A stretch of DNA of 64,000 nucleotides from Parcubacteria bacterium C7867-006. GTDB lineage: Bacteria > Patescibacteriota > Minisyncoccia > Phycocordibacterales > DATDWN01. Of the stretch, positions 1 through 64,000 are shown one piece after another. The stretch covers positions 133,618-197,617 of the forward strand of contig LFCP01000004.1 of assembly GCA_001189155.1 (NCBI GenBank). Reading direction: 5' to 3'. The notes under the pieces were generated by a model that did no database searches, had not been told where the DNA came from, and was given only the letters and a program-made list of their open reading frames with translations. Positions within the stretch are counted from its first letter, which is position 1; each line of letters opens with the position of its first letter. The translations under genes were made by a program, and so were the position numbers.

Positions 1-1550
1 CTGTTCCAATGAATGGAAGCATTTTCTTTGCGATATTCCAAACCTTCATGTGTGGTCCAAACGAGACACCTTATTACGGTGATTATCCATCAGATTATTT
101 TGACTTTATTATTATAGATGAATGCCATCGTGGCGGTGCGAATGATGAATCTAACTGGCGTGGCATATTGGAGTATTTTTCTTCTGCCGTTCAACTAGGT
201 CTTACTGCTACCCCAAAAAGAAAAGACAATGTCGATACATACAAATATTTCGGTGATCCAGTTTATATTTACTCCCTGAAGGAAGGTATAAATGACGGGT
301 TCCTAACTCCTTTTAAAGTAAAAAGAGTTCAAACAACTCTAGATGAGTATATCTATACTTCAGATGATGAGATTGTTGAGGGCGAAGTTGAAGAAGGAAA
401 AATATATAAAGAGGACGACTTTGCTAGAGGAAATATAAAAATAATTGAAAGAGAGGAGTATAGGGTTAAGATTTTTTTGAAAGAAATAAACCAGAATGAA
501 AAAACTATCGTATTTTGTGCTACACAAGGTCATGCCTTGCTAGTTCGGGATTTGATAAATAGAAACAAAGAAAGTAAAGATACAAACTATTGCGTGCGGG
601 TTACAGCAAACGACGGTTTTCTTGGTGAACAATATCTTCGTGAGTTTCAAGATAACGAAAAGACTATTCCAACTATTCTAACCACTTCTCAAAAACTTTC
701 TACTGGTGTTGATGCTAGAAATATAAGGAATATTGTTTTGATGCGCCCCGTAAATTCAATGATTGAATTTAAACAGATCATAGGTCGTGGGACTCGTCTT
801 TTTGATGGTAAAGAGTATTTCACTATTATTGATTTTGTTGATGCCTATAAGAACTTTCTTGATCCTGAATGGGATGGTGAGCCAATTGATAAAACAACAG
901 AGCAAGGACCAATAGAACCTCCAGGACCTAGAGGACCAAGAGTTCCACCTCCTTTACCACCAGAGCCAATACAGAAACTCAAGATAAAATTGCGAGATGG
1001 TAAAGAAAGAGAAATTCAACACATGGTTAGAACATCTTTTTGGAGTGCAGATGGAAAACCAATTTCTGCTGAAGAATTTTTGCAAAACATGTTCGGAGTG
1101 TTACCTGAATTTTTTAAAGATGAGAAAGAACTTAGAGTAATTTGGTCAAATCCTCAAACAAGAAAAGTATTTCTCGATAAACTTGGAGAAATGGGTTTTG
1201 GCAAGGAACAATTAGAATCTGTACAAAAAATAATTAATGCTGAAAACAGTGACCTTTTTGATGTTCTTGGATATATCGCTTTCGCATTGCAACCAATTAC
1301 TCGCCTAGAAAGAATCCAAAATACTAAGTATGATATTTTTGATGGTTTAGACATTAAGCATAGAGAATTCATTGAGTTCGTACTTGCTAAATACCAAGAA
1401 AGAGGTGTTGAGGAGCTGGATGAGGAGAAATTACCTCAACTATTAAAGCTAAAGTATGACGCTATTTCTGATGCCGAGAAAAACTTGGGGAGCGTGGACA
1501 AAATACGGACAGCATTCTTCGATTTTCAAAAGTTACTTTATTCAAAATAA
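1..1550 (+). CDS. hsdR: Type I restriction enzyme R subunit (HsdR), C-terminal part; 5' end lies outside the window
   Basis: Helicase motifs DECHRG (motif II) and LTATP (motif III). The tail is EcoEI_R_C-like. Between them is a Pro-rich linker, GPIEPPGPRGPRVPPPLPPEP. The ORF is open to the window edge. Confidence 0.75.
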   Translation, partial: VPMNGSIFFAIFQTFMCGPNETPYYGDYPSDYFDFIIIDECHRGGANDESNWRGILEYFSSAVQLGLTATPKRKDNVDTYKYFGDPVYIYSLKEGINDGFLTPFKVKRVQTTLDEYIYTSDDEIVEGEVEEGKIYKEDDFARGNIKIIEREEYRVKIFLKEINQNEKTIVFCATQGHALLVRDLINRNKESKDTNYCVRVTANDGFLGEQYLREFQDNEKTIPTILTTSQKLSTGVDARNIRNIVLMRPVNSMIEFKQIIGRGTRLFDGKEYFTIIDFVDAYKNFLDPEWDGEPIDKTTEQGPIEPPGPRGPRVPPPLPPEPIQKLKIKLRDGKEREIQHMVRTSFWSADGKPISAEEFLQNMFGVLPEFFKDEKELRVIWSNPQTRKVFLDKLGEMGFGKEQLESVQKIINAENSDLFDVLGYIAFALQPITRLERIQNTKYDIFDGLDIKHREFIEFVLAKYQERGVEELDEEKLPQLLKLKYDAISDAEKNLGSVDKIRTAFFDFQKLLYSK

Positions 1551-1562
1551 TTTATTATTTTT

Positions 1563-2504
1563 ATGACACTATTTAAAAATCAAAATGAAAAGATCAGTAT
1601 AGTTAAGGATATGCCTTTTTCTTTGGAAAAAGACCTTCAAAAACTTACGGAAAAAAATATCAGGGAGATATTCGGATTAGAATTTGTTTCAAGTGAGTTT
1701 CAGCATAATGATTTAAGAATAGATACGTTAGCTTTTGATAGAAACCTAAACACTTTTGTTGTTCTTGAGTATAAAAGAGAAAAGAGTTTTAGTGTTATAG
1801 ATCAGGGATTTGCCTATCTATCGCTAATACTAAACAATCAAGCTGAATTTGTCTTGGAATTTAATAAAAAATTTGAAGAAAAAAGAGGAAAGGCAGATTT
1901 TGATTGGTCACAAATGAGGGTACTATTTCTAACAAGATCGTTCACCCCGCATCAATTAGAGGCAATAAATTTTAAAGACCTACCTATTGAGCTTTGGGAA
2001 GTTACAAGATATGAAGGAGATTTAATTCAGTACTCTCAAGTCAAAAAATCTGGTGCAAAAGCTTCTATTGAAAGTTTAGGTATAAATAATAATGATGTCA
2101 AAAAAGTTTCTAGAGAAGTAAAAACCTATTCTGAAGAGGATTATTTAAATAGTAAACCTGACGGTGTTGGTAAAAAGATATTTGAGTTATTGAAAGAAAA
2201 AGTATTAGTTATAGATTCAAGTATAGTCATGAACCCAACAAAAAGTTATATTTCATTCCAATTGCCTAATAACTGGAGAAATATTTTTTACTGTCATGTG
2301 TATGGAAGTAAGTTAAAAATTGATTTCACTAGATCAGAGCCAAAAGATTTTAATGATCCTGAAAAGAAAGTGTTTTACAATGAAAACAGTGTTAAACACT
2401 ATAATCAGCATATATCATATATAGAAATAGATAACGAGAAAGGTTTGGATTATGGGTTGTATATAATACAGCAAGCATATGACAAGTTTATGAAAGAAAA
2501 TTAA
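1563..2504 (+). CDS. PD-(D/E)xK-like nuclease domain protein (hypothetical)
   Basis: N-terminal D...VVLEYK (D / ExK) motif typical of PD-(D/E)xK nucleases. It lies immediately downstream of hsdR. The C-terminal domain is unknown. Confidence 0.4.
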   Translation: MTLFKNQNEKISIVKDMPFSLEKDLQKLTEKNIREIFGLEFVSSEFQHNDLRIDTLAFDRNLNTFVVLEYKREKSFSVIDQGFAYLSLILNNQAEFVLEFNKKFEEKRGKADFDWSQMRVLFLTRSFTPHQLEAINFKDLPIELWEVTRYEGDLIQYSQVKKSGAKASIESLGINNNDVKKVSREVKTYSEEDYLNSKPDGVGKKIFELLKEKVLVIDSSIVMNPTKSYISFQLPNNWRNIFYCHVYGSKLKIDFTRSEPKDFNDPEKKVFYNENSVKHYNQHISYIEIDNEKGLDYGLYIIQQAYDKFMKEN

Positions 2505-2509
2505 AACTT

Positions 2510-3190
2510 ATGAAAACATTATATTTCGATATTGAAACATTGCCAGCAGATGAATCTTCATATAACAAGTTAAAATATCTTTTTGATAAAAAGAAAGAAA
2601 AGAAGTCTAAAGTCAAAAAGATAGAAGATGAGGAGATTGTTGATTCTAGTTCAAAAAGTCTTGATGATTTTATCAATAAAACAGGTTTAGATGGTGCGTT
2701 TGGTAGAGTTCTTTGTATTGCCTATGCTATTGATGATGGAGAGTTACAAGTTTTGTGTAATGACGGAAACGAAAAGAAAACCATAGAGGAATTCTGGGAT
2801 GTAGCAAAAGATTGTGATTTATTTGTTGGTCACAACATTATGTCTTTTGATTTTAAATTTATAATGCAACGATCTATTGTTTTAGGAGTCAAACCAACTT
2901 GGCAGACTCGAGAAATGAGATCTCCAAAGTATCTATCATTTGCAAGATATAGAAATAATCCAATATTCGACACTATGTGTGAGTGGGTTGCTTGGGGTGA
3001 GAATAAAAACTCATCACTAGAGCATGTTGCTCTAGCATTGGGAATTCCAACACCTAAAGATGGAGTTGATGGTTCAAAAGTAGCTGAGGTTTATAAAGAA
3101 GAAGGAGGTATTCAAAAAATTTGTGACTATTGTAAAAGAGATGTTGGTACTACTCGAGCTGTATACAAAAGAATGACTTTTGAAAATTAA
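2510..3190 (+). CDS. RNase H-like 3'-5' exonuclease (PolB exonuclease-domain-like, COG3298-type)
   Basis: Motifs YFDIETLP, GHNIMSFDFKFI and CKRDVGTTRAVY match the DEDD exonuclease pattern. Confidence 0.55.
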   Translation: MKTLYFDIETLPADESSYNKLKYLFDKKKEKKSKVKKIEDEEIVDSSSKSLDDFINKTGLDGAFGRVLCIAYAIDDGELQVLCNDGNEKKTIEEFWDVAKDCDLFVGHNIMSFDFKFIMQRSIVLGVKPTWQTREMRSPKYLSFARYRNNPIFDTMCEWVAWGENKNSSLEHVALALGIPTPKDGVDGSKVAEVYKEEGGIQKICDYCKRDVGTTRAVYKRMTFEN

Positions 3191-3235
3191 TTTAAGCCTA
3201 AAAATTTTCTATACTTTTCAAAATACTAGACCTAC

Positions 3236-3251
3236 AAAAAACTGACGAGGA
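3236..3251. repeat. Left arm of a 15-bp inverted repeat (aaaaactgacgagga) flanking the DUF1508 gene and its leader
   Basis: The reverse complement occurs at 3593..3607 (tcctcgtcagttttt). Confidence 0.5.
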
Positions 3252-3263
3252 ATTGCCTAGACA

Positions 3264-3449
3264 CTAGTTTGTAGAATCTACAATCACAGCATCCCAAGCA
3301 ATTTGCTTGACACGAGATGCAGAATTTATAGCACCTTGCTTAGAAACATAAGCTTCTGAAGCAGCAACTTTTTCGCCGTTTCCAGCAACTAGTCGCCATC
3401 GGTAATAACCTGCCGTGTCTTTGTAAATAACAAATATTGTTTTGTTCAT
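3264..3449 (-). CDS. DUF1508 (YegP-like) domain protein
   Basis: 61 aa; YKDTAGYYRWRLVAGNGEKVAASEAYVSKQGA is the typical YegP repeat. Confidence 0.55.
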   Translation of the reverse strand: MNKTIFVIYKDTAGYYRWRLVAGNGEKVAASEAYVSKQGAINSASRVKQIAWDAVIVDSTN

Positions 3450-3592
3450 ACAGTTTAATCTTGTTAACTCTAATAATGTTTAGGGACCGACCAGCGTAGA
3501 GCGCTCCCCGAATAAAAACCGAAATATTCAGTTTCTATTCGGGAGGTCTAGTGGCAGTGTGATCTAAACAAAAGAGAGGGGTCCAAGGTATA

Positions 3593-3607
3593 TCCTCGTC
3601 AGTTTTT
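3593..3607. repeat. Right arm of the 15-bp inverted repeat
   Basis: Pairs with 3236..3251. Confidence 0.5.
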
Positions 3608-3715
3608 CAAAGGCCTGTTTTGATAGAATTTTACACCTTCCCTTTTATGGTGTCTACTGTGATCCGGACGGGGGGTAAAGTGTGAACTACTTGTTATTTT
3701 TGTTAATATGGTCAC

Positions 3716-4357
3716 ATGAATACAATCTGGCTAGACAAAGTTTCTGAAAATATTTTCCCTTTGAGTTTGGAGCAAAAAGATATCAAGAAGGCTCTTACAG
3801 AATGGATATATGAAGGTAATTTTTACGATCTAGAAACTCCCTCAGAACTGTGTCAGCTTTGTAATCATCCTGACATTCGATATCAGTTTGAAATTCGAAA
3901 TAAAAATACCAGCAGTACTTTATTAATTGGTTCAGAATGTGTAACTAGATTTGGCGGTATTGTTGTGGTTGATGGGCAAGGAAATACAGTGGAAATAAAA
4001 GAAGCTAAGAAAAGAGTAGCAAAAGATAAAAACAAACTTATAAGAGATGCTGAAACAAAAAGTGTCATCAATACTCTTGTTACTTTAGGATCCTACGACC
4101 ACGAGTTCGACATCTCAAACTTTTTAAAATATTACCAAGAAAGAATGGCTTTCACACCTAATCAATTATCAACTATTCTTTGGAGAATAGAGAAGCATAA
4201 AGTTTACTTCAATAAGTCTCATTTTAAATTAACAATAAAAAGAGAGAGGGAGAAACAACAGCTTTTGAATATGGAAGATTGGAAACTAAAAAAGCTATTT
4301 CCTTGTCTATCGTCATCTCAAAAGAAATTCATTCAAGACGCTACTAATAATAAATAG
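3716..4357 (+). CDS. Hypothetical protein
   Basis: 213-aa ORF with a CQLCNH...GSECVTRFG Cys/His cluster. No family recognised. Confidence 0.4.
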   Translation: MNTIWLDKVSENIFPLSLEQKDIKKALTEWIYEGNFYDLETPSELCQLCNHPDIRYQFEIRNKNTSSTLLIGSECVTRFGGIVVVDGQGNTVEIKEAKKRVAKDKNKLIRDAETKSVINTLVTLGSYDHEFDISNFLKYYQERMAFTPNQLSTILWRIEKHKVYFNKSHFKLTIKREREKQQLLNMEDWKLKKLFPCLSSSQKKFIQDATNNK

Positions 4358-4398
4358 TCGTGTTTAGCTTTTTTAAGAAAAAAAGAAATTTTGTTGCC

Positions 4399-5085
4399 AT
4401 GAAGCTGGTTATAACTGATCATCTAAAGCAACTAGAAGAAAAAAGGACTTCTATCCCTGAAGATGTTTTTGATGTCACTAGGTTTTCTTTAGAAGAACTA
4501 CTGAGCACATTTGAGTCGATGGATACTTTGATTAAGAAAACTGACTACGAAGGTTGCATTAAGTTATCTAGGTCCATACTCGAAAATTCTGTAAACCTTA
4601 GATATATCTACAAAGAGGATACCGAAAAACGTGCTAAAAACTTTAAATTGAAATCAGTAAAGGAACTCTCAAGAAAGTTTGATTCTTTGGAAGAACGTAC
4701 ACCTGAGGCAAAAGAGATGAATGACTACTTTCAGGAGCTTCTTAAGGATTACACGCCTGAGAAAAATATACGTGAAAAATTCAAAGCCGTTAATTCTGAC
4801 GCTACATACATAAGATCATATAGGCGACTTTCGGAATTCATTCACCCTGCATATCGCCCAAAGAAAATAGATTTTAATGAAAACAGACCGTATGTTCTGG
4901 AAATGAAAAGAACTGTTAGATCAGATACATGCATTGTGGCTCTAATGGCTCTAGAAGTGGTTTGTCTTAAATATGACTTGGATGGAGGAATCGTTATGGT
5001 TGATGAACCGGGCTACATAGGAAAGGTATTTTTTGCCACAAACCCAAAGAAAGCATCGGAGGATGTAAAAGACCTTAAATTCTAG
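4399..5085 (+). CDS. Hypothetical protein, possibly HEPN-like (Rx4-6H motif RRLSEFIHPAY)
   Basis: ATG at 4399 is preferred over the GTG at 4360. The helical sequence carries an R-x5-H-x2-Y motif. Confidence 0.35.
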   Translation: MKLVITDHLKQLEEKRTSIPEDVFDVTRFSLEELLSTFESMDTLIKKTDYEGCIKLSRSILENSVNLRYIYKEDTEKRAKNFKLKSVKELSRKFDSLEERTPEAKEMNDYFQELLKDYTPEKNIREKFKAVNSDATYIRSYRRLSEFIHPAYRPKKIDFNENRPYVLEMKRTVRSDTCIVALMALEVVCLKYDLDGGIVMVDEPGYIGKVFFATNPKKASEDVKDLKF

Positions 5086-5280
5086 ATACCCAAAGTAGTG
5101 TCGCATTTGTCGCTTTTGACCTATTCCGAAGAGGGTCAAAATGATAAGATAAAAGTAATCAAAAAAGCCTTGTGGGGCTTGATGGGTAAATATACGAGAC
5201 CGAGGAGGCCAGCCCTGAAAGCAATATTGATAACAAAAAATCACAGATGCAAATCTGGGATTTTTTGTTATTATGGGGTT

Positions 5281-5913
5281 ATGAAAATTACTAAACTAGG
5301 ACACTGTTGTTTACTCATAGAAACCAAAGGTAAAATAATTCTTACTGACCCAGGGAGTTATACCGTAGAAGCTCATTCTACTCTCGAAAATATTGACTAC
5401 ATTCTGTTTACACACGAGCACCAAGATCATTATCATATCGACTCTTTGAAAGTCATTATCAGAAACAACCCGAATGCTCTAGTATTTTCAAATAGTTCCG
5501 TGAGTGAACTATTAACTCAAGAAGGAATACCACACACTAAAATCAATCATGATCAGGATTTTGACCTAGGAGGTGTTCCAGTTCTAGGTTTTGGAGAGAA
5601 GCATGCACAGATGCATAGCTCAATTCCACCCTCATCAAATCTTGGATTTTTTATTGATAACAAACTCTGGTACCCAGGTGATGCATTCACTAACCCAGAA
5701 CGACCAGTTGAAGTTTTAGCCCTTCCCGTCTCTGGACCTTGGATGAAACTTAGTGAAGCTATTGATTATGCTCTTTTACTCAAACCAAAATTAGCTTTTC
5801 CCGTACATGACGGCACAAGATTTGGTTCTGCTCATGTTCTTCCTGGTAAGGTTCTTACTCAAAATGGAATTGAATTTGTTGTTATGATAGAAGGTGATGC
5901 TAAAGAATTCTAA
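5281..5913 (+). CDS. MBL-fold metallo-hydrolase
   Basis: HEHQDH motif (HxHxDH); start chosen at MKITKLGHCCLLIE. Confidence 0.7.
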   Translation: MKITKLGHCCLLIETKGKIILTDPGSYTVEAHSTLENIDYILFTHEHQDHYHIDSLKVIIRNNPNALVFSNSSVSELLTQEGIPHTKINHDQDFDLGGVPVLGFGEKHAQMHSSIPPSSNLGFFIDNKLWYPGDAFTNPERPVEVLALPVSGPWMKLSEAIDYALLLKPKLAFPVHDGTRFGSAHVLPGKVLTQNGIEFVVMIEGDAKEF

Positions 5914-5914
5914 T

Positions 5915-6244
5915 ATGAAATACCTCAAATTCGCCCCACACCTCGTCGAAAAAATCCTAATTGGAGAAAAAGTTTCTACCTGGAGACTTTTTGATGACAA
6001 AGACCTAACTCTCGGCGACGAATTAGCATTCATCAATAAAGAAACTAGCGAAGAGTTCGGTACAGCAAAAATTACTGAACTAAAAATAAAAACTTTAGGC
6101 ACAGTGACTGACGAAGACTACTTTGGTCAAGAAAAGTATCCATCGGATGAAGAAATGTACAAAAACCTTCGAAAATATTATGGAGATAATGTTAGTGAAA
6201 ATACCGAAGTGAAGATAATAAATTTTGATTTCAAACCAATATAA
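5915..6244 (+). CDS. ASCH domain protein
   Basis: Small PUA-like protein with KILIGEKVSTWRL; an alternative start is at 5894. Confidence 0.45.
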   Translation: MKYLKFAPHLVEKILIGEKVSTWRLFDDKDLTLGDELAFINKETSEEFGTAKITELKIKTLGTVTDEDYFGQEKYPSDEEMYKNLRKYYGDNVSENTEVKIINFDFKPI

Positions 6245-6247
6245 ATC

Positions 6248-6730
6248 ATGCTCCCAATCCCCCTCACAGAAAAATATCTCGAGGCAGCAGTCAAAATGGT
6301 GGATGAAGTTTTTCCTCAAGACCTTGATGCAATCTGGAACCCAGAGAAATCTCTACCACTCAGTCTGCGACCTCAAAGCGAATTGAAGCAAGATGTGTTT
6401 GTTGACTATTGGATTGTACTTAACGACAATGATGAAATTATTGGAGTAACCGGTATGTACAGACTCAAAGAAGATCCGGAAGATGTTGTTTGGTTAGGTT
6501 GGTACTGCATTCGAGCAGACCAGAGAGGCAGAGGACTTGGACGAGAACTGTTGAACTGGACGATCGACAAAGCAAAAGAGAGAGGATTCAAGAAAATGAA
6601 ACTATACACGTCTACAGACCCAAACGAAGCGGCAGCACAAATACTATACGACAAACTTGATTTCAAAATAATTGGAGAAGATGAGGGTGACGGCATTCAT
6701 AAGACATTATATCGACAGAAGTTGTTATAA
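6248..6730 (+). CDS. GNAT family N-acetyltransferase
   Basis: RGRGLGRELL acetyl-CoA binding motif. Confidence 0.7.
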   Translation: MLPIPLTEKYLEAAVKMVDEVFPQDLDAIWNPEKSLPLSLRPQSELKQDVFVDYWIVLNDNDEIIGVTGMYRLKEDPEDVVWLGWYCIRADQRGRGLGRELLNWTIDKAKERGFKKMKLYTSTDPNEAAAQILYDKLDFKIIGEDEGDGIHKTLYRQKLL

Positions 6731-6753
6731 TTAAATTAGCCATGCCCTCCCCT

Positions 6754-6790
6754 AAAAAACGATAGGCCCGTCCGAAGACGGGCCTATTTA
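6754..6790 (-). terminator. Intrinsic terminator (GGCCCGTC-cgaa-GACGGGCC plus a U run on the minus strand)
   Basis: GC-clamp hairpin followed by a T run; it closes the GC-rich two-gene cassette. Confidence 0.6.
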
Positions 6791-6804
6791 GTGCCGACTA
6801 ACTG

Positions 6805-7188
6805 CTACGTGAGAAGGCGCAAGAGCTTCCTCAAACCATCGCGAAACCTCCTGCGAGTCATCCGGTCGACCGAGGTGAGTTCCTCGGGAAGTATCGTTCC
6901 GCTCACCCTCGACGAAAACGAAAAACCATGAATCCCCAGGAACCGTTCAACAGCAATGATCACTGAACGACGACACGAGCCAAGGAGTGGGTAGACCTCG
7001 ATGATCATCTTCACCTCATCCTTGGTCAGACCCTTTGCGACTCGGTAGGGACTGAAGAACATGTGAAGCACTCCAGCCTCCTTCTTGGAGAGCCGATAGC
7101 GCTTCCTGTAGCGATCCAGAACACCGTCTTGCGCGTTCCGGAGTCTTGCTTCCGAAAATTTCTTCAACTTGATCACTCGCTCCTCCAT
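6805..7188 (-). CDS. Hypothetical protein (GC-rich cassette A, downstream gene)
   Basis: 127-aa ORF in a segment of about 55% GC; it overlaps the upstream ORF by 1 nt. Confidence 0.4.
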   Translation of the reverse strand: MEERVIKLKKFSEARLRNAQDGVLDRYRKRYRLSKKEAGVLHMFFSPYRVAKGLTKDEVKMIIEVYPLLGSCRRSVIIAVERFLGIHGFSFSSRVSGTILPEELTSVDRMTRRRFRDGLRKLLRLLT

Positions 7189-7189
7189 T

Positions 7190-7540
7190 CTAGCTCTGAA
7201 TCTGCCCGACTTCAGCAGCCATGGCCTCCTCGTGTTTCCTCATCTCATCGGCTGCTGCTCGGAAGAACACCTTCAGGCCATCAGGATCCTTCTCCTCGCG
7301 AATCTCATCAGCAACCCAGGAGAGATCGCTCGACGAAAGCCCGAGATCCGGCAGAGCAGTCTTTCCGCTCTTCAGGATTTCTCTAGCTTTCTCGAAACGT
7401 TCCCTTCTCGCATGTAATTCACGACGAGCCAGCCTGAGACCTCCGGGAAGGAACTCGTTCAGGTAGGTGCGCACGGCCTTGCCCACACACATGTGAGCCA
7501 CTCCGCGAAGCAACTCATCTGTTAGTTGGTTGTCGCTCAT
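7190..7540 (-). CDS. Hypothetical protein (GC-rich cassette A, upstream gene)
   Basis: 116-aa helical ORF in GC-rich DNA. Confidence 0.4.
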   Translation of the reverse strand: MSDNQLTDELLRGVAHMCVGKAVRTYLNEFLPGGLRLARRELHARRERFEKAREILKSGKTALPDLGLSSSDLSWVADEIREEKDPDGLKVFFRAAADEMRKHEEAMAAEVGQIQS

Positions 7541-7639
7541 TTGGTACCCCCGGACACAACTATATAATTATCAAAACATAAATCAAGTATTAATTTAACC
7601 TTGATTTCAAATCACTCTGAATAAGTTATAATACCTCCT

Positions 7640-8200
7640 ATGCAAACATCAATCATTATCCATGGTATGCCATCAAAACAGGAATACCTGAACCCCGAGT
7701 TCCCTTCTGCATCAAATGCACATTGGTTCCCTTGGATACAAAAACAACTAACAATTAAAGGTATTTTGGCTCAAACTCCAGAAATGCCAGAGCCATATGA
7801 CCCTGACTATAAAAAATGGAGTGAGGTTTTTGAACAATTCAAATTAAATCAAGACACAATACTCATCGGACATAGTTGTGGAGGTGGATTTCTTGTTAGA
7901 TGGCTTGGCGAACACAAGGTAAAAGTCGGAAGGGTCGTGCTTGTTGCACCATGGATAGATCCTAAACACGAATACCCTAAAATGTTTGACTTTGAAGCGG
8001 GAGATATTTCTGACAGAGCTGACAGCGTGCATCTGTTTATATCTTCGGATGATGATAAAGAAGAGCTAGATTCAGCTGAAATTTTAAAAGCTAAAATTTC
8101 AAATCTTAAAGTACATCATTTCAACGACAAAGGTCATTTTATAACAGACCACATGAAGACTAATGAGTTTCCAGAATTGCTCGAGATCGTTTTAAGTTAA
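7640..8200 (+). CDS. Alpha/beta hydrolase (YdeN/RBBP9-like serine hydrolase)
   Basis: GHSCGG nucleophile elbow; 186 aa. Confidence 0.55.
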   Translation: MQTSIIIHGMPSKQEYLNPEFPSASNAHWFPWIQKQLTIKGILAQTPEMPEPYDPDYKKWSEVFEQFKLNQDTILIGHSCGGGFLVRWLGEHKVKVGRVVLVAPWIDPKHEYPKMFDFEAGDISDRADSVHLFISSDDDKEELDSAEILKAKISNLKVHHFNDKGHFITDHMKTNEFPELLEIVLS

Positions 8201-8217
8201 CTTGCTATAATACCCTA

Positions 8218-8727
8218 ATGGAATCAGCCCCAAAACTATTTAATCCCGAAACAAGTCCCCTCCGCGAAGCTTATGAACTACTGGGAGCAACAACCCCACT
8301 AGAGCTACACCGTCTTTATAGTGAACAAGACCAGATACTAATGAAGTCTGGTAAGTGGGATTATGAAAATCCAGACCTTGTAGTTAACAGAGTGAAAGAA
8401 ATTTTAGAATCAGTTAAACCTGGAGAACTGACAGAAGATGAAATGGAGTGGAGAAACGAAATACTTTGGTTCTGGTATCATCACGCTATTAGCTGTGCTA
8501 TCGGAAGATACAAAGACAAAGAAGCAGCTAAAAAATATTCTGCACACGCATTGGCAATTCAATCAGAAAATCATCCTAACAAAATTACTAAACTCTTGGA
8601 TTTATTAGTAAACGACAAACTTGAAGAAGCAGAAGCTTGGGCAAAAGCAATACAAGAAGAACCAGAGAAAGAAACTGCGCAATTTTTATTAGAGGAATAT
8701 AGATCTGGAAACTTTTTTCTAAACTAA
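8218..8727 (+). CDS. Hypothetical protein
   Basis: 169-aa ORF in native AT-rich composition. Confidence 0.4.
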   Translation: MESAPKLFNPETSPLREAYELLGATTPLELHRLYSEQDQILMKSGKWDYENPDLVVNRVKEILESVKPGELTEDEMEWRNEILWFWYHHAISCAIGRYKDKEAAKKYSAHALAIQSENHPNKITKLLDLLVNDKLEEAEAWAKAIQEEPEKETAQFLLEEYRSGNFFLN

Positions 8728-8728
8728 C

Positions 8729-9175
8729 ATGCTCCCACTCGAAATATTCTACATTTATTTCTCTCCATATACAGCACATGCAATCGAAATCGATGGGGTT
8801 GTCTATCCTACTCTCGAACATGCATATCAGTGCGCAAGATACACTGACCCCAAAATAATTGCTGAAATAATTTCAGCAAAAAGCCCAGTCAAAGCTTGGA
8901 AGGCTTCTTCAAAATATAAACACCTGCAAATACCTGAATTCAAAACTGGAGAACACAAATTAAAAATTATGGAAAAGTTAATGAGACTGAAAACAGAACA
9001 ACATGAGGAAATACAAAAAGCTCTCATTGACTCTGGAGATTTAGAAATAGTAAAACATATCGTGACTCCTCCACCAGGAGATAGTTTCTGGGACGATGGT
9101 GAAGATGGTAAGGGGCTAAACCATATAGGCAAAATCTGGATGAAAATAAGAGAAGGACTCATTGACGCGACATAA
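8729..9175 (+). CDS. NADAR (YbiA-like) domain protein
   Basis: VYPTLEHAYQCARY and FWDDGEDGKGLNHIGKIWMKIRE match the NADAR/DUF1768 pattern. Confidence 0.6.
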   Translation: MLPLEIFYIYFSPYTAHAIEIDGVVYPTLEHAYQCARYTDPKIIAEIISAKSPVKAWKASSKYKHLQIPEFKTGEHKLKIMEKLMRLKTEQHEEIQKALIDSGDLEIVKHIVTPPPGDSFWDDGEDGKGLNHIGKIWMKIREGLIDAT

Positions 9176-9232
9176 TTTAAGTGTTAATTTAACGAACAGA
9201 TTTGCCCTACCTACCTGGGCAGAAAGGATCCG

Positions 9233-9508
9233 ATGAATCAGCGGGCTATCAGAAAGCTTCCATTTCCACCGGCGAGTCACTTCACATTGGAAATGGTCAG
9301 GCAGATCAAGGCAATCCCTGATGAGGAAATCAGTTACTCCGAACAAGAGATTGTCTGGATGGAACTGGCAATTCAGAATCTTGAGTACATGATTGCCTGT
9401 GCGAAATCACTCGGCATCAAGACGACCGAGATGGATGAGCACAAGGCTCTGTACGAGGCAGTCATTACCAAGAACAATAACCTGACCGCCTCAGACCGCT
9501 CACGCTAA
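9233..9508 (+). CDS. Hypothetical protein (GC-rich cassette B)
   Basis: 91-aa ORF; AAAGGA RBS 4 nt upstream; raised GC. Confidence 0.4.
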   Translation: MNQRAIRKLPFPPASHFTLEMVRQIKAIPDEEISYSEQEIVWMELAIQNLEYMIACAKSLGIKTTEMDEHKALYEAVITKNNNLTASDRSR

Positions 9509-9555
9509 ATTTTGCGTGGGCGGTCAATTGTTTTATATTTTGCTATAATAACTCT

Positions 9556-9852
9556 ATGAAAAAACCATTTTTACATGCCTTAGCAGCGGCACTATACATA
9601 GTTGCTATAGTCCTCATCGCAGAGAGAGTTGGTAATGCATTAAAAAACCAACCTGACACCATAGTCATTCCAATGACCATGCTCAGTCTTTTTGTTCTAT
9701 CCGCAGCCATCATGGGATACATTTTTCTATCTGAACCACTACAGTTACTTATTGAAGGAAAGAAAAAGGAAGCCATCGCTTTCTTCTCAAAAACTGTTGG
9801 TTTCTTTGCGTGTTTTGTTTTAATTTACACAATAATTCTTTTCCTCGTCTAA
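9556..9852 (+). CDS. Small membrane protein
   Basis: 98 aa with three hydrophobic helices. Confidence 0.4.
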   Translation: MKKPFLHALAAALYIVAIVLIAERVGNALKNQPDTIVIPMTMLSLFVLSAAIMGYIFLSEPLQLLIEGKKKEAIAFFSKTVGFFACFVLIYTIILFLV

Positions 9853-9930
9853 ACTCAGTTTAATAACAATTTAATAAATCTTATCATTATTCGTCTTCTG
9901 CAGTATACAAATTAGCGATATAATATTTAT

Positions 9931-10212
9931 ATGAAAAATAAAAACATAGTTATTTCTCTATCAATAATATTTGCATTAGCATTAATAGGTTATTTCTTTT
10001 TTTACAACAAATCAGCACAAAATACAAAAAACCCAAACTCAACAGCAAAAATAAATATAGAAGCCGTTTGCCAAGGTGCACTAGCATATATGACATTCCC
10101 TGACTCAAAAAGTGCAGACATTTATGTAGAGGAGTGTATAGAAGGTAAACATCCAGAAGTAATAGAACGCTATAAAGCATCTTTGAATCTTGATGCTGGA
10201 GTAGCTATATAA
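9931..10212 (+). CDS. Small secreted/membrane-anchored protein
   Basis: 93 aa with an N-terminal hydrophobic segment. Confidence 0.4.
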   Translation: MKNKNIVISLSIIFALALIGYFFFYNKSAQNTKNPNSTAKINIEAVCQGALAYMTFPDSKSADIYVEECIEGKHPEVIERYKASLNLDAGVAI

Positions 10213-10248
10213 TTTAAATCTCATACAAGATTTTGGTATAATAACTAA

Positions 10249-10587
10249 ATGAAAATATTCACACATTTGCTAGTTTCTACACTAGCCATAATCATAGCAA
10301 CATACATTATTCCTGGAGCAACGATAACTCTCTCAAGTGCTATCGTGCTAGCGGCTGTTCTAGGAGCAATAAATGTTTTCATCAAACCAGTAGTAAAAAT
10401 CATCGCCCTACCGATCACAATACTAACGCTTGGATTCTTTTCTCTCGTTATAAATACTCTATTTATTATTCTAGCTTCAAAAATAGTTCCTGGTTTCTAT
10501 GTATCAGGTTTCTGGCCAGCCTTTTGGTTCTCAATTGCTCTATCACTCATAAACGCTTTTTTCAATCTATTCCAAGATAAAGATTAA
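10249..10587 (+). CDS. DUF360/YvlD-like 4-TM membrane protein (phage holin family IV-like)
   Basis: 112 aa with four TM segments and the YvlD pattern. Confidence 0.45.
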   Translation: MKIFTHLLVSTLAIIIATYIIPGATITLSSAIVLAAVLGAINVFIKPVVKIIALPITILTLGFFSLVINTLFIILASKIVPGFYVSGFWPAFWFSIALSLINAFFNLFQDKD

Positions 10588-10612
10588 AGGATCTCCAAAA
10601 AACTTGAAAAAC

Positions 10613-10641
10613 AAAAGCCCCTAACGGGGTTTTTGTTTTTT
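10613..10641 (+). terminator. Intrinsic terminator
   Basis: agcccctaacggggttttt hairpin plus a T run. Confidence 0.6.
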
Positions 10642-10655
10642 GATATACTAACTAA

Positions 10656-11348
10656 ATGACAGAAGAAAAAGTAATTCCTAAAACAAACTTGATTGGTGTA
10701 ATTCTCCAGATCGCTTCTGTATGGGTTCTATCTGACATTGGATACTATATTTTTCTTCCGGCACTTGGTTTTAATGGTGGGTACAATGTTCATCCAGTAC
10801 AAATAACAATCTACTACCTCATATGGACCATAATAGCCATATTTGCCTTCAAAGATATTTTAAAAGATAAAGTAGTTCTAGAAAAAAGACTAGGGACATA
10901 TATTCCACTTGTGGTTGGAAATATTTTTATAGTAATTTACGTATTTTATATACTTCCACTACTTCCAACTATAACATGGACTCCGCCATGGATGCCTCCA
11001 TCAGAGTTACTGAATGCAACAACTTGGTACTTTCTACCGAAATCAATAGAGATATTTCTACAACAAATCCTTCTTCTCGCTCTTGTGATTTCTTTTCTCG
11101 ATAACCAATACAAATTCAAAACAACAGCAATATGGTGCGCACTTCTGTTTGGTGGCAGTCACCTACTGCTAGTTTTTAGTGGAGGTTTTATGTATGCAAC
11201 AGTTTTCACAATAATAGCAGTTGTTGCATCTTTTATATTCACATATCTTTTGCTCGAAGTAAGAAATGGTTTTTTGTATTCATATTTTCTACACTGGATT
11301 TTCTATGCATTTGTCGTTGTTGTAACAAAACTAATTTTCAAAGTTTAA
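10656..11348 (+). CDS. Polytopic membrane protein (possibly CPBP/CAAX-protease-like)
   Basis: Six or more TM segments; FGGSHLL motif. Confidence 0.35.
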   Translation: MTEEKVIPKTNLIGVILQIASVWVLSDIGYYIFLPALGFNGGYNVHPVQITIYYLIWTIIAIFAFKDILKDKVVLEKRLGTYIPLVVGNIFIVIYVFYILPLLPTITWTPPWMPPSELLNATTWYFLPKSIEIFLQQILLLALVISFLDNQYKFKTTAIWCALLFGGSHLLLVFSGGFMYATVFTIIAVVASFIFTYLLLEVRNGFLYSYFLHWIFYAFVVVVTKLIFKV

Positions 11349-11350
11349 TT

Positions 11351-11385
11351 AAAACAAAACCCCCTTTCGGAGGTTTTGTTTTAAT
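11351..11385. terminator. Bidirectional hairpin terminator
   Basis: aaaacaaaaccccctttcggaggttttgtttt; it serves the converging plus-strand gene and the minus-strand small ORF. Confidence 0.5.
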
Positions 11386-11396
11386 TTAGTCTCGAA

Positions 11397-11489
11397 TTAC
11401 TTTTTTCCCACCTGACATCCACAAGAACATGTACCGTCTTCATTTGTATGAACGTGACCACAAGCTTCGCACTTCATTTCATCTGACAT
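11397..11489 (-). CDS. 30-aa Cys-rich peptide MSDEMKCEACGHVHTNEDGTCSCGCQVGKK (mini zinc-ribbon-like); not in the ORF track
   Basis: Two Cys knuckles (CxxCGH and CxCGC); ends at the shared terminator. Confidence 0.3.
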   Translation of the reverse strand: MSDEMKCEACGHVHTNEDGTCSCGCQVGKK

Positions 11490-11574
11490 GTATGTTTTTT
11501 GGTTATGTCTAATATATTCGACCCTTTATTATTTTACCATTTATAATCTCCAAACCTCAATGATTATTTTATAT

Positions 11575-11603
11575 TTGACATTATAGTTAAAATGTGATAT
11601 TAT
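11575..11603 (+). promoter_or_regulatory. Sigma70-like promoter TTGACA-17-TATTAT with extended TG
   Basis: Consensus -35 and -10 boxes read directly, 40 nt upstream of the GT2 start. Confidence 0.55.
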
Positions 11604-11642
11604 TGTACTAGAAGAACATTGAAACCTTTCACAGGAGAGACG

Positions 11643-12653
11643 ATGTCTACGACTGAAGGCCTAGAGGCCCCGCTCGTCACGATACTCGTCCCCTGCTATC
11701 AGTACGGACGGTATCTACGCAATTGTCTGGAAGGAATTTTCGCCCAGACAATCATCGACCAAATATCGGTTGAAATCATCGTCATCAACGATGCATCAAC
11801 CGACAACACTGACGCTGTTATGCGTGAGTTCACGGACCCGCGTATTCACTACATCCGCCACGACAGAAACCGTGGACTCTGCTACACACTGTCAGAAGGA
11901 CTCACCCTCGCAAGAGGTAAGTACTTTACTCGGATTGACGCGGACGACAGATGGAAACCTCACTTTCTGGAAGTAACACTTCCTGAGCTTGAGAGATACC
12001 CTGATGTTGCTCTCGTCTTCGGTGATGTTGCCCATGTTGATGAACAAGGAAACATCATCAACGAGGAAAGTACAATCGCTCGCTCACTTGAGGTTCACGG
12101 CGATCGTGATTTCAAGGGAGACAGATTTCTTTCACAAGTCGGCGAATGCACAATCGGCACCGCTGGTGTGATAGGAAGAACCGAAGCTTGGCGTAAGGGC
12201 CTACCTTTCCCCAAATGCTTTACTTGGGAGTCCCCGTCTGACTGGTGGCTGAACATCATGGCCATCAGAGATGCAGACGTGTACTACAAGAAGGGTATTC
12301 TTGGGGAATACCGCATGCACAGTGCGAGTATGACCCACCAACAAGGTAGTGTTGATGCGGTCGATATTGAACAGACCACCATCGGCGCTATCAATGAAGC
12401 GTTTAGCGGGGTAAATCTGAAAAGAGAACACCGCCTTGCGCGACGCATGATCTACGCCAACGCATGGACCACCCTCGGGAATATCAATTTCGAAAAAAAC
12501 CGAGGTAAAGATTCGAGGAGGTGCTACGCCAACGCAGTGCTCTGGCGACCGGACTATGTTTTAAGAAAGTCCATCGCTCGACACTTCCTGTCGAGTCTCC
12601 TGCCTCGGAAACTGTACGAGAAAATAAAGAAAGGGGTGAAGAAAATGTTCTGA
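11643..12653 (+). CDS. Family 2 glycosyltransferase (GC-rich cassette C)
   Basis: ILVPCYQ...IIVINDASTDNT...RIDADD GT2 motifs; AGGAGAG RBS 4 nt upstream; about 52% GC. Confidence 0.75.
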   Translation: MSTTEGLEAPLVTILVPCYQYGRYLRNCLEGIFAQTIIDQISVEIIVINDASTDNTDAVMREFTDPRIHYIRHDRNRGLCYTLSEGLTLARGKYFTRIDADDRWKPHFLEVTLPELERYPDVALVFGDVAHVDEQGNIINEESTIARSLEVHGDRDFKGDRFLSQVGECTIGTAGVIGRTEAWRKGLPFPKCFTWESPSDWWLNIMAIRDADVYYKKGILGEYRMHSASMTHQQGSVDAVDIEQTTIGAINEAFSGVNLKREHRLARRMIYANAWTTLGNINFEKNRGKDSRRCYANAVLWRPDYVLRKSIARHFLSSLLPRKLYEKIKKGVKKMF

Positions 12654-12687
12654 GCCGACCAACGCTAACGCGAAGGTCGGCTTTTAC
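12654..12687 (+). terminator. Intrinsic terminator (GCCGACC...GGTCGGC-TTTT)
   Basis: GC hairpin plus a T run directly after the GT2 stop. Confidence 0.6.
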
Positions 12688-12697
12688 TATATAGAAA

Positions 12698-13720
12698 TTA
12701 TTTATCGCCTATTATATTTACTAAAGCAAGTTCCAATGGAAGAGAAGGTATGTATGCACCGTTTGTTTTTTCATATGCGGTTAGAAGTTCAACCAAATCA
12801 GATGAAGTTAGATTCCCCTCGCCTTTTGCTAGAGAACCAACAAACTCAAATTCTTTTTCTGACAAATCATCTTTTATGATATTTCCAGCATTAAACCGAA
12901 CAAGTAGAACCGCTCGTGCAGTGTGGAGAATAAGTTTTAAGAAAACAGACATATCTATGTTTTGACTTACTGATTTTTTAACCGCATCTAGTCCTAAATT
13001 TAAATCTTTATTAACTATTGAAAAAACTACATCATGAACCATGTCGATAGCTGGAGCTCCTGTAACAAGACGAACTTCCTCCTCACTTATAGTTTTATTT
13101 TTAGAGTATGCTAAAACTTTTTGAAGTATTCCGAGTGTATCCCGAAAAGAACCGTCACCGAGCAAAGCAATAAGCTCTGCTGATGCATCATCCACTACTG
13201 AACCTTCTTGTTTTGCAATACTGGTTACAACTTTTTTCAAAACATCTTGAGATGGTTTTTTGAATGTGTATGTTTCGCAACGGGACAAAACTGTTTCTGG
13301 AATTTTGTGAGTTTCTGTTGTAGCTAGAATAAAAACAACATGAGATGGTGGCTCCTCCAAAGTTTTGAGAAGTGCGTTTGATGCTGATTTTGAAAGCATA
13401 TGAACCTCGTCCAAAATATAAACTTTATATTTTGATTCAAAAGGCAGTGTAAAAACAGAATCATTTAGATTTCTAATATCTTCTACACTAGTGTTTGATG
13501 CCGCATCTATTTCATAAATATCATTTTTACTTGTTCCTATAGCTGCAGCAAATATTCTTGCTACAGAAGTTTTTCCCGTTCCCCGTGTTCCAGAAAAAAG
13601 GTATGCGTGGGAAATTTCTCCAGATTTTGCTTCTGCTTCTAGAACTTTAACTATGTGGTCCTGACCAACAACTTCAGAAAACTTACTTGGGCGGTATTTT
13701 CTATATAGTGCTTCTGACAT
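12698..13720 (-). CDS. dnaX: DNA polymerase III subunit gamma/tau (short form)
   Basis: GTRGTGKTS Walker A and the clamp-loader box; 340 aa. Confidence 0.85.
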   Translation of the reverse strand: MSEALYRKYRPSKFSEVVGQDHIVKVLEAEAKSGEISHAYLFSGTRGTGKTSVARIFAAAIGTSKNDIYEIDAASNTSVEDIRNLNDSVFTLPFESKYKVYILDEVHMLSKSASNALLKTLEEPPSHVVFILATTETHKIPETVLSRCETYTFKKPSQDVLKKVVTSIAKQEGSVVDDASAELIALLGDGSFRDTLGILQKVLAYSKNKTISEEEVRLVTGAPAIDMVHDVVFSIVNKDLNLGLDAVKKSVSQNIDMSVFLKLILHTARAVLLVRFNAGNIIKDDLSEKEFEFVGSLAKGEGNLTSSDLVELLTAYEKTNGAYIPSLPLELALVNIIGDK

Positions 13721-13829
13721 AGTAAATAGTATATCTTATTGTGAGTTTGAGACAAAACATATAATTAAGTAATAATTGGAAAAGTGCCTCCTGGACAGAG
13801 GCACTTTTTCGTGCAGAACGAAGAACAAA

Positions 13830-14150
13830 TTACCCCTTTCGGTGGCCGTTGTCATGGCGATTGTTATCCAGACCCAGATCGATTCGCCTGGACCGAGGCA
13901 GTCGAGGGGCCTCGGTCTGAGGATGACCAAGTGGCTTGACCTTGCTGAGCTCTTGAAGCCCAGCAAAGATCAACTTCCTGACTTCATGACGGGAGGGTTC
14001 GTGCTCGAACATCTTCTTGAACTCCCTGAACAGGAATTCGGGAGTCTCACTGACCAACTTCTTCTGACAGTCCTCGCACACTCCATAATGGCCACTGGTG
14101 AACTTCGGGTCCTCATACAAATGATTACCCTCAACACACATCAAAACCAT
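13830..14150 (-). CDS. Hypothetical protein (GC-rich cassette D; Cys/His-containing)
   Basis: Start preferred at MVLMCVEGNH with GGGGG 5 nt upstream; contains a GHYGVCEDC motif. It overlaps a plus-frame ORF judged less likely. Confidence 0.35.
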   Translation of the reverse strand: MVLMCVEGNHLYEDPKFTSGHYGVCEDCQKKLVSETPEFLFREFKKMFEHEPSRHEVRKLIFAGLQELSKVKPLGHPQTEAPRLPRSRRIDLGLDNNRHDNGHRKG

Positions 14151-14761
14151 TGGAACCCCCTCTACACAATCCTTACTTGAGAATATCATATTCAAAAAAC
14201 ATGAGTCAATTTTTTTATATAAAAAAACGAGCCGAAGCTCGATGTAAAGACCCGACTCCACCAATTATGAATCTGGCCAGGATGCAAAATTGGTGGAGTG
14301 GAACGGACTTACCTATCCGTATTACCAAAAACTAGGATAGGTCGGTTACTGATACAGACGCTAGAGATCTCCGTGACTCGCTAGCATCATATCGAAGGTG
14401 AAGGTCCGCTATCCTTCAGGGTGGGAGGACCCTGGGGATTTTTGAGCGATCACCACACAAAAACCAGTGATGTTCTACAACAACGGAGATTGTCGTCACC
14501 ACCAGTTTTCCGCTCAACAAAATACATTATTAAATAATTATTGTCAAATAAAAAAACCGTCACATTGACGGCAAATTTCAATGGCATAGTGCCCCCGTCA
14601 ATAAGGTGACGAGCCATTATTGACGGGGGCAAGAGTAACAAAGCTACTCTCTTGTGCCTGATGTGGGTGATTTCTGGTGCCCTGACGGAGTTGAGGACTA
14701 ACACTATCAACACCACACCTTCGAGGAGACATAGTACGAGAAAATAATATTTTGTCAAATT

Positions 14762-15760
14762 TTATAAACCTTTTATATATTCCTCTATTATTTCCCCCAC
14801 TTCATTTGAATCCTTTGCCTCCATCAGTTTCATTCGAAGTTCCTTTGCCCCATCCCATCCATGAACGTAAGCTTTATAATGTTTTTTCATTATTGCAAAA
14901 CTTTTGTGTGAAAGAGTTTTTTCAAAAAGTTTAGTGTGTTCAACCATTACCCGAAGTCTATCTGGTATTGAAACATCCTCTCTGCTAGTTGTTTTACTAA
15001 ACAACCAAGGGTTTCCGAAAATAGCCCTGCCGAGCATAACACCATCACAGCCAGTCTCGAGAACTTTGGCTTCAGCATCTTTCAAATCAATGACATCCCC
15101 GTTTCCAAAAATTAGCGTCTCACTTTTATTACCGAGTGAGTCAACAAAACTATCACGTATTTCAACAGCTCTTTTTATATGCTCCCATCTTGCAGGAACC
15201 AAAGACATTTCTTTTCTTGTCCGAGCATGGATAGTAATAACAGCAGGATTTGTTTCTAATAGTGCTGGCAACCAATTCTCAAGTTCGTTTTTGTTATAAC
15301 CAATTCTGGTTTTTACACTTACAGGAATATTTTTACCATTCTTACTTGCGCCTCTTTTTGCGGCCAGAATTATTTCTTGTGCAAGTTTTAGGTTTTTTAT
15401 TAGTCCAGCTCCAGCCCCCTGCTTCTCTATGCTTTTATCTGGACAACCCATATTTATATCTATCCCATCAAAACCTAAATCAACTGCAAGTTCAGCAGCC
15501 TTTTCCATTATCTCTGGTTTGCTCGTAAAAAACTGTGCAACTATAGGTCTCTCTGCTTCTGTATATGACAGATCTTTTATTAAAGCATCATACCCACCAA
15601 GAAAAAGTCCGTCAGCAGAAACGAACTCAGTCCATGTAACATCAGGTTTTCCATATTTTGAAATAATACTTCGAAAAGCCGAGTCAGTTACATCCGCCAT
15701 AGGAGCAAGAACCATTATCCCCTTAGGTTTATTATTTTTTAATTCTTTCCAAAAATTCAT
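14762..15760 (-). CDS. dus: tRNA-dihydrouridine synthase
   Basis: VLAPMADVTD and IDINMGCP motifs. Confidence 0.85.
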   Translation of the reverse strand: MNFWKELKNNKPKGIMVLAPMADVTDSAFRSIISKYGKPDVTWTEFVSADGLFLGGYDALIKDLSYTEAERPIVAQFFTSKPEIMEKAAELAVDLGFDGIDINMGCPDKSIEKQGAGAGLIKNLKLAQEIILAAKRGASKNGKNIPVSVKTRIGYNKNELENWLPALLETNPAVITIHARTRKEMSLVPARWEHIKRAVEIRDSFVDSLGNKSETLIFGNGDVIDLKDAEAKVLETGCDGVMLGRAIFGNPWLFSKTTSREDVSIPDRLRVMVEHTKLFEKTLSHKSFAIMKKHYKAYVHGWDGAKELRMKLMEAKDSNEVGEIIEEYIKGL

Positions 15761-15761
15761 A

Positions 15762-16562
15762 CTATATATTTAAAAATAGACTAGCTAGTGTAACCGGCCC
15801 AACTCCACCAGGAACTGGTGTGACTAGAGAAGCTTTTTCAAAACAACCAGGGTCAATATCGCCAACTATCTTTCCAGCTTGTTCGCTAGTCCCAGCGTCT
15901 ATCAAAACCACTCCATTTTTTATCATATCTGGCTTAATCATATGAGGAGATCCTGCACCAGAAATAATAACATCTGCAGACATTATCAAACTTTTGCTTA
16001 AATTGGAATCTGTATTTTTATCTATAGTATTAAAATAGATACCTTTTAGTGTAAGCATATTTTGAACCGGTTCACCCACCAACCGACCATTACCAATAAC
16101 TAAAATATTTTTATTATTCAAATCCACATTATAAAAATCTAAAATCTCAGAAACAGCTTTTGCGACAGGTGGGGTCTTATTTAATCTCCCATTTTTATAT
16201 TCATTTTTTGCTTTTTCACTCAGGATATCTATATCTAACTCAACTGGAACCAGATTTAAAACATCTTGAACTGGGAAACTTGAAGGTAGAGGCAACTGTA
16301 TAACCACCCCGGCGATATCTTGTTCCACTATACTGCTAACGATCGAAGAAACTTCTTCAAAGGACAGATTTTCTCTATCTTTAAAAACTCGAGTTGGAAT
16401 ACCTAAAGACTCAGCAAATCTACATTTCATTTTTATAAACTGTTTACTAGCCAAATCATTTCCAAATATGATAAAACAAACCTCTTTTTTGGGTTTGTTT
16501 TTTAAATTATGGGCAATATCTTTCTTTAATTTATCCGAAACCAATTTCCCATCAGCTATCAT
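15762..16562 (-). CDS. folD: Bifunctional methylene-THF dehydrogenase/cyclohydrolase
   Basis: FolD pattern GAGSPHMI...PGGVGP. Confidence 0.85.
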   Translation of the reverse strand: MIADGKLVSDKLKKDIAHNLKNKPKKEVCFIIFGNDLASKQFIKMKCRFAESLGIPTRVFKDRENLSFEEVSSIVSSIVEQDIAGVVIQLPLPSSFPVQDVLNLVPVELDIDILSEKAKNEYKNGRLNKTPPVAKAVSEILDFYNVDLNNKNILVIGNGRLVGEPVQNMLTLKGIYFNTIDKNTDSNLSKSLIMSADVIISGAGSPHMIKPDMIKNGVVLIDAGTSEQAGKIVGDIDPGCFEKASLVTPVPGGVGPVTLASLFLNI

Positions 16563-17446
16563 ATTTTTTCTCCTTTTAGTTTATAAAACAATTTGTTTCC
16601 ATATCGTAGATCAATATACTCTATCGGTAAATCAGAATTTGTACTAGTTGATAAAGCTGGAGTTTTTAACAAAGACTCAAGATTTTTTGAAATTTCTGTT
16701 AGAGGCTTTTTTGTATCAAAGAAAATTTTACCGCCCCCAGAAACCACCAGAGAAAAATCCCCCTCATCTTCAGCAATTAAATAGAGAGGTCTAATAGACA
16801 TCGCTTTGATATCAGAAATAAAATGTACTATTTCTTGAAACTTTGTTGATGATGAAATGTAATAGTTTCCTATAGGAGTAGATGTTGAAACCAAACCATA
16901 GAATTTAAAATACGCATCTCCAGAAAAATATGGGGCTTCAGAAAAAATGGTACTATTCTGATCTATAAAAAAACACTTTTGATATTCTGAATCTTTCTCA
17001 ACTGGAGTTGTTGTTGAAATCTCAACCTGGCCTGGTAATTTATCACACCAAATAGCAAAAGGTTTTCTCTCCTCTACCGTTACAACCATAGTCCTCAACC
17101 CGTCTAAACCAATACTAATAGTGTCTATTCTTTTAAAATTTTCTTTCAAATAAACAGAAAGTTGTTTTTTGGGATACCAAAAACTGCTATTTTTTGGAAA
17201 AAGCCAAAAATAAGAATCTTTCATATAAGAAAAAGACTTATCTGAAATGTCTGACTCAGTTACCAACACTCCTCCTTTCAATACAACTTTTGAAATCCGA
17301 ACTTCTGGTCTGTGTGAAATATATGAAGACAGACCTATAATAAAAATAATTAAAAAAGAAATTATAGAATACTTTATTATTCTTTTTTTTCTTTTTCTTC
17401 TGAGAAACTCCTCATGCGAAGGTAGTGTTGAATTATTGATTGGCAT
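16559..17446 (-). CDS. ftsQ: Cell division protein FtsQ/DivIB-like (POTRA)
   Basis: N-terminal TM anchor plus POTRA-like region; 4-nt overlap with folD. Confidence 0.55.
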   Translation of the reverse strand: MPINNSTLPSHEEFLRRKRKKRIIKYSIISFLIIFIIGLSSYISHRPEVRISKVVLKGGVLVTESDISDKSFSYMKDSYFWLFPKNSSFWYPKKQLSVYLKENFKRIDTISIGLDGLRTMVVTVEERKPFAIWCDKLPGQVEISTTTPVEKDSEYQKCFFIDQNSTIFSEAPYFSGDAYFKFYGLVSTSTPIGNYYISSSTKFQEIVHFISDIKAMSIRPLYLIAEDEGDFSLVVSGGGKIFFDTKKPLTEISKNLESLLKTPALSTSTNSDLPIEYIDLRYGNKLFYKLKGEKI

Positions 17447-17470
17447 AGATTTTTCAATTTTTATTTTTTA

Positions 17471-17503
17471 GAGCACGCATAATCGCAAGCTTGCGATTTG
17501 CTC
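17471..17503. repeat. Hairpin containing a perfect 18-bp palindrome AATCGCAAGCTTGCGATT
   Basis: Read directly; it lies in a 200-bp intergenic segment with raised GC between serS and ftsQ. Confidence 0.6.
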
Positions 17504-17655
17504 TCACTCAACGATCAAGAAAACGATTCTCTCATTCCAGAGCCCTCTCGCAAACTCGGGCTCCGCCCTCAAACAGTGCTCCGGGCTTCTTCTCATTCGT
17601 TGTCGTTTTCTAATCGTTTCCGTAGTCTCCAAAAAACAAAAATCTCAAATAGACG

Positions 17656-18939
17656 TTACTTTTTGGAGATTACGGTCTGGCCACCCATGTATGGTCTCAG
17701 AACTTCTGGAATAGTAATTGAGCCATCTGCGTTTTGATAATTTTCAACAATCATAATAAGAGGTCTACCAGAAAGAGCAGTATTGTTTAGTGAGTGAACA
17801 AATTTCATTTTTCCATCATCATCTCTGTATCGGATGTTGAGCCGTCGTGTTTGAAAATCATGAAAATATGAAGCTGAACCTGTCTCTCTGTATGTATTCT
17901 CTGATGGAAGCCAAACTTCAATATCATATTTTTTAACCTGACCTAAACCTAAATCTCCTCCGCAGTTTGCTACAACGTGATAGTGAAGACCGAGAGCCTC
18001 TGTTATCTCCTCACTATTTCTCTGTATTTCTTCGTGATATTTTACAGACTCCTCATGACTTGCTTCACACAAAACAACTTGTTCATATTTATAGAACTCA
18101 TGAACTCGCAAAATTCCTCGCGTATCTTTCCCATGACTTCCTGCTTCTCTTCTAAATGCTGGAGAAAATGAAAGCATCTTTAACGGTAAATCTTTTTTTT
18201 CTAAAACTTCATCCATATAGTAACCCATAGTAGCAACCTCTGCTGTTCCAGCGAGATAATCTCCGTCTTGAGTCTTATACAAATCCTCTTCACCTTGTGG
18301 AAGATATCCAGTTCCCATAAAAACTTCTCGTTTGAGTAACGAAGGAACAATCATAGGTGTCCAGTTATTTCCATCTGCTCCTTTTTTATAAAAATATTCC
18401 TGTGTAAAGTTCCACAGTGCATTCATTAAACGAACCCCGTCACCTTTCAAAAAATATCCTCTGAAACCAGCGACTTTTGTTCCCCTCTCTAAATCAAGCA
18501 TCCCGAGGTTTGTCATAAGCTCAATATGATCCTTTGGCTCAAAATCAAACTTTGGCTTTTCACCCCAAACTTTAACTTCTCTGTTGTCTTTGTCATCAAC
18601 CCCTTCTGGTACTGAAACATCTGGAATATTTGGTACAGCAACCATCAAAACCTGCCAATCATGCATAACAGTTTTTAGCTCCTCTTCTTCTTTCTGAAGA
18701 GATTCTTTCAAAACTTTCATTTCAGCTATCATCTGAGACTTCTGTGCTGGATCAGATATAGAAACAATTTTCTGACTGACTTCGTTTTGCTCTGAACGTT
18801 TCTGATCTATAGACAAAATAAGTTCTTTTCTCTTATCGTCTATTTTTATGAGAGCTTCTACATCAAAATCTATATGCTTTTTCTTTGCACCCATAGCCAC
18901 AAGATCCTTGTTTTCTCGTATGAATTTGATATCTAACAT
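17656..18939 (-). CDS. serS: Seryl-tRNA synthetase
   Basis: Class II aaRS motifs and an N-terminal coiled coil. Confidence 0.9.
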   Translation of the reverse strand: MLDIKFIRENKDLVAMGAKKKHIDFDVEALIKIDDKRKELILSIDQKRSEQNEVSQKIVSISDPAQKSQMIAEMKVLKESLQKEEEELKTVMHDWQVLMVAVPNIPDVSVPEGVDDKDNREVKVWGEKPKFDFEPKDHIELMTNLGMLDLERGTKVAGFRGYFLKGDGVRLMNALWNFTQEYFYKKGADGNNWTPMIVPSLLKREVFMGTGYLPQGEEDLYKTQDGDYLAGTAEVATMGYYMDEVLEKKDLPLKMLSFSPAFRREAGSHGKDTRGILRVHEFYKYEQVVLCEASHEESVKYHEEIQRNSEEITEALGLHYHVVANCGGDLGLGQVKKYDIEVWLPSENTYRETGSASYFHDFQTRRLNIRYRDDDGKMKFVHSLNNTALSGRPLIMIVENYQNADGSITIPEVLRPYMGGQTVISKK

Positions 18940-19022
18940 ATTTCAGATTGTAACAGAATTTTTTATATATGAGAATAGCCGGTCGCCCGGCTATTTTAAT
19001 CATCTCACCCCCCTTTGCTCGT

Positions 19023-19268
19023 TTAAACTTTCTTGTACCTACCAACAAGTTCGGACTTGATGGCGTACACAACGCCACCATCGCCAATAGTCCGCATTGG
19101 CACAACAAACATTCTCTTCGTGCTCTCGTCATTCGGGTTGATCCTCACCTCCTCTTTCCTCTGTCTTTGAATCTCGACAGTGGTTCCAGAATACCAAACA
19201 CCGATCCAGACGAGCTCTCTCAAGCGCTCTCTGTAAACAGAGATGTCGTCGGTAAGTCTAACAATCAT
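19023..19268 (-). CDS. Hypothetical protein (GC-rich cassette E)
   Basis: 81-aa ORF with AGGAGA RBS 5 nt upstream and a TTGACA -35-like box; GC-rich. Confidence 0.35.
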   Translation of the reverse strand: MIVRLTDDISVYRERLRELVWIGVWYSGTTVEIQRQRKEEVRINPNDESTKRMFVVPMRTIGDGGVVYAIKSELVGRYKKV

Positions 19269-19337
19269 AAAGTCTCCTGATAATTAGGTTACCTTTTTAA
19301 ATAGTGGTGTCAATTATTTTGCTATACTATATATATT

Positions 19338-20192
19338 ATGGAAATCAGGGATCTTCCAAAGAAAGACTTTCCTCCACTCTTGAATGAAATAAACGACCCA
19401 CCAAAGTCACTCAGAATTATTGGTGAGTTACCGAAAACAGAAAAATATCTAGCGGTTGTTGGTTCTAGAAAATATAGTGAGTATGGAAAAGCTGTTTGCG
19501 AAAAACTGATAGAGGGGCTGCGAGGTTATCCTATTACTATAGTATCAGGCCTTGCACTTGGTATTGATTCTATTGGTCACAAAGCTGCAATAAAAGCTGG
19601 ACTACCAACAATTGCAATCCCCGGTTCTGGTCTTTCTCCAAAAGTTTTATATCCATCAAGCCACCAGAACCTAGCAAAAGAGATAGTAGAAAATGGCGGA
19701 TGCTTACTTTCAGAATTTGAAGACAATACTCCTGGATATCCATCAAACTTTCCACAAAGAAACAGAATCATTGCTGGAATGTCCCATACAACTTTAGTTA
19801 TCGAAGCTGAACTTAAATCTGGGACTTTAATTACCTCAAAATACGCTATTGAATATAACCGTGATGTGTTCACGGTTCCTAACTCAATATTTTCAAAAAC
19901 ATCCGAAGGACCGCACATGCTACTCCGACTAGGAGCCACACCCATAACACAGTCCAGTGATATCGTCACAGCACTTGGACTTACTCCACACGAAAATCTT
20001 TTTGAAAAAAGAGATTACAAAGACTGCTCTAGTGATGAACACGAAGTCATAAATCTCCTGTATGAACCAATGTCACGTGATGAAATTATTCAAAAGCTAG
20101 GTAAGCCTGTATATGTAACACAAACAATCCTAGCAACAATGGAAATCAAAGGAATCATAGAAGAAGTGTTGGGAGAGATTCATTTGAAATAG
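19338..20192 (+). CDS. dprA: DNA processing protein DprA (Smf)
   Basis: VVGSRKYSEYG...SGLALGIDSIGH Rossmann-like DprA motifs. Confidence 0.8.
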   Translation: MEIRDLPKKDFPPLLNEINDPPKSLRIIGELPKTEKYLAVVGSRKYSEYGKAVCEKLIEGLRGYPITIVSGLALGIDSIGHKAAIKAGLPTIAIPGSGLSPKVLYPSSHQNLAKEIVENGGCLLSEFEDNTPGYPSNFPQRNRIIAGMSHTTLVIEAELKSGTLITSKYAIEYNRDVFTVPNSIFSKTSEGPHMLLRLGATPITQSSDIVTALGLTPHENLFEKRDYKDCSSDEHEVINLLYEPMSRDEIIQKLGKPVYVTQTILATMEIKGIIEEVLGEIHLK

Positions 20193-20233
20193 TTTTTTAT
20201 TTCACGTATAAATAATGTAGAACTGGAGGGTTC

Positions 20234-20500
20234 ATGATACTCGCACTTGAAAAAATGTTGGTCGATGTCCCGATTTCTGCTGGAGACAGACTGCAGTGGA
20301 ACAACGAAGGTAAGTTTATCACTGCTCAGGCGCAAAGTGGGAAACCACTCTACTGGCACGGCAACCAGCTGAAGAAGATGGCTAGCTGGCTGCGGAGCGA
20401 CGAACAGTTCGACAGCTATGTGATGATTCTGGCAGAAATACTGAATCTCAAGGCTGTCCTCGTTGAAGGTGAACGTCACAGGACTTATCGATTTGAGTGA
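20234..20500 (+). CDS. Hypothetical protein (GC-rich cassette F, inserted between dprA and topA)
   Basis: 88 aa; GGAGGG RBS 5 nt upstream; a GC hairpin (CGGCTCCG...CGGAGCCG) follows. Confidence 0.4.
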   Translation: MILALEKMLVDVPISAGDRLQWNNEGKFITAQAQSGKPLYWHGNQLKKMASWLRSDEQFDSYVMILAEILNLKAVLVEGERHRTYRFE

Positions 20501-20614
20501 TGTTCTTTCGCTCACACACGGCTCCGCGCAACACTGCGCCGGAGCCGTTAAACTTTATAAAAAATAATATGTTAAATTGGACAAAATTTATTTTTATAGT
20601 AATACTAGATAGCA

Positions 20615-22822
20615 ATGACAAAATTATTAATTGTTGAGTCTCCAGCAAAAGCAAAGACAATTTCAAAATATCTGGACGGAAAATATAAAGTAGTTGCTTC
20701 GGTTGGACATGTTAGAGATCTCCCAAAATCAAACAAAAAAGCCATTGATATCGAGGGTGGTTTTGTGCCACATTATGAAATCTCAAAAGGTAAAGACAAG
20801 GTAGTAGAAGAAATAGCATCACTTGCTAAAAAAGCAGATGAGATTCTTCTTGCTACCGACCCAGATCGTGAAGGAGAAGCTATCGCTTGGCACGTTGCCC
20901 AAGCAACTGGAATGAAAAATCCTAAACGGGTTGTATTTCATGAGATTACAGAAGAAGCGGTAAAAGAAGCGATCCAGCATCCACGTAAAATAGATATGAA
21001 CCTAAAAGAGGCTCAGGAAGCTAGACGAGTCCTAGATAGGCTTGTAGGTTATGATCTATCTGGACTTATTTGGAAAAAAGTTAGATATGGTCTTTCTGCT
21101 GGTCGAGTACAATCCCCTGCACTTCGAATAATAATGGAAAGAGAAAGAGAGATTCGAGCTTTTAAAAGTCATACTTTTTGGGTTATTTCAGCAGATGTTG
21201 AAAGCAAAGATGGAAAAGCTTTTAATATAGTATGTGAAGACGAGCCAACAGATAAAAAAGTACTAGATGAAATAGTTGCAACTGCTGAAAAAGCTGGCAA
21301 AGCCGGTGAATGGTTTATAAAAGATGTAAAAGAATCAAATGTAAAAAAATCTCCGCGTGCACCGTTCATTACATCCACACTACAACAGGCGGCATCATCT
21401 AGATTAGGGTTTGCTCCATCTAGAACTATGGGTATTGCACAGAAACTATACGAGGAAGGTCATATTACATATATGAGAACTGACTCAACCAACCTAAGTA
21501 AAGTCGCTATCACTCAAATCGAGGATATTGTTACAAAAAAATACGGAAAAGAATATCTGCAGGTCAGAACATATAGTGCAAAAAGTAAAAATGCTCAAGA
21601 GGCACACGAGGCGATACGACCAACACATTTTAATGTTGAAAATGCTGGACACACAGATGAACAGAAAAAACTTTATAAACTCATCTGGGAAAGAGCGGTT
21701 TCCTCTCAAATGTCAGACGCTCAAACTCTCCGAACAAAAATAACCGCCAACATAAAGGGAGAAACTATTCCAGATTTCTCTATCACAGGTTCCCAAATAA
21801 AGTTTGCAGGATGGCTATTAGGAGATCCGGATTCAAGAGGAGATGATGTGGAACTTCCAAAAGTTTCTGCTGGAGATAAACTAGGTTTCCAAAAAATAAA
21901 TACTGAAGAAAAACAAACTGAACCACCAGGAAGATATTCGGAAGCTGGTTTAGTTAAAGAACTTGAGAAAAGAGGCATTGGAAGACCTTCTACATATGCA
22001 TCTATCATAAAAACCCTAGAAGACAGGGGTTATGTTGAGAAAGTTAATAAAGCTTTAGTCCCAACAGATACAGGAGATGTTGTATCAAGTTTTCTAGAAG
22101 CAAACTTCCCTACATATATTTCAGATGGATTTACTGCTGAAATGGAAGATAAACTAGACCTCATCGCAGAAGGAAAAGAAGAATACGTGAAGACTCTGAA
22201 AACTTTTTACAAACCTTTTCTAGCTGAAGTAAAAAGCAAAGACAAAATGGATAAAGTCACTAACCTGGGAGATGCAGATCCAAAGTTTAAGTGCCCTATT
22301 TGTGGAAGTTCTATGATTATTAAACTTTCTCGTTCAGGAAAGTTCCTATCATGTTCTAGATATCCAGACTGTGAAGGAGCACTAACGATGGATGGTGTAG
22401 AAATCAAAAAAGATGCACCTATTGGTAACGATCCAGAAACTGGACTACCTATATTTGTTCTGTTCGGAAAATATGGACCATATGTACAACTCGGCGAAAG
22501 AGTAAAAGGTAAAGGAAGTAAAAAGGCTCCAAAACCAAGAATGGCAAGTGTTCCAAAAGAAAAAGATTTAAATTCTGTTACTGTAGATGATGCACTAGTG
22601 TACCTTTCACTCCCACGAATATTAGGAAAACATCCAGAAACTGGAGAGAATATTACAGCAAACATCGGACGATTTGGCCCATATATTGCACACAACACAA
22701 AACCTAAAGCAGACTTTAGATCACTAAAGACTGACGATGTGTATAAAATAGACCTCCCACGAGCATTAGAAATACTGAAAGAAGAAAAAAAGAAACGTGG
22801 TTTTGCAAAAAAAGCAAAATAG
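20615..22822 (+). CDS. topA: DNA topoisomerase I
   Basis: TOPRIM domain, active-site Tyr region and C-terminal Zn-ribbon CxxC motifs. Confidence 0.9.
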   Translation: MTKLLIVESPAKAKTISKYLDGKYKVVASVGHVRDLPKSNKKAIDIEGGFVPHYEISKGKDKVVEEIASLAKKADEILLATDPDREGEAIAWHVAQATGMKNPKRVVFHEITEEAVKEAIQHPRKIDMNLKEAQEARRVLDRLVGYDLSGLIWKKVRYGLSAGRVQSPALRIIMEREREIRAFKSHTFWVISADVESKDGKAFNIVCEDEPTDKKVLDEIVATAEKAGKAGEWFIKDVKESNVKKSPRAPFITSTLQQAASSRLGFAPSRTMGIAQKLYEEGHITYMRTDSTNLSKVAITQIEDIVTKKYGKEYLQVRTYSAKSKNAQEAHEAIRPTHFNVENAGHTDEQKKLYKLIWERAVSSQMSDAQTLRTKITANIKGETIPDFSITGSQIKFAGWLLGDPDSRGDDVELPKVSAGDKLGFQKINTEEKQTEPPGRYSEAGLVKELEKRGIGRPSTYASIIKTLEDRGYVEKVNKALVPTDTGDVVSSFLEANFPTYISDGFTAEMEDKLDLIAEGKEEYVKTLKTFYKPFLAEVKSKDKMDKVTNLGDADPKFKCPICGSSMIIKLSRSGKFLSCSRYPDCEGALTMDGVEIKKDAPIGNDPETGLPIFVLFGKYGPYVQLGERVKGKGSKKAPKPRMASVPKEKDLNSVTVDDALVYLSLPRILGKHPETGENITANIGRFGPYIAHNTKPKADFRSLKTDDVYKIDLPRALEILKEEKKKRGFAKKAK

Positions 22823-22864
22823 CTCAAGATTGTTTTTAGTTTAGTTTTAACTACAATTAATAGT

Positions 22865-24358
22865 ATGAATGATATAAAGGAGATATTCTCCTTATTAAAC
22901 AACCCCACAGAAGAAGATAAAGCCTTAATACAAAAGGCCTATGATTTCGCGCAAAAAGCCCACACTGGAGGAGTTAGAAAAAGCGGAGAACCTTATTTTA
23001 ACCATCTTTTCGGTACGGCAAAAAATATTGCAGAACTTGGAATGAGTTCAACAACAATAGCTGCCGGTTTTCTTCACGACATAATAGAGGATACAAATGT
23101 AACCCCAGATGAACTCAAAAAAGAATTTGGAGATGAGATACTTTTCCTTGTTGAAGGTGTTACAAAACTTGGGAAAATCCGCCACCACGGCACAGCTAGG
23201 TATGATGAAAGTTTAAGAAAACTTTTTGTTGCAATGTCTCAAGACATTAGAGTACTTATAATAAAACTCTGCGACAGACTTCACAATATGATGACTCTCG
23301 AACATGTTCCAAAAGAAAAACAACTCAGAATTGCAAAAGAAACTCTAGAAATATATGCCCCTATCGCCTACCGATTGGGAATCAAAAAACTTCAACGTGA
23401 TCTAGAAGACACGGCTTTTAAATATGTTTACCCGAATGAATATGAAGAAATAAGAAAAATAATGAAGGCAAAAAGGGAGAAAATCGAAATTGAGCTAACA
23501 AAATTTGAAAAACTCCTAAAAAAAGAGTTGGCGAAAAATAATTTTACAGATTTTCACATAGATCATCGTGTAAAAAGTATGTACTCTCTTTTTAAGAAAC
23601 TAAAAAAATACAAAGGTGATGTAGAAAGTATATATGATATATCTGCTCTACGTGTGACAGTAAAAGAAGTCGCTGATTGTTACAAAGTTTTGGGCATTGT
23701 CCATAGTAACTGGCGACCTCTACCAGAGAGAATAAAAGACTATATTGCCTCCCCAAAACTTAATGGTTACCAGTCTATCCATACAACCATATTTACTGGT
23801 GATGGAGGAATTATTGAAGTTCAAATAAGAACACAAGAAATGGACAAAGAAGCTGAATACGGAATCGCTTCTCATGTTTCATACAAAGAAGGATTGAAGA
23901 AAAAAACAACAAATCCAAATCTACTATGGATAAGAAGTATCCTACCTGGGAAAAATATGTCTGGTAAAAAAACTTCTACATCAACTGATGTACCGAGTTG
24001 GATAAAAGAGTTAGTAGAATACCAAAATGAAGCAGGAGATGAGTTTATTGATGATATAAAAAACGACTTCTTTGAAGAAAGAATATTCGTATTTACCCCA
24101 AAAGGAGATGTTATAGATTTACCAAAAGACTCTTGTGTTATTGATTTCGCCTATGCGATACATACAGACATTGGTGACCATATTTCATCGGCGAAAATAA
24201 ATGGAAGGTTTTTAGCTATAACAACTACACTAAAAAATGGAGACAGAGTAGAAGTTGAAACAAAAAAGGGTGCAAAACCAAGTTTCAAATGGATTGAGTT
24301 CTGCAAAACAACGATGGCTAGAAGAAAAATAAATCAGGCACTAGGAATTATCAAATAA
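22865..24358 (+). CDS. rel: Bifunctional (p)ppGpp synthetase/hydrolase (RelA/SpoT family, short)
   Basis: HD hydrolase HDIIED, synthetase domain and TGS domain. Confidence 0.85.
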   Translation: MNDIKEIFSLLNNPTEEDKALIQKAYDFAQKAHTGGVRKSGEPYFNHLFGTAKNIAELGMSSTTIAAGFLHDIIEDTNVTPDELKKEFGDEILFLVEGVTKLGKIRHHGTARYDESLRKLFVAMSQDIRVLIIKLCDRLHNMMTLEHVPKEKQLRIAKETLEIYAPIAYRLGIKKLQRDLEDTAFKYVYPNEYEEIRKIMKAKREKIEIELTKFEKLLKKELAKNNFTDFHIDHRVKSMYSLFKKLKKYKGDVESIYDISALRVTVKEVADCYKVLGIVHSNWRPLPERIKDYIASPKLNGYQSIHTTIFTGDGGIIEVQIRTQEMDKEAEYGIASHVSYKEGLKKKTTNPNLLWIRSILPGKNMSGKKTSTSTDVPSWIKELVEYQNEAGDEFIDDIKNDFFEERIFVFTPKGDVIDLPKDSCVIDFAYAIHTDIGDHISSAKINGRFLAITTTLKNGDRVEVETKKGAKPSFKWIEFCKTTMARRKINQALGIIK

Positions 24359-24376
24359 ACTCTTTACTGGATTTAA

Positions 24377-24398
24377 GAATTTCCAAATTTGGAAATTC
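24377..24398. terminator. Perfect 22-bp palindrome GAATTTCCAAATTTGGAAATTC between converging rel and parB
   Basis: Read directly; likely a bidirectional terminator hairpin. Confidence 0.45.
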
Positions 24399-24400
24399 TA

Positions 24401-25459
24401 CTATATTGAGAAATTTTTGATGGAGTACAACTGCTCATCATCTTGATTCTCCTCTTCTTTTTTTTGTTCAGGAGTTCTATCATCCAGATTTTCTGGCTCA
24501 CTCTTTAAATCTTCAATAGTCATCTCTGCGATACCTGGATCTCGAACATAATTTGGGATATTTTCATTTACTGGAGGGATAGGATTTGCCTCTATATGCC
24601 TATCCATTTTCTCAGTTGGAGAAACTGTTTTATTACTTTTTATTAATTCCAATATTTCATGCAAATCCTGTGGTGAGAAGAAATCTATTGTTATCTTTCC
24701 ACCATTATCTCTTTTTTCTATTGATACTCGTGTTCCAAGAGTCTCTGTGAGTTTCTCTTCCATTTCTTGAGTTTCTGGGTCCAAAGTTGCTCCTTTCTTT
24801 TTTATTTTATCGTAAGCAATTCTTCGTCCAATAGCCTCTGCCTCACGAACTGTGAGTTTTTTAAACATTATTTCTTTAAACAAAGTGGTCTGTTCCTCTG
24901 GTCTGTCACCCAACATCATAAGAGGTCTTGCGTGACCTTCTGATATTTTCCCTTGAGAAAGAGCATCTAAAATATCTGATGGGAGAGCCAGAAGACGGAT
25001 TGAGTTTGAAACATATTCACGACTTTTTCCAACTTTTTTTCCAATATCAACATGCTTAAAACCAAATTCATCAATAAGTCTCTGGAAGGCTCTGGCTCTA
25101 TCAACTGGATTTAGATCCTCTCGTTGAATATTTTCAATAATAGCAAGCTCAAGCTTCATCAAATCGTTCTCCTCATCACCCACCTTAATCAAAGCAGGGA
25201 CTTGAGTCAGTCCAGCAAGTTTTGATGCTCGAAGTCTTCTCTCTCCAGCAATCAATTCATATTCAACTGCAAGACCACCATCCTCTTTTGGAACTTCTTT
25301 TCTAGTAACAACTAGGGCTTGCAAAACACCATACTGACGGATTGAATCAGCCAAGCTTTGTAACTCCGGTTCACTGAATTCCCTTCTTGGTTGAAAAGGG
25401 TTAGGAACTATTTTATCGACATCTATCCAGAATACTGAATCATTATAGAATTGTGACAT
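24401..25459 (-). CDS. parB: Chromosome partitioning protein ParB/Spo0J
   Basis: ParB box ELIAGERRLRASKLAGL. Confidence 0.85.
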   Translation of the reverse strand: MSQFYNDSVFWIDVDKIVPNPFQPRREFSEPELQSLADSIRQYGVLQALVVTRKEVPKEDGGLAVEYELIAGERRLRASKLAGLTQVPALIKVGDEENDLMKLELAIIENIQREDLNPVDRARAFQRLIDEFGFKHVDIGKKVGKSREYVSNSIRLLALPSDILDALSQGKISEGHARPLMMLGDRPEEQTTLFKEIMFKKLTVREAEAIGRRIAYDKIKKKGATLDPETQEMEEKLTETLGTRVSIEKRDNGGKITIDFFSPQDLHEILELIKSNKTVSPTEKMDRHIEANPIPPVNENIPNYVRDPGIAEMTIEDLKSEPENLDDRTPEQKKEEENQDDEQLYSIKNFSI

Positions 25460-25501
25460 AAGGCAATTTTATCACACAAAAAAATCTGGCTCAACTTTGG
25501 G

Positions 25502-26584
25502 TTATTTAAAGTCCCCAACTAACTCTGGTTCAACATTTAGTTTTACGCCAAACTCATTTTTGATACTTTCACGAACTTTGTTCGATAAATCTATAACCTC
25601 TTTAGCTGTTCCAGAACCAGTAAAATTATTTATAACACCCGCATGACTTTCTAGTATTTTTACTCCACCATTCACTACCCCTTTAAAACCCAGAACTTCT
25701 ATCAAAACCCCGTAAGGAACCTTCATACCCTGAGCTACGGTAAAAGAAGCTTTTTTATTCTTAATATCATTAGCTTTATCCAAAAAACCCTTCTGTTCTA
25801 ATTTTTTTATTATTTCTTCATACTTTTTTTCATCAATAACTTCAGCGTTCCAAAAGCTCCCAACCGTTCCATCAACTGGGCTTTTGGGAAATGGAAACTT
25901 ACTATCTCTTATTGAGATAACAGCTTCACGGATTGATTTGAGTGTCGGTTCTTTTTGTGGATGGTTTGTAAAATATTTTGTAAAATCACCATATTTTAAA
26001 TTTAATTCTCCGAATTTATGTAAACAAAATGTTACACTCGTAACAACATACTTTCCTTTATGTTGATTAATATCATTTAAACAACTCTTTCTATAAGAAA
26101 AATTTAAATCAGATTTTGATAAAACTTTTTCTTTCAATGATTCAATATCTACTACCTTAACAGACACAATGCAACTAGAAACCTCCTGACCATATGCCCC
26201 TATATTCTGAACAACAGATGCTCCTACAGATCCAGGAATGTGTGATAAATTTTCAATACCATATAAACCACGATCAATACAAAATTTCACAAAGCCATCC
26301 CAACTCTCTCCTGCACCAACTTCGAAAGTAGAACTATTTTCATCATCACAAACCAACTCAATACTAGGAATTAAAATTTTTATAACCAAACCATCAAAAC
26401 CAGAATCAGATATTATGATATTGCTACCTCCACCTAAAATAAAATGATTAATATTTTTTTCTTTGGCGAAAGATATGGCTTTTTTCAGCTCTAGAATAGA
26501 AGAGGCTTCAACAAAATATCTAGCATTTCCACCAACATACATACTTGTTAAAGGTCTGAGATTGTGGTTCTCTAATATCTTCAT
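25502..26584 (-). CDS. murB: UDP-N-acetylenolpyruvoylglucosamine reductase
   Basis: FAD-binding GGGSN motif; start chosen at MKILENH (the track ORF extends 40 codons upstream). Confidence 0.8.
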   Translation of the reverse strand: MKILENHNLRPLTSMYVGGNARYFVEASSILELKKAISFAKEKNINHFILGGGSNIIISDSGFDGLVIKILIPSIELVCDDENSSTFEVGAGESWDGFVKFCIDRGLYGIENLSHIPGSVGASVVQNIGAYGQEVSSCIVSVKVVDIESLKEKVLSKSDLNFSYRKSCLNDINQHKGKYVVTSVTFCLHKFGELNLKYGDFTKYFTNHPQKEPTLKSIREAVISIRDSKFPFPKSPVDGTVGSFWNAEVIDEKKYEEIIKKLEQKGFLDKANDIKNKKASFTVAQGMKVPYGVLIEVLGFKGVVNGGVKILESHAGVINNFTGSGTAKEVIDLSNKVRESIKNEFGVKLNVEPELVGDFK

Positions 26585-26623
26585 AATTATTACCAATATA
26601 TCACATATGATATAATCCCAAAT

Positions 26624-27955
26624 GTGAAAAAAACTGAAAAAATACAAAAAAATACTGATGATTTTAAGATAATTGGTGGGAAAAAACTTTCTGGAACAAT
26701 ACAAACAAATTATTCAAAAAATGGTGCGATGGGGCTTTTCTGTGCATCATTACTAAATAAAGACATAACTATACTTCATGGTATTCCTCGTATAGAAGAA
26801 ATAGCTAGAGCTATGGAAATATTTGAAAGTATAGGAGTAAAGACAGAGTGGACTGGAAAAAATACTGTAAAAATAACTCCTCCTAAAAAATTCAAAATAA
26901 ATAACATAGATATGAAATCTGCCGGCAGAATACGTTCTGTACTAATGATGATAGGTTCTCTAATACACTCTGAAAATAAATTCAATATTCCACATGAAGG
27001 AGGTTGCAAAATGGGACAAAGAACGATCGCCGCACACAGATATGGCCTAGAGTCTCTGGGAGTAAAAATCGTAACAAAAGAAACGCATTATGAAGTGAGT
27101 CACAAAAAACTTAAACCAGCTGATATTGTCCTATATGAAGCCAGCGACACAGCAACAGAAAACCTACTGATGGCGGCGTCTCTTGTACCAGGAAAAACCG
27201 TACTACGTTTTTGCCCGCCAAACTATCAAGTTCAGGAGGTTTGTTTTTTCCTAGAAAAATGCGGAGTTAAAATAGAGGGTATTGGAACAACAACATTAAC
27301 CATACATGGGATAAAAGAAATAAATCAAAAGATAGAATACCACAACAGTGAAGACCCTATAGAATCTATGATGTTTATATCTGCTGCAATAGTTACAAAT
27401 TCAAAGCTAACTATAACGAGATGCCCTATTGATTTTCTATCTTTGGAAATACTGAAACTAGAAAAAATGGGGTTGAAATATGAAAAATCAAAAGAATATT
27501 TAGCGGAAAATGGTGGAACAAAACTAGTAGACATAACTGTTCACCCTTCAAAGCTAAAAGCTTTATATGACAAAATACATGCATCTGCATACCCAGGAAT
27601 AAACACAGACAACCTACCATTCTTTGTCCCGATAGCTACTCAGGCAAAAGGAACTACACTAGTACACGACTGGATGTGGGAAAATAGAGCCATCTATTTT
27701 ACCGAACTGAACAAGCTTGGTGCAAATATTGTCCTAGCTGACCAACACAGAGTTTTAGTGCAAGGCCCAACCGAACTAAAAGCAAACCAAGTTGTCTGCC
27801 CTCCTGCCCTACGACCAGCTATGATAGTTTTTGTATCAATGCTCGGAGCAAAAGGAACTTCAATATTAAGAAATGTTTATTCAATAAAACGAGGCTACGA
27901 AAATATAGCTGAAAGACTAAATGCAATAGGTGCTGAAGTTACAATATTAGATTAG
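26624..27955 (+). CDS. murA: UDP-N-acetylglucosamine 1-carboxyvinyltransferase
   Basis: EPSP-synthase fold motifs; typical MurA length. Confidence 0.85.
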   Translation: MKKTEKIQKNTDDFKIIGGKKLSGTIQTNYSKNGAMGLFCASLLNKDITILHGIPRIEEIARAMEIFESIGVKTEWTGKNTVKITPPKKFKINNIDMKSAGRIRSVLMMIGSLIHSENKFNIPHEGGCKMGQRTIAAHRYGLESLGVKIVTKETHYEVSHKKLKPADIVLYEASDTATENLLMAASLVPGKTVLRFCPPNYQVQEVCFFLEKCGVKIEGIGTTTLTIHGIKEINQKIEYHNSEDPIESMMFISAAIVTNSKLTITRCPIDFLSLEILKLEKMGLKYEKSKEYLAENGGTKLVDITVHPSKLKALYDKIHASAYPGINTDNLPFFVPIATQAKGTTLVHDWMWENRAIYFTELNKLGANIVLADQHRVLVQGPTELKANQVVCPPALRPAMIVFVSMLGAKGTSILRNVYSIKRGYENIAERLNAIGAEVTILD

Positions 27956-27956
27956 T

Positions 27957-27990
27957 AAAAACAACCTCATAAAGAGGTTGTTTTTATTTG
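27957..27990 (+). terminator. Intrinsic terminator after murA
   Basis: aacaacctcataaagaggttgttttt. Confidence 0.6.
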
Positions 27991-28010
27991 GTGCCGGAGG
28001 AGGGACTCGA
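27991..28010. repeat. 20-nt direct repeat of the tRNA-Leu(CAA) 3' end (gtgccggaggagggactcga)
   Basis: Identical to 28137..28156 inside or next to the tRNA gene. Confidence 0.6.
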
Positions 28011-28076
28011 GTCTTACAGACTCAGTACTCCAATTGGATATTTTTTCAAAATATCTCAATCGGGTTTCGAGTCCTC
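28003..28076 (-). repeat. tRNA-linked structured repeat, copy E1 (outer stem GGACTCGA/TCGAGTCC)
   Basis: Shares GAGAT(A)TTTT...AAAAATATCCAA...TACTGA..CTGTAAG..TCGAGTC architecture with copies at 38840..38925 and 39233..39327. Confidence 0.5.
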
Positions 28077-28137
28077 ACGAAAGTCAAAACATGACTTTCT
28101 CTCCGGCATGCAAAAATCCCCTTTCGGGGATTTGTTG

Positions 28138-28219
28138 TGCCGGAGGAGGGACTCGAACCCTCACGCCTTGCGACACACGATTTTGAGTCGTGCGCGTATA
28201 CCAATTCCGCCACTCCGGC
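28138..28219 (-). tRNA. tRNA-Leu (anticodon CAA)
   Basis: Cloverleaf folded by hand: acceptor GCCGGAG/CTCCGGC, anticodon loop CTCAAAA, long variable arm, T-loop TTCGAGT. Confidence 0.8.
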
Positions 28220-28298
28220 ATAAAACCAATATAACATATTTTAATATAAAGTTCAGGGCCGACAAACACTAGCGCTTGTCGGACCCTGACTGCAGTCA

Positions 28299-28814
28299 TT
28301 ACCCCTTCTTCAGAACTAATCTTGGCAAATTCTGAGTAATGGGTAGAGACACAAGTGTCTTTGCTTTGTACAACCTGAAAGCTTCTTGGCGATTGCCATC
28401 AAGAAGATTCGAGATCCTTATGCCGAGTCTCGAAACAGCCTGAGGTTTCGCTTGGGTGGTCGAAGGATAGCACAGAAAGGTAGCATCGTCGTGCACAGGC
28501 TCTGCTCCATATCCAAGTGTACGCAAAGCAGTGCACAAACAGAATGCAAGCCTCTCAGCCCTAGCAAACACAGGGCTAGTTGCGTATCCAATTGGATGAA
28601 TTTCGTTCGCGAGCCAGACGATGCTGAAGTCATCTTTCAGCTTACCGTCAACCTTTCTCTTTGAGGCAACTTGCGCTGCGTTGAAGACCTTCTTCTCGAG
28701 CTTAAAATTCAGCTGGAGAGATGGTTGAAGTCGAAGCTTGTGCCACTCCTTCACTCCCACTTCAACAAACTTGTTCCATTCATCGCTACCAACTGCTCGC
28801 ACCCAGTATTTCAT
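28299..28814 (-). CDS. Hypothetical protein (GC-rich cassette G, adjacent to tRNA-Leu)
   Basis: 171-aa ORF in DNA of about 52% GC; no family recognised. Confidence 0.4.
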   Translation of the reverse strand: MKYWVRAVGSDEWNKFVEVGVKEWHKLRLQPSLQLNFKLEKKVFNAAQVASKRKVDGKLKDDFSIVWLANEIHPIGYATSPVFARAERLAFCLCTALRTLGYGAEPVHDDATFLCYPSTTQAKPQAVSRLGIRISNLLDGNRQEAFRLYKAKTLVSLPITQNLPRLVLKKG

Positions 28815-28868
28815 TTCGCAATCTCCTTGCCGAAATAACCTGTCCGTTGTACAGTTTGTCTTATTAAA

Positions 28869-29795
28869 ATGAAAAAATCAAGTTTTAAAAATAATCCAAT
28901 AAAACCTAAAATACTAGTTATCCTTGGTCCAACAGCCACAGGCAAAAGTGACCTAGCTGTTAAACTCGCTAAAAAATATAATGGTGAGATTATTTCTGCT
29001 GATTCAAGACAAGTATACAAAGGTTTAGATATCGGCACAGGAAAAATCACTAAAAAAGAGATGCTAGGGATTCCGCACTACATGCTAAACGTCATATCTC
29101 CTAAAAAAGTATTCTCTGTTTCTGATTTTCAAAAACTAGCTAATGCAAAAATAGAAGAAATAATTTCAAAAGGAAAACTCCCTATAATAGTTGGAGGAAC
29201 AGGATTCTATATTCAATCAATCGTAGATGGAATAGTTCTACCAGAAGTTCCTCCAAATAAAAAACTCAGAAAAGAATTAGAGAAAAAAAATATTGATGAG
29301 TTAGTTTTAATGCTAGAAAAAATTGATAAAGAAAGACTAAAAAATATAGATAAAAACAACCCTGTACGACTGATAAGAGCTATTGAAATAGCAGAAAAAC
29401 TTGGCTCTGTGCCAAAGATAAAAACACAAAAAAGTAACTATGATTTTATACAAATCGGTCTTAACCTCCCAGAGGGAGAAATAAAAGAAAAAATACACAA
29501 AAGACTCCTAGCAAGAATTAAAAAAGGAATGATGAAAGAAGCAGAGAAAATTCATAAAAATGGCTTATCCTGGAAACGTATGCGAGAACTAGGACTTGAG
29601 TATCGATACCTGGCAGATTTTCTGGAAAAAATAATAGACCAAAAAGAACTCATTAATAAACTAGATTCCGAGATATATCATTACAGCAAAAGACAGATGA
29701 CTTGGTTTAAAAAAGATAAAAAAATTAAATGGTTCAATCCAAAAAATTTATTAAATATAGAAAAATTTGTTAATAACTCATTGATTAATAACTAG
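28869..29795 (+). CDS. miaA: tRNA dimethylallyltransferase
   Basis: P-loop GPTATGKS and DSRQVYKGLDIGT. Confidence 0.85.
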   Translation: MKKSSFKNNPIKPKILVILGPTATGKSDLAVKLAKKYNGEIISADSRQVYKGLDIGTGKITKKEMLGIPHYMLNVISPKKVFSVSDFQKLANAKIEEIISKGKLPIIVGGTGFYIQSIVDGIVLPEVPPNKKLRKELEKKNIDELVLMLEKIDKERLKNIDKNNPVRLIRAIEIAEKLGSVPKIKTQKSNYDFIQIGLNLPEGEIKEKIHKRLLARIKKGMMKEAEKIHKNGLSWKRMRELGLEYRYLADFLEKIIDQKELINKLDSEIYHYSKRQMTWFKKDKKIKWFNPKNLLNIEKFVNNSLINN

Positions 29796-29827
29796 CAATA
29801 TAGTAAAAATAAAAAAGGAGGACCGAC

Positions 29828-29929
29828 ATGCTCGAGATCCTTGGTAAATCAGTTCTCGCTCTGGTAGCGTTCTGGCCATTCTGGGTTACTCCACTGGCGA
29901 TAGTCTTCGCCTGCAGGCGAACTCAGTAG
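29828..29929 (+). CDS. 33-aa hydrophobic peptide MLEILGKSVLALVAFWPFWVTPLAIVFACRRTQ (GC-rich mini-cassette H)
   Basis: Perfect AGGAGG RBS 6 nt upstream; GC-clamp terminator directly downstream; single TM helix. Confidence 0.35.
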   Translation: MLEILGKSVLALVAFWPFWVTPLAIVFACRRTQ

Positions 29930-29948
29930 AACGACTCCACAGTTGTAT

Positions 29949-29984
29949 GCCCCGTGACCTACCTAGGCACGGGGCACCGTTTTG
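29949..29984 (+). terminator. Intrinsic terminator GCCCCGTG...CACGGGGC-accgTTTT
   Basis: Read directly. Confidence 0.55.
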
Positions 29985-30021
29985 CCTAAAGGTAAAAAAT
30001 CCTGTAGGATTGAACAAATAA

Positions 30022-30092
30022 GGGGGGTTAGTTAAGTGGTATAACTACGGTCTCCAAAACCGTCGTCGGGAGTCCGATTCTTCCACCCCCCG
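30022..30092 (+). tRNA. tRNA-Trp (anticodon CCA)
   Basis: Acceptor GGGGGGT/ACCCCCC, anticodon loop CTCCAAA, T-arm GGGAG-TCCGATT-CTTCC. Confidence 0.75.
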
Positions 30093-30107
30093 CATATTTT
30101 TATAAAA

Positions 30108-30136
30108 CAAAAAACCGCTTGTAGCGGTTTTTTGTT
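30108..30136. terminator. Bidirectional terminator (aaaaccgct tgt agcggtttttt)
   Basis: The hairpin lies between converging tRNA-Trp and rpmG. Confidence 0.55.
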
Positions 30137-30313
30137 TTATTTCTTCACAGCTTTTAACGGGAATTTAACCTCACCAAAAACAACTCTCTTTCGAAGTTTC
30201 TTGTCATACTTCTTTAGGGAAATCTTCCTTTCAACTTTCCTCTTGTTTTTTCCAGTGAAATAAACTGATCCAGTTTCTTTGTTTGATATTGGTATTAATC
30301 TGTCTTGTGACAT
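30137..30313 (-). CDS. rpmG: 50S ribosomal protein L33 (bL33); not in the ORF track
   Basis: 58 aa: MSQDRLIPISNKETGSVYFTGKNKRKVERKISLKKYDKKLRKRVVFGEVKFPLKAVKK fits the bL33 pattern (YxTxKNKR...LxLKKYDxxLRKxVxFxExK). Confidence 0.7.
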   Translation of the reverse strand: MSQDRLIPISNKETGSVYFTGKNKRKVERKISLKKYDKKLRKRVVFGEVKFPLKAVKK

Positions 30314-30419
30314 AGTTTTAATAAATTACCAGAAAAGAGACTAAAATGCAAGGTTTATAAAGTAAAAAGCCGTCCGAGTAAAAGTAACCTCGGACAGGCC
30401 TTTCACTCTTGGACAGACT

Positions 30420-30626
30420 TCAGAATTCGAAGATTGGACGCGGGATGAGGATCTGCTCTGTTCCAGCGACCCTCATAGAGATGTGCTTTTCACCACCACA
30501 GTGTCGAAAGACGACAACACCGCGAGTGTTGTCTGGGTCGTTCTGCACATAAACGACAGTGCAGTTGTTGACCTTGTCACCAACTTGAAGCGAGCTCCAC
30601 TGATCGCTGGACATCTCGTTAGACAT
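30420..30626 (-). CDS. Hypothetical protein (GC-rich cassette I, between tRNA-Tyr and rpmG)
   Basis: 68 aa starting MSNEMSSDQ; GGAGG RBS 5 nt upstream, a TTGACT box upstream and a GC hairpin terminator downstream (about 30340..30400). Confidence 0.4.
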   Translation of the reverse strand: MSNEMSSDQWSSLQVGDKVNNCTVVYVQNDPDNTRGVVVFRHCGGEKHISMRVAGTEQILIPRPIFEF

Positions 30627-30710
30627 CGCGGCCTCCAAAATTGTTCCAACTATTATGTTAGTTCTAAAAAAGTTACTAGTCAACAAAAATCCCCTTGCGG
30701 GGAATCTTTG

Positions 30711-30793
30711 TGCGTAGGGAGGGATTCGAACCCCCGTAGGCCGAAGCCGAGAGATTTACAGTCTCTTGTAATTGACCACTCTACCACCTACGC
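30711..30793 (-). tRNA. tRNA-Tyr (anticodon GTA)
   Basis: Acceptor GCGTAGG/CCTACGC, anticodon loop CTGTAAA, long variable arm, T-loop TTCGAAT. Confidence 0.75.
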
Positions 30794-31165
30794 AATCTTA
30801 TATTTAACGTATTTACTAGTCTCGATACTTATTTCATTTCTTGATTCTACTTCAGCCCATGGCAAATCATACATTTGCCCTTTTTGAGTAAAAATAAATA
30901 ACCTATCAAATGAATTTTTATCGTATTTCTTGGAATAACTGAAAGATTGATTTCCCCCTGTTATTCTGAGACCGACTTTACAGGTTTTGCTATTACTATA
31001 AAGTCCTGCGTATTTTACTTGAACTTTGGACAAAAGTCCATTTTTTTCAATTATCAAATCATAATCTCTTTTATCACCAATAGGCAAACACACTTCATAA
31101 CCAGAAGTTATATAATGTCTTATAGCATTACCAACTGCTATATCTCCTTTACTTTTGGTATTCAC
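30788..31165 (-). CDS. PD-(D/E)xK endonuclease family protein (PDDEXK_5 / group-I-intron-associated type)
   Basis: TKSKGDIAVGNAI...GYEVCLPIGDKRDYDLIIEKNG...KVQVK motif pattern; the stop overlaps the tRNA-Tyr 5' end by a few nt. Confidence 0.4.
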   Translation of the reverse strand: MNTKSKGDIAVGNAIRHYITSGYEVCLPIGDKRDYDLIIEKNGLLSKVQVKYAGLYSNSKTCKVGLRITGGNQSFSYSKKYDKNSFDRLFIFTQKGQMYDLPWAEVESRNEISIETSKYVKYKIA

Positions 31166-31200
31166 AACTAGATTATAACAGAGTATTAGTCTGTCATCAA

Positions 31201-33876
31201 TTAGGCCAATGCATTTTCGTTTACAAAACCATCAGTTACAAACGAGCCATTCTTTCCCTTCTTTACATTAAACACGAACTCACTACCCTTCATATCAACA
31301 GTAATAGAACCACCTTTTGATATTCCCTTACTTACCATAAGTGATGCAATAGGAGTCAAAATCTTTGACTGTATAAGTCTCTTTAGAGGTCTTGCACCGT
31401 ACTGTGGGTTATAACCTTCTTTAGATAGATGCTCCATAACAGAGTTTGAGAGAGTTAATTTTATTTCTTTCTGCTCAAGTCTTTCTTTAACAATATCAAC
31501 TTGGATTTTAACAATCTGGGCTATTGCTTCTTTACTCAAAATATCAAAAACAATAATATCATCTAACCTATTCAAAAACTCTGGTCGGAAGTGATCTTTC
31601 AGTGCCTCCATTACTTTTGATTTCGCTTCTTCATAGTTTGCCTTCTCTGTTCTTTCTGAAGCAAAACCAATTTTCTCCATTTTATCTATATACCTAGCAC
31701 CAATGTTTGATGTCAGAATGATTACAGTATTTCTGAAATTAACAACTCTACCCTTACTATCTGTAAGTTTACCGTTATCTAGAACTTGTAGAAGAATATT
31801 GAAAACTTCTGGATGAGCTTTTTCTATCTCATCAAAAAGAATAACTGAATATGGTCTATGTCGAACCATCTCTGTTAGATTTCCACCTTCTTCATGACCA
31901 ACATATCCTGGAGGAGCACCGATAATTTTTGAAACACTGTGTTTCTCCATAAACTCTGACATATCAACTCTTATAAGAGCCTTGTCGTCATCAAACAAAA
32001 ACTGCGCTAGAGCTTTTGTTAACTCTGTTTTTCCAACTCCAGTTGGACCTAGGAACAAGAATGAGCCAATAGGTCTGTTTGGGTCTGAAATACCAGCACG
32101 ACTTCTTTTGATTGTATCTGATATTTTCTGAACAGCCTCTTCTTGTCCAACAATTCTGTTTTTCAAAACCTCATCCATTCTATTTAGTTTATCTGCCTCC
32201 TCCTCAAGCATCCGGCTAACAGGAATACCTGTCCATTTTGAAACAATGGTTGCAATATCATTTTCTGTAATTTCTTCTTTCAAAATTCTTCTTGAACTCT
32301 GAAGCTTCTTTAATCTTTTTGATTTTGTATCCAAATCTTTTTCTAGACCTGGAATTTTTCCATAACGTATTTCGGCTGCACGAGAAAGATCTGCTCTAGC
32401 TTCTGCAGTCTCTGCTTCTCGTCTCAATTCCTCTAGTTGTTTTTTAATAGCTTTAATATCTGATACAGTCTCTTTCTCATTGTTCCATTTAAGTTCTATT
32501 TCAGATATTTCTTCCTTCAAATCTGCAATTTCTTTTTCAATCTCTTTAAATCTAGCTTTTGATTTAGGATCAGTCTCTTTTTTTAGAGCCTCATGTTCTA
32601 TTTGTAGTTTAACTATTTTTGAGTGAGCAGTCTGAAGAACTGGAGGTTTGTTCTCCATTGCAATTTTCAAATATGAAGCAGACTCATCAATAAGATCTAC
32701 AGCCTTATCAGGAAGAAATCTATCAGAAATATATCTCGAACTTAGATTTACAGCAGCGACAATAGCCTCATCGGTTATGTGAACACCATGATAAAGCTCA
32801 TATTTTTCTTTTAGTCCTCTCAAAATAGTGATGGCGTCATCAATACTTGGCTCATTAACATAAACAGGTTGGAATCTTCTAGTTAAAGCGGGATCTTTTT
32901 CAATATGTTTTTGGTATTCTTTCAAAGTCGTTGCACCAATAGCTCGAAGTTCCCCCCTAGCGAGAGCTGGCTTTAACATATTTGATGCATCTAGAGATCC
33001 TTCTGCTGATCCAGCCCCAACAATAGTATGAATTTCATCGACAAAAAGAATTATTTTCCCATCAGATCTTTCTATTTCTTTTAGTATGTTCTTCAATCTC
33101 TCTTCAAACTCACCTCTGTATTTTGTTCCTGCAATAAGTAATCCTAAATCCAAAGAAACAAGCTCTTTGTCGCGCAATGACTCTGGAACTTCTCCCATAG
33201 ACATTCTGATAGCTAGACCTTCTACAATAGCTGTTTTTCCAACTCCAGCCTCACCAATAAGAATAGGATTGTTTTTTGTTCGTCGAGAAAGAATTTGAAC
33301 TATTCGTCCGATTTCGTCATCGCGTCCAATAACAGGGTCTAGTTTATTTAACTGAGCCAGTTTTGTTAAACTTCTTGTGTATTTTGATAGAGCTTTAAAC
33401 TTTTTTGGACTATCAGTCTCAACTGTTTTTGTTTTTCTGATATCTTCAATAACTCTCAAAACAGTATCTTTATCAATTTTAAATTTCTTTAATAAATCTT
33501 TTGCTACACTCGGAACCTCAGTTAAGGCTAGGAAAAGATGTTCTGTTGAAACAAACTCGTCATTCAAAATAGATGTTTGCTTACCTGAGTTCTCTATTGT
33601 TTGTGCTAACTCTGGAGTTAGATATATCTGGTATGAAGCAGACAAAGTCTGACCAGGATCACTACCCTCGATACCCTCAAGAAGAGAGTCTGTCATAAGA
33701 ATTGTATCAACCTCTAATTTTTCTAAAATAGAATTAACCACACTCTCCTCCTGTAGAATAAGAGCTGTTAGAAGATGAAGTGGATTAACGTGATTCTGAC
33801 CACGTTCAATAGCTAGCTCATGAGCCTTTCGTATTGCTTCCTTTGCTTTAGTTGTAAAGTTATTAAATGGTTGCAT
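31201..33876 (-). CDS. clpB: ATP-dependent chaperone ClpB
   Basis: Two AAA+ modules ([11 protein letters not shown] and [14 protein letters not shown]) and a middle coiled coil. Confidence 0.9.
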
Positions 33877-33941
33877 AAATATGCTTATTTTGGCCTATTA
33901 TATTACATTTTTGGCTAAAGTCAATGTAACCTAAATCAGAA

Positions 33942-34784
33942 TTATTGAGCTTTTGAAGCCTCATTTAGAGTAGAAAGTTCCTTCTTCAAAATCGATACTG
34001 GGACGAAAACTTTTGACGCATCAGATGATAGTTTAAAACCAATTACATCTCCAGAGAGGTTGAAGGCTGGACTTCCATCTACCAAATCTTTTATAGAAAT
34101 ATCTGTATTAATTCCTGATAGATACTTTATAGTACTTGTTCCAACGCCGGATTCTTTCATATCTAAAGATATTACTCTACCAACAGCAATTGCATTTGTG
34201 TCATTACCACCCAAAGCAATAATTGTTTGTCCCAGTTTAGGATCTGAATCTCCCAGAACAGCTGGTGAAAACGGGTAAGATGTTTTATCTGTTACTTTTT
34301 CTCCTTGATTAGCTTTAAATAATATAAAATTTGTTTGTTTATCTACTCCCATAGGAATAAGAGGAAATTCTTTACCGTCACTCATTGTAACAGTATAAAC
34401 ATTACCAGCTGGGAGATATTTCCTATCAGCTGCGATAACACCGTCTTTTGTCAGAACCAAACCTATACCGTAAAAACTAACTGTACCAACATTTCCATCT
34501 TTTTCTTTTATTCTCACAATACTTTTTAGGTTTTTATTTATTGAATCAACAATCAAATCCTCTTCTTTAACAACAACAGTTGTGACCTCTTTCTGTCCAG
34601 ATGTTGTAACAGCCGCAGGAGTAACTGTCTCAATAGTTTTTTCTACAATTCTATTTATGTTTCTTGTTACTTCAATAGGAGTCTCTTGCAAAAGAGAAGT
34701 TGTCATAATTCCAGTAGCAATAGATGTAACAAAGCTAATAAGTAGAGTCAAAAGAATGATTTGATTTTTATTTAGATCTTCCAT
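33942..34784 (-). CDS. Trypsin-like (S1/HtrA-like) peptidase domain protein, membrane-anchored
   Basis: N-terminal TM plus a chymotrypsin-fold-like region; the catalytic Ser motif looks degenerate (VDGSPAF). Confidence 0.45.
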   Translation of the reverse strand: MEDLNKNQIILLTLLISFVTSIATGIMTTSLLQETPIEVTRNINRIVEKTIETVTPAAVTTSGQKEVTTVVVKEEDLIVDSINKNLKSIVRIKEKDGNVGTVSFYGIGLVLTKDGVIAADRKYLPAGNVYTVTMSDGKEFPLIPMGVDKQTNFILFKANQGEKVTDKTSYPFSPAVLGDSDPKLGQTIIALGGNDTNAIAVGRVISLDMKESGVGTSTIKYLSGINTDISIKDLVDGSPAFNLSGDVIGFKLSSDASKVFVPVSILKKELSTLNEASKAQ

Positions 34785-34811
34785 TTGTGATTATAATAAC
34801 ATAACTAATTA

Positions 34812-35993
34812 TTATTTGATAACTTTCTTCAACACTTTTATTAAATAATCTATATCTGATTTTTTAGTTCCCCGACCCATAGTAAATCTTAAACTTGATA
34901 GGCTACAATTCTCTTTACCTATATTGGATATAACGTAAGAAGATGAATCTTCTTTCAAAGTTCGACAAGAAGAAGAATACGATGCACACACACCATTAAC
35001 ATCCAGAGATATAACAGAGAACTCAGCGTCCAATCCATGGAAACAAATGTTTAAATTATTAGGTAATCTATTTTTGTGAGAGCCATTTAGTGAGGCTTTT
35101 GGGAAAATCTCTAAAATATTTTTTATCCCGTAATCACGAATTAATTCTAATCTTTTGCTTTCTCTTTCCCTTTCTGAAGTCACTATCTCGAGAGCTTTTG
35201 CTAATCCCACAACATTAGAAATATTTTCTGTACCACTTCGCAGACCCTTCTCCTGACCGCCACCAAAAACTATTGGTTTTATTTTTACATCACCTCTAAC
35301 ATATAGAAATCCAGAACCTCTTGGGCCGTAAATTTTTATTCCATCAACAGTCATCAAATCCACTCCGAGTCTTAAAACATTCATATCCAAATATGATGGT
35401 GCCTGACAAGCATCTGTATGGAAATAAGGCAGTATAGTATTTTTACTTTTTCTAAACTCCCTTATAACTTTTGAAATCTCGTTTATAGGTTGTATTGTTC
35501 CTATCTCGTTGTTTGCGTACATGACAGAAACTAAAACAGTATTCTCTCTCAAAACTTCTTTAATTGATTTTGGAGAAACTATTCCATCTTCACCAACCGG
35601 AACAATAGTTACTTCACCACCCCTATTTTCTATTTCTTTAAAAACTTCCAAAACAGCAGGGTGCTCTATCGTTGTAGTTACAAAATGCTGAGTAAATCCA
35701 TTTTTTCTATTAGCTTCAAACACTCCCAATATAGCCAGGTTGTTACTCTCTGTTCCCCCACTAGTAAAAACAATATCCTCTTTCTGTGAACTAATTATGT
35801 TTGCTATCTTTTTTCTTGCAGAAGACAACTCTTCCTTTGCTAAAATAGACTCAGAATACAGAGCTGATGGGTTAAAATATAGACTTGTCTTTTTTTTATT
35901 TATCTCAAACTCCACTTCTTTTAAAATTGGTGTCGTTGATGCATAATCCAAAAAAACTCGTTTTTTAGGCAAAAAATTACTTAAAAATGTCAT
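34812..35993 (-). CDS. Cysteine desulfurase (class V aminotransferase, NifS/IscS-like)
   Basis: PLP-lysine region and FTSGGTESNN; start chosen at MTFLSNFLPKK. Confidence 0.75.
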   Translation of the reverse strand: MTFLSNFLPKKRVFLDYASTTPILKEVEFEINKKKTSLYFNPSALYSESILAKEELSSARKKIANIISSQKEDIVFTSGGTESNNLAILGVFEANRKNGFTQHFVTTTIEHPAVLEVFKEIENRGGEVTIVPVGEDGIVSPKSIKEVLRENTVLVSVMYANNEIGTIQPINEISKVIREFRKSKNTILPYFHTDACQAPSYLDMNVLRLGVDLMTVDGIKIYGPRGSGFLYVRGDVKIKPIVFGGGQEKGLRSGTENISNVVGLAKALEIVTSERERESKRLELIRDYGIKNILEIFPKASLNGSHKNRLPNNLNICFHGLDAEFSVISLDVNGVCASYSSSCRTLKEDSSSYVISNIGKENCSLSSLRFTMGRGTKKSDIDYLIKVLKKVIK

Positions 35994-36049
35994 AACTTTA
36001 TAATACAGAGTCTTTTGCAAAATACAACAAAATGTAGTATAGTTGCGAA

Positions 36050-36520
36050 ATGATTTTTGATCCATTATATATCACATACGGTCTAATAGCCCTAGTAGTG
36101 ATACTTGTTGGATGGAATCTGAGACTAGAGATAAAAATCAAAAAACTCCTTATCGGAAAGGATGCGAAATCGTTAGAGGACTCTATTGTAAGTGCAAAAG
36201 ATAATCTAGAGAAACTTAATACTTTCCAAAAGGAATCTTCTTTGTACTTTAGAAATATTGAAAAGAGACTCAATCGAAGCCTACAGTCAGTAGAAACTAT
36301 AAGATTTAACCCCTTCAAAGGCACTGGTGATGGAGGTAACCAAAGCTTTTCAACATCTTTTCTTTCAGAAAATGGTGATGGAGTAGTAATATCGAGCCTC
36401 TATTCTAGAGACAGAGTTAGCGTATTTTCAAAACCATTGAACAAGTTTGAAAGTAGTTTTGAACTTACAGAAGAAGAAAAAGAAGTCATAAAAAATTCGA
36501 AATCTCAACTTTCACAATAA
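36050..36520 (+). CDS. DUF4446-like protein
   Basis: N-terminal TM; RFNPFKGTGDGGNQSFS...GDGVVISSLYSRDRV pattern. Confidence 0.45.
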   Translation: MIFDPLYITYGLIALVVILVGWNLRLEIKIKKLLIGKDAKSLEDSIVSAKDNLEKLNTFQKESSLYFRNIEKRLNRSLQSVETIRFNPFKGTGDGGNQSFSTSFLSENGDGVVISSLYSRDRVSVFSKPLNKFESSFELTEEEKEVIKNSKSQLSQ

Positions 36521-36558
36521 AACTAAAGCTCAGTTTATGAACTTAATCATTTACTACC

Positions 36559-38085
36559 ATGCAAACAACAAAAACAATAGAAGCGAAAGCTACGGTAGAA
36601 CGATCACCTGTGGTAGCAATAATGGGTCACATAGACCATGGTAAGTCCACTCTCCTTTCATATATAAGAAAAAGTAAAGAACCTCTCAACGAAGCTGGCG
36701 GAATCACTCAGCATATTTCTGCATACGAAGTTGAACACGAAACAAAAGAAGGTAAAAAACAAACCATTACTTTTATAGATACACCGGGACACGAGGCTTT
36801 TGGTGGTATTAGAAAAAGAGGGGCTTCTGTTGCAGATGTGGCTGTTTTGGTTGTTTCTGCTGAAGATGGAGTAAAACCTCAAACCATAGAAGCTCTAAAC
36901 TCAATAAAAGACAGTCACACTCCATATGTTGTTGCTATAAATAAAATAGATAAACCAGAAGCAAACATAGATAGAACAAAACAAAGTCTAGCTGAAAATG
37001 AAATCTATGTGGAAGGTTGGGGTGGAGATATTCCTGTTGTTGCTTTGTCAGCAAAAACAGGAGAAGGAGTTCCAGAACTTCTAGATATGATAATTCTAGT
37101 TGCAGAACTAGAAAATCTAACTGGAGACAGAAACACTCTAGCAGAGGGTATTGTTATAGAGAGCAACAGAGATACAAAAAAAGGTATTACGGCAACTTGT
37201 ATAATAAAAAATGGATCAATGGAAAAAGGTATGTTTATTGTCAGTGGAGTTGCTATTGCCCCAGTCAGAATAATGGAAAACTATCTTGGAAAACAGATAG
37301 ACAAAGCTTCTTTCTCTAGCCCAATAAGAATTATCGGCTGGGATGAACTACCTATTGTGGGAAATAGATTCCAAGTTTTTGACGACAGAAACAAAGCAAG
37401 GGAAGCTGTTGAAGCAGAAAAAGAAAAAATCGCAAATAAAAAATCTGCAGAAAATAGTCCTGAAAACTTTAGTAATGAAATAATCATAATACCTGTTTTG
37501 GTTAAAGCAGATACAGGAAGTAGTCTTGAAGCTGCAATAAATCAAATCAAAAAACTGGGTACTGAAACAGTAAAACCTCAAGTTGTTGCCTCTGGTATTG
37601 GAACCATATCAGAAAATGATATTCGACTAGCGAGTGGAACAGAGAAAGCTGTAATCATAGGCTTTAATGTAAAAGTAGACTCCCCTGCAAAAAACCTTGC
37701 AGAAAGAAGCGAAATAGAAATAAAGACTTTTGATATTATCTACAAAATGACAGAGTGGTTAGAAGAATTAATAAAAACAAAAACTCCAAAAATAAAAGTA
37801 GAAGAAATCACTGGTAGAGCAAAAGTACTAAAAGTATTTAGTAAATTAAAAGATAAACAAATTCTTGGTGGAAGAGTCGAAACAGGAAAAATAACTCTCG
37901 GATCACAAGTAAAAATAAAAAGGCGAGATTCTGAAATAGGTGAAGGAAAAGTTAGAGAACTTCAGCAACAAAAAAATGCTACTGAAGAAGTCCGTGAAGG
38001 AAGTGAATTTGGAGCGATGATTGTCTCAAATATAGAGATAGCTCCTGGAGACCACATAGAATGCATAATAGTAACAGAACAATAA
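36559..38085 (+). CDS. infB: Translation initiation factor IF-2 (short form)
   Basis: G-domain GHIDHGKST...DTPGH...NKID. Confidence 0.85.
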   Translation: MQTTKTIEAKATVERSPVVAIMGHIDHGKSTLLSYIRKSKEPLNEAGGITQHISAYEVEHETKEGKKQTITFIDTPGHEAFGGIRKRGASVADVAVLVVSAEDGVKPQTIEALNSIKDSHTPYVVAINKIDKPEANIDRTKQSLAENEIYVEGWGGDIPVVALSAKTGEGVPELLDMIILVAELENLTGDRNTLAEGIVIESNRDTKKGITATCIIKNGSMEKGMFIVSGVAIAPVRIMENYLGKQIDKASFSSPIRIIGWDELPIVGNRFQVFDDRNKAREAVEAEKEKIANKKSAENSPENFSNEIIIIPVLVKADTGSSLEAAINQIKKLGTETVKPQVVASGIGTISENDIRLASGTEKAVIIGFNVKVDSPAKNLAERSEIEIKTFDIIYKMTEWLEELIKTKTPKIKVEEITGRAKVLKVFSKLKDKQILGGRVETGKITLGSQVKIKRRDSEIGEGKVRELQQQKNATEEVREGSEFGAMIVSNIEIAPGDHIECIIVTEQ

Positions 38086-38086
38086 T

Positions 38087-38416
38087 ATGAGCACACGAGA
38101 TGATAGAATAAAAGAAATATTAAGAGACTTGGGAGCACGTTTTTTGCTTATAAATGGAAATGGTTCATCACTTATTACTGTTACAAATGTAGAATTAACA
38201 AGTCGTGGTAAAAATGCTACTATCTTCTTTACAGTCTTTCCAGTTGAATTTGAAAAGACCGCACTTGAGTTCGCAAAGAGAAAACGTAGTGAATTCAAGG
38301 AGTTTGTAATGGATAATTCAAAATTAGGTCGTATTCCTCAACTTGATTTTGAAATAGATACAGGAGAAAAAAATAGACAAAAAATTGACTCTCTCCTTGG
38401 TCAGCAAATAAAATAA
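38087..38416 (+). CDS. rbfA: Ribosome-binding factor A
   Basis: Small KH-like protein directly after infB. Confidence 0.7.
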   Translation: MSTRDDRIKEILRDLGARFLLINGNGSSLITVTNVELTSRGKNATIFFTVFPVEFEKTALEFAKRKRSEFKEFVMDNSKLGRIPQLDFEIDTGEKNRQKIDSLLGQQIK

Positions 38417-38488
38417 GGCGTAGTGGCCAAGTGGTAAGGCAAAGATCTGCAAAATCTTTATACGGCGGTTCGATTCCGCCCTACGCCT
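38417..38488 (+). tRNA. tRNA-Cys (anticodon GCA)
   Basis: Acceptor GGCGTAG/CTACGCC, anticodon loop CTGCAAA, T-loop TTCGATT. Confidence 0.75.
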
Positions 38489-38549
38489 CCCGAAAAAAGC
38501 AAAGCTTTTTAGCGGAATTGGGCCAATTTAGGTCATTCAAATAAATATT

Positions 38550-38634
38550 GCCCGGATGGCGGAACTGGTATACGCGCACGACTTAAAATCGTGTCTCGAA
38601 AGGGATGTGGGTTCGATTCCCACTCTGGGCACCA
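38550..38634 (+). tRNA. tRNA-Leu (anticodon TAA), CCA encoded
   Basis: Acceptor GCCCGGA/TCTGGGC, anticodon loop CTTAAAA, long variable arm. Confidence 0.8.
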
Positions 38635-38761
38635 GAAGAAAAACGGAGTTTTTTGAGTGGGAATCGAACAGATTTCCGGTTTACAAATTCAATAGAATTT
38701 GTCGGAAATTTGCGTTTTTAATTTTATTGAGTGGCGACGAAATAAAATTAAAAAAGATTAC

Positions 38762-38775
38762 CCCACTCTGGGCAC
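38762..38775. repeat. Direct repeat of the tRNA-Leu(TAA) 3' end (cccactctgggcac)
   Basis: Matches 38619..38632. It is embedded in a 21-bp perfect hairpin CTCTGGGCACAATAAAACTCC/GGAGTTTTATTGTGCCCAGAG. Confidence 0.55.
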
Positions 38776-38839
38776 AATAAAACTCCGTAAGGAGTTTTAT
38801 TGTGCCCAGAGAGTAAAGCTATGTTATAATTTTACGTTT

Positions 38840-38925
38840 GGAATCGAAGCCCGATTGAGATTTTTTATGATTTTAAGAAACAAAAAATCCAATTAGGGTA
38901 CTGATCCTGTAAGGATCGAATACCC
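38840..38925 (+). repeat. tRNA-linked structured repeat, copy E2
   Basis: Same architecture as E1 and E3; contains the exact 24-mer gggtactgatcctgtaaggatcga (38896..38919), which is also present at 39299..39322. Confidence 0.5.
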
Positions 38926-38933
38926 AAACTTTG

Positions 38934-39006
38934 TGCACCCACCAGGGATCGAACCTGGGACCTTATCCTTAAGAGGGATCTGCTCTACCAGCTGAGCTAT
39001 AGGTGC
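38934..39006 (-). tRNA. tRNA-Lys (anticodon CTT)
   Basis: Acceptor GCACCTA/TGGGTGC (one G-U pair), D-arm GCTC/GAGC, anticodon loop CTCTTAA, T-loop TTCGATC. Confidence 0.7.
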
Positions 39007-39084
39007 AATTCGTACATATTACCTGATATTTATGGTAATTTCAATATTTTTAAGAATATGTTATAGTTCTCGTGTGATAAATAC

Positions 39085-39166
39085 GGGCAAGTGGCGGAAT
39101 TGGTATACGCGCTAGTCTTAGGAACTAGTTCCTCACGGATTGGGAGTTCGAGTCTCCCCTTGCCCA
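39085..39166 (+). tRNA. tRNA-Leu (anticodon TAG)
   Basis: Acceptor GGGCAAG/CTTGCCC, anticodon loop CTTAGGA, long variable arm. Confidence 0.8.
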
Positions 39167-39232
39167 CAAACAACAAACACCGAAAGGTGTTTTTGTTTTG
39201 GGACAAGGAGAAAAGTCTGGGAGACTTTTCGT

Positions 39233-39327
39233 GGAGACTCGAAGCCTGTTTGAGATATTTTGGGAGTTATGAAATTACGAACAAAAATATCCAAACATGG
39301 GTACTGATCCTGTAAGGATCGAGTCTC
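39233..39327 (+). repeat. tRNA-linked structured repeat, copy E3 (outer stem GGAGACTCGA/TCGAGTCTC)
   Basis: It is followed by two partial direct copies of the tRNA-Leu(TAG) 3' end at 39398..39411 and 39426..39440. Confidence 0.5.
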
Positions 39328-39494
39328 TAATGAAAATTTTGAGTCGCGGACGAGTCTCCTAAAAATGGAACTCATGTACAGAAACTGTAAGTTTCGAGAT
39401 TCTCCCCTTGCTAATTATTCCTGACCGAGTCTCCCCTTACCCCCCCACTTGACAGATACCACATAATGTATTACTGTACAACGCAGGAGCACCT

Positions 39495-39707
39495 ATGACA
39501 CACAACGAGATTGTCACTCTGATGAGGAGCAGTCGCTCTCCAGAGGAGTGGAAAAGCAATGAGGAGAGAGTGAAAGCTCACTTCTCTGGAAGTCTACCCT
39601 CTTTCTGGTACGGACTGATCGTTCAGTCCGAGGTGGCCAAGAAAACAAAAGCTTCATGGCCAAAACCACGACCCACACAACCCAAACGGCCGAGCCTGTG
39701 CCGCTGA
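39495..39707 (+). CDS. Hypothetical protein (GC-rich cassette J)
   Basis: 70 aa; AGGAG RBS 5 nt upstream, TTGACA box upstream, terminator at 39764..39797. Confidence 0.4.
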   Translation: MTHNEIVTLMRSSRSPEEWKSNEERVKAHFSGSLPSFWYGLIVQSEVAKKTKASWPKPRPTQPKRPSLCR

Positions 39708-39763
39708 CACACCGAGCCGCCGAGTTCCGAGAGGAACCCGGCGCTTTCTTATTTTTTTGAATA

Positions 39764-39797
39764 AACAAAAACCACTTGTAAAAGTGGTTTTTGTTTA
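39764..39797 (+). terminator. Intrinsic terminator (aaaaaccactt gtaa aagtggttttt)
   Basis: Read directly. Confidence 0.55.
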
Positions 39798-39958
39798 TTC
39801 AACTACTATATAACTTTCTCACCCCTAATTACTCTGATTAGAATTACTATAATAGCAATCACAAGCAATACATTTATAAAACCTCCTATTGTATGTGCTG
39901 TGACAACACCAAGCAACCATAGTATGAGTAATATAACCGCAATTGTGGTTAACATATA

Positions 39959-40603
39959 CTATTGATTAGTATGAAATGTTGAAGGCCAAGTAATACTCTC
40001 ATTACCTAAACTGTCTCTAACATAAACAATATAATAATATGTTGTATTAGGACTAAGATTAGTTAAAGATGTTGAATGTGAAGACTGTAGATTTGTATCT
40101 ACTAGAACACTAGACCCGCCAATAGTAACTTTAGTTGTCTGACTACCTTCAATCATTGAAAGTGGTGATGTTCCGTAATAAAGAACTGATGAAGAATTCT
40201 CATCTGTATTCCAACTAAGATTGGCCCCAGTATTTGAGACATTTACATTAACTGAATATATAAAAGGAGAAGTATTATCACCATTCATTTGGTTGTTTAT
40301 AGCAGCCAAAGTTATTGGACCAACACGACCAACAGTGGCTATTCCATTTCTTGCCTGAAAGTTAGAAACTGCTGAAGTAGTTAGAGTTCCGAAATACCCA
40401 GTAACTAGACCTTGAGGATAGATTGTTGCATCTTTAGCAAGAAAAGTTTGGAGAAGAGAAACATCTGCTCCAGACATACCTTGCTGTAACTGTCTGGTTA
40501 ACATTTCAGCAGAAGCTATAACTGGACTACCAGCTAAAACTAGAGAACTTATAATTATACTCGCACCGAAAACATACTGAACAAAACTTTTAATATTTGT
40601 CAT
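39959..40603 (-). CDS. Secreted protein with a peptidoglycan-binding (PG_binding_1-like) domain and an Fn3-like domain
   Basis: Signal/TM N-terminus; LQQGMSGADVSLLQTFL...GYFGTLTTSAVSNFQARNG PG-binding repeat; S/T/N-rich beta domain. Confidence 0.5.
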   Translation of the reverse strand: MTNIKSFVQYVFGASIIISSLVLAGSPVIASAEMLTRQLQQGMSGADVSLLQTFLAKDATIYPQGLVTGYFGTLTTSAVSNFQARNGIATVGRVGPITLAAINNQMNGDNTSPFIYSVNVNVSNTGANLSWNTDENSSSVLYYGTSPLSMIEGSQTTKVTIGGSSVLVDTNLQSSHSTSLTNLSPNTTYYYIVYVRDSLGNESITWPSTFHTNQ

Positions 40604-40876
40604 GATTTTTATATTTAATTTATAAAAGAACTTGGGCAAAACAATTTCTAAGTGCAAACTCTAGATACTTTCCACTGGATACAAATTAAATTGTCCAGTC
40701 GACTCTTGGAGATTACGAGTCTGATGTGCACCGTTGTTATTAGATATCCTTGCGACCCATTCATTATACACCCAATATTGACAATATACTACCTATATTG
40801 TTTTATGACACACAAATGCAAATAAACCTATTTTCATAAGTTTATTCTAATAACTTATAAAATATTAATGCAATAA

Positions 40877-41842
40877 CTACCCAACCTTATTCTTCACCTC
40901 ATTTCCTTCAAAAAAGTCTACAATACTTTGAGCAGCTAAAACTGCCATATCATTTCTCGCACTCTCACGTGCAGAGGCTATGTGTGGAGTCAAAACAACA
41001 TTTTGTAAATCTTTCAATCCATCGGCTAGGTTCGGTTCAAACTCAAAAACATCAAGTCCTGCTCCGGCAATAGTTTTATTTTTCAAAGCCTCAACTAGAG
41101 CAACCTCATCAACAACAGGCCCGCGAGAAGTGTTAATCAAAAATGCTGTCGGCTTCATTATTTTCAAATGACTTTCGTTTATCAGATGATGTGTAGAATC
41201 CATAAGCGGGACGTGGAGACTGACGATATCTGCAGCTTTTAGTAATTCATTTACATCACTATAAAAAACAGCTCCGCAATCACTCTCTATTTTCTCATTT
41301 TTTGCAACATCATTATAAATAACATTTACACCAAATCCCTTTAAAATATGAGCTACTCTACCGCCGATATTTCCAACACCAATCAAACCTATAGTTTTTC
41401 CGGACAGATCAGTTCCCACAAAGTTATATGGAGTCCAACCCTTGAATTTTCCCTCTCTCATAAACAAATCACCCTCAACTAGTCTGGTCGTAAGAGCCAA
41501 CATAAGCGCAACTGTATGTTCTGCTACAGCCAAAGCCGAAACTCCTGGCGTATTTGTAACAACAACTCCTCTCTTTTTTGCTTCTTCAACATCTATATTA
41601 TTAAAACCTGTAGCATAGTTAGCTACTATTTTTATATTTGGTGAAGCATCAAAAACACTAGAATCTATTTTATCAGTAAGAAGCGAAACTAGACCAACAT
41701 ATTCGGAACTTTTAAGTCTTTCTAGTAACTCTTCATGACTTGGAGCGTGTTCGTCAGGATAAATATCTAACTCAAAACCTTTCTCCTCCAACATTTTTAT
41801 ACCAACTTCTGGAATTTTTCTAGTTAAAAATATTTTATTCAT
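40877..41842 (-). CDS. D-isomer-specific 2-hydroxyacid dehydrogenase (glycerate dehydrogenase-like)
   Basis: NAD-binding GIGNIGGRVA and the catalytic His/Glu/Arg region. Confidence 0.8.
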   Translation of the reverse strand: MNKIFLTRKIPEVGIKMLEEKGFELDIYPDEHAPSHEELLERLKSSEYVGLVSLLTDKIDSSVFDASPNIKIVANYATGFNNIDVEEAKKRGVVVTNTPGVSALAVAEHTVALMLALTTRLVEGDLFMREGKFKGWTPYNFVGTDLSGKTIGLIGVGNIGGRVAHILKGFGVNVIYNDVAKNEKIESDCGAVFYSDVNELLKAADIVSLHVPLMDSTHHLINESHLKIMKPTAFLINTSRGPVVDEVALVEALKNKTIAGAGLDVFEFEPNLADGLKDLQNVVLTPHIASARESARNDMAVLAAQSIVDFFEGNEVKNKVG

Positions 41843-41859
41843 TTTATTTTCATTTAATT

Positions 41860-42504
41860 TTATTGGTTTTTTAACGATCGAATTTCTTTATTTATCATAT
41901 AACCCTCATTATCTAAATCATAAATAACGATATCACTAAAAAGCATTTCTACATTTGAAATGTCTTCATCTTTAATTTTTTCTATATATTTCATCAGTGC
42001 ACGAATAGTGTTTCCATGAGAAACAATCAAAATATTTTTTCCACTATTTATCAATGGAACAATTACTTCAACAAAAAAAGGTACAGCTCTCTCGTAAACC
42101 ATTTTTAAACTCTCACCATTTGGAACTGGCACATCCCAACCACGGCGAATTTTATTAAATTCGTCCTCACCTATCTCTGTTTCCATATCCCATTTATTTT
42201 TTCCAGTATAGTCTCCATAGTCACGCTCATTTAGAGCTGAAACATGCTCTGTTGGCAAAACAGAATCAGCCATACAAACACTCAATATAGATGAGAGAGT
42301 TTCTATTGATCTGACCTGCATAGAAGCAAAAGCTTTATCAAAACAAATATCTTTAACTAACTCACCCAACTCTTTTGATTTTGCAAAGCCATCTTCAGTT
42401 AAATGAACATCGCGACTACCAGTCCATTGTCCCAACTTGTTCCACTCTGATTCTTGATGACGAACTATTACTAGTTTACCTTTTTTAACAATTTCATTTT
42501 CCAT
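41860..42504 (-). CDS. gpmA: Phosphoglycerate mutase family (2,3-BPG-dependent type)
   Basis: RHQESEWN histidine phosphatase motif. Confidence 0.7.
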   Translation of the reverse strand: MENEIVKKGKLVIVRHQESEWNKLGQWTGSRDVHLTEDGFAKSKELGELVKDICFDKAFASMQVRSIETLSSILSVCMADSVLPTEHVSALNERDYGDYTGKNKWDMETEIGEDEFNKIRRGWDVPVPNGESLKMVYERAVPFFVEVIVPLINSGKNILIVSHGNTIRALMKYIEKIKDEDISNVEMLFSDIVIYDLDNEGYMINKEIRSLKNQ

Positions 42505-42505
42505 T

Positions 42506-43318
42506 TTATTTCAATAAATTAACTTCTGATTTCATATGATTTTCTGATTCAGAAACTATCTTTTCCATAACAGAAACTACTTCGAGAGGATGTTTCCCTA
42601 TTGCAGTTTCTTCTGAAAGCATAACAGCATCAGCACCTTGTGTTATAGCGAACGATACATCTGTAACTTCAGCCCGAGTTGGCTCAATGTTTTCTGTCAT
42701 ACTCAAAAGCATCTGTGTCGCCACTATAACAGGCTTACTAACTAGTTTACATTTTTTTATTATTTCAGATTCAATAAAAGGTATTTCTTCAATCCTAAAC
42801 TCATTTCCTAAATCACCTCTAGCTATCATGATGGCATCAGAGACTTTTATTATTTCATCAATATTATCTACAGCACTTTTTCTTTCTATTTTTGATACAA
42901 CTCTTTGTTCGCCTCCACAGCTTTTTATAAAATCTTTACAAACAACAACATCATTTGCAGAACCCACAAAAGAGAGAGCAATAAAATCAATATTTTTATC
43001 AATCGAAAATTTTATTATTTCTTTATCATTATCAGTTATGGCGGAGTCAAAGTTTTTATCATAAGTATGAGAGTTTCCGTTTTGGACACGAGGACCAGGC
43101 AAATCAGCCATTATTAAAATTTTTCTATTTAAATTTTCTTCAGTTTCTCTAATAACATTTATAACTCTATTTTTCTCATCAAAATCTCCCCAAGAAAAAT
43201 TGAGTCTTGCAATATCCAAGCCAGAAGTGACCATTGATTTGAATATTTCTGGATCTTCAGAAGAACCGTTAATAGTAGCTATAATTTGAGCCCGAGAATT
43301 CATCTTTTTATTATACAA
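42506..43318 (-). CDS. pyk: Pyruvate kinase, truncated form (barrel domain only, 270 aa)
   Basis: ARLNFSWG, MADLPGP and MIARGDLG motifs; the C-terminal domain is absent. Confidence 0.6.
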   Translation of the reverse strand: MYNKKMNSRAQIIATINGSSEDPEIFKSMVTSGLDIARLNFSWGDFDEKNRVINVIRETEENLNRKILIMADLPGPRVQNGNSHTYDKNFDSAITDNDKEIIKFSIDKNIDFIALSFVGSANDVVVCKDFIKSCGGEQRVVSKIERKSAVDNIDEIIKVSDAIMIARGDLGNEFRIEEIPFIESEIIKKCKLVSKPVIVATQMLLSMTENIEPTRAEVTDVSFAITQGADAVMLSEETAIGKHPLEVVSVMEKIVSESENHMKSEVNLLK

Positions 43319-43402
43319 CAGTAAGAACTTAAAGCTATGTAAAAGTAATAAAAAATATAAAAAATATCCTTGTTTTTGGCTGTTTTTTGTTGTATAAAAA
43401 AC

Positions 43403-43431
43403 TTGACTTTTCTATTTTTATGTGATAGAAT
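43403..43431 (+). promoter_or_regulatory. Sigma70-like promoter TTGACT-17-TAGAAT with extended TG
   Basis: Read directly, 70 nt upstream of the SPFH gene. Confidence 0.5.
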
Positions 43432-43502
43432 TATAAGCAGATGAGGATAGGCATCCTGCCGACCTCTCAGAACATTGACATCTGCATGAAAGGAAAAAGA
43501 AA

Positions 43503-44834
43503 ATGTCTGGACTAACGATGCTGTCGCTCGTCTTGACGGCACTGTTTCTCCTCTTCGCATTCTACCAGTCGAGGCCGAGCAAAACAGCCAAACCTGAAGA
43601 AGGACAAGAGAAGAAGTCGTCAAACGAACGACACAACCTTTGGTATCACCTGGGGTTCGTCGATGACACACCGAACCTGATTCGTCAGGTCGTCGCTGGA
43701 AGCGCAAAAAGCGGCCGGCCGATCAGGTACTTTGGGAACCTGCACGACGGGGTTATTGATGAGGCCACTGGCATCATTACATCCAACCCTAACCCACCCC
43801 TCCTTTCGGAGGGTTGGTTCCTGAATTTGATCAGGAAACACTTCGGCAAACGCTGGTGTCGCATTCCGATCATCCAGCATGTGAAGCCTTTGACGATTGA
43901 CCGGGTGGTCAGCAAGGACACCAAGTCAACTGTCAACGAACTCTCCGATGAACTTGACGCCTCAACAGTCGTCAAGGAAGGTCTCTACCGACTGATTCTT
44001 CGCCCAACCCTTCACAAGGATGTTGACGCGAAGAACAACATCCGGTTTAGCGTAATCAGTTACGCTGTTCTGGAAGTGTTCGACGCCAAACCGGCGTTCA
44101 ACATCTACCCGGACAGCTACTTGATCACTGTCAGCAAACTGATCTCTGCTTATCTTTCGAAGAATACCTTCAAACTTTCGTACGATGAGTACAAAGAGCG
44201 AGGGAACTCCTTCGAAAAAGAGCAGATCGATGAGTTGAACGGCGTGCTTCTCAGTCTGGGAATTCGGTGCAAGGAACTTCGTATGGGCGACCCTGAACTC
44301 AACAAGAGTGTTCAGGAAAGCCTTGAAAAAGAAGCCAAGGCTGAACAAGAAGCCAAGGCTCAGAAACGAAAGGGTCAGGGCCAAAAAGACTACGATACTC
44401 TCGTGTCCGAAGGCCAGTCCCAAGCAATCAGGAATCTGGCTGCCGCCAAGGCATCCAGGTTCTCTGAACTCATCAACCTCTACAAGAACGAAGGCTTGAC
44501 TGGGTCTGAAGCAGTGGACAGAGCAAATGCAATGATCTCAGCCGAGTTCAACGCAGATGCTGTTCGACAGCTTCAAGGAACCTACGTCGCTTCAGGTAAC
44601 GGCGTTCAACTTGCCGTTATGGAGAGAAGACCAAGTGCAACTACAAGTTCGACTACCGAAGCTGCAGCTCAAGCAGCGCCTACTGGCAGTCAGTCAGTGG
44701 GCCAGGCCTCGGCTCAACCAGCTCAACCTGTGGCTCAAAAGCCTATGGCTCCGAGCACAACCCAGGCTGGTCAGACTCCGCATCAGAATCAAGGCAGGGG
44801 TCACAAAGACAAGGGCCGCCGCAACAAGAAATAA
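43503..44834 (+). CDS. SPFH/band-7 (stomatin/flotillin-like) membrane protein with a low-complexity A/Q/P/T-rich, basic C-terminal tail (GC-rich cassette K)
   Basis: N-terminal TM; a core resembling the SPFH domain (DVDAKNNIRFSVISYAVLEV...LGIRCKELRMGDPELNKSVQESLEKEAKAEQEAKA). Confidence 0.5.
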   Translation: MSGLTMLSLVLTALFLLFAFYQSRPSKTAKPEEGQEKKSSNERHNLWYHLGFVDDTPNLIRQVVAGSAKSGRPIRYFGNLHDGVIDEATGIITSNPNPPLLSEGWFLNLIRKHFGKRWCRIPIIQHVKPLTIDRVVSKDTKSTVNELSDELDASTVVKEGLYRLILRPTLHKDVDAKNNIRFSVISYAVLEVFDAKPAFNIYPDSYLITVSKLISAYLSKNTFKLSYDEYKERGNSFEKEQIDELNGVLLSLGIRCKELRMGDPELNKSVQESLEKEAKAEQEAKAQKRKGQGQKDYDTLVSEGQSQAIRNLAAAKASRFSELINLYKNEGLTGSEAVDRANAMISAEFNADAVRQLQGTYVASGNGVQLAVMERRPSATTSSTTEAAAQAAPTGSQSVGQASAQPAQPVAQKPMAPSTTQAGQTPHQNQGRGHKDKGRRNKK

Positions 44835-44949
44835 ACGGTCCAACACCATCGTTGCGGTCATTGCGATCATCACGCTGATTATCGCGAAGATCGCAACTAG
44901 CGTCTTCCACTTTCTGTCGGAGATTGGTCTTTGGTTCAAAGCGGAAGCT

Positions 44950-45825
44950 ATGAACTACTATCAAACTCCCAGTGGTGGACTGATTAGCAAGGTAATACTG
45001 GTGGTTCTCCCGGTTGCATCATTTGCGCTTGCGTACGTGATGTATCGGAGGAACCATCCAACTTCTCCGAGGTTCAAATATCGTAGTAGCCGAAGTTCGA
45101 AAGACTTCGCCGCTGCTGTGATGATGCCGTTTGGCCTGGCCATCGGCGTCGGAATCCTCTGGGGAGTTGTGTACTTCCTGGCTTGGGGGCCTGGAATTCT
45201 GCACTACTTCTCTTTCCCTATCTGGGGAAAAGCGGAAGCTAGGATGAGCACTCCAACCAACAGTGGCTTCGTCGACAAAAACGAAGTCCACCGTCGGACG
45301 GGAGAGTTCTGGTATTCCAACTTGCCACCGACCGAGGCCAAGGAGATGCTCGACATCGCCACGGAAGAGTCACATTTCCAGCAATTCAACACTGATGGGA
45401 GTGTCTTCACCGGCGTGGACGACCCAGCCGACACGGGCGTGATGCAAATCAACGTCCGTGAGAACCAGAAAGACCTGATAGCGTGGGGGCTCAACGTCAA
45501 CACTCTCGAAGGAAATCTGGAAGCGGCCAAAAGGCTTCGTCAGAAATACGGCACGAAGCCTTGGCAACGGACGGTGGATAAAATCAAAAACCGTCCGTCG
45601 CAGATAATCACCATCAAGGTGCCAAAGGAAGGTCGCAGTGAAAGGTTTACCCCCGACGGCAGATTCTGCCAGGGTCAAACCGATCTTCCAGTCACCGTAT
45701 GGGACGACAAAGGTAGGAGCCACCCAATGACTCCGACCAGCGTTCCAACTGTTCCGTCGTTGTGGTATGAGTACTCCACTCCAAGTGGAGGCTCACTCCC
45801 AACGATCACCATTTCATGCAGGTAA
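44950..45825 (+). CDS. Membrane-anchored lytic transglycosylase (SLT/lysozyme-like domain) (cassette K)
   Basis: Two TM helices, then ATEESHFQQFN...TGVMQINVRENQ...LEAAKRLRQKYG, which matches the ES...GLMQI...AY SLT signature. The start is uncertain because the in-frame hydrophobic stretch upstream lacks an ATG. Confidence 0.5.
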   Translation: MNYYQTPSGGLISKVILVVLPVASFALAYVMYRRNHPTSPRFKYRSSRSSKDFAAAVMMPFGLAIGVGILWGVVYFLAWGPGILHYFSFPIWGKAEARMSTPTNSGFVDKNEVHRRTGEFWYSNLPPTEAKEMLDIATEESHFQQFNTDGSVFTGVDDPADTGVMQINVRENQKDLIAWGLNVNTLEGNLEAAKRLRQKYGTKPWQRTVDKIKNRPSQIITIKVPKEGRSERFTPDGRFCQGQTDLPVTVWDDKGRSHPMTPTSVPTVPSLWYEYSTPSGGSLPTITISCR

Positions 45826-45831
45826 CGCAAA

Positions 45832-45866
45832 GCGCGGAGACCCTTCGGGGCCCTCCGCGCTTTTTT
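45832..45866 (+). terminator. Intrinsic terminator GCGCGGAG...CTCCGCGC-TTTTTT
   Basis: Read directly; it closes cassette K. Confidence 0.65.
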
Positions 45867-45886
45867 CATATCTGAATTTTGTGTTG

Positions 45887-46195
45887 TTATAGTTTTAGAA
45901 AATTCGTTGCACCTGAAGAATTTATATCAGAAGATGTTATACCGAATGTTCCCATAACAAAACGTATAATCCCAAAAACAGAAAACATAATAACCATACC
46001 TGCGATCCCCCACATTATTGCACTTCTTGACTCTCCTCTAGTTTTATCAGCAGAATTTAAATCTTGATTTAGGAAATTGAATACTCCGTAAACAAAATAC
46101 AAAAACGATACCGCAAACATTAGTAACAAAAGTGGATTGATAATCAAATCAATTACTTTGTTTAGGAAAGGTACAATAGATAATGATGAGGACAT
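45887..46195 (-). CDS. Small two-TM membrane protein, VirB2/TrbC-pilin-like paralog 1 (no signal peptide)
   Basis: Shares the core FxYGxFNFL...K..G....IMWGIAGMVIMFSVFG with the five upstream paralogs. Confidence 0.4.
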   Translation of the reverse strand: MSSSLSIVPFLNKVIDLIINPLLLLMFAVSFLYFVYGVFNFLNQDLNSADKTRGESRSAIMWGIAGMVIMFSVFGIIRFVMGTFGITSSDINSSGATNFLKL

Positions 46196-46210
46196 AATTT
46201 GTCCGAAAAA

Positions 46211-46555
46211 TTAAAGACCTAGAACCTGTGGAGGTTGAATAGCTCCATTGTTAGTTACTCCCAAGTTTGTTTGCAACCAGTAAACTAGACCGTAGATAGA
46301 AAGCATCACTGCAATAGCAACAACACCCCAAATCATCTGATTTCGGCCAGCTTCCTGTGCCTTTGGATCTCCTGCAGCTCGTAGAAATACAACAAGTCCC
46401 CAGAAGAAGTAAATGATAGCTAAGGCGAACATTATTGGAATAATTCTTCCTATAATTTGTCCAAAATCCTGAACTAGAGCAGAAAGGTTACCCAATGTCT
46501 GAGCAAAAGTTAGAACTGGAGCCAAAGCTAAAGCTGAATAAATAATTTTCTTCAT
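46211..46555 (-). CDS. Secreted two-TM small protein, VirB2/TrbC-pilin-like paralog 2
   Basis: Signal peptide, then IPIMFALAIIYFFWGL...K...G..MIWGVVAIAVMLSIYG. Confidence 0.4.
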   Translation of the reverse strand: MKKIIYSALALAPVLTFAQTLGNLSALVQDFGQIIGRIIPIMFALAIIYFFWGLVVFLRAAGDPKAQEAGRNQMIWGVVAIAVMLSIYGLVYWLQTNLGVTNNGAIQPPQVLGL

Positions 46556-46641
46556 TTTTTTAAATTAACTATTAAATAACTAATGTAATAATTGTAGTAC
46601 AAAATCAATAAAAAACAAGTATATTGTGGATAAAGAAAATA

Positions 46642-47043
46642 TTAATTTCCAAATGTTGGTAAAGTATAACCACCTTGTTGTGGTGTATACAAACCAGAAG
46701 AACTACTAGTTCCATTTGGTGAGATACCGATTAGATTACCTATAGCCATTAAGATTCCATAAATTGAAAACATCACAAATAACGCAATAACTCCCCAAAG
46801 CATTTTTTTCTTTCCATCTTCTCGTGTTTTATCACTAGCCGCATCATTTAGAATAAACTGCGCTCCACCCCAAAAGAAAAAAGCCATTGCAAGACCAAAC
46901 ACAATTCTAATTCCAAAATTAATAAGTCCACCAAAATCCACAAGTAATGTTCTGAGACTGTCTAGAGCAGCAAAAGAGACAACCGGTAAAACCAGAGCCA
47001 AAGATGATGCTAAATAAATCCTTTTGTTTAATTTCATATTCAT
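46642..47043 (-). CDS. Secreted two-TM small protein, VirB2/TrbC-pilin-like paralog 3
   Basis: FFFWGGAQFI...K..G.KKMLWGVIALFVMFSIYG core. Confidence 0.4.
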   Translation of the reverse strand: MNMKLNKRIYLASSLALVLPVVSFAALDSLRTLLVDFGGLINFGIRIVFGLAMAFFFWGGAQFILNDAASDKTREDGKKKMLWGVIALFVMFSIYGILMAIGNLIGISPNGTSSSSGLYTPQQGGYTLPTFGN

Positions 47044-47056
47044 ATTATTTTAATAA

Positions 47057-47512
47057 TTATGGTGCCGGAACCCCACTTGGTAAATTAAAAGTACTTGTAT
47101 TCTGACCACTGTTTGTTGAAGTTGGTATAAGTGGAATAGTTGATGAATCCCCTATCTCCAAATCTCGAGCTATCAATCCTATGATAGCTCTTACAGAAAT
47201 AAGAACAAACAGCACAACAACCCCCCATATCATATAATTTTTACCCTTCTGCACATCTGCTGGACTACCAGAGTTTAGAATAAACCTCGATAGACCCCAG
47301 AAAAATGCTAAGAAACTTAAAGCAAAAAGTATCGGAATAATAAGAGAGATAACATTTATTATATGGTAGATACTACAACCAAAATCAACACCTATTAAAG
47401 AAAAACTACTAGTGTCGCAAGCTGTTACTCCAGAAGTAAACTGAGAAAAAACAAAAGTTGGAAACATTAGCACTATCAGAATGAGAAACTTTAAATGTTT
47501 TTTTGTATTCAT
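47057..47512 (-). CDS. Secreted two-TM small protein, VirB2/TrbC-pilin-like paralog 4
   Basis: Start chosen at MNTKKHL; FFWGLSRFI...K.YMIWGVVVLFVLIS core. Confidence 0.4.
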   Translation of the reverse strand: MNTKKHLKFLILIVLMFPTFVFSQFTSGVTACDTSSFSLIGVDFGCSIYHIINVISLIIPILFALSFLAFFWGLSRFILNSGSPADVQKGKNYMIWGVVVLFVLISVRAIIGLIARDLEIGDSSTIPLIPTSTNSGQNTSTFNLPSGVPAP

Positions 47513-47520
47513 ATTTTTAT

Positions 47521-47925
47521 CTAGTTCATAAGAGCTCTGACTGTATTTTCGACAACAACTGAAATAGCAGCCGCTCCCAGAAGTATACCTGCACCAATAA
47601 GTGACCATAAAAGGTTTTTCTTTGCGTCATCAATTTTCTTTGGGTTACCTTGAGCAAGAACAAACTGAAAACCTGCCCAGACAATCCAAACCACAACAGC
47701 AACAGCAGCTATTGGCATAACTATATTTGACAATATAACTCTAATCAAAGCCATAAGGTCATTACCTCCATTAAAAGGATTATCGATTTTCGCACCTATC
47801 TGTGTTGAACCTGGAGTTGGTGATTGTGTTGTTGATGGAGCTGGCATTGTTTGAGCCAACAAAATTACCGGGGCAAGCATCACAAGAAAACCCATAACAG
47901 AAAATATTTTTTTTATTTTATTCAT
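47521..47925 (-). CDS. Secreted two-TM small protein, VirB2/TrbC-pilin-like paralog 5
   Basis: Signal peptide; VVVWIVWAGFQFV...K..KKNLLWSLIGAGILLG core. Confidence 0.4.
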   Translation of the reverse strand: MNKIKKIFSVMGFLVMLAPVILLAQTMPAPSTTQSPTPGSTQIGAKIDNPFNGGNDLMALIRVILSNIVMPIAAVAVVVWIVWAGFQFVLAQGNPKKIDDAKKNLLWSLIGAGILLGAAAISVVVENTVRALMN

Positions 47926-47934
47926 AAATTTTTA

Positions 47935-48399
47935 TTAACCTAATGGTACCAAATTTTTAACATTGTTATTCAATAAACTATTTGTAATCAGTGTAACTAT
48001 GAGCCAAGCTGCTAACATAAAAAATATTCCCCAAGCAACCTTAACAAGCCTACCGTTTGCCCTTGCTCTAGCCCCCGGATTACCTCCAGATGTCATATAC
48101 TCAAAACCAACATATGCAATTATTACAACAGTAAAAGCTAGGGCAAGAGGAATAGCTATTCCAAAAAATTTCTTAACCGCATATATCAAATCATTAAAAC
48201 CACAATCCCCATAGATAGTGGTGCCGTTAGGACCAGGCCTACTACATTCATATGTTATACCAGTACTCTGACCACCTCCAGTTGTGTCTGTACTTCCACC
48301 TGGAGGAACCATTACTTGTGAATATGAAAAAACAGGTAGAGAAATAAATAAAGCTATCAAAAAGAATTTTAATATTTCTGATTTTATTTTATTTTTCAT
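47935..48399 (-). CDS. Secreted two-TM small protein, VirB2/TrbC-pilin-like paralog 6
   Basis: Signal peptide; G/T-rich linker; AYVGFEYM...G....VKVAWGIFFMLAAWLI core. Confidence 0.4.
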   Translation of the reverse strand: MKNKIKSEILKFFLIALFISLPVFSYSQVMVPPGGSTDTTGGGQSTGITYECSRPGPNGTTIYGDCGFNDLIYAVKKFFGIAIPLALAFTVVIIAYVGFEYMTSGGNPGARARANGRLVKVAWGIFFMLAAWLIVTLITNSLLNNNVKNLVPLG

Positions 48400-48400
48400 A

Positions 48401-49693
48401 TTATTTTAATTGAGCATTTAACTCCAAATTAACTCTATTGAGTGCCTCTGGTATACTAGTTTTTCCACCAGTTATAGATTCTATCATATCCCTAAACAAG
48501 TTTGAGCTTTGTGTTGGTTCTGGATCAATCCATGAGTGTGAAATCAAAGCTGAGTTATAAAATACAGTTCTGTAGGCATCTGTTGGCGCATCTGCTAACA
48601 AATCTCTTCTTACTGGAGGAAGATTAACTACAGTTTCAAGTGCTTTTATAGATGCTGGCTCTACCAAAGATACAGCTAGAGTGTATGCGCCAGCAATTTT
48701 TTGAGATTGTTTAACAATAGAGAGCGAATACATATGTCCAAATACAGATTTTTTTGGAGCATTTCTTATTTGAGGAACATAAGTTACATCAAAATTTAAG
48801 TTTGAATTTTTTTGTTGTATAGGGAATATTTCTGAAGCAAATCCAATATATGTTGCAAGATTTCCAGCTAAAAACATATTTAATGAGTTTGGTAATGATC
48901 TGTTCCATGTATAAGCAGGAGAAGTTGGATTTGAAAACTGAGTATAGAAACTGACTGCTGACTGACTAGGTGCTATAGGATAGTTAAATACAGCATTTAA
49001 AACAGATACTACATTGCTGTTTTGTCTTGTTGTAATAGGAGTACCAGCCTGAATCAATATCATTGATAGAATCTCTTTTGCATTTACTATATTTCTCCAC
49101 TCTCCCAATGCAACAGTAGCTTGTAAAATGTTCGCATTGTTATCACGTTTAGTCATTTTATTTATAAGATCATATATCTCATCCCAATATTTTGGAGGTT
49201 GAGGAATGACATTGTTTGAAAACATATCTCTATTCCAATACATAACAAGAGGATCAACAATAAAAGGCAGTGAGGTGACACCATCTGGAGCTAGAAACAT
49301 TTCCCCTTCCTCTATGAAAGTATCTTTAAATGTTCTAGCTGAATAGTTTTTATATGGAATAGTAAAAATTTTATTTCTATTCTGATAAACCCAATCATCT
49401 CTCAATATCACAAGATCAGGTCCCTTTCCGTCAGCAAGAGCCTCAACAAAGCTTTGTTGAAAATCTACAGAATCCTTTTTAACATAAGTAACTTTTATTA
49501 GTTTATTACTTGCAACAGAAGAAGCTTTATAGGCGGCATTAAAAGCATTATCACTTATTGTTCCCCAAACCAACAAATCAGCTTGAGCTGATGAAGATGA
49601 CCCTTTCGACATAGCAAACAAGAAAAGCCCGACCACTATTGAAACAGAAAAGATTGCTAAAACTGCAAGTTGAAATTTACTTAGATTATTCAT
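48401..49693 (-). CDS. Extracellular solute-binding protein-like (family 1 SBP-like), membrane-anchored
   Basis: N-terminal anchor; LLVWGTISDNAFNAAYK...KVTYVKKDS...GKGPDLVIL matches the SBP_bac_1 pattern. No permease genes are adjacent. Confidence 0.45.
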   Translation of the reverse strand: MNNLSKFQLAVLAIFSVSIVVGLFLFAMSKGSSSSAQADLLVWGTISDNAFNAAYKASSVASNKLIKVTYVKKDSVDFQQSFVEALADGKGPDLVILRDDWVYQNRNKIFTIPYKNYSARTFKDTFIEEGEMFLAPDGVTSLPFIVDPLVMYWNRDMFSNNVIPQPPKYWDEIYDLINKMTKRDNNANILQATVALGEWRNIVNAKEILSMILIQAGTPITTRQNSNVVSVLNAVFNYPIAPSQSAVSFYTQFSNPTSPAYTWNRSLPNSLNMFLAGNLATYIGFASEIFPIQQKNSNLNFDVTYVPQIRNAPKKSVFGHMYSLSIVKQSQKIAGAYTLAVSLVEPASIKALETVVNLPPVRRDLLADAPTDAYRTVFYNSALISHSWIDPEPTQSSNLFRDMIESITGGKTSIPEALNRVNLELNAQLK

Positions 49694-49698
49694 ATCTG

Positions 49699-50226
49699 TT
49701 ACATTTTCTTAAAAATAAAACCATAATGATGGCTACCAGCTGAAACTTCTCTATCCATATGAAAACCAGCCTTTTCAAACAGAGTCTGTGCTTTATCTTT
49801 TTTTATGACCGATTTTGGAGTTGGACCTATTCCACCAAAAGAATCTGCCCAATCAACAACTAAAACTCTTCCGCCTGGTTTCAAAACCCTCTTCAATTCC
49901 TTAATCATCCCATCTTTATCATCTAATTGAAATAAAATATTTCCAAGAAAAACTAAATCAATTGAAGAATCACGAAGTTTGGTGCCGTTTGGTTTCTCTA
50001 TATCACCCCAAATAACCTCAACATTGTATAAACCCTCACGTGTAGCGTGGTTTTTGAGTTTTGTAAGTAAGTCCTTATTTACATCTATAGAATAAACACG
50101 GCCAGTAGACATCAAAGCTTTTGCAGCCGCCAGAGTGTAATGACCTGACCCACTACCAAAATCAGCAACCTCCATCCCTGCTTGTATTCCACAACTTTCA
50201 ACATTTTTTACTGGATCAGAGAACAT
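49699..50226 (-). CDS. Class I SAM-dependent methyltransferase
   Basis: Motif I VADFGSGSGHYT and motif II region. Confidence 0.7.
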   Translation of the reverse strand: MFSDPVKNVESCGIQAGMEVADFGSGSGHYTLAAAKALMSTGRVYSIDVNKDLLTKLKNHATREGLYNVEVIWGDIEKPNGTKLRDSSIDLVFLGNILFQLDDKDGMIKELKRVLKPGGRVLVVDWADSFGGIGPTPKSVIKKDKAQTLFEKAGFHMDREVSAGSHHYGFIFKKM

Positions 50227-50325
50227 AGTTTTTGTTAACTATATTGTAATACGAAAAAATATTATAAGTAAGTAGGTTATGAACATAGAATTTGTCGAAC
50301 CAAAAACTTTTTATAGGGGTTAGGG

Positions 50326-50346
50326 GTAGGGTCTGGCATATCAAAA
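50326..50346 (+). other. G-rich tract GGGGTTAGGGGTAGGGTCTGG (potential G-quadruplex) flanked by a 12-bp inverted repeat (AACATAGAATTT at 50282..50293 / AAATTCTATGTT at 50361..50372)
   Basis: Read directly; unusual in AT-rich DNA; it lies between the gyrA 3' end and the methyltransferase 5' end. Confidence 0.4.
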
Positions 50347-50371
50347 GTTTTTGTGAGTAAAAATTCTATGT

Positions 50372-52849
50372 TTACAAACAAATCAATGAAGCAATACTAT
50401 CTCCGTCGCGCAACTTCATGATGCGAACTCCCTGAGTCTGTCGTCCTAACACTGGAATCTCCTTTGCATCCACTCTTATCACTTGAGACTTCTTTGAAAT
50501 AGCCACTATCTCTCCCTCACCTTCGGCAAAAACTTTTGCTGAAATAAGATTTCCTGTTTTTGGAGTAACATTTGCTGTTTTGATACCACTTCCACCTCTG
50601 TTTTGTATCTTATACTCATCTATATCTGTACACTTTCCATATCCATTTGCAGAAATAACCATCAAACTACCATTATTCATTGAGTTTGGAACTGTTTCAG
50701 CGGAAATAACAACATCACCTTTACCTAGTTTTATTGCTCTAACACCCATAGCTGTTCTTCCCATCTCTCTTATATCTGCCTCTTTAAAATGAATTGACTG
50801 ACCTTTTTGTGTAACAACTATAACTGTGTCTTTACTATGAGTGAATGAAGCAGAGACTAGTTCGTCTTTATCTTCTAGCTTGATAGCGATAATTCCTGAA
50901 ATACGCACATCGTGGAATGATGCTGTTGCTACTTTCTTTGCGACTCCCTGCTTTGTAACCATCATCAGAGAACTTGTCTCTTTCTTAACTTCTTTTGGCA
51001 TTGGTAGAACAGATGTAACACTCTCACCCTCACCTAGAGGCAAGAAGTTCATTATAGACTTACCTTTTGTTGCTCTTCGCCCTTCTGGAATATCATACAT
51101 TTTTGTTTGATATGCTTTTCCTTTGTTTGTGAAAAATAGTAGGTCGGAGTGAGTAGATGCGATAAGAAGCATTGTCACAAAATCCTCTTCTTTTGTATCC
51201 AAATCAACAACTCCAACCCCTCCTCGTTTTTGTTTTCGAAATTCATCTGGATTTGTTCTTTTTATGTATCCACCAGCAGTTAGAACTAAAGCGTTTTCCT
51301 CATCAGGAATTAAATCCTCAACTGACAAAACTTGAGCTCCGCCTTTTATAATACGAGTTCTTCTTTCATCACCATATTTCTCTTTTATTTCTTTACTTTC
51401 GTCTTTTATTATTCCCAAAATCTTTTTTGGTGATGCAAGAATCGCCTTACACTCTTCAATAAATAGTTGAACTGCTTTTAATTCATCCTCGATTTTCTTT
51501 CTTTCAAGACCAGCGAGTCTAGAAAGTTTCATTTCCAAAATAGCAGAAGCTTGGATTGCTGAAAACTTAAATTCTGACATCAAACGCTTATGTGCTTCAG
51601 TAGTGTCCTTTGAGCTTCTAATAAGTTTTATAATCTGCTCTATGTGATCAAGAGCTTTTTTAAGACCGAGTAAAATATGCTCTCTCTCAAGAGCCTTTTT
51701 CAAGTCATATTCTGTTCTGCGTCTTATAACAGTAACTCGGTGAGAGATAAAATTCTCCAAAATCCCTTTTAGAGAAAGTGTTTCTGGTACTCCGTTTACC
51801 AAAGCAAGCATATTGTAATGGAAAGTATCCTCTAGTTGAGTATGTTTATACAAATAATTCAAAACTGTTTGAGGATGCGCTGTTCCTTTGAGCTCAATAA
51901 CAATTCTAATATCTTTTGCTGACTCATCTCTAATATCTTTTATACCCTCTACTTTTTTCTCTCTATGTAAATCTACAATTTTCAAAATAAGATCTGATTT
52001 ATTAACACGAAAAGGAATAGAAGTGATAACAATCTGGAACTGACCAGACTTTGTTTCAACTATCTCAGCGTTACCACGAACAACAACACCACCTTTTCCA
52101 CTAGCATATGCATGAGCAATGTCTTTTTGATTGAAAGCAATACCTCCAATTGGAAAATCTGGTCCTTTTACAAACTCTAGTAAATCTTCAGTTGTAGCAT
52201 CTTTATTATCGGCAAGATGAATTACAGCATCCATTACCTCTCCCAAGTTATGCGGAGGAATGTTTGTTGCCATTCCAACAGCAATACCAAGTGTTCCGTT
52301 CAAAAGTAAGTTTGGAACTCTAGTTGGCAAAACCTTTGGCTCCTTCTTTGTTCCATCGTAGTTTGGAATAAAATCAACAGTTTCTTTTTCAATATCCTTC
52401 AAAAGTTCAGCAGCCAAACGAGACATTTTTGACTCTGTATATCTGTATGCAGCGGCGTTATCTCCATCAATAGAACCGAAGTTACCTTGTCCAACTATGA
52501 GTGGATATCGCATAACGAAGTCCTGAGCCATTTTCACCATTGAGTCATAAACAGCAACATCGCCATGAGGGTGGTAGTTTCCAATAACGTCTCCAACAAC
52601 AGTAGCGGATTTTCTTGTTTTACCAGAAAAAGTAAGATTATTCTCACCCATTGAGAACAAAATTCTTCTGTGTACAGGTTTCAAACCATCACGAACATCA
52701 GGAAGAGCACGGTCAGTAATAACTGACATAGCATAATCAATAAAAGAAGTTTTCATCTCATCAGTGATTTCCTGTGAGATCACATTTATATGAGGTAATG
52801 CTGCTACCGGTTCATCTCCATTACTGTCAGACTTGAGTTTTTTTGCCAT
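50372..52849 (-). CDS. gyrA: DNA gyrase subunit A
   Basis: Active-site region AAMRYTE-like ([10 protein letters not shown]), the QRDR region and C-terminal beta-pinwheel repeats. Confidence 0.9.
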
Positions 52850-52902
52850 AGAATTATGAAATTTATCCCACTATTATATCATATTGAGGCCAGAATTCCA
52901 AC

Positions 52903-53265
52903 CTACAAATCAGAGCTAATGTCCTCTGTTGTGTTTGATTCTGGCTCTGAAATAGGAGAAGGGGCAGTATCATTCGATACATAGTAAGTGCTTGTACCAA
53001 TAGAATAGACTGATTCTTTTAAATTATTTATTTGATTCTTAATTCCAAAAATACCCTCTTTTATATTCTCAAAAAAACTAGTAGTCGGACTTGCTTCAAC
53101 CGAAGCTGCTGTTTGTTTTTGTTTTTCTCTAAACCTAAAATCTGGATATATAACTGAAAGCCAAACTGCAAATATAGTTCCAACTAAAACAAAAGAAGTT
53201 AGAAAAGCTATTTTCTTTTTAGAACTTTCTGATTTTTGTCTGAGTCTTTCAATAAAATCAAACAT
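52903..53265 (-). CDS. Hypothetical membrane-anchored protein
   Basis: 120 aa with a single TM helix. Confidence 0.4.
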   Translation of the reverse strand: MFDFIERLRQKSESSKKKIAFLTSFVLVGTIFAVWLSVIYPDFRFREKQKQTAASVEASPTTSFFENIKEGIFGIKNQINNLKESVYSIGTSTYYVSNDTAPSPISEPESNTTEDISSDL

Positions 53266-53270
53266 TTTTA

Positions 53271-53912
53271 TTAAATAGCTTCAAGAATAACGATCTCACC
53301 TTCTTTACCCTCAACATCTTTTCTTTTTATGGTTAATTTATCTATAGGTTTTACTCCCTCTTCTCCAGATTCTTTCAAAAACTTTTTAAGAGCATCTTTT
53401 TCGCCAACATCTCCAAAGTGGCTAGGTATTATGATTTTTGGTTCAAACTGTACAGCTAGTTTGTGAGCAGTGGCTGAATCTAGAACATTATCTCCTCCAA
53501 TAGGAACAAACAAAATATCAACTGACTCTAAACCTTCTTTTGCTTCAGAAGAAAGCTTTTCATCAGAAAGAGCACCGAGAAAACCGAGATTAATCCCTTC
53601 AAGTGAAACTGTATATACAGTATTTATATGCTCTTTACCTCCGTATGTAGAACCAGACAAAAAACCCTTTATGAAAACACCCTGAACTTCGTACTCGCCA
53701 GGACCTTGGATAACAAAGGACTCTTTTTCTCCACGAGAAGTCTGCTCAACTCCGTTGTGCTCAGGTGAGTTTATAGAGACCAAAGTTATATCGCTTCCGA
53801 ACTTTGTTGATTTAAGTTTTGAATCTTTTGAAATAGGATTTACAGCAATAGTTGTATCTCCGAATGAAACTTTGAAAAAATCTGCTCCGTGGTATGTGAT
53901 TATCATACCCAC
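53271..53912 (-). CDS. MBL-fold metallo-hydrolase (UlaG-like)
   Basis: Beta-lactamase-fold pattern with terminal PSHFGD. Confidence 0.55.
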   Translation of the reverse strand: MGMIITYHGADFFKVSFGDTTIAVNPISKDSKLKSTKFGSDITLVSINSPEHNGVEQTSRGEKESFVIQGPGEYEVQGVFIKGFLSGSTYGGKEHINTVYTVSLEGINLGFLGALSDEKLSSEAKEGLESVDILFVPIGGDNVLDSATAHKLAVQFEPKIIIPSHFGDVGEKDALKKFLKESGEEGVKPIDKLTIKRKDVEGKEGEIVILEAI

Positions 53913-54068
53913 AGTGTAGCAAAAAACCTATACATTTCAAATGTATTGCAAAATGGGCATTTTTGGGTATACTTACTCTCTGTATATTAATAGCCGCAAT
54001 AGGACTTAACCTCGACCCATCCGGACACAGTAGTTAGGGATTGAAAAGCCTGGAGCACATATACTAAA

Positions 54069-55199
54069 ATGGCAAAAGCACAAGTTATTGAGGAGGAAAT
54101 AATGGAGGAGGCTGAAGTAAGTAAAAAGACTAGCACTATGGACAAAGTCCTAGATGCATCATCAAATCCCCCATCTATCGACGACGTAGTCGAAGGTAAA
54201 GTTATAGGTATAGAGAAATCAGCAGTTTATATAGATATACCACCTTTTGGAACTGGTATTATTTTTGGACGTGAGTATATAAATGCACGAGACATTATAA
54301 AGAAAATTAACGTCGGAGACTCTGTTGCAGGTAAGGTTGTTAGTATTTCTAACAAAGACGGTTACATAGAGATATCTCTAAAGGAAGCTAGACAAGCTCT
54401 AATCTGGTCAGAAGCAGAGGATGCTATCAGAGACAAGAAAATCTTTGAACTTCCTGTACAGGAAGCAAACAAAGGAGGACTTATCCTTTCATGGCAAGGT
54501 ATTTCTGGATTCCTTCCAGCTTCACAGCTTAAAACAGAGCACTATCCACGAGTTTCAGACGGAGACAAAGATAGAATTCTAGAAGAGCTAAAGAAACTAG
54601 TTGGTCAGAAAATCTCTGTTGCTATAATAGGCGCTTCTCCAAAAGAAGGTAAACTTATCTTCTCAGAGAAGAACCCTGAACAGAAAAACAAAGACTACAT
54701 AATCGGTAAATACCAGCTTAACGACGAAGTTATGGGTGAAGTTACAGGAATGGTAGACTTTGGTGTATTCGTAAAGCTTGAGGAAGGTCTAGAAGGTTTA
54801 GTACACATTTCAGAGATAGACTGGGCACTAGTTGAAAACCCAAAACTTCTATTCCATATCGGAGAGAAAATCAAAGTAAAAATTATTGAAATCAAGGACG
54901 GAAAGATATCTCTATCTATCAAGGCTTTGAAGGAAAATCCTTGGAAAGACGCAGAAAAGAAATACAAAAAGGATGACGTTGTTGAGGGTGTTGTTATTAA
55001 ATTCAACAAACATGGAGCTCTTGCTTCTATTGAAGAAGGTATAGCAGGACTCGTTCACATATCAGAGTTTGGATCAGATGAGAAACTTCATGATGCACTA
55101 GAACTTGGGAAAAACTACAAGTTCAAAATAACAATGTTTGATGCAAAGGAACAAAAAATGACACTTTCATTTGTTGATCCTAATAAAAAAGCTGAGTAA
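54069..55199 (+). CDS. rpsA: 30S ribosomal protein S1 (four S1 domains)
   Basis: Repeated S1 OB-fold motifs (GxV.....fGvFV.l..g..GLvHiSE). Confidence 0.85.
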   Translation: MAKAQVIEEEIMEEAEVSKKTSTMDKVLDASSNPPSIDDVVEGKVIGIEKSAVYIDIPPFGTGIIFGREYINARDIIKKINVGDSVAGKVVSISNKDGYIEISLKEARQALIWSEAEDAIRDKKIFELPVQEANKGGLILSWQGISGFLPASQLKTEHYPRVSDGDKDRILEELKKLVGQKISVAIIGASPKEGKLIFSEKNPEQKNKDYIIGKYQLNDEVMGEVTGMVDFGVFVKLEEGLEGLVHISEIDWALVENPKLLFHIGEKIKVKIIEIKDGKISLSIKALKENPWKDAEKKYKKDDVVEGVVIKFNKHGALASIEEGIAGLVHISEFGSDEKLHDALELGKNYKFKITMFDAKEQKMTLSFVDPNKKAE

Positions 55200-55223
55200 T
55201 TAAAAAATATTCAGATAGCAGAT

Positions 55224-55253
55224 AGGGCGGCCCGTGAGGACCGCCCTTTTTGT
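55224..55253 (+). terminator. Intrinsic terminator GGGCGG...CCGCCC-TTTTT after rpsA
   Basis: Read directly. Confidence 0.6.
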
Positions 55254-55270
55254 GTTAATCGAGTGAGGAA

Positions 55271-55591
55271 TCAATCGTTTTCGCGTTCGAACTCGTCGTC
55301 CTTATGATCCTTCCGACGCTTTTTCTCGACCGACAGTTTCTTTCGCTCGAGGATCTGGACGAGTTGTTCCGCCATCTCCTTGTGGTGTGATGGCAAACGA
55401 CTCGGCCAACTCTCAAGCCTAGAATGTACGAGAGCGATGAGCTCGTCGTGACCGGTCCGAATATCGAGCCTCATCATGAACCTCATGAAGTGGAATTCGA
55501 TACCCGTATCGATAGAAGCCGTTCGCATCTCCTTGATGAACGCCTCCGAAATCGAAAGCTCCTCGTCATCCTCAGACACTCGCTGCGCCAT
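55271..55591 (-). CDS. Hypothetical protein (GC-rich cassette L, between rpsA and pth)
   Basis: Start chosen at MAQRVSEDDEE with a GAAGGAG RBS 5 nt upstream; a TTGACT box is upstream; acidic/basic helical protein. Confidence 0.4.
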   Translation of the reverse strand: MAQRVSEDDEELSISEAFIKEMRTASIDTGIEFHFMRFMMRLDIRTGHDELIALVHSRLESWPSRLPSHHKEMAEQLVQILERKKLSVEKKRRKDHKDDEFEREND

Positions 55592-55642
55592 ATGTACTCC
55601 TTCAGTCTGCCAGAGTAACACTTTAATCGATTTAGTCAATTT

Positions 55643-56230
55643 CTAATTAAATCCTGTCATTGCTTTCTCCAAACCGTCAGATACAAAAACTTCTAGAGCT
55701 TCATTCACACCCTTTGAAAGCTTCTTCAGCTCCTTTATTTCTTCGTCTTTAAACTTTCCAAGTATTACTTTTGTTACAGCATCCTCACCTTTTGGTTTCT
55801 TTATCTTTCCGCTTGGTGTTGTAGGAGAAATCCCCACTCGAACGCGAGCGAACTTTTCTGTTTTTATGCTTTTTATTATCGACTCAAGTCCCCTATGCCC
55901 TCCAGATGATTTATTAAAGGAGATTTTTGAAACTCCGAAAGGTAAATCAAGATCATCATATATCACCATCATTTTTTCTGCAGATTTTACACTAGTAACA
56001 AGAGGCTTCACTGATTTTCCAGAATTGTTCATAAAAGTTTCTGGCAGAACTAAAGTAACAGGAGTTTTACCTACTTTTACTTTTGCTACAGTTGCATTTA
56101 GTTTTTTATCTAGTTTCCATTCTGCATCCAAAGACTTTCCAAACAATTCAACAAGCATCCTACCTGTGTTATGCCTTGTTTCCTTGTATTCATCTCCAGG
56201 ATTACCTAGACCAACTATTATATATGCCAT
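55643..56230 (-). CDS. pth: Peptidyl-tRNA hydrolase
   Basis: GLGNPG...HNTG motifs. Confidence 0.85.
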   Translation of the reverse strand: MAYIIVGLGNPGDEYKETRHNTGRMLVELFGKSLDAEWKLDKKLNATVAKVKVGKTPVTLVLPETFMNNSGKSVKPLVTSVKSAEKMMVIYDDLDLPFGVSKISFNKSSGGHRGLESIIKSIKTEKFARVRVGISPTTPSGKIKKPKGEDAVTKVILGKFKDEEIKELKKLSKGVNEALEVFVSDGLEKAMTGFN

Positions 56231-56419
56231 ACTGACTATACTACCACAACAAATAATCTCGTCGACTCATGATTTTTTTGGAACATCGCGGAGCGCGTGA
56301 AGACGTGAGCGCGAAGAAAATTTTCAGCAGAAAATTATTCTGTTTCCAAAAAAGTTATGAGGAAAAAGAGATTATGAAATTAATTTGTGTCAAACCATAT
56401 TTGGCTGTATAATGCAGCC

Positions 56420-57058
56420 ATGAATCCGGAAAAAGCTCCTATAGAAGCCATAAATACGCCAGAAAATGAACCTAGCTGGTGGAGTAAAGAGGGTCTAAAA
56501 TCTCTCGGAAAAGATGTTGGAGTATTTGCTTTTGTAGCTCTCTTTATAATACTTCCATTTAGAATATATGTAGCAGAGCCATATCTTGTAGATGGTCGTT
56601 CAATGGACCCAACTTTTTCTACAGGTGACTATCTTATTGTAGACAAACTATCAGAAATAAAAAGAAATGATGTGGTTGTTTTTAAAGCAGTTAACGCAAA
56701 CCAACCAAACAAAAGTTTTATAAAAAGAATTATTGGTCTTCCAGGAGAAACCGTAATTGTAAAAGATAATACCGTAAAAATAATCAACTCTGAGAATCCA
56801 GATGGATTCACATTGGATCAATCTTATATAACTCACAAATCTACAGGTAGTTACCAAAAAACTCTAGCTGGTGATGAATATTTTGTTATGGGAGACAATA
56901 GAGCCGAGAGTTATGACTCTCGTTATTGGGGGGCTCTTAATAGAGTATATATCACTGGTAAACCCATAGTCAGACTGTTTGGTATAAAAACATATGGACC
57001 AATGCCGGTTCCATTGTTAAATAAGTTTGATATTCTACCAGGAAAAGAAACTGAGTAA
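56420..57058 (+). CDS. lepB: Signal peptidase I
   Basis: SM (GRSMDPT), RIIGLPGE and GDNRAESYDSRYWG boxes. The ATG at 56420 sits immediately after a TATAAT box (56408..56413), so the mRNA may be leaderless. Confidence 0.75.
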   Translation: MNPEKAPIEAINTPENEPSWWSKEGLKSLGKDVGVFAFVALFIILPFRIYVAEPYLVDGRSMDPTFSTGDYLIVDKLSEIKRNDVVVFKAVNANQPNKSFIKRIIGLPGETVIVKDNTVKIINSENPDGFTLDQSYITHKSTGSYQKTLAGDEYFVMGDNRAESYDSRYWGALNRVYITGKPIVRLFGIKTYGPMPVPLLNKFDILPGKETE

Positions 57059-57073
57059 TTAACAAAAATCACT

Positions 57074-58273
57074 ATGGCCAAAAAAGAAGCAGTAAAGGAA
57101 AACTCTCATCTAGAAATCATTTGTGACAAAGTTGGAGAAATAGCTATTAACTATGGTTTTAATGTTATAAAAGCTCCAAACATAACAAGTGATGACTTGC
57201 ACAAATCAAAACAGTTCAAAGAATTTGATCATTACAATGATGTAGAAGAAAAAGTTGCTCTAACAAGATGGTATATGGATAAAAGAATGGACCTAGAAGC
57301 TCAGCCACTTGCCATTCACTACAAAAAGCCTCTTTCAGGAGGTCCTAACAAAAAGAAAACTAATGTTGAAACATATGGTTTTGAGATTATGGGAAGTAAC
57401 AGATCAACTAGTGAATCCTTGATATTAAAATGCGTAATTGCTGTATTAGAAGAGCTAGGATACAAGGATCTTTTTGTTGATATAAACAGTATTGGAGATC
57501 GTGAATCAATAGCTAGATTTGAAAGAGAAATAAATTCTTATTTCAGAAAACACGCCCATACCCTACCATCAAAAATAAAACTAGACTTTAAGAAAAACCA
57601 CTACGAAATACTGAAAAATAATCCTGAAGAAGCTAAGGAATTTTTGAAAAATGCCCCACAAACAGTTGGCTCTCTATCTGATGTTGCAAGACTACACCTA
57701 AAAGAAGTTCTGGAAAGTGTTGAGGCTTTTAATGTTGCATATAAAATAAAACCGAATCTAGTTTCAAATAAACACTATGCCTCATATACTATTTTCGAAA
57801 TAAGACAAATATCAGATAAAAAAGATGAGGATGGCGAACTTCTAGCTTATGGTTACAGATACAACCATCTAGCAAAAAAACTTGGTGGTAAAAGAGAGAT
57901 TCCTTCTATTGGAGCAACTATAATAGCAAAGAAGAATCACTCTTTAGCAAAAAAGGTTATAATAAAAAATATAAAAAAACCAAAATTCTACCTAGTTCAA
58001 CTTGGTAATACAGCAAAACTTAAGGCTTTAAATGTTGTTGAATTACTGCGAAAAAATAAGATCCCCGTATATCACTCTATAACAAAAGACAAGATAACAG
58101 GCCAACTAAACGGCGCTGAATATATGAAATCCACCCATGTGCTTATTATGGGCCAAAAAGAGGCCATAGAGAACAGTATGGTGGTTAGAAACATCCTAAA
58201 CAGAGAACAAGAAACTGTCCCTATAGCCAACCTCGTAGAATTCCTAAAAAACCTAGATAAAAGCAAAAAATAG
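57074..58273 (+). CDS. Histidyl-tRNA synthetase-like class II aaRS (motif 2 region degenerate)
   Basis: FEIMG...DINSIGDRESIARFEREINSYF matches the HisRS/HisZ core; the C-terminal region is an anticodon-binding-like domain. Confidence 0.5.
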   Translation: MAKKEAVKENSHLEIICDKVGEIAINYGFNVIKAPNITSDDLHKSKQFKEFDHYNDVEEKVALTRWYMDKRMDLEAQPLAIHYKKPLSGGPNKKKTNVETYGFEIMGSNRSTSESLILKCVIAVLEELGYKDLFVDINSIGDRESIARFEREINSYFRKHAHTLPSKIKLDFKKNHYEILKNNPEEAKEFLKNAPQTVGSLSDVARLHLKEVLESVEAFNVAYKIKPNLVSNKHYASYTIFEIRQISDKKDEDGELLAYGYRYNHLAKKLGGKREIPSIGATIIAKKNHSLAKKVIIKNIKKPKFYLVQLGNTAKLKALNVVELLRKNKIPVYHSITKDKITGQLNGAEYMKSTHVLIMGQKEAIENSMVVRNILNREQETVPIANLVEFLKNLDKSKK

Positions 58274-58321
58274 AGCCTAAGTCTTGAATTTTATAGACGA
58301 TTATGTTAGAGTAACCCCCAT

Positions 58322-58567
58322 ATGATAAACGCAGAAGTAGTAAGAACAGGCAGTGAAAATAACCTAAACCTTATCCGACGATTTACCAAAAAAGTCCAAG
58401 GTTCTGGTGTTTTACCTCGTGTTCGAAGTATTCGATACGCAACTAGAAAGCAGTCTGAATATGTAAAACAAAAGAAAACTCTTAAAGTTCTAAAGAGAAG
58501 AGAGGAGGTGTCTGAAATGATTAAGATGGGAAAAATGAACGAATTCACAGGACGAGGAAAAAAGTAA
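58322..58567 (+). CDS. rpsU: 30S ribosomal protein S21
   Basis: EVVRTGSENNLNLIRRFTKKVQGSGVLPRVRSIRYATRKQSE fits the bS21 pattern. Confidence 0.7.
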   Translation: MINAEVVRTGSENNLNLIRRFTKKVQGSGVLPRVRSIRYATRKQSEYVKQKKTLKVLKRREEVSEMIKMGKMNEFTGRGKK

Positions 58568-58568
58568 A

Positions 58569-58955
58569 ATGAATTCTGAGACATTCACAATAACAAACAA
58601 GACTAAAGGTGCGCTCCCAAGCGTGCCTTTTGCAAAAATAAAAGATATTGCAATGGGTAAGGGTTATTCCCTATCTCTAGTTTTTATAGGAGAAAGAAGA
58701 TCAAAAAAGTTAAATGGAAGTTACCGAAACAAAAATAAATCAACAAATGTTTTAAGTTTCACTTTAGATAAAAAAAATGGAGAAATTTTTATAACTCCAG
58801 CTGTTGTAAAAAAACAAACCAAAAAATTTGGGAGAAATTTTCAAAATCTTGTTGCATTTTTGTTTATCCACGGTTTGATGCATTTGAAAGGAATGGACCA
58901 TGGTAGTACAATGGAAAGAGCGGAACAAAAGTTGCGAAAGCAGTTTGGAATTTAG
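58569..58955 (+). CDS. ybeY: rRNA maturation RNase YbeY
   Basis: HGLMHLKGMDH metal-binding motif. Confidence 0.8.
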   Translation: MNSETFTITNKTKGALPSVPFAKIKDIAMGKGYSLSLVFIGERRSKKLNGSYRNKNKSTNVLSFTLDKKNGEIFITPAVVKKQTKKFGRNFQNLVAFLFIHGLMHLKGMDHGSTMERAEQKLRKQFGI

Positions 58956-58984
58956 TAAAAATTTTTCTCCGCACCATTTCACTA

Positions 58985-60166
58985 ATGATGCGTAATATTA
59001 CAGTAGGAATAGATATTGGAACATACCAAGTAAAAGTGGTAGTGGCAGAACTTGTTAGAGAAAATAACAAAAATGTAACAAAAATACTAGGTACTGGGCT
59101 AACAGAATCAAAAGGTTTAAGGCATGGTTATATTATAAACAGCGCTGATGTTACTCAAAGCATACAAACAGCTGTAAGACAAGCGGAAAAAACATCTGGA
59201 GTTAAAATAAATAAAGCCTATGTTGCTGTTGGCGGCATAGGCCTTTCTGGTATCACATCCAGCTCTAGCACTATGATAGGTAGAGCTGATTTGCAAATAA
59301 CTGATCTTGATATAGAAAAACTCAATGAAATCTGCGAGGAAAACATCTCTCCGAATCTAATTCAGAACCACAGAATACTTCACAGTATTCCTCTTTCATA
59401 CAAAATAGATGGAAAACCTGTTCTAGCAAAAACACCTTTAGATATGAAAGGTACAAAACTAGAAGTTAAAATGCTTTTTATAACATGCCTTGAGGCCCAC
59501 TTAAACGACCTGCTAGAAGCTATAGATCAAGCAGGTATAGAAGTAATAGATGTAATGGCCTCACCTATTGCAGCTTCTTTTGTAACTTTAACTAAAGCTC
59601 AGAAAATAGCTGGATGTGTACTAGCAAACATAGGAGCAGAAACCATAACTATTGTTATTTTTGAAAACAATATTCCTATTTCTCTAGAAGTCTTCCCTAT
59701 TGGCTCAACTGATATTACAAACGACATAGCCCTTGGCTTAAAAATCCCACTTGAAGAAGCAGAAAATATAAAAATTGGAGGACTAACATCAACTACTTAT
59801 TCAAAAAAGAAACTAGATGAGATAGTTACAGCAAGACTTACTGATATGTTTGAATTAATAGAAAATCATCTGAAAAAAGTTGGAAGAAACGGATTGCTTC
59901 CTGCAGGAATATTTATAACTGGAGGAGGTGGTGGTATTGGAACAATAGAAGATTTTGCAAAAGCCGCATTAAAACTACCATCAAGAATAGCAAGTATGAC
60001 TTTAGGAGAGCAAAAAAGTAGTGTGAAGGATTCTACTTGGGCTGTGGCTTATGGTTTGTGTATGCTTGGCTTTTCAAAAGAAGAAAAAAGAAATCTTGGA
60101 ATAAAAAACTCAATGAGTAGAACTGGTGCAAAATTACTAAACTTTTTCAAACAATTCTTACCTTAA
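58985..60166 (+). CDS. ftsA: Cell division protein FtsA
   Basis: Actin-fold phosphate motifs (VGIDIGTYQVKVVVAE and the GGGG region). Confidence 0.85.
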   Translation: MMRNITVGIDIGTYQVKVVVAELVRENNKNVTKILGTGLTESKGLRHGYIINSADVTQSIQTAVRQAEKTSGVKINKAYVAVGGIGLSGITSSSSTMIGRADLQITDLDIEKLNEICEENISPNLIQNHRILHSIPLSYKIDGKPVLAKTPLDMKGTKLEVKMLFITCLEAHLNDLLEAIDQAGIEVIDVMASPIAASFVTLTKAQKIAGCVLANIGAETITIVIFENNIPISLEVFPIGSTDITNDIALGLKIPLEEAENIKIGGLTSTTYSKKKLDEIVTARLTDMFELIENHLKKVGRNGLLPAGIFITGGGGGIGTIEDFAKAALKLPSRIASMTLGEQKSSVKDSTWAVAYGLCMLGFSKEEKRNLGIKNSMSRTGAKLLNFFKQFLP

Positions 60167-60311
60167 TCGAAAGAAAATAGCTAAAATTAATGATTTATAA
60201 GAGCACAATTGACGCCATAAAGTCAACTGTTTTTATTTATAGACTTTGATGATATAGTACTGGTACGACAGAGAAGGATAAGAGATTTAACTGTAATAAA
60301 ACCTTAAAAAT

Positions 60312-61475
60312 ATGCCTCAAATTAAACCAGAAGTAGAAGCATTTGCACGAATAAAAGTCCTTGGAATTGGAGGTTCTGGAAAGAACGCTCTAAACCACAT
60401 GATTAACTCCAAAGTAAAAGGGGTTGATTTTATTGCTGTAAACACAGATTCTCAAGACTTACACCACGTTCAAGCTAAAAGAAAAATCCACATTGGAAAA
60501 AACTTGACTCGAGGACTTGGAGCTGGAATGAATCCTGAGCTCGGAAAAAGAGCAGTAGAAGAAACAAAGGAAGAAATCCAAGAAGCGATCAAAGGTGCTG
60601 ATATGGCTTTTATCACTTGCGGACTTGGAGGAGGGACTGGAACAGGTGCAGCCCCTATCGTAGCTAGAATAGCAAAAGAAATGGGAGCTCTAACAGTGGC
60701 TGTTGTTACAAAGCCCTTCTTTTTCGAAGGACAACAGAGAATGAAACTAGCTGAGGCTGGACTTGAGGAACTACGAGGTGCAGTTGATGCAATCATTGTT
60801 ATTCCAAACGATAGACTTCTCTCAACTATTTCAAAGGAGACTACTGCAAAATCAGCTTTTGCAATCTGTGATGATGTTCTAAAGTCGGCTGTAGAAGGAA
60901 TCTCAGACCTTATTACTACTCCAGGTATCATCAACATCGACTTCGCAGATATTAAAGCTGTGATGGCTGATGCTGGTTCAGCTCTTATGGGTATTGGAGT
61001 TGCTACAGGCGAGAAAAGAGCAGAAGAAGCCGCAAAGATGGCCATTAACTCCCCTCTACTAGAAGTTTCAATAAACGGTGCAAAGGGAGTTCTATTCTCT
61101 ATTGCTGGAGGAGATGATTTGGGAATGTTTGAAATCCAGGACGCTGCAAAAATCATCACTGAATCAGTTGATCCAAATGCACGAATTATTTTTGGTACAG
61201 TAAAAGACGATAAACTAAAGAAGGGTGAGGTTAAAATCACAGTTATAGCGTCAAACTTCCCAGAAAACTTTAACAAGAAAACCCTATTCCAATCTTCACC
61301 TACAGTCTCAACTCCAGCGCCAAAAAGAGAAGAACCAGTAGAAGAAAAAGGTAAAATCTACAACTCTATCCCAACTCAAAGCAGTACTACAGAAGAACCT
61401 AAAAAAATAATTGATGATGAGGATGATGAATGGGGTGCAGTGCCAGCATTTCTAAGAAGGTCAAAGATCAAATAA
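60312..61475 (+). CDS. ftsZ: Cell division protein FtsZ
   Basis: GGGTGTGAAP tubulin signature. Confidence 0.9.
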   Translation: MPQIKPEVEAFARIKVLGIGGSGKNALNHMINSKVKGVDFIAVNTDSQDLHHVQAKRKIHIGKNLTRGLGAGMNPELGKRAVEETKEEIQEAIKGADMAFITCGLGGGTGTGAAPIVARIAKEMGALTVAVVTKPFFFEGQQRMKLAEAGLEELRGAVDAIIVIPNDRLLSTISKETTAKSAFAICDDVLKSAVEGISDLITTPGIINIDFADIKAVMADAGSALMGIGVATGEKRAEEAAKMAINSPLLEVSINGAKGVLFSIAGGDDLGMFEIQDAAKIITESVDPNARIIFGTVKDDKLKKGEVKITVIASNFPENFNKKTLFQSSPTVSTPAPKREEPVEEKGKIYNSIPTQSSTTEEPKKIIDDEDDEWGAVPAFLRRSKIK

Positions 61476-61476
61476 T

Positions 61477-61509
61477 AAAATAGCCTCCGAACGGAGGCTA
61501 TTTTATTTT
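61477..61509 (+). terminator. Intrinsic terminator (tagcctccg aa cggaggcta tttt)
   Basis: Read directly. Confidence 0.65.
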
Positions 61510-61536
61510 CCTATAATCCTGATATACTGAAATTCT

Positions 61537-62460
61537 ATGACATACGACTTAATCATAATCGGAGGTGGACCAGCAGGAGTATCTGCTGGTGTTTACGCTG
61601 CTAGAAAAAAATTAAAGACTCTACTTATTGCTCCAGAATTCGGAGGACAAAGTATAGTATCAGAAGGAATTGAAAACTGGATAGGAACAATAAAAATACC
61701 AGGTTCCGAATTAGCAGAAAACCTTAAAAAACACTTGTTGGCTTATGCTAATGATTCAGTTGTGGTAAAAGAAGGAGAAAGTGTAAAAGATATCAAAAAA
61801 GATACTGAAGGTTTTATTGTTTTAACAGATGATGGAGAATACTCAACAAAAACTATTTTGATTGCCACTGGAAGCACTAGACGAAAACTAGATGTTCTTG
61901 GAGCAGAAGAATTTGATAATAAAGGTTTAACATACTGCGCCTCTTGTGATGGCCCTTTATTCGCTGGCCAGGATGTTGTTGTTATTGGAGGTGGAAACGC
62001 AGCGTTTGAAACTTCAGCTCAACTACTAGCCTACTGTAAAAGCGTAACTCTACTAAATAGATCGGATAAATTTAAAGCTGATGAAATTACAATAAACAGA
62101 CTGAAAGAAAATAGTCATTTCAAAGTGATCACAAATGCTATACCAAAAGAAATAAAAGGTGATAAATTTGTCTCGTCTATTGTATATGAGGATGCTGCGA
62201 CAAACGAAACTCATGAGATACAAACTCCTGCAGTTTTTGTAGAAATCGGGTTAATTCCAACAACTTATTTCGCTAAAAATATTATTAACCTAAATCAAAT
62301 CGGGCAAATACCAGTAAATCCAAAAACACAACAAACAGAAGTAAAAGGTATTTGGGCTGCCGGAGACTGTACTGACGGTCTATATCACCAGAACAATATT
62401 GCATCAGGTGACGCTGTTAAAGCCCTAGAGGACATCTACGTTAACCTACATACTAAGTAA
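61537..62460 (+). CDS. trxB: Thioredoxin-disulfide reductase
   Basis: FAD motif GGGPAG and redox CASCDG. Confidence 0.85.
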   Translation: MTYDLIIIGGGPAGVSAGVYAARKKLKTLLIAPEFGGQSIVSEGIENWIGTIKIPGSELAENLKKHLLAYANDSVVVKEGESVKDIKKDTEGFIVLTDDGEYSTKTILIATGSTRRKLDVLGAEEFDNKGLTYCASCDGPLFAGQDVVVIGGGNAAFETSAQLLAYCKSVTLLNRSDKFKADEITINRLKENSHFKVITNAIPKEIKGDKFVSSIVYEDAATNETHEIQTPAVFVEIGLIPTTYFAKNIINLNQIGQIPVNPKTQQTEVKGIWAAGDCTDGLYHQNNIASGDAVKALEDIYVNLHTK

Positions 62461-62463
62461 AAG

Positions 62464-62535
62464 TGACCTTACCGGGAATCGAACCCGGATTGCAGCCTTG
62501 AAAAGGCCGCGTCCTAACCGTTAGACGATAAGGCC
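62464..62535 (-). tRNA. tRNA-Glu (anticodon TTC)
   Basis: Acceptor GGCCTTA/TAAGGTC, anticodon loop TTTTCAA, T-loop TTCGATT. Confidence 0.7.
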
Positions 62536-62603
62536 AACAGCACAGCAAAACTATAGCATTTTTTGTAAAAAAAGCAAAAATATGCTAGTTTTACTGTGTT
62601 AAC

Positions 62604-62676
62604 GCGCGGTTAGCTCAGTTGGTAGAGCATCTCATTGACGTTGAGAGGGTCAGAGGTTCGAGTCCTCTATCGCGCA
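62604..62676 (+). tRNA. tRNA-Val (anticodon GAC)
   Basis: Acceptor GCGCGGT/ATCGCGC, anticodon loop TTGACGT, T-loop TTCGAGT. Confidence 0.75.
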
Positions 62677-62680
62677 CAAA

Positions 62681-63862
62681 ATGAAAATTTTAAGCATCGA
62701 AACCTCCTGTGATGAGACAGCAGTGAGTATAGTTGAAGCTGAAGGAGGACTAGACTCCCCCTCATTTAAAGTCCTGGGAAATGCCTTATTCTCACAGATA
62801 GCCATACACAAAGAATATGGTGGGGTCTATCCTATGCTAGCGAAACGAGAGCACGCAAAAAACCTAGCACCACTTTTAGAAAAAAGTCTAAAAGATGCTG
62901 GTTTACTAAAAAACCAACAAAACAACCATACTGAAGAATTTTGGAAAGACGTAGAAAATATTTTATCTAGAGAAGAAGGTTTATTCCCTGCATTAAAAGA
63001 AACATTCAAAGATATCGATAAGCCAAACATAGATGCAATATCTGTTACTTCTGGTCCCGGACTTGAACCAGCTTTGTGGGTTGGTATTAGTTTTGCGACA
63101 GCATTAGGAAAGCTTTGGAACATACCTGTTATTGGTGTAAACCATATGGAAGGGCATATTGCTTCAGTTTTAATAGAAAATATAGACGAAAGAAAAGTTG
63201 AATTCCCTGCTCTAGCAGTTTTGATTTCAGGTGGTCATACAGAAATAGTCAAAATAAACTCTTGGGGTAAATATAAAGTTATTGGACAAACAGTAGATGA
63301 TGCTGTTGGCGAGGCCTTTGATAAAGTAGCTAGACTTCTAGGATTACCCTACCCGGGAGGACCAGAAATCTCTCGTTTAGCAGAAAAAGCAAGAGAAGAA
63401 AATCTTCCTCACACAGCAAAACTGCCTAGACCAATGCTACATTCAAACAACCTAAACTTTTCATTCTCAGGCCTAAAAACTGCAGTGCTTTATTACATTA
63501 GAGACCATTTTTCTGGTAGTTTTGAAAATATGAACGAAGAAAATAAATCTGATCTAGCACGTGAATTTGAAGATGCCGTTATAGATGTTTTGAGAGAAAA
63601 AACAAATGAAGCGCTAAAAGAAAATAATGTAAAAACTCTTATAGTTGGAGGTGGAGTAATAGCTAATAAAAAATTAAAAGATGTATTCATTGATTTCGAA
63701 AACAAATACTCTGGGCTTGTAGTAAAAATTCCAACGAGAGGCCTAGCAACAGATAACTCACTAATGATAGCCGTAGCAGCATATATAAACACATGCTTAT
63801 ATCCAGAAATATTAACTAATACAAAAAAAATAATAGCAAAAGGTAATTTAGGATTTGAATAA
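62681..63862 (+). CDS. tsaD: tRNA N6-adenosine threonylcarbamoyltransferase (Kae1/TsaD)
   Basis: SCDETAV, HMEGH and GGVIAN motifs. Confidence 0.85.
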   Translation: MKILSIETSCDETAVSIVEAEGGLDSPSFKVLGNALFSQIAIHKEYGGVYPMLAKREHAKNLAPLLEKSLKDAGLLKNQQNNHTEEFWKDVENILSREEGLFPALKETFKDIDKPNIDAISVTSGPGLEPALWVGISFATALGKLWNIPVIGVNHMEGHIASVLIENIDERKVEFPALAVLISGGHTEIVKINSWGKYKVIGQTVDDAVGEAFDKVARLLGLPYPGGPEISRLAEKAREENLPHTAKLPRPMLHSNNLNFSFSGLKTAVLYYIRDHFSGSFENMNEENKSDLAREFEDAVIDVLREKTNEALKENNVKTLIVGGGVIANKKLKDVFIDFENKYSGLVVKIPTRGLATDNSLMIAVAAYINTCLYPEILTNTKKIIAKGNLGFE

Positions 63863-63895
63863 AAAAGTATTTTATGTTATAAAACTTAAAAGAAG

Positions 63896-63945
63896 CACAA
63901 AACAGAAAGGACTCACGCAATGTGAGTCCTTTCTGTTTTATATTT
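63896..63945 (+). terminator. Intrinsic terminator (17-bp stem aaacagaaaggactcac / gtgagtcctttctgttt)
   Basis: Read directly after tsaD. Confidence 0.65.
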
Positions 63946-64000
63946 AACTACTCTTACTTAGTTCAAATCAATCTCCTTATTTATATCTTCAATCTTTTTA

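Follow-up and report, generated by a model that had tools for sequence, protein, structure and literature searches.

Genes at the locus

The window, a stretch of 64,000 nucleotides from a Parcubacteria (CPR) genome, starts within the gene for the R subunit of a type I restriction-modification (RM) system. The approximately 515 amino acids present are the C-terminal two thirds of an R subunit of the EcoAI/FtnUII (type IB) family. They align to positions 246-768 of the 768 in NCBIfam model NF046051 with 540.8 bits, the cut-off of 550 bits being set for the whole protein and HsdR here being a fragment; Pfam finds EcoEI_R_C, ResIII and Helicase_C domains, and PADLOC finds REase_I (E 7.6e-88). The N-terminus of HsdR lies upstream of the window, and its nuclease domain, hsdM and hsdS are presumably there too.

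The hsdR gene is followed on the same strand, with a gap of 12 bp, by the gene for a member of the PDC-S18 family (S18 in what follows) and, 5 bp beyond the end of that, by the gene for an exonuclease. Because the gaps are so short and no terminator lies between, the three genes are probably on one transcript. Further along are a DUF1508 gene on the other strand within an inverted repeat, a gene of an unannotated family and one encoding a DUF5677 protein (Table 1). A preliminary description of this DNA had been read from its letters, and the partial hsdR, the other ORFs, the single orientation and gap sizes, the motifs and the 15-bp inverted repeat that it listed are all real and located where it put them.

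Table 1. Features in the first 5,085 nucleotides of the window and the basis for each assignment
Feature	Position	Strand	Basis
hsdR C-terminal fragment	reading frame open from base 3 to 1550	+	NCBIfam, Pfam, PADLOC
PDC-S18 member, 313 aa	1563-2504	+	PADLOC HMM, Pfam, alignment, AlphaFold/Foldseek
Stand-alone DEDDy 3'-5' exonuclease, PolB-exonuclease type, 226 aa, intact	2510-3190	+	Pfam PF10108
Perfect 15-nt inverted repeat AAAAACTGACGAGGA	3237-3251 and 3593-3607 (or 3594-3608)	n/a	sequence search
DUF1508 (HVO_2922-like) protein, 61 aa	3264-3449	-	Pfam PF07411
213-aa protein, unannotated family, invariant CxxC...GSxC	3716-4357	+	homolog alignment
DUF5677 protein, 241 aa from the most likely start, GTG 4360	4360-5085	+	Pfam PF18928, homolog N-termini

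The nuclease encoded after hsdR

Before its family was recognized, the 313-aa protein was noted for a D...ExK nuclease motif, and its pairing with the exonuclease could not be assigned to a named system. The nuclease is a PADLOC candidate, PDC-S18. The match to PDLC04945 (E 2.4e-92) is full-length, with residues 1-306 on model positions 1-301 of 302, and PDLC04946 also matches (E 1.1e-41). The N-terminal domain is a NucS/RecB-like PD-(D/E)xK nuclease with E22, E30, D54, E69-x-K71 and Q81xxxY85, and in an alignment of 18 homologs D54...E69-Y-K71 and Q81xxxY85 are invariant. The motif first noted is genuine, and S18 is predicted to be an active DNA endonuclease. Approximately residues 190-313 form a DUF5655 domain (Pfam, E 5e-6), which we infer to be a binding or gating module. 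The AlphaFold model has a pLDDT of 86.7, and the top Foldseek matches to it in the PDB are the EndoMS/NucS structures 5gke and 2vld, with an E value of 3e-4 and low TM scores of 0.22-0.36. The Pfam family NucS_C stays below threshold with the S18 of the window even at E 0.1, though a distant relative from another locus, L148, does match it (E 6e-6).

The family is large and widely scattered, with more than 3,500 clustered proteins at E ≤ 1e-5, and it is patchy and mobile, being found in bacteria and archaea, in unrelated phyla, on plasmids and on phage-like contigs. An RM-like ORF is present no more than two genes away in 23 of 78 S18 genome loci (about 29%), as against 1 of 75 loci of the exonuclease (one seed set). 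Counted by domain, the neighbors in the 78 loci include ORFs with ResIII (20), HSDR_N (9), N6_N4_Mtase (10) and N6_Mtase (6), and the RM partners are mostly of the ATP-dependent translocating types (I, III, ISP/IIG). On Acinetobacter plasmids S18 is inside the type I operon in the order hsdS-S18-hsdR, while the closest HsdR relatives of the window, those of L006 and L082 at 72% identity, are preceded by hsdS and followed by an S18 homolog, giving hsdS-hsdR-S18. In IMG/VR, S18 is on 17 contigs and has type I genes upstream in 11 of them. The RM neighborhood of the nuclease is therefore a general link and not an accident of this genome.

Could S18 nevertheless be a housekeeping repair nuclease, acting alone or with the exonuclease in EndoMS/NucS-like mismatch repair, and be beside RM genes by chance? 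On that view it would serve a lineage whose set of repair genes is reduced. The best structural matches of S18 are repair endonucleases, EndoMS and NucS, and the repair genes for uracil-DNA glycosylase (UDG) and Pif1 are among the usual neighbors of the exonuclease family. Yet the patchiness and mobility just described, extending from Acinetobacter plasmid type I operons and viral contigs to archaea, the RM link in nearly a third of S18 loci, the lack of a NucS_C match for the S18 of the window and the low TM scores all speak against it, and we regard a repair role for S18 as very improbable.

PDC families are candidates picked out on RefSeq genomes because their genes lie inside type I RM, BREX or DISARM loci (Payne et al., bioRxiv 10.1101/2024.01.29.577857). 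The standing of S18 as a candidate defense gene is one of guilt by association, and a literature search gave no mention of PDC-S18 and nothing useful on DUF5655. What makes the family matter is that it is widespread and tied to RM, and that D54, E69, K71, Q81 and Y85 as its active-site residues now give a concrete hypothesis. Defense candidates from cultured genomes, moreover, reach into CPR bacteria.

The exonuclease and the question of a common unit

The assignment of the next ORF to the PolB-exo2 type of DEDD exonucleases has held up. Pfam DNA_pol_B_exo2 (PF10108) matches it with 69.3 bits (cut-off 24; E 4.8e-19), the catalytic residues D7, E9, D114, Y207 and D211 are invariant in the alignment, and in a PDB search its profile finds family B polymerases of archaea, matching them in their exonuclease domain. 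PADLOC has no match for it. Homologs with 55-65% identity are present on many contigs, and their neighbors are mixed (UDG, YgjP, DUF5654, Pif1, ribosomal L5 and EF-Tu), the contexts being mostly repair or housekeeping. A phage origin of the gene was considered and rejected, as just six IMG/VR loci have a homolog and all of these are at most 34% identical.

The close spacing of the nuclease and exonuclease genes had been taken as the sign of a functional unit. Their linkage was examined starting from S18 as well as from the exonuclease, by tblastn and by HMMs made for this analysis, and no conserved co-location in other genomes was found. Among 78 other S18 loci, L028 alone has the exonuclease gene behind S18; S18 adjoins the exonuclease gene in 1 of 82 exonuclease loci (L148), where it is convergent, and a co-directional S18 is present in none of the 82. 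S18 and the exonuclease as a general unit are rejected on these counts. A relative of the exonuclease, in L085, is 89% identical in amino acids to that of the window, but its flanks are unrelated and DNA similarity ends at the ends of the gene. Since the gene upstream of so close a relative is unrelated, the S18-adjacent exonucleases form no separate clade.

There is a narrower version, in which the two proteins would be a two-enzyme module on ATP-dependent RM translocases in some Patescibacteria, the NucS-like endonuclease nicking or cutting the target and the DEDDy exonuclease widening the break and degrading the DNA. In L028, an RM helicase-methylase gene is followed by S18 and, after a 1-bp gap, by the exonuclease gene; S18 is 44% and the exonuclease 40-46% identical to their counterparts in the window, and the upstream RM system is different, being type ISP-like. 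The order RM, S18, exonuclease thus occurs twice, in divergent sequences and with two RM types, with the two genes in the same direction on both occasions. At L148 an S18-like gene and a helicase gene are beside the exonuclease homolog, and at L083 the exonuclease gene is 7 bp behind the gene for AbiP2, another single-gene defense. The repeats of the adjacency at L028 and L148 are together slightly more than we would expect by chance. Set against them are the counts given above, the single RM-like neighborhood among 75 exonuclease loci, the S18 homologs of plasmids and other phyla that have no exonuclease, and the unrelated gene upstream of the 89%-identical exonuclease of L085. A module of this kind is unlikely, and it is quite improbable that some Patescibacteria have a cut-and-degrade pair of PDC-S18 and PolB-type exonuclease docked on ATP-dependent restriction translocases. 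If they did, the exonuclease would be a recruited housekeeping enzyme by which a nick or single cut leads to full degradation of foreign DNA.

The genes farther downstream

The DUF1508 gene matches PF07411 with 51 bits (cut-off 22; E 9e-14) and NCBIfam NF041908 with 47 bits, which is under the cut-off of 90. As had been described, it is between 15-bp inverted repeats; the pair is perfect and encloses, besides the gene, 145 nt upstream of it. It is the sole such pair in the window and has no further copy there, chance expectation being 0.28 matches even with two mismatches allowed. A non-coding RNA or a mobile element around DUF1508 was considered and rejected, as Rfam gave no match and the repeat has no additional copy. 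The intergenic RNA fold around the gene is unremarkable (z -0.57).

The uncharacterized 213-aa Cys/His ORF of the preliminary description has true relatives, its family comprising 551 representative clusters at E ≤ 1e-3. C46xxC49 and C75 are invariant in the alignment, and CxxC...GSxC is a probable zinc ribbon; the C-terminal half is helical. No match to the protein was found in Pfam, PADLOC or the PDB. The family is present in 13 IMG/VR loci, and in one member a CapP/IrrE-like peptidase is fused in front.

The last ORF, which Pfam PF18928 (DUF5677) matches with an E value of 3.8e-15, had been described as a 228-aa protein starting at 4399 and having an Rx5HxxY, HEPN-like motif. The motif is conserved, with R143 of R143-x5-H149-xx-Y152 kept in 90% or more of the sequences and no variation at H149, but the start was probably misplaced. 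As its homologs have the common N-terminus MFxFFKK, translation most likely starts at GTG 4360, 2 bp past the 213-aa ORF. The model is all-helical (pLDDT 90.1) and finds no significant match among PDB and BFVD folds; a PDB profile search was empty, and neither profile nor fold methods gave a HEPN match, so the assignment to HEPN is left without their support despite the conserved motif. A literature search gave no mention of PF18928.

The 2-bp spacing brought about by the corrected start raises the possibility that 3716-5085 is a two-gene toxin-antitoxin or abortive-infection cassette, with DUF5677 as a HEPN-like RNase. In keeping with this are the conserved R-x5-H motif, the abutting upstream gene of each DUF5677 homolog examined, and the occurrence of the 213-aa family in phage contigs and once as a fusion with a CapP/IrrE-type peptidase. 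However, the genes that precede the DUF5677 homologs bear no relation to the 213-aa family and no DUF5677 gene is near the 213-aa homologs, so that a conserved pair is rejected. The absence of a HEPN profile or fold match also tells against the cassette, as does an Enterococcus study in which a DUF5677 ORF was tested and is absent from the five ORFs reported protective. We consider the cassette unlikely. The DUF1508, 213-aa and DUF5677 genes have no conserved linkage to one another or to S18.

Interpretation and relation to known systems

The reading that we favor, and hold to be reasonably probable, is that 1-2504 is the 3' end of an EcoAI-family RM operon with an appended S18 gene, and that the exonuclease and the remaining genes are outside this module. 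The most likely role of S18, we infer, would be as a second, co-expressed nuclease layer of defense beside RM, perhaps acting alone on invading DNA or perhaps as the backup for a blocked RM enzyme, as is PrrC inside EcoprrI. The exonuclease gene is a conserved gene of Patescibacteria next to this variable region, probably transcribed by read-through from the RM-S18 operon, and its product probably serves DNA repair or replication. The DUF1508, CxxC and DUF5677 genes, and those that follow to about 12.6 kb, would be unrelated accessory cargo of the variable region; in this vicinity a GC-rich patch at 6750-7550 gave no match in a plasmid comparison. An antiphage defense island had been proposed for the whole, and the part of the proposal that stands is that the nuclease after hsdR is of a defense type and RM-linked, while the other genes have no conserved co-occurrence. 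The "island" is in the present case a variable accessory region and not a system. What is new is a CPR member of the already catalogued, RM-embedded PDC-S18 candidate, and the other genes are passengers.

Among known systems, the PDC-S18 family is the one whose HMM the protein matches over its full length; the difference is in the gene being appended after hsdR instead of lying between hsd genes, and in the host being a CPR bacterium, RefSeq genomes having supplied the candidates. With NucS/EndoMS (5gke, 2vld) S18 shares the RecB-like PD-(D/E)xK core having D, ExK and QxxxY, but it has a C-terminal DUF5655 domain in place of the NucS architecture, and its context is RM loci and not repair. The exonuclease is an ordinary member of the stand-alone PolB-type exonucleases (PF10108; COG "predicted PolB exonuclease-like") with all DEDDy residues, and differs from the others in position alone, after the RM/S18 operon. 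HEPN RNase toxins have an Rx4-6H motif, that of HepT being Rx4HxY, and the DUF5677 protein resembles them in its R-x5-H-xx-Y motif and all-helical model, but as searches against HEPN families, PDB sequences and folds gave no match for it, its membership is not established. A parallel in organization is PrrC, whose gene is carried by the hsd operon of EcoprrI; it is an RNase with an ABC-ATPase, has tRNA-Lys as its target and is a backup defense upon blockage of the RM enzyme. S18 is likewise a stand-alone nuclease gene that runs in the direction of a type I RM operon and is found within or next to it, although its protein is unrelated to PrrC.

A nuclease gene behind hsdR

The gene directly after hsdR, encoding a 313-aa protein, is a new CPR member of the already catalogued, restriction-modification (RM)-embedded candidate family PDC-S18, here S18; the product matches PDLC04945 of PADLOC from end to end (E 2.4e-92), with Pfam DUF5655 matching its C-terminal third. 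Its sequence is 100% identical to that of a protein from 'Parcubacteria bacterium C7867-006', which places the window in a CPR/Patescibacteria genome. Payne et al. (bioRxiv 10.1101/2024.01.29.577857) defined the PDC families, 145 'phage defence candidates', by their embedding in loci for BREX, DISARM or type I RM. No mention of PDC-S18 was found in the literature searched. Across 18 aligned S18 homologs (44-79% identity), residues E22, E30, D54, E69, K71, Q81 and Y85 are invariant, giving the D...ExK...QxxxY pattern that marks RecB-type PD-(D/E)xK nucleases. In the PDB, the AlphaFold model (pLDDT 86.7) matches two repair endonucleases best, EndoMS and NucS (5gke, 2vld; E about 3e-4, TM scores low); its C-terminal domain bears a weak resemblance to small alpha/beta proteins, YjbR and SycE among them; and a distant relative in locus L148 directly matches Pfam NucS_C. 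The gene here is intact, encodes a predicted nuclease of RecB/NucS type, and is co-oriented and almost certainly co-transcribed with the type I R subunit.

An ORF check of the window recovered every ORF of the preliminary description at the same coordinates. The hsdR translation also matches EcoEI_R_C, ResIII and Helicase_C of Pfam and REase_I of PADLOC (E 7.6e-88), the HsdR N-terminus and any hsdM and hsdS being outside the window. Gaps of 12 bp and 5 bp separate hsdR from S18 and S18 from the 226-aa exonuclease gene, and since a promoter and terminator scan gave no terminator-like site between them, the three are probably co-transcribed as one unit.

Features of the S18 locus and its surroundings, with positions in the window
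Feature	Position	Strand	Remarks
hsdR fragment	3-1550	+	EcoAI/FtnUII type I R-subunit equivalog, model positions 246-768 of 768, 540.8 bits
S18 gene	1563-2504	+	313 aa
Exonuclease gene	2510-3190	+	226 aa
Inverted repeat	3237-3251 and about 3593-3608		encloses DUF1508 gene and 145 nt upstream, a 372-bp unit
213-aa family ORF	3716-4357		
DUF5677 gene	4360-5085		probably 241 aa, GTG start predicted from homologs
Accessory-type run	5098-12653		MBL-fold hydrolase, ASCH, GNAT, GC patch, serine hydrolase, NADAR (8729-9175), small membrane proteins, GT2
GC-rich patch	6750-7550		53% GC, genome about 35%
Terminator-like hairpin	6762-6787		strong; adjoins orphan ORFs
Two orphan ORFs in GC-rich patch	6805-7188 and 7190-7540	minus	no Pfam match
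GT2 gene	11619-12653		50% GC
Core genes	from 12698		holB, dus, folD, serS
tRNA genes	28137-39167 and 62463-62677		nine; cluster Cys, Leu, Lys, Leu at 38416-39167

Association of S18 with restriction-modification

The S18 family numbers more than 3,500 clustered proteins at E<=1e-5 and is recurrently attached to RM systems. Among the two ORFs on each side of S18 in 78 non-redundant loci, from Patescibacteria, Bacteroidota, cyanobacteria, archaea and others, are ResIII (20), N6_N4_Mtase (10), HSDR_N (9), N6_Mtase (6), Eco57I (6) and Methylase_S (4), together with serine recombinases and reverse transcriptases. When the same RM seed proteins were applied in two phmmer rounds to S18 loci and, as a matched control, to exonuclease loci, an RM-like ORF lay within two genes in 23 of the 78 former (directly adjacent in 14) against 1 of 75 of the latter. 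Type I hsdR or hsdS is upstream in 11 of 17 S18 loci on IMG/VR contigs, and the annotated order on Acinetobacter plasmids is hsdS-DUF5655-hsdR or hsdM-hsdS-HNH-DUF5655-PD-(D/E)xK-hsdR. With such neighbours, it is very improbable that S18 is a housekeeping repair nuclease, for all that its best structural matches are repair endonucleases.

The partners are mostly ATP-dependent translocating enzymes, whether type I, type III (locus L003) or type ISP-like (L028). The type I loci nearest to that of the window, L006 and L082, have an HsdR 72% identical to its own and the order hsdS-hsdR-S18 with additional ATPase genes embedded, a gathering of extra genes in line with the described 'embedding'. In L006 (5049-9988) an AAA_15/AAA_21 ATPase precedes hsdS; in L082 (5326-9996) a ParA-like ATPase lies between hsdS and hsdR.

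The exonuclease

The product of the third gene matches PF10108 at 69 bits and also RNase_H_2, retains all DEDDy residues, and has a profile match to the exonuclease domain of archaeal family B polymerases; PADLOC gave no match for it. Its homologs are numerous at 55-65% identity, with few viral relatives (at most 34% identical), and their neighbours are mixed, including DUF5654 (9), YgjP-like (8), DUF553 (7) and uracil-DNA glycosylase (6) as well as Pif1, ribosomal L5 and EF-Tu. We take it to be a host repair or replication enzyme. Several homologs have short tails whose last residue is aromatic: ...TTPF, ...NTLPF, ...NAVPF and ...GDEF (alignment A4: P0167, P0187, P0233 and L028 10965-11618). 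They recall the tails at the C-termini of SSB and T7 gp2.5, which dock onto replication proteins; the window copy is without one.

The preliminary description had suggested that nuclease and exonuclease form a functional unit, and had named a lack of co-location in other genomes as grounds against this. Such a lack is the rule: tblastn and HMM searches of the 78 S18 loci found the exonuclease in just one other, L028, and co-directional S18 in none of 82 exonuclease loci. The exonuclease is also rejected as S18 partner for its mixed usual neighbours and for locus L085, which has the closest relative of the window copy, 89% identical in protein and 83% in DNA: the similarity there is confined exactly to the gene itself, and an unrelated gene lies upstream.

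Three exceptions give a lineage-specific link a slight remaining probability. L028 (5065-11621), the only other co-directional pair found, has a 1322-aa type ISP-like fusion (T5orf172 nuclease, ResIII helicase, Eco57I methylase), then S18 and, after 1 bp, the exonuclease; in L148 an S18-like gene is convergent with the exonuclease beside a helicase gene; and the CPR contig CBAOJL010000014.1 (L083, 259-6982) carries, one after another, an integrase, a type II RM system (DNA_methylase with R-HinP1I), the reverse transcriptase AbiP2 (PADLOC E 1.4e-175), which an exonuclease homolog of 65% identity follows by 7 bp, and inovirus-like Rep and Zot. Equally, the three could mean that defence genes, and perhaps mobile DNA, tend to insert at the flank of the exonuclease gene. 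A true S18-exonuclease module is improbable. Enzymes of 1175-1322 aa related to the L028 fusion also flank S18 in L016 and L023; a 1175-aa ORF at +1 in L032 was not matched.

Other genes and surroundings

Pfam confirms the DUF1508 gene, and the perfect 15-nt inverted repeat around it is real, the sole such pair in the window and with no further copies there; no Rfam family scores above threshold in this region, and the fold of the upstream intergenic RNA is not unusual.

Searches of Pfam, PADLOC and PDB gave no match for the 213-aa protein. Its family forms 551 representative clusters at 50% identity with an invariant CxxC...GSxC and is present in 13 IMG/VR loci; its fusion in P0310 to a preceding CapP/IrrE-type HExxH metallopeptidase (PDB 7t5t, E 1.4e-9) hints that it may regulate or sense. 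The DUF5677 protein, whose proposed HEPN assignment is unsupported, has homologs that share an N-terminal MFxFFKK extension; this matches the GTG-initiated ORF, so the start given in the preliminary description is probably to be corrected to one only 2 bp beyond the 213-aa ORF. Every homolog has a gene abutting upstream, unrelated to the 213-aa family, and the two families co-occur in no locus compared.

Core genes start only at about 12.7 kb, and so the S18 locus sits within a larger variable accessory region. The GC-rich patch, for which no plasmid match was found, looks like recently acquired foreign DNA. The tRNA genes are ordinary and distant from S18.

Possible role

The earlier defence-island reading holds for the RM-linked nuclease gene; the remaining genes are passenger DNA. 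We lean, with some reserve, towards an RM-attached S18 nuclease as an extra or backup restriction layer, alongside an exonuclease serving host repair or replication. S18 would cut DNA, with DUF5655 perhaps targeting or gating it, and the additional layer so provided would be analogous to PrrC in EcoprrI and to BrxU in BREX (see Payne et al., bioRxiv 10.1101/2024.01.29.577857).

Follow-up and report, generated by a model that had tools for sequence, protein, structure and literature searches.

The closest described counterparts of the genes reported here are phage morons, self-contained promoter-ORF-terminator units that lie between undisrupted conserved genes of lambdoid prophages and are AT-richer than their surroundings. 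Integron gene cassettes are small modules of one gene each, many of them for orphan proteins, and are associated with attC, intI/attI and an array. The enterobacterial ORFan islets of Daubin and Ochman, which lie between core genes, are reportedly short, fast-evolving, taxonomically restricted and AT-rich, and are thought to be phage-derived. GeneMarkS-2 group C (leaderless) genomes have a Pribnow box at 6-8 nt from the start codon. Atypical genes, putatively acquired by horizontal transfer, account for 8-9% on average and as a rule have a lower GC content than the genome around them (PMC6028130).

The window (the whole stretch of 64,000 nucleotides that was analysed) comes from the Parcubacteria (Paceibacteria-type) MAG C7867-006, an AT-rich, tiny-genome groundwater bacterium. 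It contains twelve GC-rich cassettes (c1 to c12) which resemble each of these systems in part. Like morons, they are self-contained, leave their conserved neighbours undisrupted and differ from them in composition, but they are located among chromosomal housekeeping genes, are GC-richer than the background, keep their position across species and have no PHROG matches except for the generic GT2; c1b, c6 and c7 have no relatives among IMG/VR viral contigs. They share the modular format and orphan proteins of integron cassettes but not the attC, intI/attI or array, and every unit carries a promoter of its own. Unlike the ORFan islets, which they match in size, rate of evolution and restricted distribution, they are shifted towards GC and have a distinct promoter and RBS architecture. 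The native genes of the window show the group C signature and the compositionally atypical genes, about 11% of the window, are near the reported average; the cassettes, however, are uniformly about 16 points higher in GC, use an SD-led initiation that the natives do not, and are kept across speciation. Agrobacterium T-DNA genes are comparable by analogy only, in that signals and composition are foreign to the holding genome and a T4SS-like pilin cluster adjoins one cassette; the cassettes are dispersed rather than in one bordered segment, and there was no sign of a relaxase, an oriT or border repeats, nor any evidence of transfer. We consider it probable that the cassettes are long-lived, clade-restricted accessory transcription units with a composition actively maintained or renewed within the clade, and not fresh high-GC imports.

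Twelve units and their base composition

The 14 cassette ORFs are arranged in 12 autonomous transcription units, as follows.

c1, 6754..7633, minus strand: bicistronic; promoter TTGATT-16-TATAGT (7586-7559); terminator 6787-6762; GC 0.53-0.56, GC3 0.61-0.66
c1b, 7190-7540, minus strand: 116 aa
c1a, 6805-7188, minus strand: 127 aa; start 1 nt past the c1b stop
c2, 9176..9525, plus strand: ORF 9233-9508 (91 aa); weak SD AAGGA; terminator 9494-9525; GC3 0.62
c3, 11575..12687, plus strand: promoter TTGACA-17-TGnTATTAT (11575-11603); SD AGGAG; GT2 glycosyltransferase 11643-12653 (336 aa); terminator to about 12687
c4, 13785..14209, minus strand: promoter TTGACT-18-TATTCT (14209-14180); SD GAGGGGG; ORF 13830-14150 (106 aa, contains CxxC), start re-assigned to the ATG at 14150; terminator about 13812-13785; GC3 0.64
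c5, 18990..19320, minus strand: ORF 19023-19268 (81 aa); SD AGGAG; -35 box TTGACA upstream; GC hairpin downstream
c6, 20200..20556, plus strand: promoter TTGAAA-17-TATAAA; SD GGAGG; ORF 20234-20500 (88 aa); GC hairpin downstream
c7, 28240..28870, minus strand: ORF 28299-28814 (171 aa); SD AAGGAG; GC hairpin downstream
c8, 29785..29984, plus strand: ORF 29828-29929, 33-aa hydrophobic peptide MLEILGKSVLALVAFWPFWVTPLAIVFACRRTQ; SD AGGAGG; terminator GCCCCGTG...CACGGGGC followed by a T run
c9, 30340..30690, minus strand: promoter TTGACT-17-TAACAT; SD GGAGG; ORF 30420-30626 (68 aa); terminator about 30400-30350
c10, 39450..39797, plus strand: promoter TTGACA-17-TACTGT; SD AGGAG; ORF 39495-39707 (70 aa); terminator; GC3 0.56
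c11, 43420..45866, plus strand: promoter TTGACT-17-TAGAAT; c11a and c11b; terminator 45830-45866
c11a, 43503-44834, plus strand: SPFH/Band_7 protein, 443 aa
c11b, 44950-45825, plus strand: membrane protein with a lysozyme-like domain; frame open from 44557
c12, 55225..55640, minus strand: promoter TTGACT (55639-55634) with TATTAT; SD AAGGAG; ORF 55271-55591 (106 aa); convergent terminator shared with rpsA

A sequence-only reading of this DNA had described expression-ready, foreign-looking modules between housekeeping genes, which is correct. The two overlapping ORFs that it placed in c1 are in fact two tandem minus-strand ORFs; the minus strand also carries c4, c5, c7, c9 and c12. In the GC-rich region 14228-14760 beside c4 there are two units that run from promoter to terminator but include no credible ORF (fold z-scores -5.9 and -5.1).

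The GC content of the whole window is 37.0%, and that of the 12 listed segments is 47.2-55.6% compared with 35.2% in the remainder, with only some segments exceeding 52%. The compositional contrast proposed earlier is thus real, but the 50-58% against 25-30% judged by eye overstated it. At third codon positions the two classes show zero overlap: the mean GC3 is 0.595 (range 0.49-0.66) for the 14 cassette ORFs and 0.247 (0.18-0.39) for 58 native ORFs (Mann-Whitney U maximal, p=8e-9). The cassette ORFs have the codon-position pattern GC1>GC2<GC3 and dN/dS values of 0.04-0.23 against their orthologues, and are therefore real coding genes under constraint. Their proteins have an arginine-rich, GC-type amino-acid composition, with an R/(R+K) of 0.53 compared to 0.28 for native proteins. 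At four-fold sites the cassettes use the four bases almost evenly (A.19, C.28, G.25, T.28), which rules out a preference for C-ending codons as the cause.

The Pfam Glycos_transf_2 domain was identified in c3 (101.7 bits) and Band_7 in c11a (30.8 bits, cut-off 23.6). The c11b family profile matched C-type lysozymes at E about 1e-3 and includes a conserved EES...GVMQIN motif. The AF2 model of c7 (pLDDT 88) has no structural neighbour in the PDB, and its family has only 5 other clusters in 1.84e9 representative proteins. No match to c1 was found in Pfam, PHROG or PADLOC.

Structured non-coding RNA genes can also be GC-rich in an AT-rich genome, in which case the ORFs would be spurious; similar GC peaks occur at tRNA regions, and the ORF-less units beside c4 fold with the z-scores given above. 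The codon-position pattern and dN/dS of the listed segments, the two Pfam domains and the conservation of ORFs and SD sites in relatives argue against this reading, as does Rfam, which gave no match to the 12 segments at the gathering threshold nor at E<=1, and we regard it as extremely improbable.

Signals for transcription and translation

The median predicted anti-SD duplex energy is -7.4 kcal/mol for the cassette ORFs and +0.4 for the natives. An SD at <= -6 kcal/mol is predicted for 9/14 cassette ORFs and 1/58 natives (p=2e-7), and the other cassette ORFs are served by weaker sites (AAGGA/GAGGGGG) or, in the case of c1a, by translational coupling. A TATAAT-like box ends 3-11 nt ahead of the start codon in 26 of the 58 natives, compared to 6.3% of random positions, and in none of the 14 cassette ORFs. 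Among the native genes, in which -10 boxes are TGn-extended and -35 boxes scarce, those without an SD and with a TATAAT near the ATG appear leaderless.

In 9/12 cassette units, which have leaders of 17-71 nt, a TTGAnn -35 box and a -10-like hexamer spaced 16-18 nt apart form a putative promoter. The c3 promoter scores 11/12 and is the top site of its region. A strict hairpin and T-run was found downstream of 6/11 cassette units and 7/58 natives; terminator prediction adds c2, and the other units have GC hairpins with interrupted T runs. The SD sites, the TTGACA/TTGACT-type -35 boxes, the textbook promoter at 11575-11603 and the SD-less natives of the sequence-only reading were all borne out; its terminator after every cassette holds in the strict form for this subset only. 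High GC3 also goes together with an SD in related loci, where an SD precedes 13/31 ORFs with GC3>=0.45 and 6/78 of the remainder.

The core genes are AT-rich and would accordingly be driven by -10 or extended -10 promoters abutting the start codon (leaderless mRNAs), or lie in SD-free operons. The units of the second gene class would start with a -35/-10 promoter, continue through an SD-bearing leader of 17-70 nt and an ORF, and in most cases end in a GC-rich intrinsic terminator; they may serve as insulated, SD-dependent expression modules alongside the leaderless core. The putative contents of this class are a solitary GT2, an SPFH protein and its lysozyme-like membrane partner next to a T4SS-pilin cluster, the hydrophobic peptide of 33 aa, a module of two genes and a number of small orphan proteins, most of them probably clade-restricted accessory genes with fast protein evolution.

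Cassettes in related genomes

The comparison covered about 30 kb of a sister genome and short pieces of other relatives, for c1 to c9, c11 and c12. Synonymous divergence of the native genes from the sister is near saturation (dS 1.1-2.3). Nevertheless c3, c5, c6, c8 and c9 occupy identical slots there, with GC3 of 0.52-0.60, and the c7 slot has a 131-aa ORF that matches the c7 family profile (E=2e-7); with c11, 7/12 units occupy the same slots among relatives. In each diverged lineage the same-slot cassettes keep the GC-rich composition, promoter type, SD and terminator. The c8 counterpart, for example, is a 34-aa peptide with promoter, SD and terminator retained, and c5 (67% identity, dN/dS 0.23) has a GC3 of 0.58 in the window and 0.52 in the sister. 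Cassette proteins are 34-67% identical to those of the sister, whereas neighbouring natives are 70-95% identical; the lowest value is that of the 58-aa ORF in the c9 slot beside rpmG (Smith-Waterman 77, shuffles 22 +/- 4.6). The c3 orthologues are 62% (sister), 81% (L011) and 53% (L013) identical, and across the four genomes homology starts at the -35 box and stops at the terminator T-run.

In six related loci (L092, L095, L096, L098, L101 and L103) the c11 pair is likewise GC-rich and adjoins a T4SS_pilin cluster, with protein identity down to 36-48%; c11a/c11b are 36-39% identical where their flanks are 57-94%. Only 11 c11a homologues were found in 5.8 billion proteins; the six loci with an examined neighbourhood all lie in a Parcubacteria-type T4SS-pilin context, and the sole named one is from a Parcubacteria group bacterium. 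These comparisons point to the cassettes being old, fast-evolving residents common to related species rather than recent imports.

Relatives also carry extra or different cassettes. The c4 promoter is kept in the sister (80% over 56 nt) ahead of unrelated GC-rich sequence. In L102 the pth|rpsA slot is filled by another GC-rich ORF, of 69 aa, which is preceded by a GGAGG site and followed by the terminator of c12. The sister's corresponding site has neither c1 nor c2. Gain or replacement therefore does happen. In L099, c1 is 88.6% identical across 6753-7633 with different flanks. In L011 and L013, homologues of c2 (83 aa, GC-rich, GGAGG site) lie immediately 3' of the GT2 gene, whereas c2 and c3 are 2 kb apart in the window. 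Cassette histories disagree with those of their neighbours. The c3 tree is (window, L011), sister and that of a native gene (window, sister), L011; dS is 0.32 for c6 (97% identity; 1.25-1.46 in flanking dprA and topA) and 0.08 for c1a, compared to 0.4-1.5 in their flanks, while c9 and c11 are saturated.

The sequence-only reading had suggested that modules were repeatedly acquired from a donor of high GC, for example the bacterium on which an episymbiont lives. The intergenic insertions would then be independent and fairly recent, and would now be ameliorating. The sharp contrast in composition, the foreign-type -35 promoters and SD sites, the arginine-rich proteins, the sister's site without c1 and c2 and the additional cassettes of relatives are as expected from such uptake, and third-position S->W changes are somewhat commoner than W->S. 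The nearest GT2 relatives outside the clade sit in a polysaccharide cluster of a 61% GC genome, which is weak donor evidence because the family is so widespread, and they are just 38% identical. Synteny, which the sequence-only reading itself had named as grounds for dropping the idea, largely refutes recent uptake, as 7/12 units lie in the same slots, with the same GC3, in species with dS above 1; in addition, no donor homologues were found for c11a in 5.8e9 proteins or for c7 in 1.84e9, and neutral decay would demand the high ancestral GC4 given below. Some lineage gain and loss is real, but the high-GC donor was not found, and we consider this explanation quite improbable.

The cargo-dispersal mechanism also suggested, which could take the form of integron-like or site-specific mobile cassettes with a recombinase encoded elsewhere in the genome, fits the small, modular, intergenic units, the variable c2/c3 spacing and the differing c1 flanks. 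The cassette borders, however, have no common repeats or attC-like element, the units are dispersed rather than arrayed and have their own promoters, no integrase or transposase was seen within the window (as noted previously), and c1, the sole comparable junction, shows no target-site duplication when aligned to the sister's site. We give this mechanism almost no weight.

Probable maintenance or renewal of GC-richness

Between window and sister, native four-fold sites are 49.7% identical with a GC4 of 0.17-0.18, and those of c3 are 43% identical with a GC4 of 0.54 and 0.49. For neutral decay towards the native equilibrium, the ancestral GC4 at the split would have to have been 0.87-0.97 or more; L011 and L013, outgroups on a native gene, also hold c3. 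Polarised third-position changes in c3 are 50 S->W and 39 W->S, whereas neutral decay is expected to give about 3.7:1 (our own F81-type estimate). This stationarity test relies on c3, the one gene long enough to be useful (90 four-fold sites), on parsimony with distant outgroups and on a simple F81 model near saturation. With two outgroups S->W still exceeds W->S (28:13), and GC may therefore be decaying slowly.

One alternative source of the composition is recurrent re-seeding, in which alleles are swapped by homologous recombination through conserved flanks from an unsampled GC-richer CPR reservoir (Parcubacteria, plasmids, phages). The heterogeneous and incongruent dS values, the conflicting c3 tree, the constancy of promoter and terminator while the slot body changes (c4, c12) and the presence of dprA in the organism count in its favour. 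So do the 36-56% GC of Parcubacteria genomes from the same aquifer (PMC4508563) and the report that other Patescibacteria are the main source of HGT into Patescibacteria (PMC12455944). A GC-rich genome context, however, was found for no cassette family, all recovered c11 contexts are AT-rich around a GC-rich c11, c1b, c6 and c7 lack viral-contig relatives, and metagenome scans gave no match. Both parts of this alternative, the re-seeding itself and a composition that mirrors the reservoir and not selection in this genome, are in our view unlikely.

Under the favoured reading, of units maintained or renewed within the clade, the cassettes would be at their own near-stationary level of about 50% GC at four-fold sites, compared to 17% for natives. 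They may be held there by selection on the units or by GC-biased recombination through cassette-allele exchange among related Parcubacteria, and such exchange would also account for the histories that conflict with those of neighbours. Known effects of GC-biased conversion in bacteria are far below a GC3 shift of 0.25 to 0.6. Some cassettes may ultimately have come from a foreign, GC-richer source, which would then be ancient; their arginine-rich composition, canonical signals and GT2 relatives in a 61% GC genome fit such an origin.

Composition, coding nature and products of the GC-rich units

The twelve GC-rich intergenic units of the window (c1 to c12, 14 ORFs, with paired ORFs, a and b, in c1 and c11) are best interpreted as one class of accessory genes, old, restricted to the clade and rapidly evolving, in an AT-rich genome of predicted leaderless type. 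Their positions are as follows.

GC-rich units in the window
6754-7633: c1, two-gene module
9176-9525: c2, orphan ORF
11575-12687: c3, GT2 glycosyltransferase gene
13785-14209: c4, orphan ORF
18990-19320: c5, orphan ORF
20200-20556: c6, orphan ORF
28240-28870: c7, ORF of a rare family
29785-29984: c8, short peptide gene
30340-30690: c9, orphan ORF
39450-39797: c10, orphan ORF
43420-45866: c11, SPFH and lysozyme-like gene pair
55225-55640: c12, orphan ORF

The GC content of the twelve segments is 47.2-55.6%, compared with 37.0% for the whole window and 35.2% for the remainder. The contrast described in the sequence-only reading is therefore real, with a background of 35% rather than the 25-30% judged by eye. 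Among genes, GC3 separates the two sets without overlap (Mann-Whitney U maximal, p=8e-9), being 0.595 ± 0.044 (range 0.49-0.66) in the 14 cassette ORFs and 0.247 ± 0.046 (range 0.18-0.39) in the 58 AT-rich native ORFs. Four-fold sites are almost uniform in the cassettes (A.19, C.28, G.25, T.28) and strongly skewed in the native genes (A.42, C.08, G.07, T.44). Translational selection for C-ending codons was rejected as an explanation because G and C rise to an equal extent at these sites. The Arg/(Arg+Lys) ratio also differs, at 0.53 in cassettes versus 0.28 in natives.

The proposed coding potential of the segments is borne out by codon-position GC patterns, conserved ORFs and dN/dS values of 0.04-0.23, which also rule out that they are RNA genes; an Rfam search of the whole window, run at the gathering threshold and again at E<=1, returned nothing beyond nine tRNAs. 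Assembly chimerism was rejected because identical junctions recur in the independent JGI, NCBI, ENA and Logan assemblies. The JGI metagenome contig 3300001199|J055_10000067 (121.7 kb) carries the gene for one of the native proteins, and homologues of a native solute-binding protein carry the names Paceibacterota, Zambryskibacteria or Minisyncoccia. The C7867-006 MAG, to which exact protein matches assign the window, comes from a Hanford aquifer sample and has a stated GC content of 36% (PMC4508563).

Few of the products belong to known families. The c3 protein is a GT2 glycosyltransferase (Pfam PF00535, 101.7 bits, cut-off 23.3) and c11a an SPFH/Band_7 protein (PF01145, 30.8 bits, cut-off 23.6). 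The c11b product is a membrane protein with no Pfam match and no PDB match from the single sequence; a profile made from 6 members of its family matches C-type lysozymes weakly (E about 1e-3), over the conserved motif EES...D.GVMQIN. The c1 module encodes proteins of 116 and 127 aa separated by a 1-nt gap, an arrangement that fits a type II toxin-antitoxin system, and gave no match in Pfam or PADLOC. The c8 product is a 33-aa hydrophobic peptide. The structure predicted for c7 is confident (pLDDT 88) and no PDB neighbours of it were found. The remaining, orphan ORFs have no match in Pfam, PHROG or PADLOC, and an all-against-all comparison of the cassette proteins found no paralogy among them.

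Two observations concern the surroundings of c11b. Its frame is open for 390 nt 5' of the first ATG (44557-44950), overlapping the end of c11a, and this stretch encodes a clear transmembrane helix (IVAVIAIITLIIAKIATSVF); it may reflect fusion to c11a by a frameshift, initiation at a non-canonical codon or an error in the sequence. Beside c11b lie five tandem T4SS_pilin (PF18895) paralogues (45887-48399, minus strand), a cluster kept in all related loci examined and always adjoining the GC-rich SPFH and lysozyme-like pair.

Expression signals of native and GC-rich genes

The two sets of genes also differ in their initiation signals. For the cassette ORFs the median predicted anti-SD duplex energy is -7.4 kcal/mol, and for the natives it is +0.4 kcal/mol, with values of -6 kcal/mol or lower in 9/14 and 1/58, respectively, which confirms the earlier statement that native housekeeping genes have no recognisable SD sequence. 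By contrast, a TATAAT-like hexamer ends 3-11 nt 5' of the start codon in 26/58 natives, versus 6.3% of random positions. The distance from hexamer to start has its mode at 6-7 nt, 12 of the 26 hexamers carry a TG extension and -35 boxes are few. On sequence, the native genes match the leaderless 'group C' signature defined in the GeneMarkS-2 work (PMC6028130), in which a Pribnow box lies some 6-8 nt 5' of the start codon of the genes that head operons, and SD sites are lacking. Their organisation is predicted to be of leaderless type from this spacing together with the absence of SD sites; a description of such organisation in Parcubacteria was not found in the searchable literature. Examples with TGnTATAAT about 6-7 nt before the ATG occur at 8218, 9556, 10249, 26624 and 30788.

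The cassette promoters have a TTGAnn -35 box at 16-18 nt from the -10 box and are followed by leaders of 17-71 nt; the promoter at 11575-11603, previously singled out as a textbook case, withstood the promoter check. GC-rich hairpin terminators lie 3' of most units. The association of SD with high GC3 is also seen in related loci; an rRNA gene was sought in the relative L092 to read the anti-SD and was not found. The cassettes probably act as insulated, SD-dependent transcription units within an AT-rich genome of predicted leaderless type. Such an arrangement is relevant to the division of translation initiation between modes in bacteria where SD sites have mostly been given up.

Occurrence in relatives, origin and upkeep of composition

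A related species (the sister; GCA_964616425.1 and GCA_020049755.1, loci L002, L003 and L014) is syntenic with the window over 6.2-30.4 kb at a nucleotide identity of 74-84%, and its native proteins are 70-95% identical to those of the window (dS 1.1-2.3). Several cassettes are shared: c3 (62% identical, dS 1.8), c5 (67%), c6 (97%, dS just 0.32) and c8, of which the peptide, SD and terminator are all kept. Two orthologues overlooked by BLASTP were recovered by other means, c9 (34% identical) by a Smith-Waterman score 12 standard deviations above shuffles and c7, a diverged member of its rare family, with the family profile (E=2e-7). At the c4 slot the sister retains the promoter, followed by GC-rich but unrelated sequence; c1 and c2 are absent from its site. 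The shared cassettes are as GC-rich there as in the window (GC3 0.52-0.60). The sister's syntenic site also lacks murB (25502-26584, minus strand, between parB and murA) and the AT-rich native-type genes at 9931-10587 and 7640-9175, so gene turnover is not confined to the GC-rich cassettes.

Further relatives carry cassettes in various contexts. A copy of c1 in L099 has 88.6% nucleotide identity and different neighbours, a c2 homologue lies directly 3' of the GT2 gene in L011 and L013, and homology of c3 in four genomes spans from the -35 box to the terminator and then ends. The c11 pair adjoins the pilin cluster in six more loci, with protein identities of 36-72%, and is GC-rich against AT-rich neighbours in each. 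Relatives also have extra or different GC-rich, GGAGG-led ORFs at intergenic slots that are empty or otherwise filled in the window.

GC-rich ORFs of relatives, each with a GGAGG site
L003, 12960-13115: extra ORF of 51 aa in the topA/relA slot
L101, 12390-12728: extra ORF of 112 aa downstream of a 2-hydroxyacid dehydrogenase gene
L102, 175-384: different ORF of 69 aa in the pth/rpsA slot

The sequence-only reading had proposed repeated uptake of expression-ready modules from a high-GC donor, or else a dispersal mechanism not yet recognised. Homologues are few, with 11 of c11a among 5.8e9 proteins and 5 clusters of c7 among 1.84e9 representatives; the sole c11a homologue with an organism name comes from a bacterium of the Parcubacteria group, and every readable context of the c11a and c7 homologues is Parcubacteria-like. 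No relatives were found in IMG/VR scans with c1b, c7 and c6, or in metagenome contigs searched with c1b and the c2 family alignment. The GT2 gene alone has distant relatives, which are 38% identical and lie in a polysaccharide cluster of a genome with 61% GC; among GTDB species representatives, a scan with the GT2 alignment found the sister as the only close copy, the next best (33% identical) being in an Acidobacteriota genome. For these reasons, and with c3, c5, c6, c7, c8, c9 and c11 present in the sister or related genomes, the comparisons give no support to recent import from a host of high GC, as far as these seven units are concerned.

As to dispersal, the reported absence of mobility machinery held up: no integrase occurs among the called genes, and a repeat search over the window revealed no family common to cassette borders. 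Integron cassettes are promoterless, arrayed by intI/attI, driven from Pc and end in attC, whereas the units here are dispersed over 49 kb, have their own -35/-10 promoters and end in unrelated terminator hairpins with no shared border repeat. They resemble phage morons in having an autonomous promoter and terminator around an ORF of deviating composition. Morons, however, lie in prophages, while the neighbours here are dprA, topA, serS, miaA, rpmG, rpsA, pth and dnaX, and the lack of PHROG and IMG/VR relatives counts against such a setting. Although tRNAs lie near c7, c8, c9 and c10, neither an integrase nor a tRNA 3'-end repeat, as in a tRNA-targeted island, brackets them.

Genes of odd composition are usually read as recent horizontal transfers that are fading into the composition of their host. 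Between window and sister, native four-fold sites are 49.7% identical at a GC4 of 0.17-0.18 (F81-type e^-muT = 0.22) and those of c3 are 43% identical at GC4 values of 0.54 and 0.49; c3 has diverged to a level similar to that of the natives, around a different composition. Under the F81-type model, neutral decay of c3 towards the native equilibrium would imply that GC4 stood at 0.87-0.97 when the two lineages split. The gene also occurs, again GC-rich, in L011 and L013, both outgroups in the comparison of a native gene. Polarised third-position changes in c3 number 50 S->W versus 39 W->S when one outgroup is used and 28:13 when two are used, against about 3.7:1 expected, by our own estimate, for neutral decay at c3 composition. 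These tests, which are small and model-dependent, point to a cassette composition that is maintained or decays only slowly. The dS of cassettes is heterogeneous (0.32 in c6, 0.08 in c1a, saturated in c9 and c11) and the c3 tree conflicts with that of a neighbouring native gene, which suggests that cassette alleles are exchanged among related lineages.

Some force would then keep the composition of the cassettes apart from that of the genome. Candidates are selection on the cassette units, biased recombination linked to exchange within the clade, and renewal from an unsampled reservoir. We consider it very improbable that GC-richness and the -35/-10, SD and terminator signals are kept because the cassettes are built for a different expression setting. 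In its extreme form this setting may be a GC-richer, SD-using host reached by T-DNA-like nucleic-acid transfer, in which case the adjacent genes for T4SS pilins and for the SPFH and lysozyme-like proteins would belong to a delivery apparatus; in a milder form it may be a dedicated SD-dependent translation regime for times when leaderless translation is shut down.

With the units read as a long-lived accessory class, a single small CPR genome combines two clearly distinct architectures, an AT-rich core of predicted leaderless type and GC-rich SD-led accessory genes, and the odd class keeps both signals and composition in species between which most synonymous sites differ. No description of GC-rich SD-led cassettes was found in the searchable literature, and the source-genome paper does not mention them. 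Were the pattern to hold genome-wide and clade-wide, base composition would be shown to be maintained gene by gene in a reduced genome, GC3 and SD together would provide a simple sequence marker for the rapidly evolving accessory genes of Parcubacteria, with their possible role in interaction with hosts, and GC deviation alone would have to be used with caution when transfer is inferred or dated in CPR genomes.

Candidate RNAs and other elements of the window

A further GC-rich stretch (0.42-0.47), unlisted in the earlier reading, lies at 14228-14760 (minus strand) and contains two promoter-to-terminator units, both without credible SD-led ORFs.

Units of the 14228-14760 stretch, each with a predicted transcript
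14758-14731, minus strand: unit 1, promoter TTGACA-16-TACTAT, terminator at 14572-14556
14547-14519, minus strand: unit 2, promoter TTGACA-17-TATTTT, terminator at 14241-14228

Predicted transcript lengths are 169 and 285 nt, with folding z-scores of -5.1 and -5.9. The units have no Rfam match, a focused scan of 13700-14800 gave nothing credible and no alignment to the sister could be made; both are candidates for new small RNAs. A GC-enriched intergenic element of about 170 nt (17462-17632, minus strand), 5' of a gene for a 295-aa protein (16559-17446), is 93% identical to the sister, compared with 74-84% for coding DNA, and has a folding z-score of -3.7 and a possible compensatory change. 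It has no match in Rfam and may be a leader that regulates in cis or an RNA of riboswitch-like type.

Three tRNA genes, Leu-CAA, Lys-CTT and Leu-TAG, are followed at a distance of 55-70 nt by a conserved sequence of some 36 nt (TTTCGTGAGGACTCGAAACCCGATTGAGATATTTTG; 28047-28082, 38832-38866 and 39227-39262), whose orientation relative to the tRNA is constant. Between the gene for a native 230-aa membrane protein and c3, a JGI-called ORF (11386-11489, minus strand) encodes a Cys-rich, zinc-ribbon-like protein of 30 aa.

Follow-up and report, generated by a model that had tools for sequence, protein, structure and literature searches.

Structured elements that mimic tRNA 3′ ends follow tRNA and tmRNA genes across Patescibacteria

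The three repeats E1, E2 and E3 beside tRNA-Leu genes of the window (the whole 64,000-nt stretch of Parcubacteria bacterium C7867-006 DNA analysed here) belong to a family of non-coding structured elements, ∼120–150 nt in length, that stand after tRNA and tmRNA genes throughout the Patescibacteria. The family is large and apparently has no earlier description; Rfam 15 contains no match to the element, and no paper on such a tRNA-end mimic was found in the literature. Our preferred interpretation, given a probability of roughly 45%, is a non-autonomous insertion module: it would enter the 3′ end of a tRNA gene and rebuild that end, with selection acting on its folded single strand.

Besides the window, at least 119 genome contigs contain the 22-nt core motif GTACTGANNCTGTAAGNNTCGA; their informative titles all name Patescibacteria lineages, bar one odd label. 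Two matches on viral contigs proved to be chance matches. The search for copies in other genomes that the earlier note had called for, done with a covariance model, gave 163 copies in all (131 + 32; cmsearch). A same-strand tRNA ends ≤250 nt upstream in 102 of 131 copies (median gap ∼34.5 nt), and the element strand is always that of the tRNA. Among the remaining tRNAs of these loci, about one-third (18/56) have a detectable copy. The element is not restricted to tRNA-Leu; its host genes span 15 amino-acid types of tRNA as well as a tmRNA (L001); one host tRNA contains a group I intron (L074), and at L087 and L076 each of four successive tRNAs is followed by an element.

Anatomy and covariation

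Read 5′ to 3′ on the tRNA strand, and usually preceded by a terminator-like hairpin, the element begins with UG-N′ and a 7-nt Watson–Crick complement of the tRNA acceptor 3′ strand (part 1). There follow AG, a conserved hairpin H1 and CGU (part 2), a stretch complementary to the T-stem 3′ strand and the entire T-loop, N′N′UCGAA (part 3), a conserved three-way-junction cap made up of GAAR, hairpin H2, GUACU and hairpin H3 with a UGUAA loop (part 4), and lastly the tRNA sequence from T-loop to discriminator, repeated directly (part 5). Part 5 pairs with both part 1 and part 3, and the resulting long stem renders the host tRNA's acceptor and T stems as a perfect duplex; the inverted copy of the acceptor/T-loop 3′ strand is Watson–Crick and interrupted by H1. 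The 3′ arm is identical to the tRNA end over up to 23/23 nt, and the anti-T-loop dinucleotide tracks T-loop positions 59–60. At the 21 informative positions, those with a wobble or mismatch in the tRNA, the 5′ arm is the Watson–Crick complement of the tRNA 3′ strand in 20 and a copy of the tRNA 5′ strand in none. The G3-U70 pair of tRNA-Ala and tmRNA is always A-U in the element, which rules out its charging by AlaRS. The direct repeat stops at N73/C74, with trailer identity beyond at background level, and this end point fits a functional boundary and a target duplication equally well.

Across the family alignment 92% of cells are paired. The check for structure-supporting covariation, also proposed earlier, found double changes in 30 of 32 pairs; the covariation score of 0.66 compares with 0.16 for shuffles and 0.03–0.10 for slid controls, and the covarying pairs include those of H1, H2 and H3, none of which is owed to the tRNA. 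Within H1–H3, G-T pairs are rare (∼2%) and exceed A-C on the sense strand (50 vs 29; p = 0.02). Conservation of the unpaired motifs AG, CGU, GAAR, GUACU and UGUAA is strand-specific. Fold z-scores are −8.4 for E1, −3.8 for E3 and −3.2 for E2, and a read-through transcript is predicted, at lowest energy, to fold into a tRNA whose T-loop carries a rod-like insert of ∼190 nt.

Strand-specific motifs combined with strong covariation would also suit a host non-coding RNA, co-transcribed with the tRNA and matured or bound by tRNA-end enzymes (RNase P, RNase Z, exonucleases). Such a companion RNA might offer a handle for processing the 3′ end of the upstream tRNA, or act as a decoy or sensor; it would be inherited vertically, its match to the tRNA being kept by selection and gene conversion. 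H1 in place of the D and anticodon arms, the acceptor stacked on the T stem as in tRNA, the exact stop of the direct copy at the discriminator/C74, the invariable strand, the sense-strand excess of G-T over A-C, orthologous copies conserved with compensatory changes and the housekeeping neighbours all speak for this reading, to which we give real weight while considering it rather unlikely. The T-loop, however, is paired away so that no tRNA elbow forms, N73-C-A is often taken up in pairing with the 5′ flank, so that the acceptor end is not free, and charging by AlaRS is excluded; occurrence is patchy (about one-third of tRNAs), many copies, E2 and E3 included, have decayed outer stems, and terminator-like hairpins lie upstream in ∼45%.

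Copies in the window

All three repeats are real, located at or near the positions first proposed and above chance expectation, and the covariance model finds each of them downstream of a tRNA-Leu gene on the same strand. The core motif lies at 28007–28028 (−), 38898–38919 (+) and 39301–39322 (+), with a fourth, one-mismatch copy at 39376–39397; four matches compare with 0.09 expected and were reached in 0 of 100 shuffles. A second motif, TCGAARCCYGWTTGAGAT, is common to E1, E2 and E3, and the 24-mer GGGTACTGATCCTGTAAGGATCGA is indeed identical between E2 and E3. The inverted copies of the tRNA-Leu T arm were likewise recovered in all three. The unit length of ∼75–95 nt given in the earlier note was too short; with the 5′ acceptor-strand complement and H1 included, units measure ∼120–136 nt.

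Only E1 (27989–28108, −; cmsearch 99.2 bits, E 3e-23) is intact, the outer acceptor-like stem being gone in E2 and E3. Between E1 and its host gene, tRNA-Leu(CAA) (28137–28219, −; ARAGORN; Rfam tRNA model, 61 bits), the sequence reads as a terminator-like hairpin, CCCC-GAAA-GGGG followed by a U-tract (28111–28131, −), on which a simple terminator scan made no call. E1 comprises, throughout on the minus strand, the acceptor-5′-strand complement GCCGGAG (28101–28107), AG (28099–28100), H1 (28080–28098), CGU (28077–28079), the T-stem 5′ strand with the anti-T-loop, GAGGACTCGAA (28066–28076), H2 (28030–28064), GUACU (28024–28028), H3 (28009–28023) and the direct tRNA copy from T-loop to discriminator plus CCA, GAGTCCCTCCTCCGGCACCA (27989–28008). 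The additional tRNA 3′-end repeats described earlier are all present, but that at 27991–28010, which equals 28137–28156 (20/20), is E1's own 3′ end. The inverted T-arm copy at 28063–28074 matches 28149–28160 at 92%.

tRNA-Leu(TAA) (38550–38634, +; ARAGORN; Rfam tRNA model) is host to two units. The nearer one (38635–38780, +) has the same frame and a different core, with an inverted copy GAGTGGGAATCGAAC (38655–38669, +; 15/15), hairpins at 38669–38712 and 38715–38754 (+), the latter with the loop GAGTGGCGACGAA, and a direct repeat CCCACTCTGGGCACA (38762–38776, +); 38762–38780 is 89% identical to 38619–38637. The repeat recorded earlier at 38762–38775 is the 3′ end of this second, different element, which is nested between tRNA-Leu(TAA) and an older tRNA end, terminator and E2, and whose core recurs in the same frame at L040 and L078. 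The old acceptor 3′ strand, discriminator, CA, terminator and E2 5′ strand make a perfect 21-bp palindrome (38766–38811, +). E2 (38805–38938, +; cmsearch 73.3 bits; fold) has, on the plus strand, the 5′ part GCCCAGAG (38804–38811), a weak, AT-rich H1 (38814–38834), CGU with TTGGAATCGAA (38835–38848), H2 (38850–38898), GUACU (38898–38902), H3 (38903–38917) and a degenerate 3′ arm (38918–38933) abutting tRNA-Lys (38933–39006, −). Its inverted T-arm copy (38840–38851) agrees with 38609–38620 at 92%. E2 most closely resembles the Leu-TAA element of L087, H3 differing by compensatory changes.

Downstream of tRNA-Leu(TAG) (39085–39167, +; ARAGORN; Rfam tRNA model), a terminator-like palindrome (39167–39200, +; stem 39175–39192 and T-tract) leads to E3 (39202–39337, +; cmsearch 76.9 bits; fold). 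Its plus-strand modules are the 5′ part GGGACAAGGAG (39200–39210), H1 (39211–39229), CGU with GGAGACTCGAA (39230–39243), H2 (39245–39300), GUACU (39301–39305), H3 (39306–39320) and a 3′ arm GAGTCTCT (39321–39328), the remainder of the tRNA-end copy being lost. The inverted T-arm copy at 39233–39243 matches 39147–39157 at 11/11, and the closest likeness is the element of L019, again with compensatory changes in H3. Farther on lie a truncated, diverged fourth copy (39361–39413, +; repeats 70% and 76%), consisting of the H2 3′ half, GUACA, H3 (GAAAC-TGTAA-GTTTC) and what is left of a tRNA-end copy after decay, and then the 3′ end of tRNA-Leu(TAG) once more as a solitary repeat (39426–39443, +; 16/18). 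Compared with 39149–39165, identity is 76% for 39397–39413 and 94% for 39426–39442; the repeat noted earlier at 39398–39411 is part of the fourth copy. Directly after the last tRNA-end repeat, the GC profile shows the start of a GC-rich block (∼39440–39780).

Genomic context and turnover

The genes adjoining 150 sampled elements are housekeeping genes; integrase and transposase are absent from their top families, and recombinase, transposase and reverse transcriptase are not enriched. The proposed link to cassette borders fails as a rule, with partial support at some loci, to which the GC-rich block of the window may be added. At L084 a 2.8-kb ORFan block separates tRNA-Glu from its displaced element, and at L042 and L079 ORFan, defence-like or mobile-element-like genes, including a defence-like ATPase and an XRE + ImmA pair, lie upstream of elements without adjacent tRNA. 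Such islands at tRNA ends (L084, L042, L079), the GC-rich block beyond E3 and the partial decay of E2 and E3 could suggest passive leftovers, either att scars of larger islands or decaying tRNA-Leu duplications, with no structure-dependent role. Most copies nonetheless sit amid housekeeping genes with no island, the family occupies 15 tRNA types and tmRNA, and the cap and other intervening modules are conserved phylum-wide, with H1, H2 and H3 covarying. The 5′ strands complement the tRNA 3′ strand (20 of 21 informative positions complementary, none a copy) and are not copies of tRNA 5′ halves, so decay of a local tRNA duplication fails as an explanation; covariation and 5′-arm complementarity already contradict the leftover reading, and we hold it to be very improbable. 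Of the earlier suggestions (att scars, miniature elements that target tRNAs, a structured RNA family derived from tRNA), what survives is the conserved structured family tied to tRNA genes, borne out by at least 119 other contigs and strong covariation, and repeated entry at tRNA 3′ ends, which the tandem, nested and truncated copies there fit.

Regarding turnover, L012 and L098 contain identical tandem units, and in tandem sets the tRNA-nearest copy scores higher in five cases, equally in one and lower in two. Near-identical cores at different tRNAs within one genome were not found, so there is no sign of recent within-genome spread. A hairpin with T-tract is present in 39 of 87 spacers (∼45%), and the search for promoters at the window elements gave none; transcription would hence depend on read-through. 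In 61 of 89 pairs the acceptor 3′ strand, spacer and element 5′ strand form one continuous hairpin, perfect over up to 30 bp.

Genes for tRNA and tmRNA are classical integration targets. Their use here, a tmRNA copy included, together with the continuous hairpins, the perfect Watson–Crick arms with rare G-T and the tandem and nested units, would accord with the folded single-stranded DNA of a miniature integrative circle, the long stem serving as attachment site for a recombinase encoded elsewhere and the cap and H1 as protein-recognition features, in likeness to CTX phage or integron attC. The order tRNA end, spacer, inverted copy, cap and old tRNA end is the one expected from integrating a circle of ∼160–190 nt. 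We consider this improbable: no recombinase is linked to the 150 sampled elements, orientation is tied to tRNA transcription, the sense-strand G-T excess points to RNA, long perfect terminators are nothing unusual in these genomes, with or without an element, and neither circle nor empty site was observed.

Known systems and the proposed module

There exist likenesses to islands and prophages that target tRNA or tmRNA genes (attL/attR), where the site is the gene's 3′ part from the T-loop onward, the insert completes the gene again and leaves the old end displaced as a direct repeat, and successive events leave arrays of partial tRNA ends. The element, in contrast, is ∼130 nt, non-coding and without an integrase nearby; it adds an inverted, Watson–Crick-perfect target copy, and its modules covary in base pairs, as duplex att arms would not. 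With MITEs, REP/BIME, Correia, RPE and IS200/IS605-derived PATEs it shares being small, non-coding, hairpin-forming, non-autonomous and multicopy per genome, whereas its arms are rewritten per host tRNA with no constant terminal inverted repeat, short fixed target-site duplications are lacking, copies within one genome differ, and the tie to tRNA/tmRNA 3′ ends is strict. tRNA-like domains (tmRNA tRNA-like domain, bacterial YrlA Y RNAs, viral 3′ tRNA-like structures, mascRNA) also present an acceptor-like stem on a T-stem-like stem, a single arm for the D and anticodon arms and a position adjoining or downstream of a structured RNA gene; unlike them, the element has a paired T-loop and a three-way junction in lieu of an elbow, often a fully paired acceptor end, and no identity pairs such as G3-U70, and every copy mimics a different tRNA, with no Rfam match. 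CTX phage attP(+) and integron attC likewise rebuild a target-like duplex from two inverted segments of a folded single strand, structure being conserved above sequence, yet the target here is a tRNA end and not dif or attI, no link to Xer or IntI is evident, both arms stay adjacent after integration, and the strand bias points to RNA. Intervening RNAs are known from Patescibacteria tRNAs as group I introns (PMC13011429), and the predicted read-through fold, a tRNA with a ∼190-nt T-loop insert, recalls tRNA introns and circles (archaeal, eukaryotic tricRNAs; group I introns). The element, however, needs no splicing, the tRNA being complete with the proximal repeat; it is no group I intron (no Rfam match), has no bulge-helix-bulge motif, and lies at the T-loop/3′ end and not at 35/36.

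Against the insertion module stand the lack of enriched mobility genes beside the 150 sampled elements and of near-identical cores within one genome; it also leaves unexplained how the inverted and direct arms come to match 15 tRNA types and tmRNA, and the conserved orthologous copies with compensatory changes could be equally compatible with a host function. As we infer its mechanism, the module would enter at the T-loop/3′ end of the tRNA gene and bring along a new 3′ end to replace the old, in most cases together with a terminator, so that the tRNA would stay intact and the old end be displaced downstream as the direct repeat. Later entries would stack new units by the tRNA while distal units decay, and recombination between repeats may duplicate or delete units. 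Selection would act on the folded single strand, most likely sense-strand RNA produced by read-through of the tRNA gene and less probably single-stranded DNA, and the element may bring benefit or cost to its host.

Element copies beside the tRNA-Leu genes

Nine tRNA genes are recognized in the window (ARAGORN, Rfam), three of them for leucine: tRNA-Leu(CAA) at 28137-28219 on the minus strand, and tRNA-Leu(TAA) and tRNA-Leu(TAG) at 38550-38634 and 39085-39167 on the plus strand. The core motif GTACTGANNCTGTAAGNNTCGA is present once for each tRNA-Leu, downstream of the gene and on the same strand, in the element copies E1 (27989-28108, minus), E2 (38805-38938, plus) and E3 (39202-39337, plus). 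A diverged fourth copy of the motif lies at 39376-39397, and the four matches observed in the window compare with 0.09 expected. An earlier note, made from the sequence alone, had described here a repeat of about 75-95 nt with shared motifs and pieces of the neighbouring tRNA genes. The repeat is real: the second motif and a 24-mer identical in E2 and E3 are both present, and so are all of the inverted T-arm copies and direct repeats of tRNA ends. The length assigned to the unit was too short, as revealed by alignment of the three tRNA-downstream regions, in which the conserved unit starts at its 5' side with the complement of the acceptor 3' strand, followed by AG, the hairpin H1 and CGU.

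Single-sequence folds and the consensus fold of 27 homologues have one architecture in common, in which five helices and a junction make up a conserved part of ~120 nt. The outer stem, P1, is formed by the acceptor-strand complement paired with a copy of the acceptor 3' strand, and H1 comes next. The long stem, P3, pairs the T-stem 5' strand and an anti-T-loop with the T-loop and the T-stem 3' strand, and it closes a three-way junction composed of GAAR, the hairpin H2 with its variable tip, GUACU and the hairpin H3 (GANNC-UGUAA-GNNUC). E1 is complete (fold z = -8.4); its 3' end reads CTCCGGC-ACCA, its direct repeat agrees with the tRNA end at 20/20 positions, and the terminator after it is common to murA. 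In E2 and E3, P3 and the junction persist but the acceptor copy on the 3' side is gone. With a covariance model made from 27 copies, E1, E3 and E2 score 99, 77 and 73 bits, respectively. The window neighbours of the elements are the housekeeping genes murA, miaA, infB and rbfA.

Variation on this architecture is of several kinds. The 3' strand of P3 is extended by 2 nt (AT) in some copies. At the same place, a 14-nt mini-hairpin insert, AAGCGUACUCGCGG, which repeats the GUACU motif, characterizes a subclass among the loci from other genome contigs carrying the core motif (L001-L119), including L002, L014, L018, L024, L026, L030, L032, L039, L042, L043, L046, L057, L084, L085, L101 and L106; both inserts sit between T-loop positions 59 and 60. 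A second cap variant consists of GAAAG, H2, ACCYG and an H3 of the form GCGA-YGUAR-UCGC. Finally, a second-type element at 38635-38780 (plus), seen also in L040 and L078, has a core of two hairpins, the second with the loop GAGUGGCGACGAA, set in the same frame as the other copies, whose 5' part comprises the acceptor complement overlapping the tRNA CCA, AG, a small hairpin and an inverted T arm, and whose 3' part is a direct repeat of the T-stem 3' and acceptor 3' strands. The variants point to a modular superfamily. Separately, the D-arm sequence of the tRNA-Leu genes, GCGGAATTGG (38559-38568, 39094-39103), is encountered also at 38512-38521 in the Cys-Leu spacer, possibly as a piece of the 5' half of a tRNA-Leu gene.

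A covarying family at tRNA and tmRNA 3' ends

We show that the element represents a conserved, covarying non-coding family which is tied to the 3' ends of tRNA and tmRNA genes and matched to the host gene in both orientations. An exact-pattern scan with one genome per species returned at least 119 contigs with the core motif. Apart from one Patiriisocius label, all informative titles among the matches listed are of Patescibacteria lineages (Saccharibacteria, Paceibacterota/Parcubacteria, Nomura-, Taylor-, Kaiser-, Lloyd- and Zambryskibacteria, Minisyncoccia). The exceptional contig, L112 (JBLHQB010000019.1), labelled Patiriisocius sp. (Bacteroidota), has covariance-model matches of 64 and 49 bits; mis-binning may explain them, if this is not a rare case of the element beyond the Patescibacteria. 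The covariance model matched 131 copies in the window together with 99 loci, and the loci left over yielded another 32. A same-strand tRNA ends within 250 nt upstream in 102/131 copies (median gap, 34.5 nt), and these tRNAs are of 15 amino-acid types. A specific tie to tRNA-Leu is thus rejected, the copies following these 15 types and a tmRNA. Copies outside the 102 are mostly accounted for by contig edges, the tmRNA (L001), an intron-bearing tRNA (L074) and accessory DNA upstream. Each of four tRNAs in a row is followed by an element in L087 and in L076. A copy is detectable at 3/9 tRNAs in the window and at 18/56 non-index tRNAs of the sampled loci, where several seemingly empty tRNAs carry divergent copies.

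Two of the loci also contain group I introns, L074 at 6333-6647 (minus) and L024 at 6967-7192 (minus). The L074 intron sits in the tRNA directly upstream of the element, and the arms of this element correspond to a 3' end of the tRNA-Asn type, in agreement with the introns at position 35/36 published for tRNA-Asn and tRNA-Asp of Patescibacteria (PMC13011429). The element goes unmentioned in that 2026 study of group I introns in tRNAs of Patescibacteria (PMC13011429), and full-text searches of the literature gave no description of it.

Selection on structure is evident from the 131-sequence alignment. Standard pairs make up 92% of cells, compared to 62% in shuffles, and double changes occur in 30/32 pairs. 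The covariation score of 0.66 is well above that of shuffled (0.16) and slid controls (0.03-0.10), bearing out the earlier suggestion of a structured RNA family. H1, H2 and H3, which have no derivation from tRNA, are 94-98% paired, with up to four Watson-Crick pair types per position. Compensatory change in H3 between orthologous copies is exemplified by E2 (GATCC/GGATC) compared with the element of tRNA-Leu(TAA) in L087 (GGTCC/GGACC), and by E3 (GATCC/GGATC) compared with the L019 element (GAACC/GGTTC). On the sense strand of H1-H3, G-T outnumbers A-C by 50 to 29 (p = 0.02), counted on an alignment fitted to the model; the excess modestly favours a sense-strand RNA. With covariation above controls the element has the marks expected of a structured RNA.

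Known classes of RNA do not accommodate the element. Only the nine true tRNAs are found by ARAGORN and Rfam, none at E1-E3 even at E <= 5; compared with a cloverleaf, one hairpin takes the place of the D and anticodon arms and there is no free T-loop. A decoding tRNA of odd shape is also rejected: the H1 loops (CUGC, UGGGA, GNRA-like) have 4-5 nt instead of the 7 nt of an anticodon loop, and they show no correspondence with the amino acid. The H2 subtype is likewise unrelated to the amino acid. Of the Rfam 15 families, ribozymes, riboswitches, tmRNA, Y RNA, T-box, 6S and RNase P among them, none matches E1-E3, whether at the gathering threshold or at E <= 5, the only overlaps with the region being weak and by chance, and a scan of 15 related loci returned only tRNA, tmRNA, group I intron and c-di-GMP-II, none on the element. 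Self-cleaving ribozymes (hammerhead, twister, hairpin) are unfit by strand order and conserved nucleotides as judged by eye, and Rfam agrees. A phage origin is likewise dismissed: two motif matches in viral contigs are chance, both being without a covariance-model match and one overlapping tRNA-Trp on the opposite strand.

Matching of the arms to the host gene

From T-loop to discriminator, the upstream gene is repeated in the 3' arm, with identity over up to 23/23 nt, and the 12 nt of T-stem and acceptor 3' strands are identical in 28/86 parsed pairs. The dinucleotide before the 5' UCGA tracks T-loop positions 59-60 of the host tRNA. At acceptor positions with a wobble or mismatch in the tRNA itself, the 5' strand of the element is Watson-Crick to the tRNA 3' strand in 20/21 cases and equals the tRNA 5' strand in 0/21. 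The 5' arm is therefore a complement of the 3' strand and not a relic of a duplicated tRNA 5' half. That the repeats are passive att or duplication scars, as the earlier note had considered, is contradicted by this complement test and by covariation, and it is highly improbable.

In three tRNA-Ala-linked copies scored and in the tmRNA-linked copy, G3-U70 has become A3-U70, which excludes charging by AlaRS. The 5' flank UG-N' often pairs with N73-C-A, so that the acceptor-like end is fully paired. An aminoacylatable tRNA mimic of the tmRNA or viral tRNA-like kind is rejected on both counts, G3-U70 not being kept and N73-C-A being paired in many copies. In L001, the element (3102-3243, minus) lies beside the tmRNA (3278-3644, minus), whose 3' end TTCGACTCCCAGCATCTCCAC is repeated in it; the 5' strand of this copy, GGAGATG, gives A-U where the tmRNA acceptor stem expects G3-U70.

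The direct repeat ends at N73/C74, past which trailer identity is at background. A repeat extending into the trailer, as in DNA-level target duplication, is hence not supported and holds only in tandem cases, e.g., L012 and L098. Most tRNA genes in the window and in L001-L119 lack an encoded CCA and have C, usually CA, directly after the discriminator; position +1 after the discriminator is identical in 83-89% of comparisons.

In 61/89 pairs, a continuous hairpin (median length, 20 bp; longest perfect, 30 bp) is formed from the acceptor 3' strand, N73, CA, trailer, spacer hairpin and the element 5' strand. The perfect arms together with this continuous rod give a geometry, and a geometry only, compatible with a miniature integrative circle whose attachment site is folded ssDNA of the CTX attP or attC type, a reading that we consider unlikely. 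The value of long perfect palindromes as proof of DNA templating is weakened by the long perfect terminators of element-free tRNAs; these do not reach the acceptor strand, and reach into that strand is the element-specific feature. Unusually long and perfect A-tract/U-tract palindromes, of up to ~20 bp, are seen as terminators of tRNA genes in the window and in L001-L119, even without an element. A hairpin with T-tract occurs in 39/87 spacers, and intrinsic termination is rejected as an explanation of the conserved sequence, the conserved part being the ~120-nt junction structure. Terminator-like hairpins follow the element in 38/128 cases.

A search for a separate promoter of E1-E3 found none; transcription, if it happens, would be by read-through. 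The lowest-energy fold predicted for the read-through product is domain-swapped, pairing the tRNA 5' half with the distal repeat and the proximal repeat with the inverted copy, and it would resemble a tRNA with a ~190-nt rod-like insert in its T-loop. The element might alternatively, and with lower probability than the reading preferred below, be a companion RNA of the host, acted on by the enzymes that handle tRNA ends. A 12-nt repeat, TATGTTATAATT and TATGTTATAGTT, is located at 38820-38831, within the weak H1 of E2, and at 39057-39068, just upstream of tRNA-Leu(TAG) at the expected promoter place. The former site contains TGTTATAAT, which is like an extended -10 box. From these two locations, E2 may carry a promoter-like sequence replacing a proper H1.

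Turnover, origin and biological meaning

The reading we prefer, at a probability of roughly 0.45, is that of a non-autonomous insertion module at tRNA ends. Entry would occur at the T-loop/3' end, with the tRNA end restored and the old end displaced; units would stack and the distal ones decay, while selection would see a folded single strand, probably RNA. Stacked arrangements are encountered repeatedly. L012 and L098 contain identical tandem units. In the window, the second-type unit (38635-38780) is nested, with tRNA-Leu(TAA) on one side and an older repeat, a terminator and E2, whose 3' arm is decayed, on the other; distal to E3, a truncated copy precedes a solitary repeat. Where units are in tandem, the one closest to the tRNA has the higher score in 5 cases, an equal score in 1 and the lower score in 2.

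Such a module would differ from known mobile DNA. Tracts that target tRNA genes, i.e., islands and prophages, likewise have direct repeats of the tRNA 3' end, but they are kb-sized and encode an integrase, whereas the element is ~130 nt and without ORF. MITEs have constant terminal inverted repeats, a short fixed target-site duplication and many near-identical copies per genome. In the element, by contrast, the arms vary with the host tRNA, the repeat is the T-loop-to-N73 segment of ~20 nt, and core subtypes differ within a locus or genome (e.g., L087 and L076), identical copies being tandem duplicates only. No integrase, transposase or reverse transcriptase is among the best 25 Pfam families listed for 150 neighbouring ORFs, all of which are housekeeping.

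The earlier note had also linked the element to GC-rich cassettes. Two GC-rich blocks (GC 0.44-0.58, compared to a background of ~0.35) are present in the window, one at 39440-39780 that starts directly after the last tRNA-Leu(TAG) end repeat, the other at ~28250-28850 on the 5' side of tRNA-Leu(CAA); their ORFs (171, 79, 70 and 84 aa) have no Pfam match. In L084 (4284-7330), 2.8 kb of GC-rich ORFans lie between tRNA-Glu and a displaced element, flanked by a 9-bp repeat, GGGTCACAA. Upstream of elements without adjacent tRNA are an AAA_21/OLD-like ATPase in L042 (637-2416) and an XRE plus ImmA/IrrE pair in L079 (1-1434). The block behind the repeat, together with accessory genes upstream of elements in some loci, shows tRNA ends to be entry points of foreign DNA in these genomes, and this part of the proposed link is upheld by 39440-39780 and L084. 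The element itself is not a cassette border, because most copies reside among housekeeping genes and the 28250-28850 block is situated away from E1. In L045 (6135-7512), a 185-aa ORFan is found between two elements downstream of tRNA-Tyr.

A further and rather improbable idea starts from a small, rod-like circle, either a replicon or an RNA, of which the integrated arrangement would be a copy longer than one unit. One unit, of ~160-190 nt, would be made up of the T-loop-to-N73 end of the tRNA, the trailer with the terminator hairpin, the inverted copy that includes H1, and the three-way-junction cap, and the proximal and distal tRNA-end copies would be the terminal redundancy flanking it. A tRNA 3'-end enzyme cutting both copies alike, e.g., after N73, would release one unit. 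Because UG-N' and the acceptor complement span the N73-CA junction, the inverted copy would bridge it and hold the ends in a nicked duplex, a ligation-ready substrate for the circle. If true, the circle would be the equivalent in bacteria of tRNA-intron circles, or a rod of viroid type that also has a copy in the genome. The tailoring of the two arms to each tRNA is explained neither by the insertion module that we prefer nor by the companion-RNA, ssDNA or scar readings.

The design is unusual in that arms derived from the target, in both orientations, alternate with conserved scaffold modules, and none of the known insertion, guide-RNA or tRNA-mimic systems accounts for it. In practical terms, the covariance model can be used in annotation of Patescibacteria genomes, and partial tRNA repeats are not to be taken for island borders. 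If true, about one-third of tRNA genes in those Patescibacteria genomes that contain the element would carry an uncatalogued structured companion matched to the 3' end of its own tRNA, as would one tmRNA gene or more. The finding bears on tRNA 3' end formation or protection in minimal, largely uncultivated bacteria, on the spread of small non-coding elements without enzymes of their own, and on tRNA ends as hot spots of gene gain.
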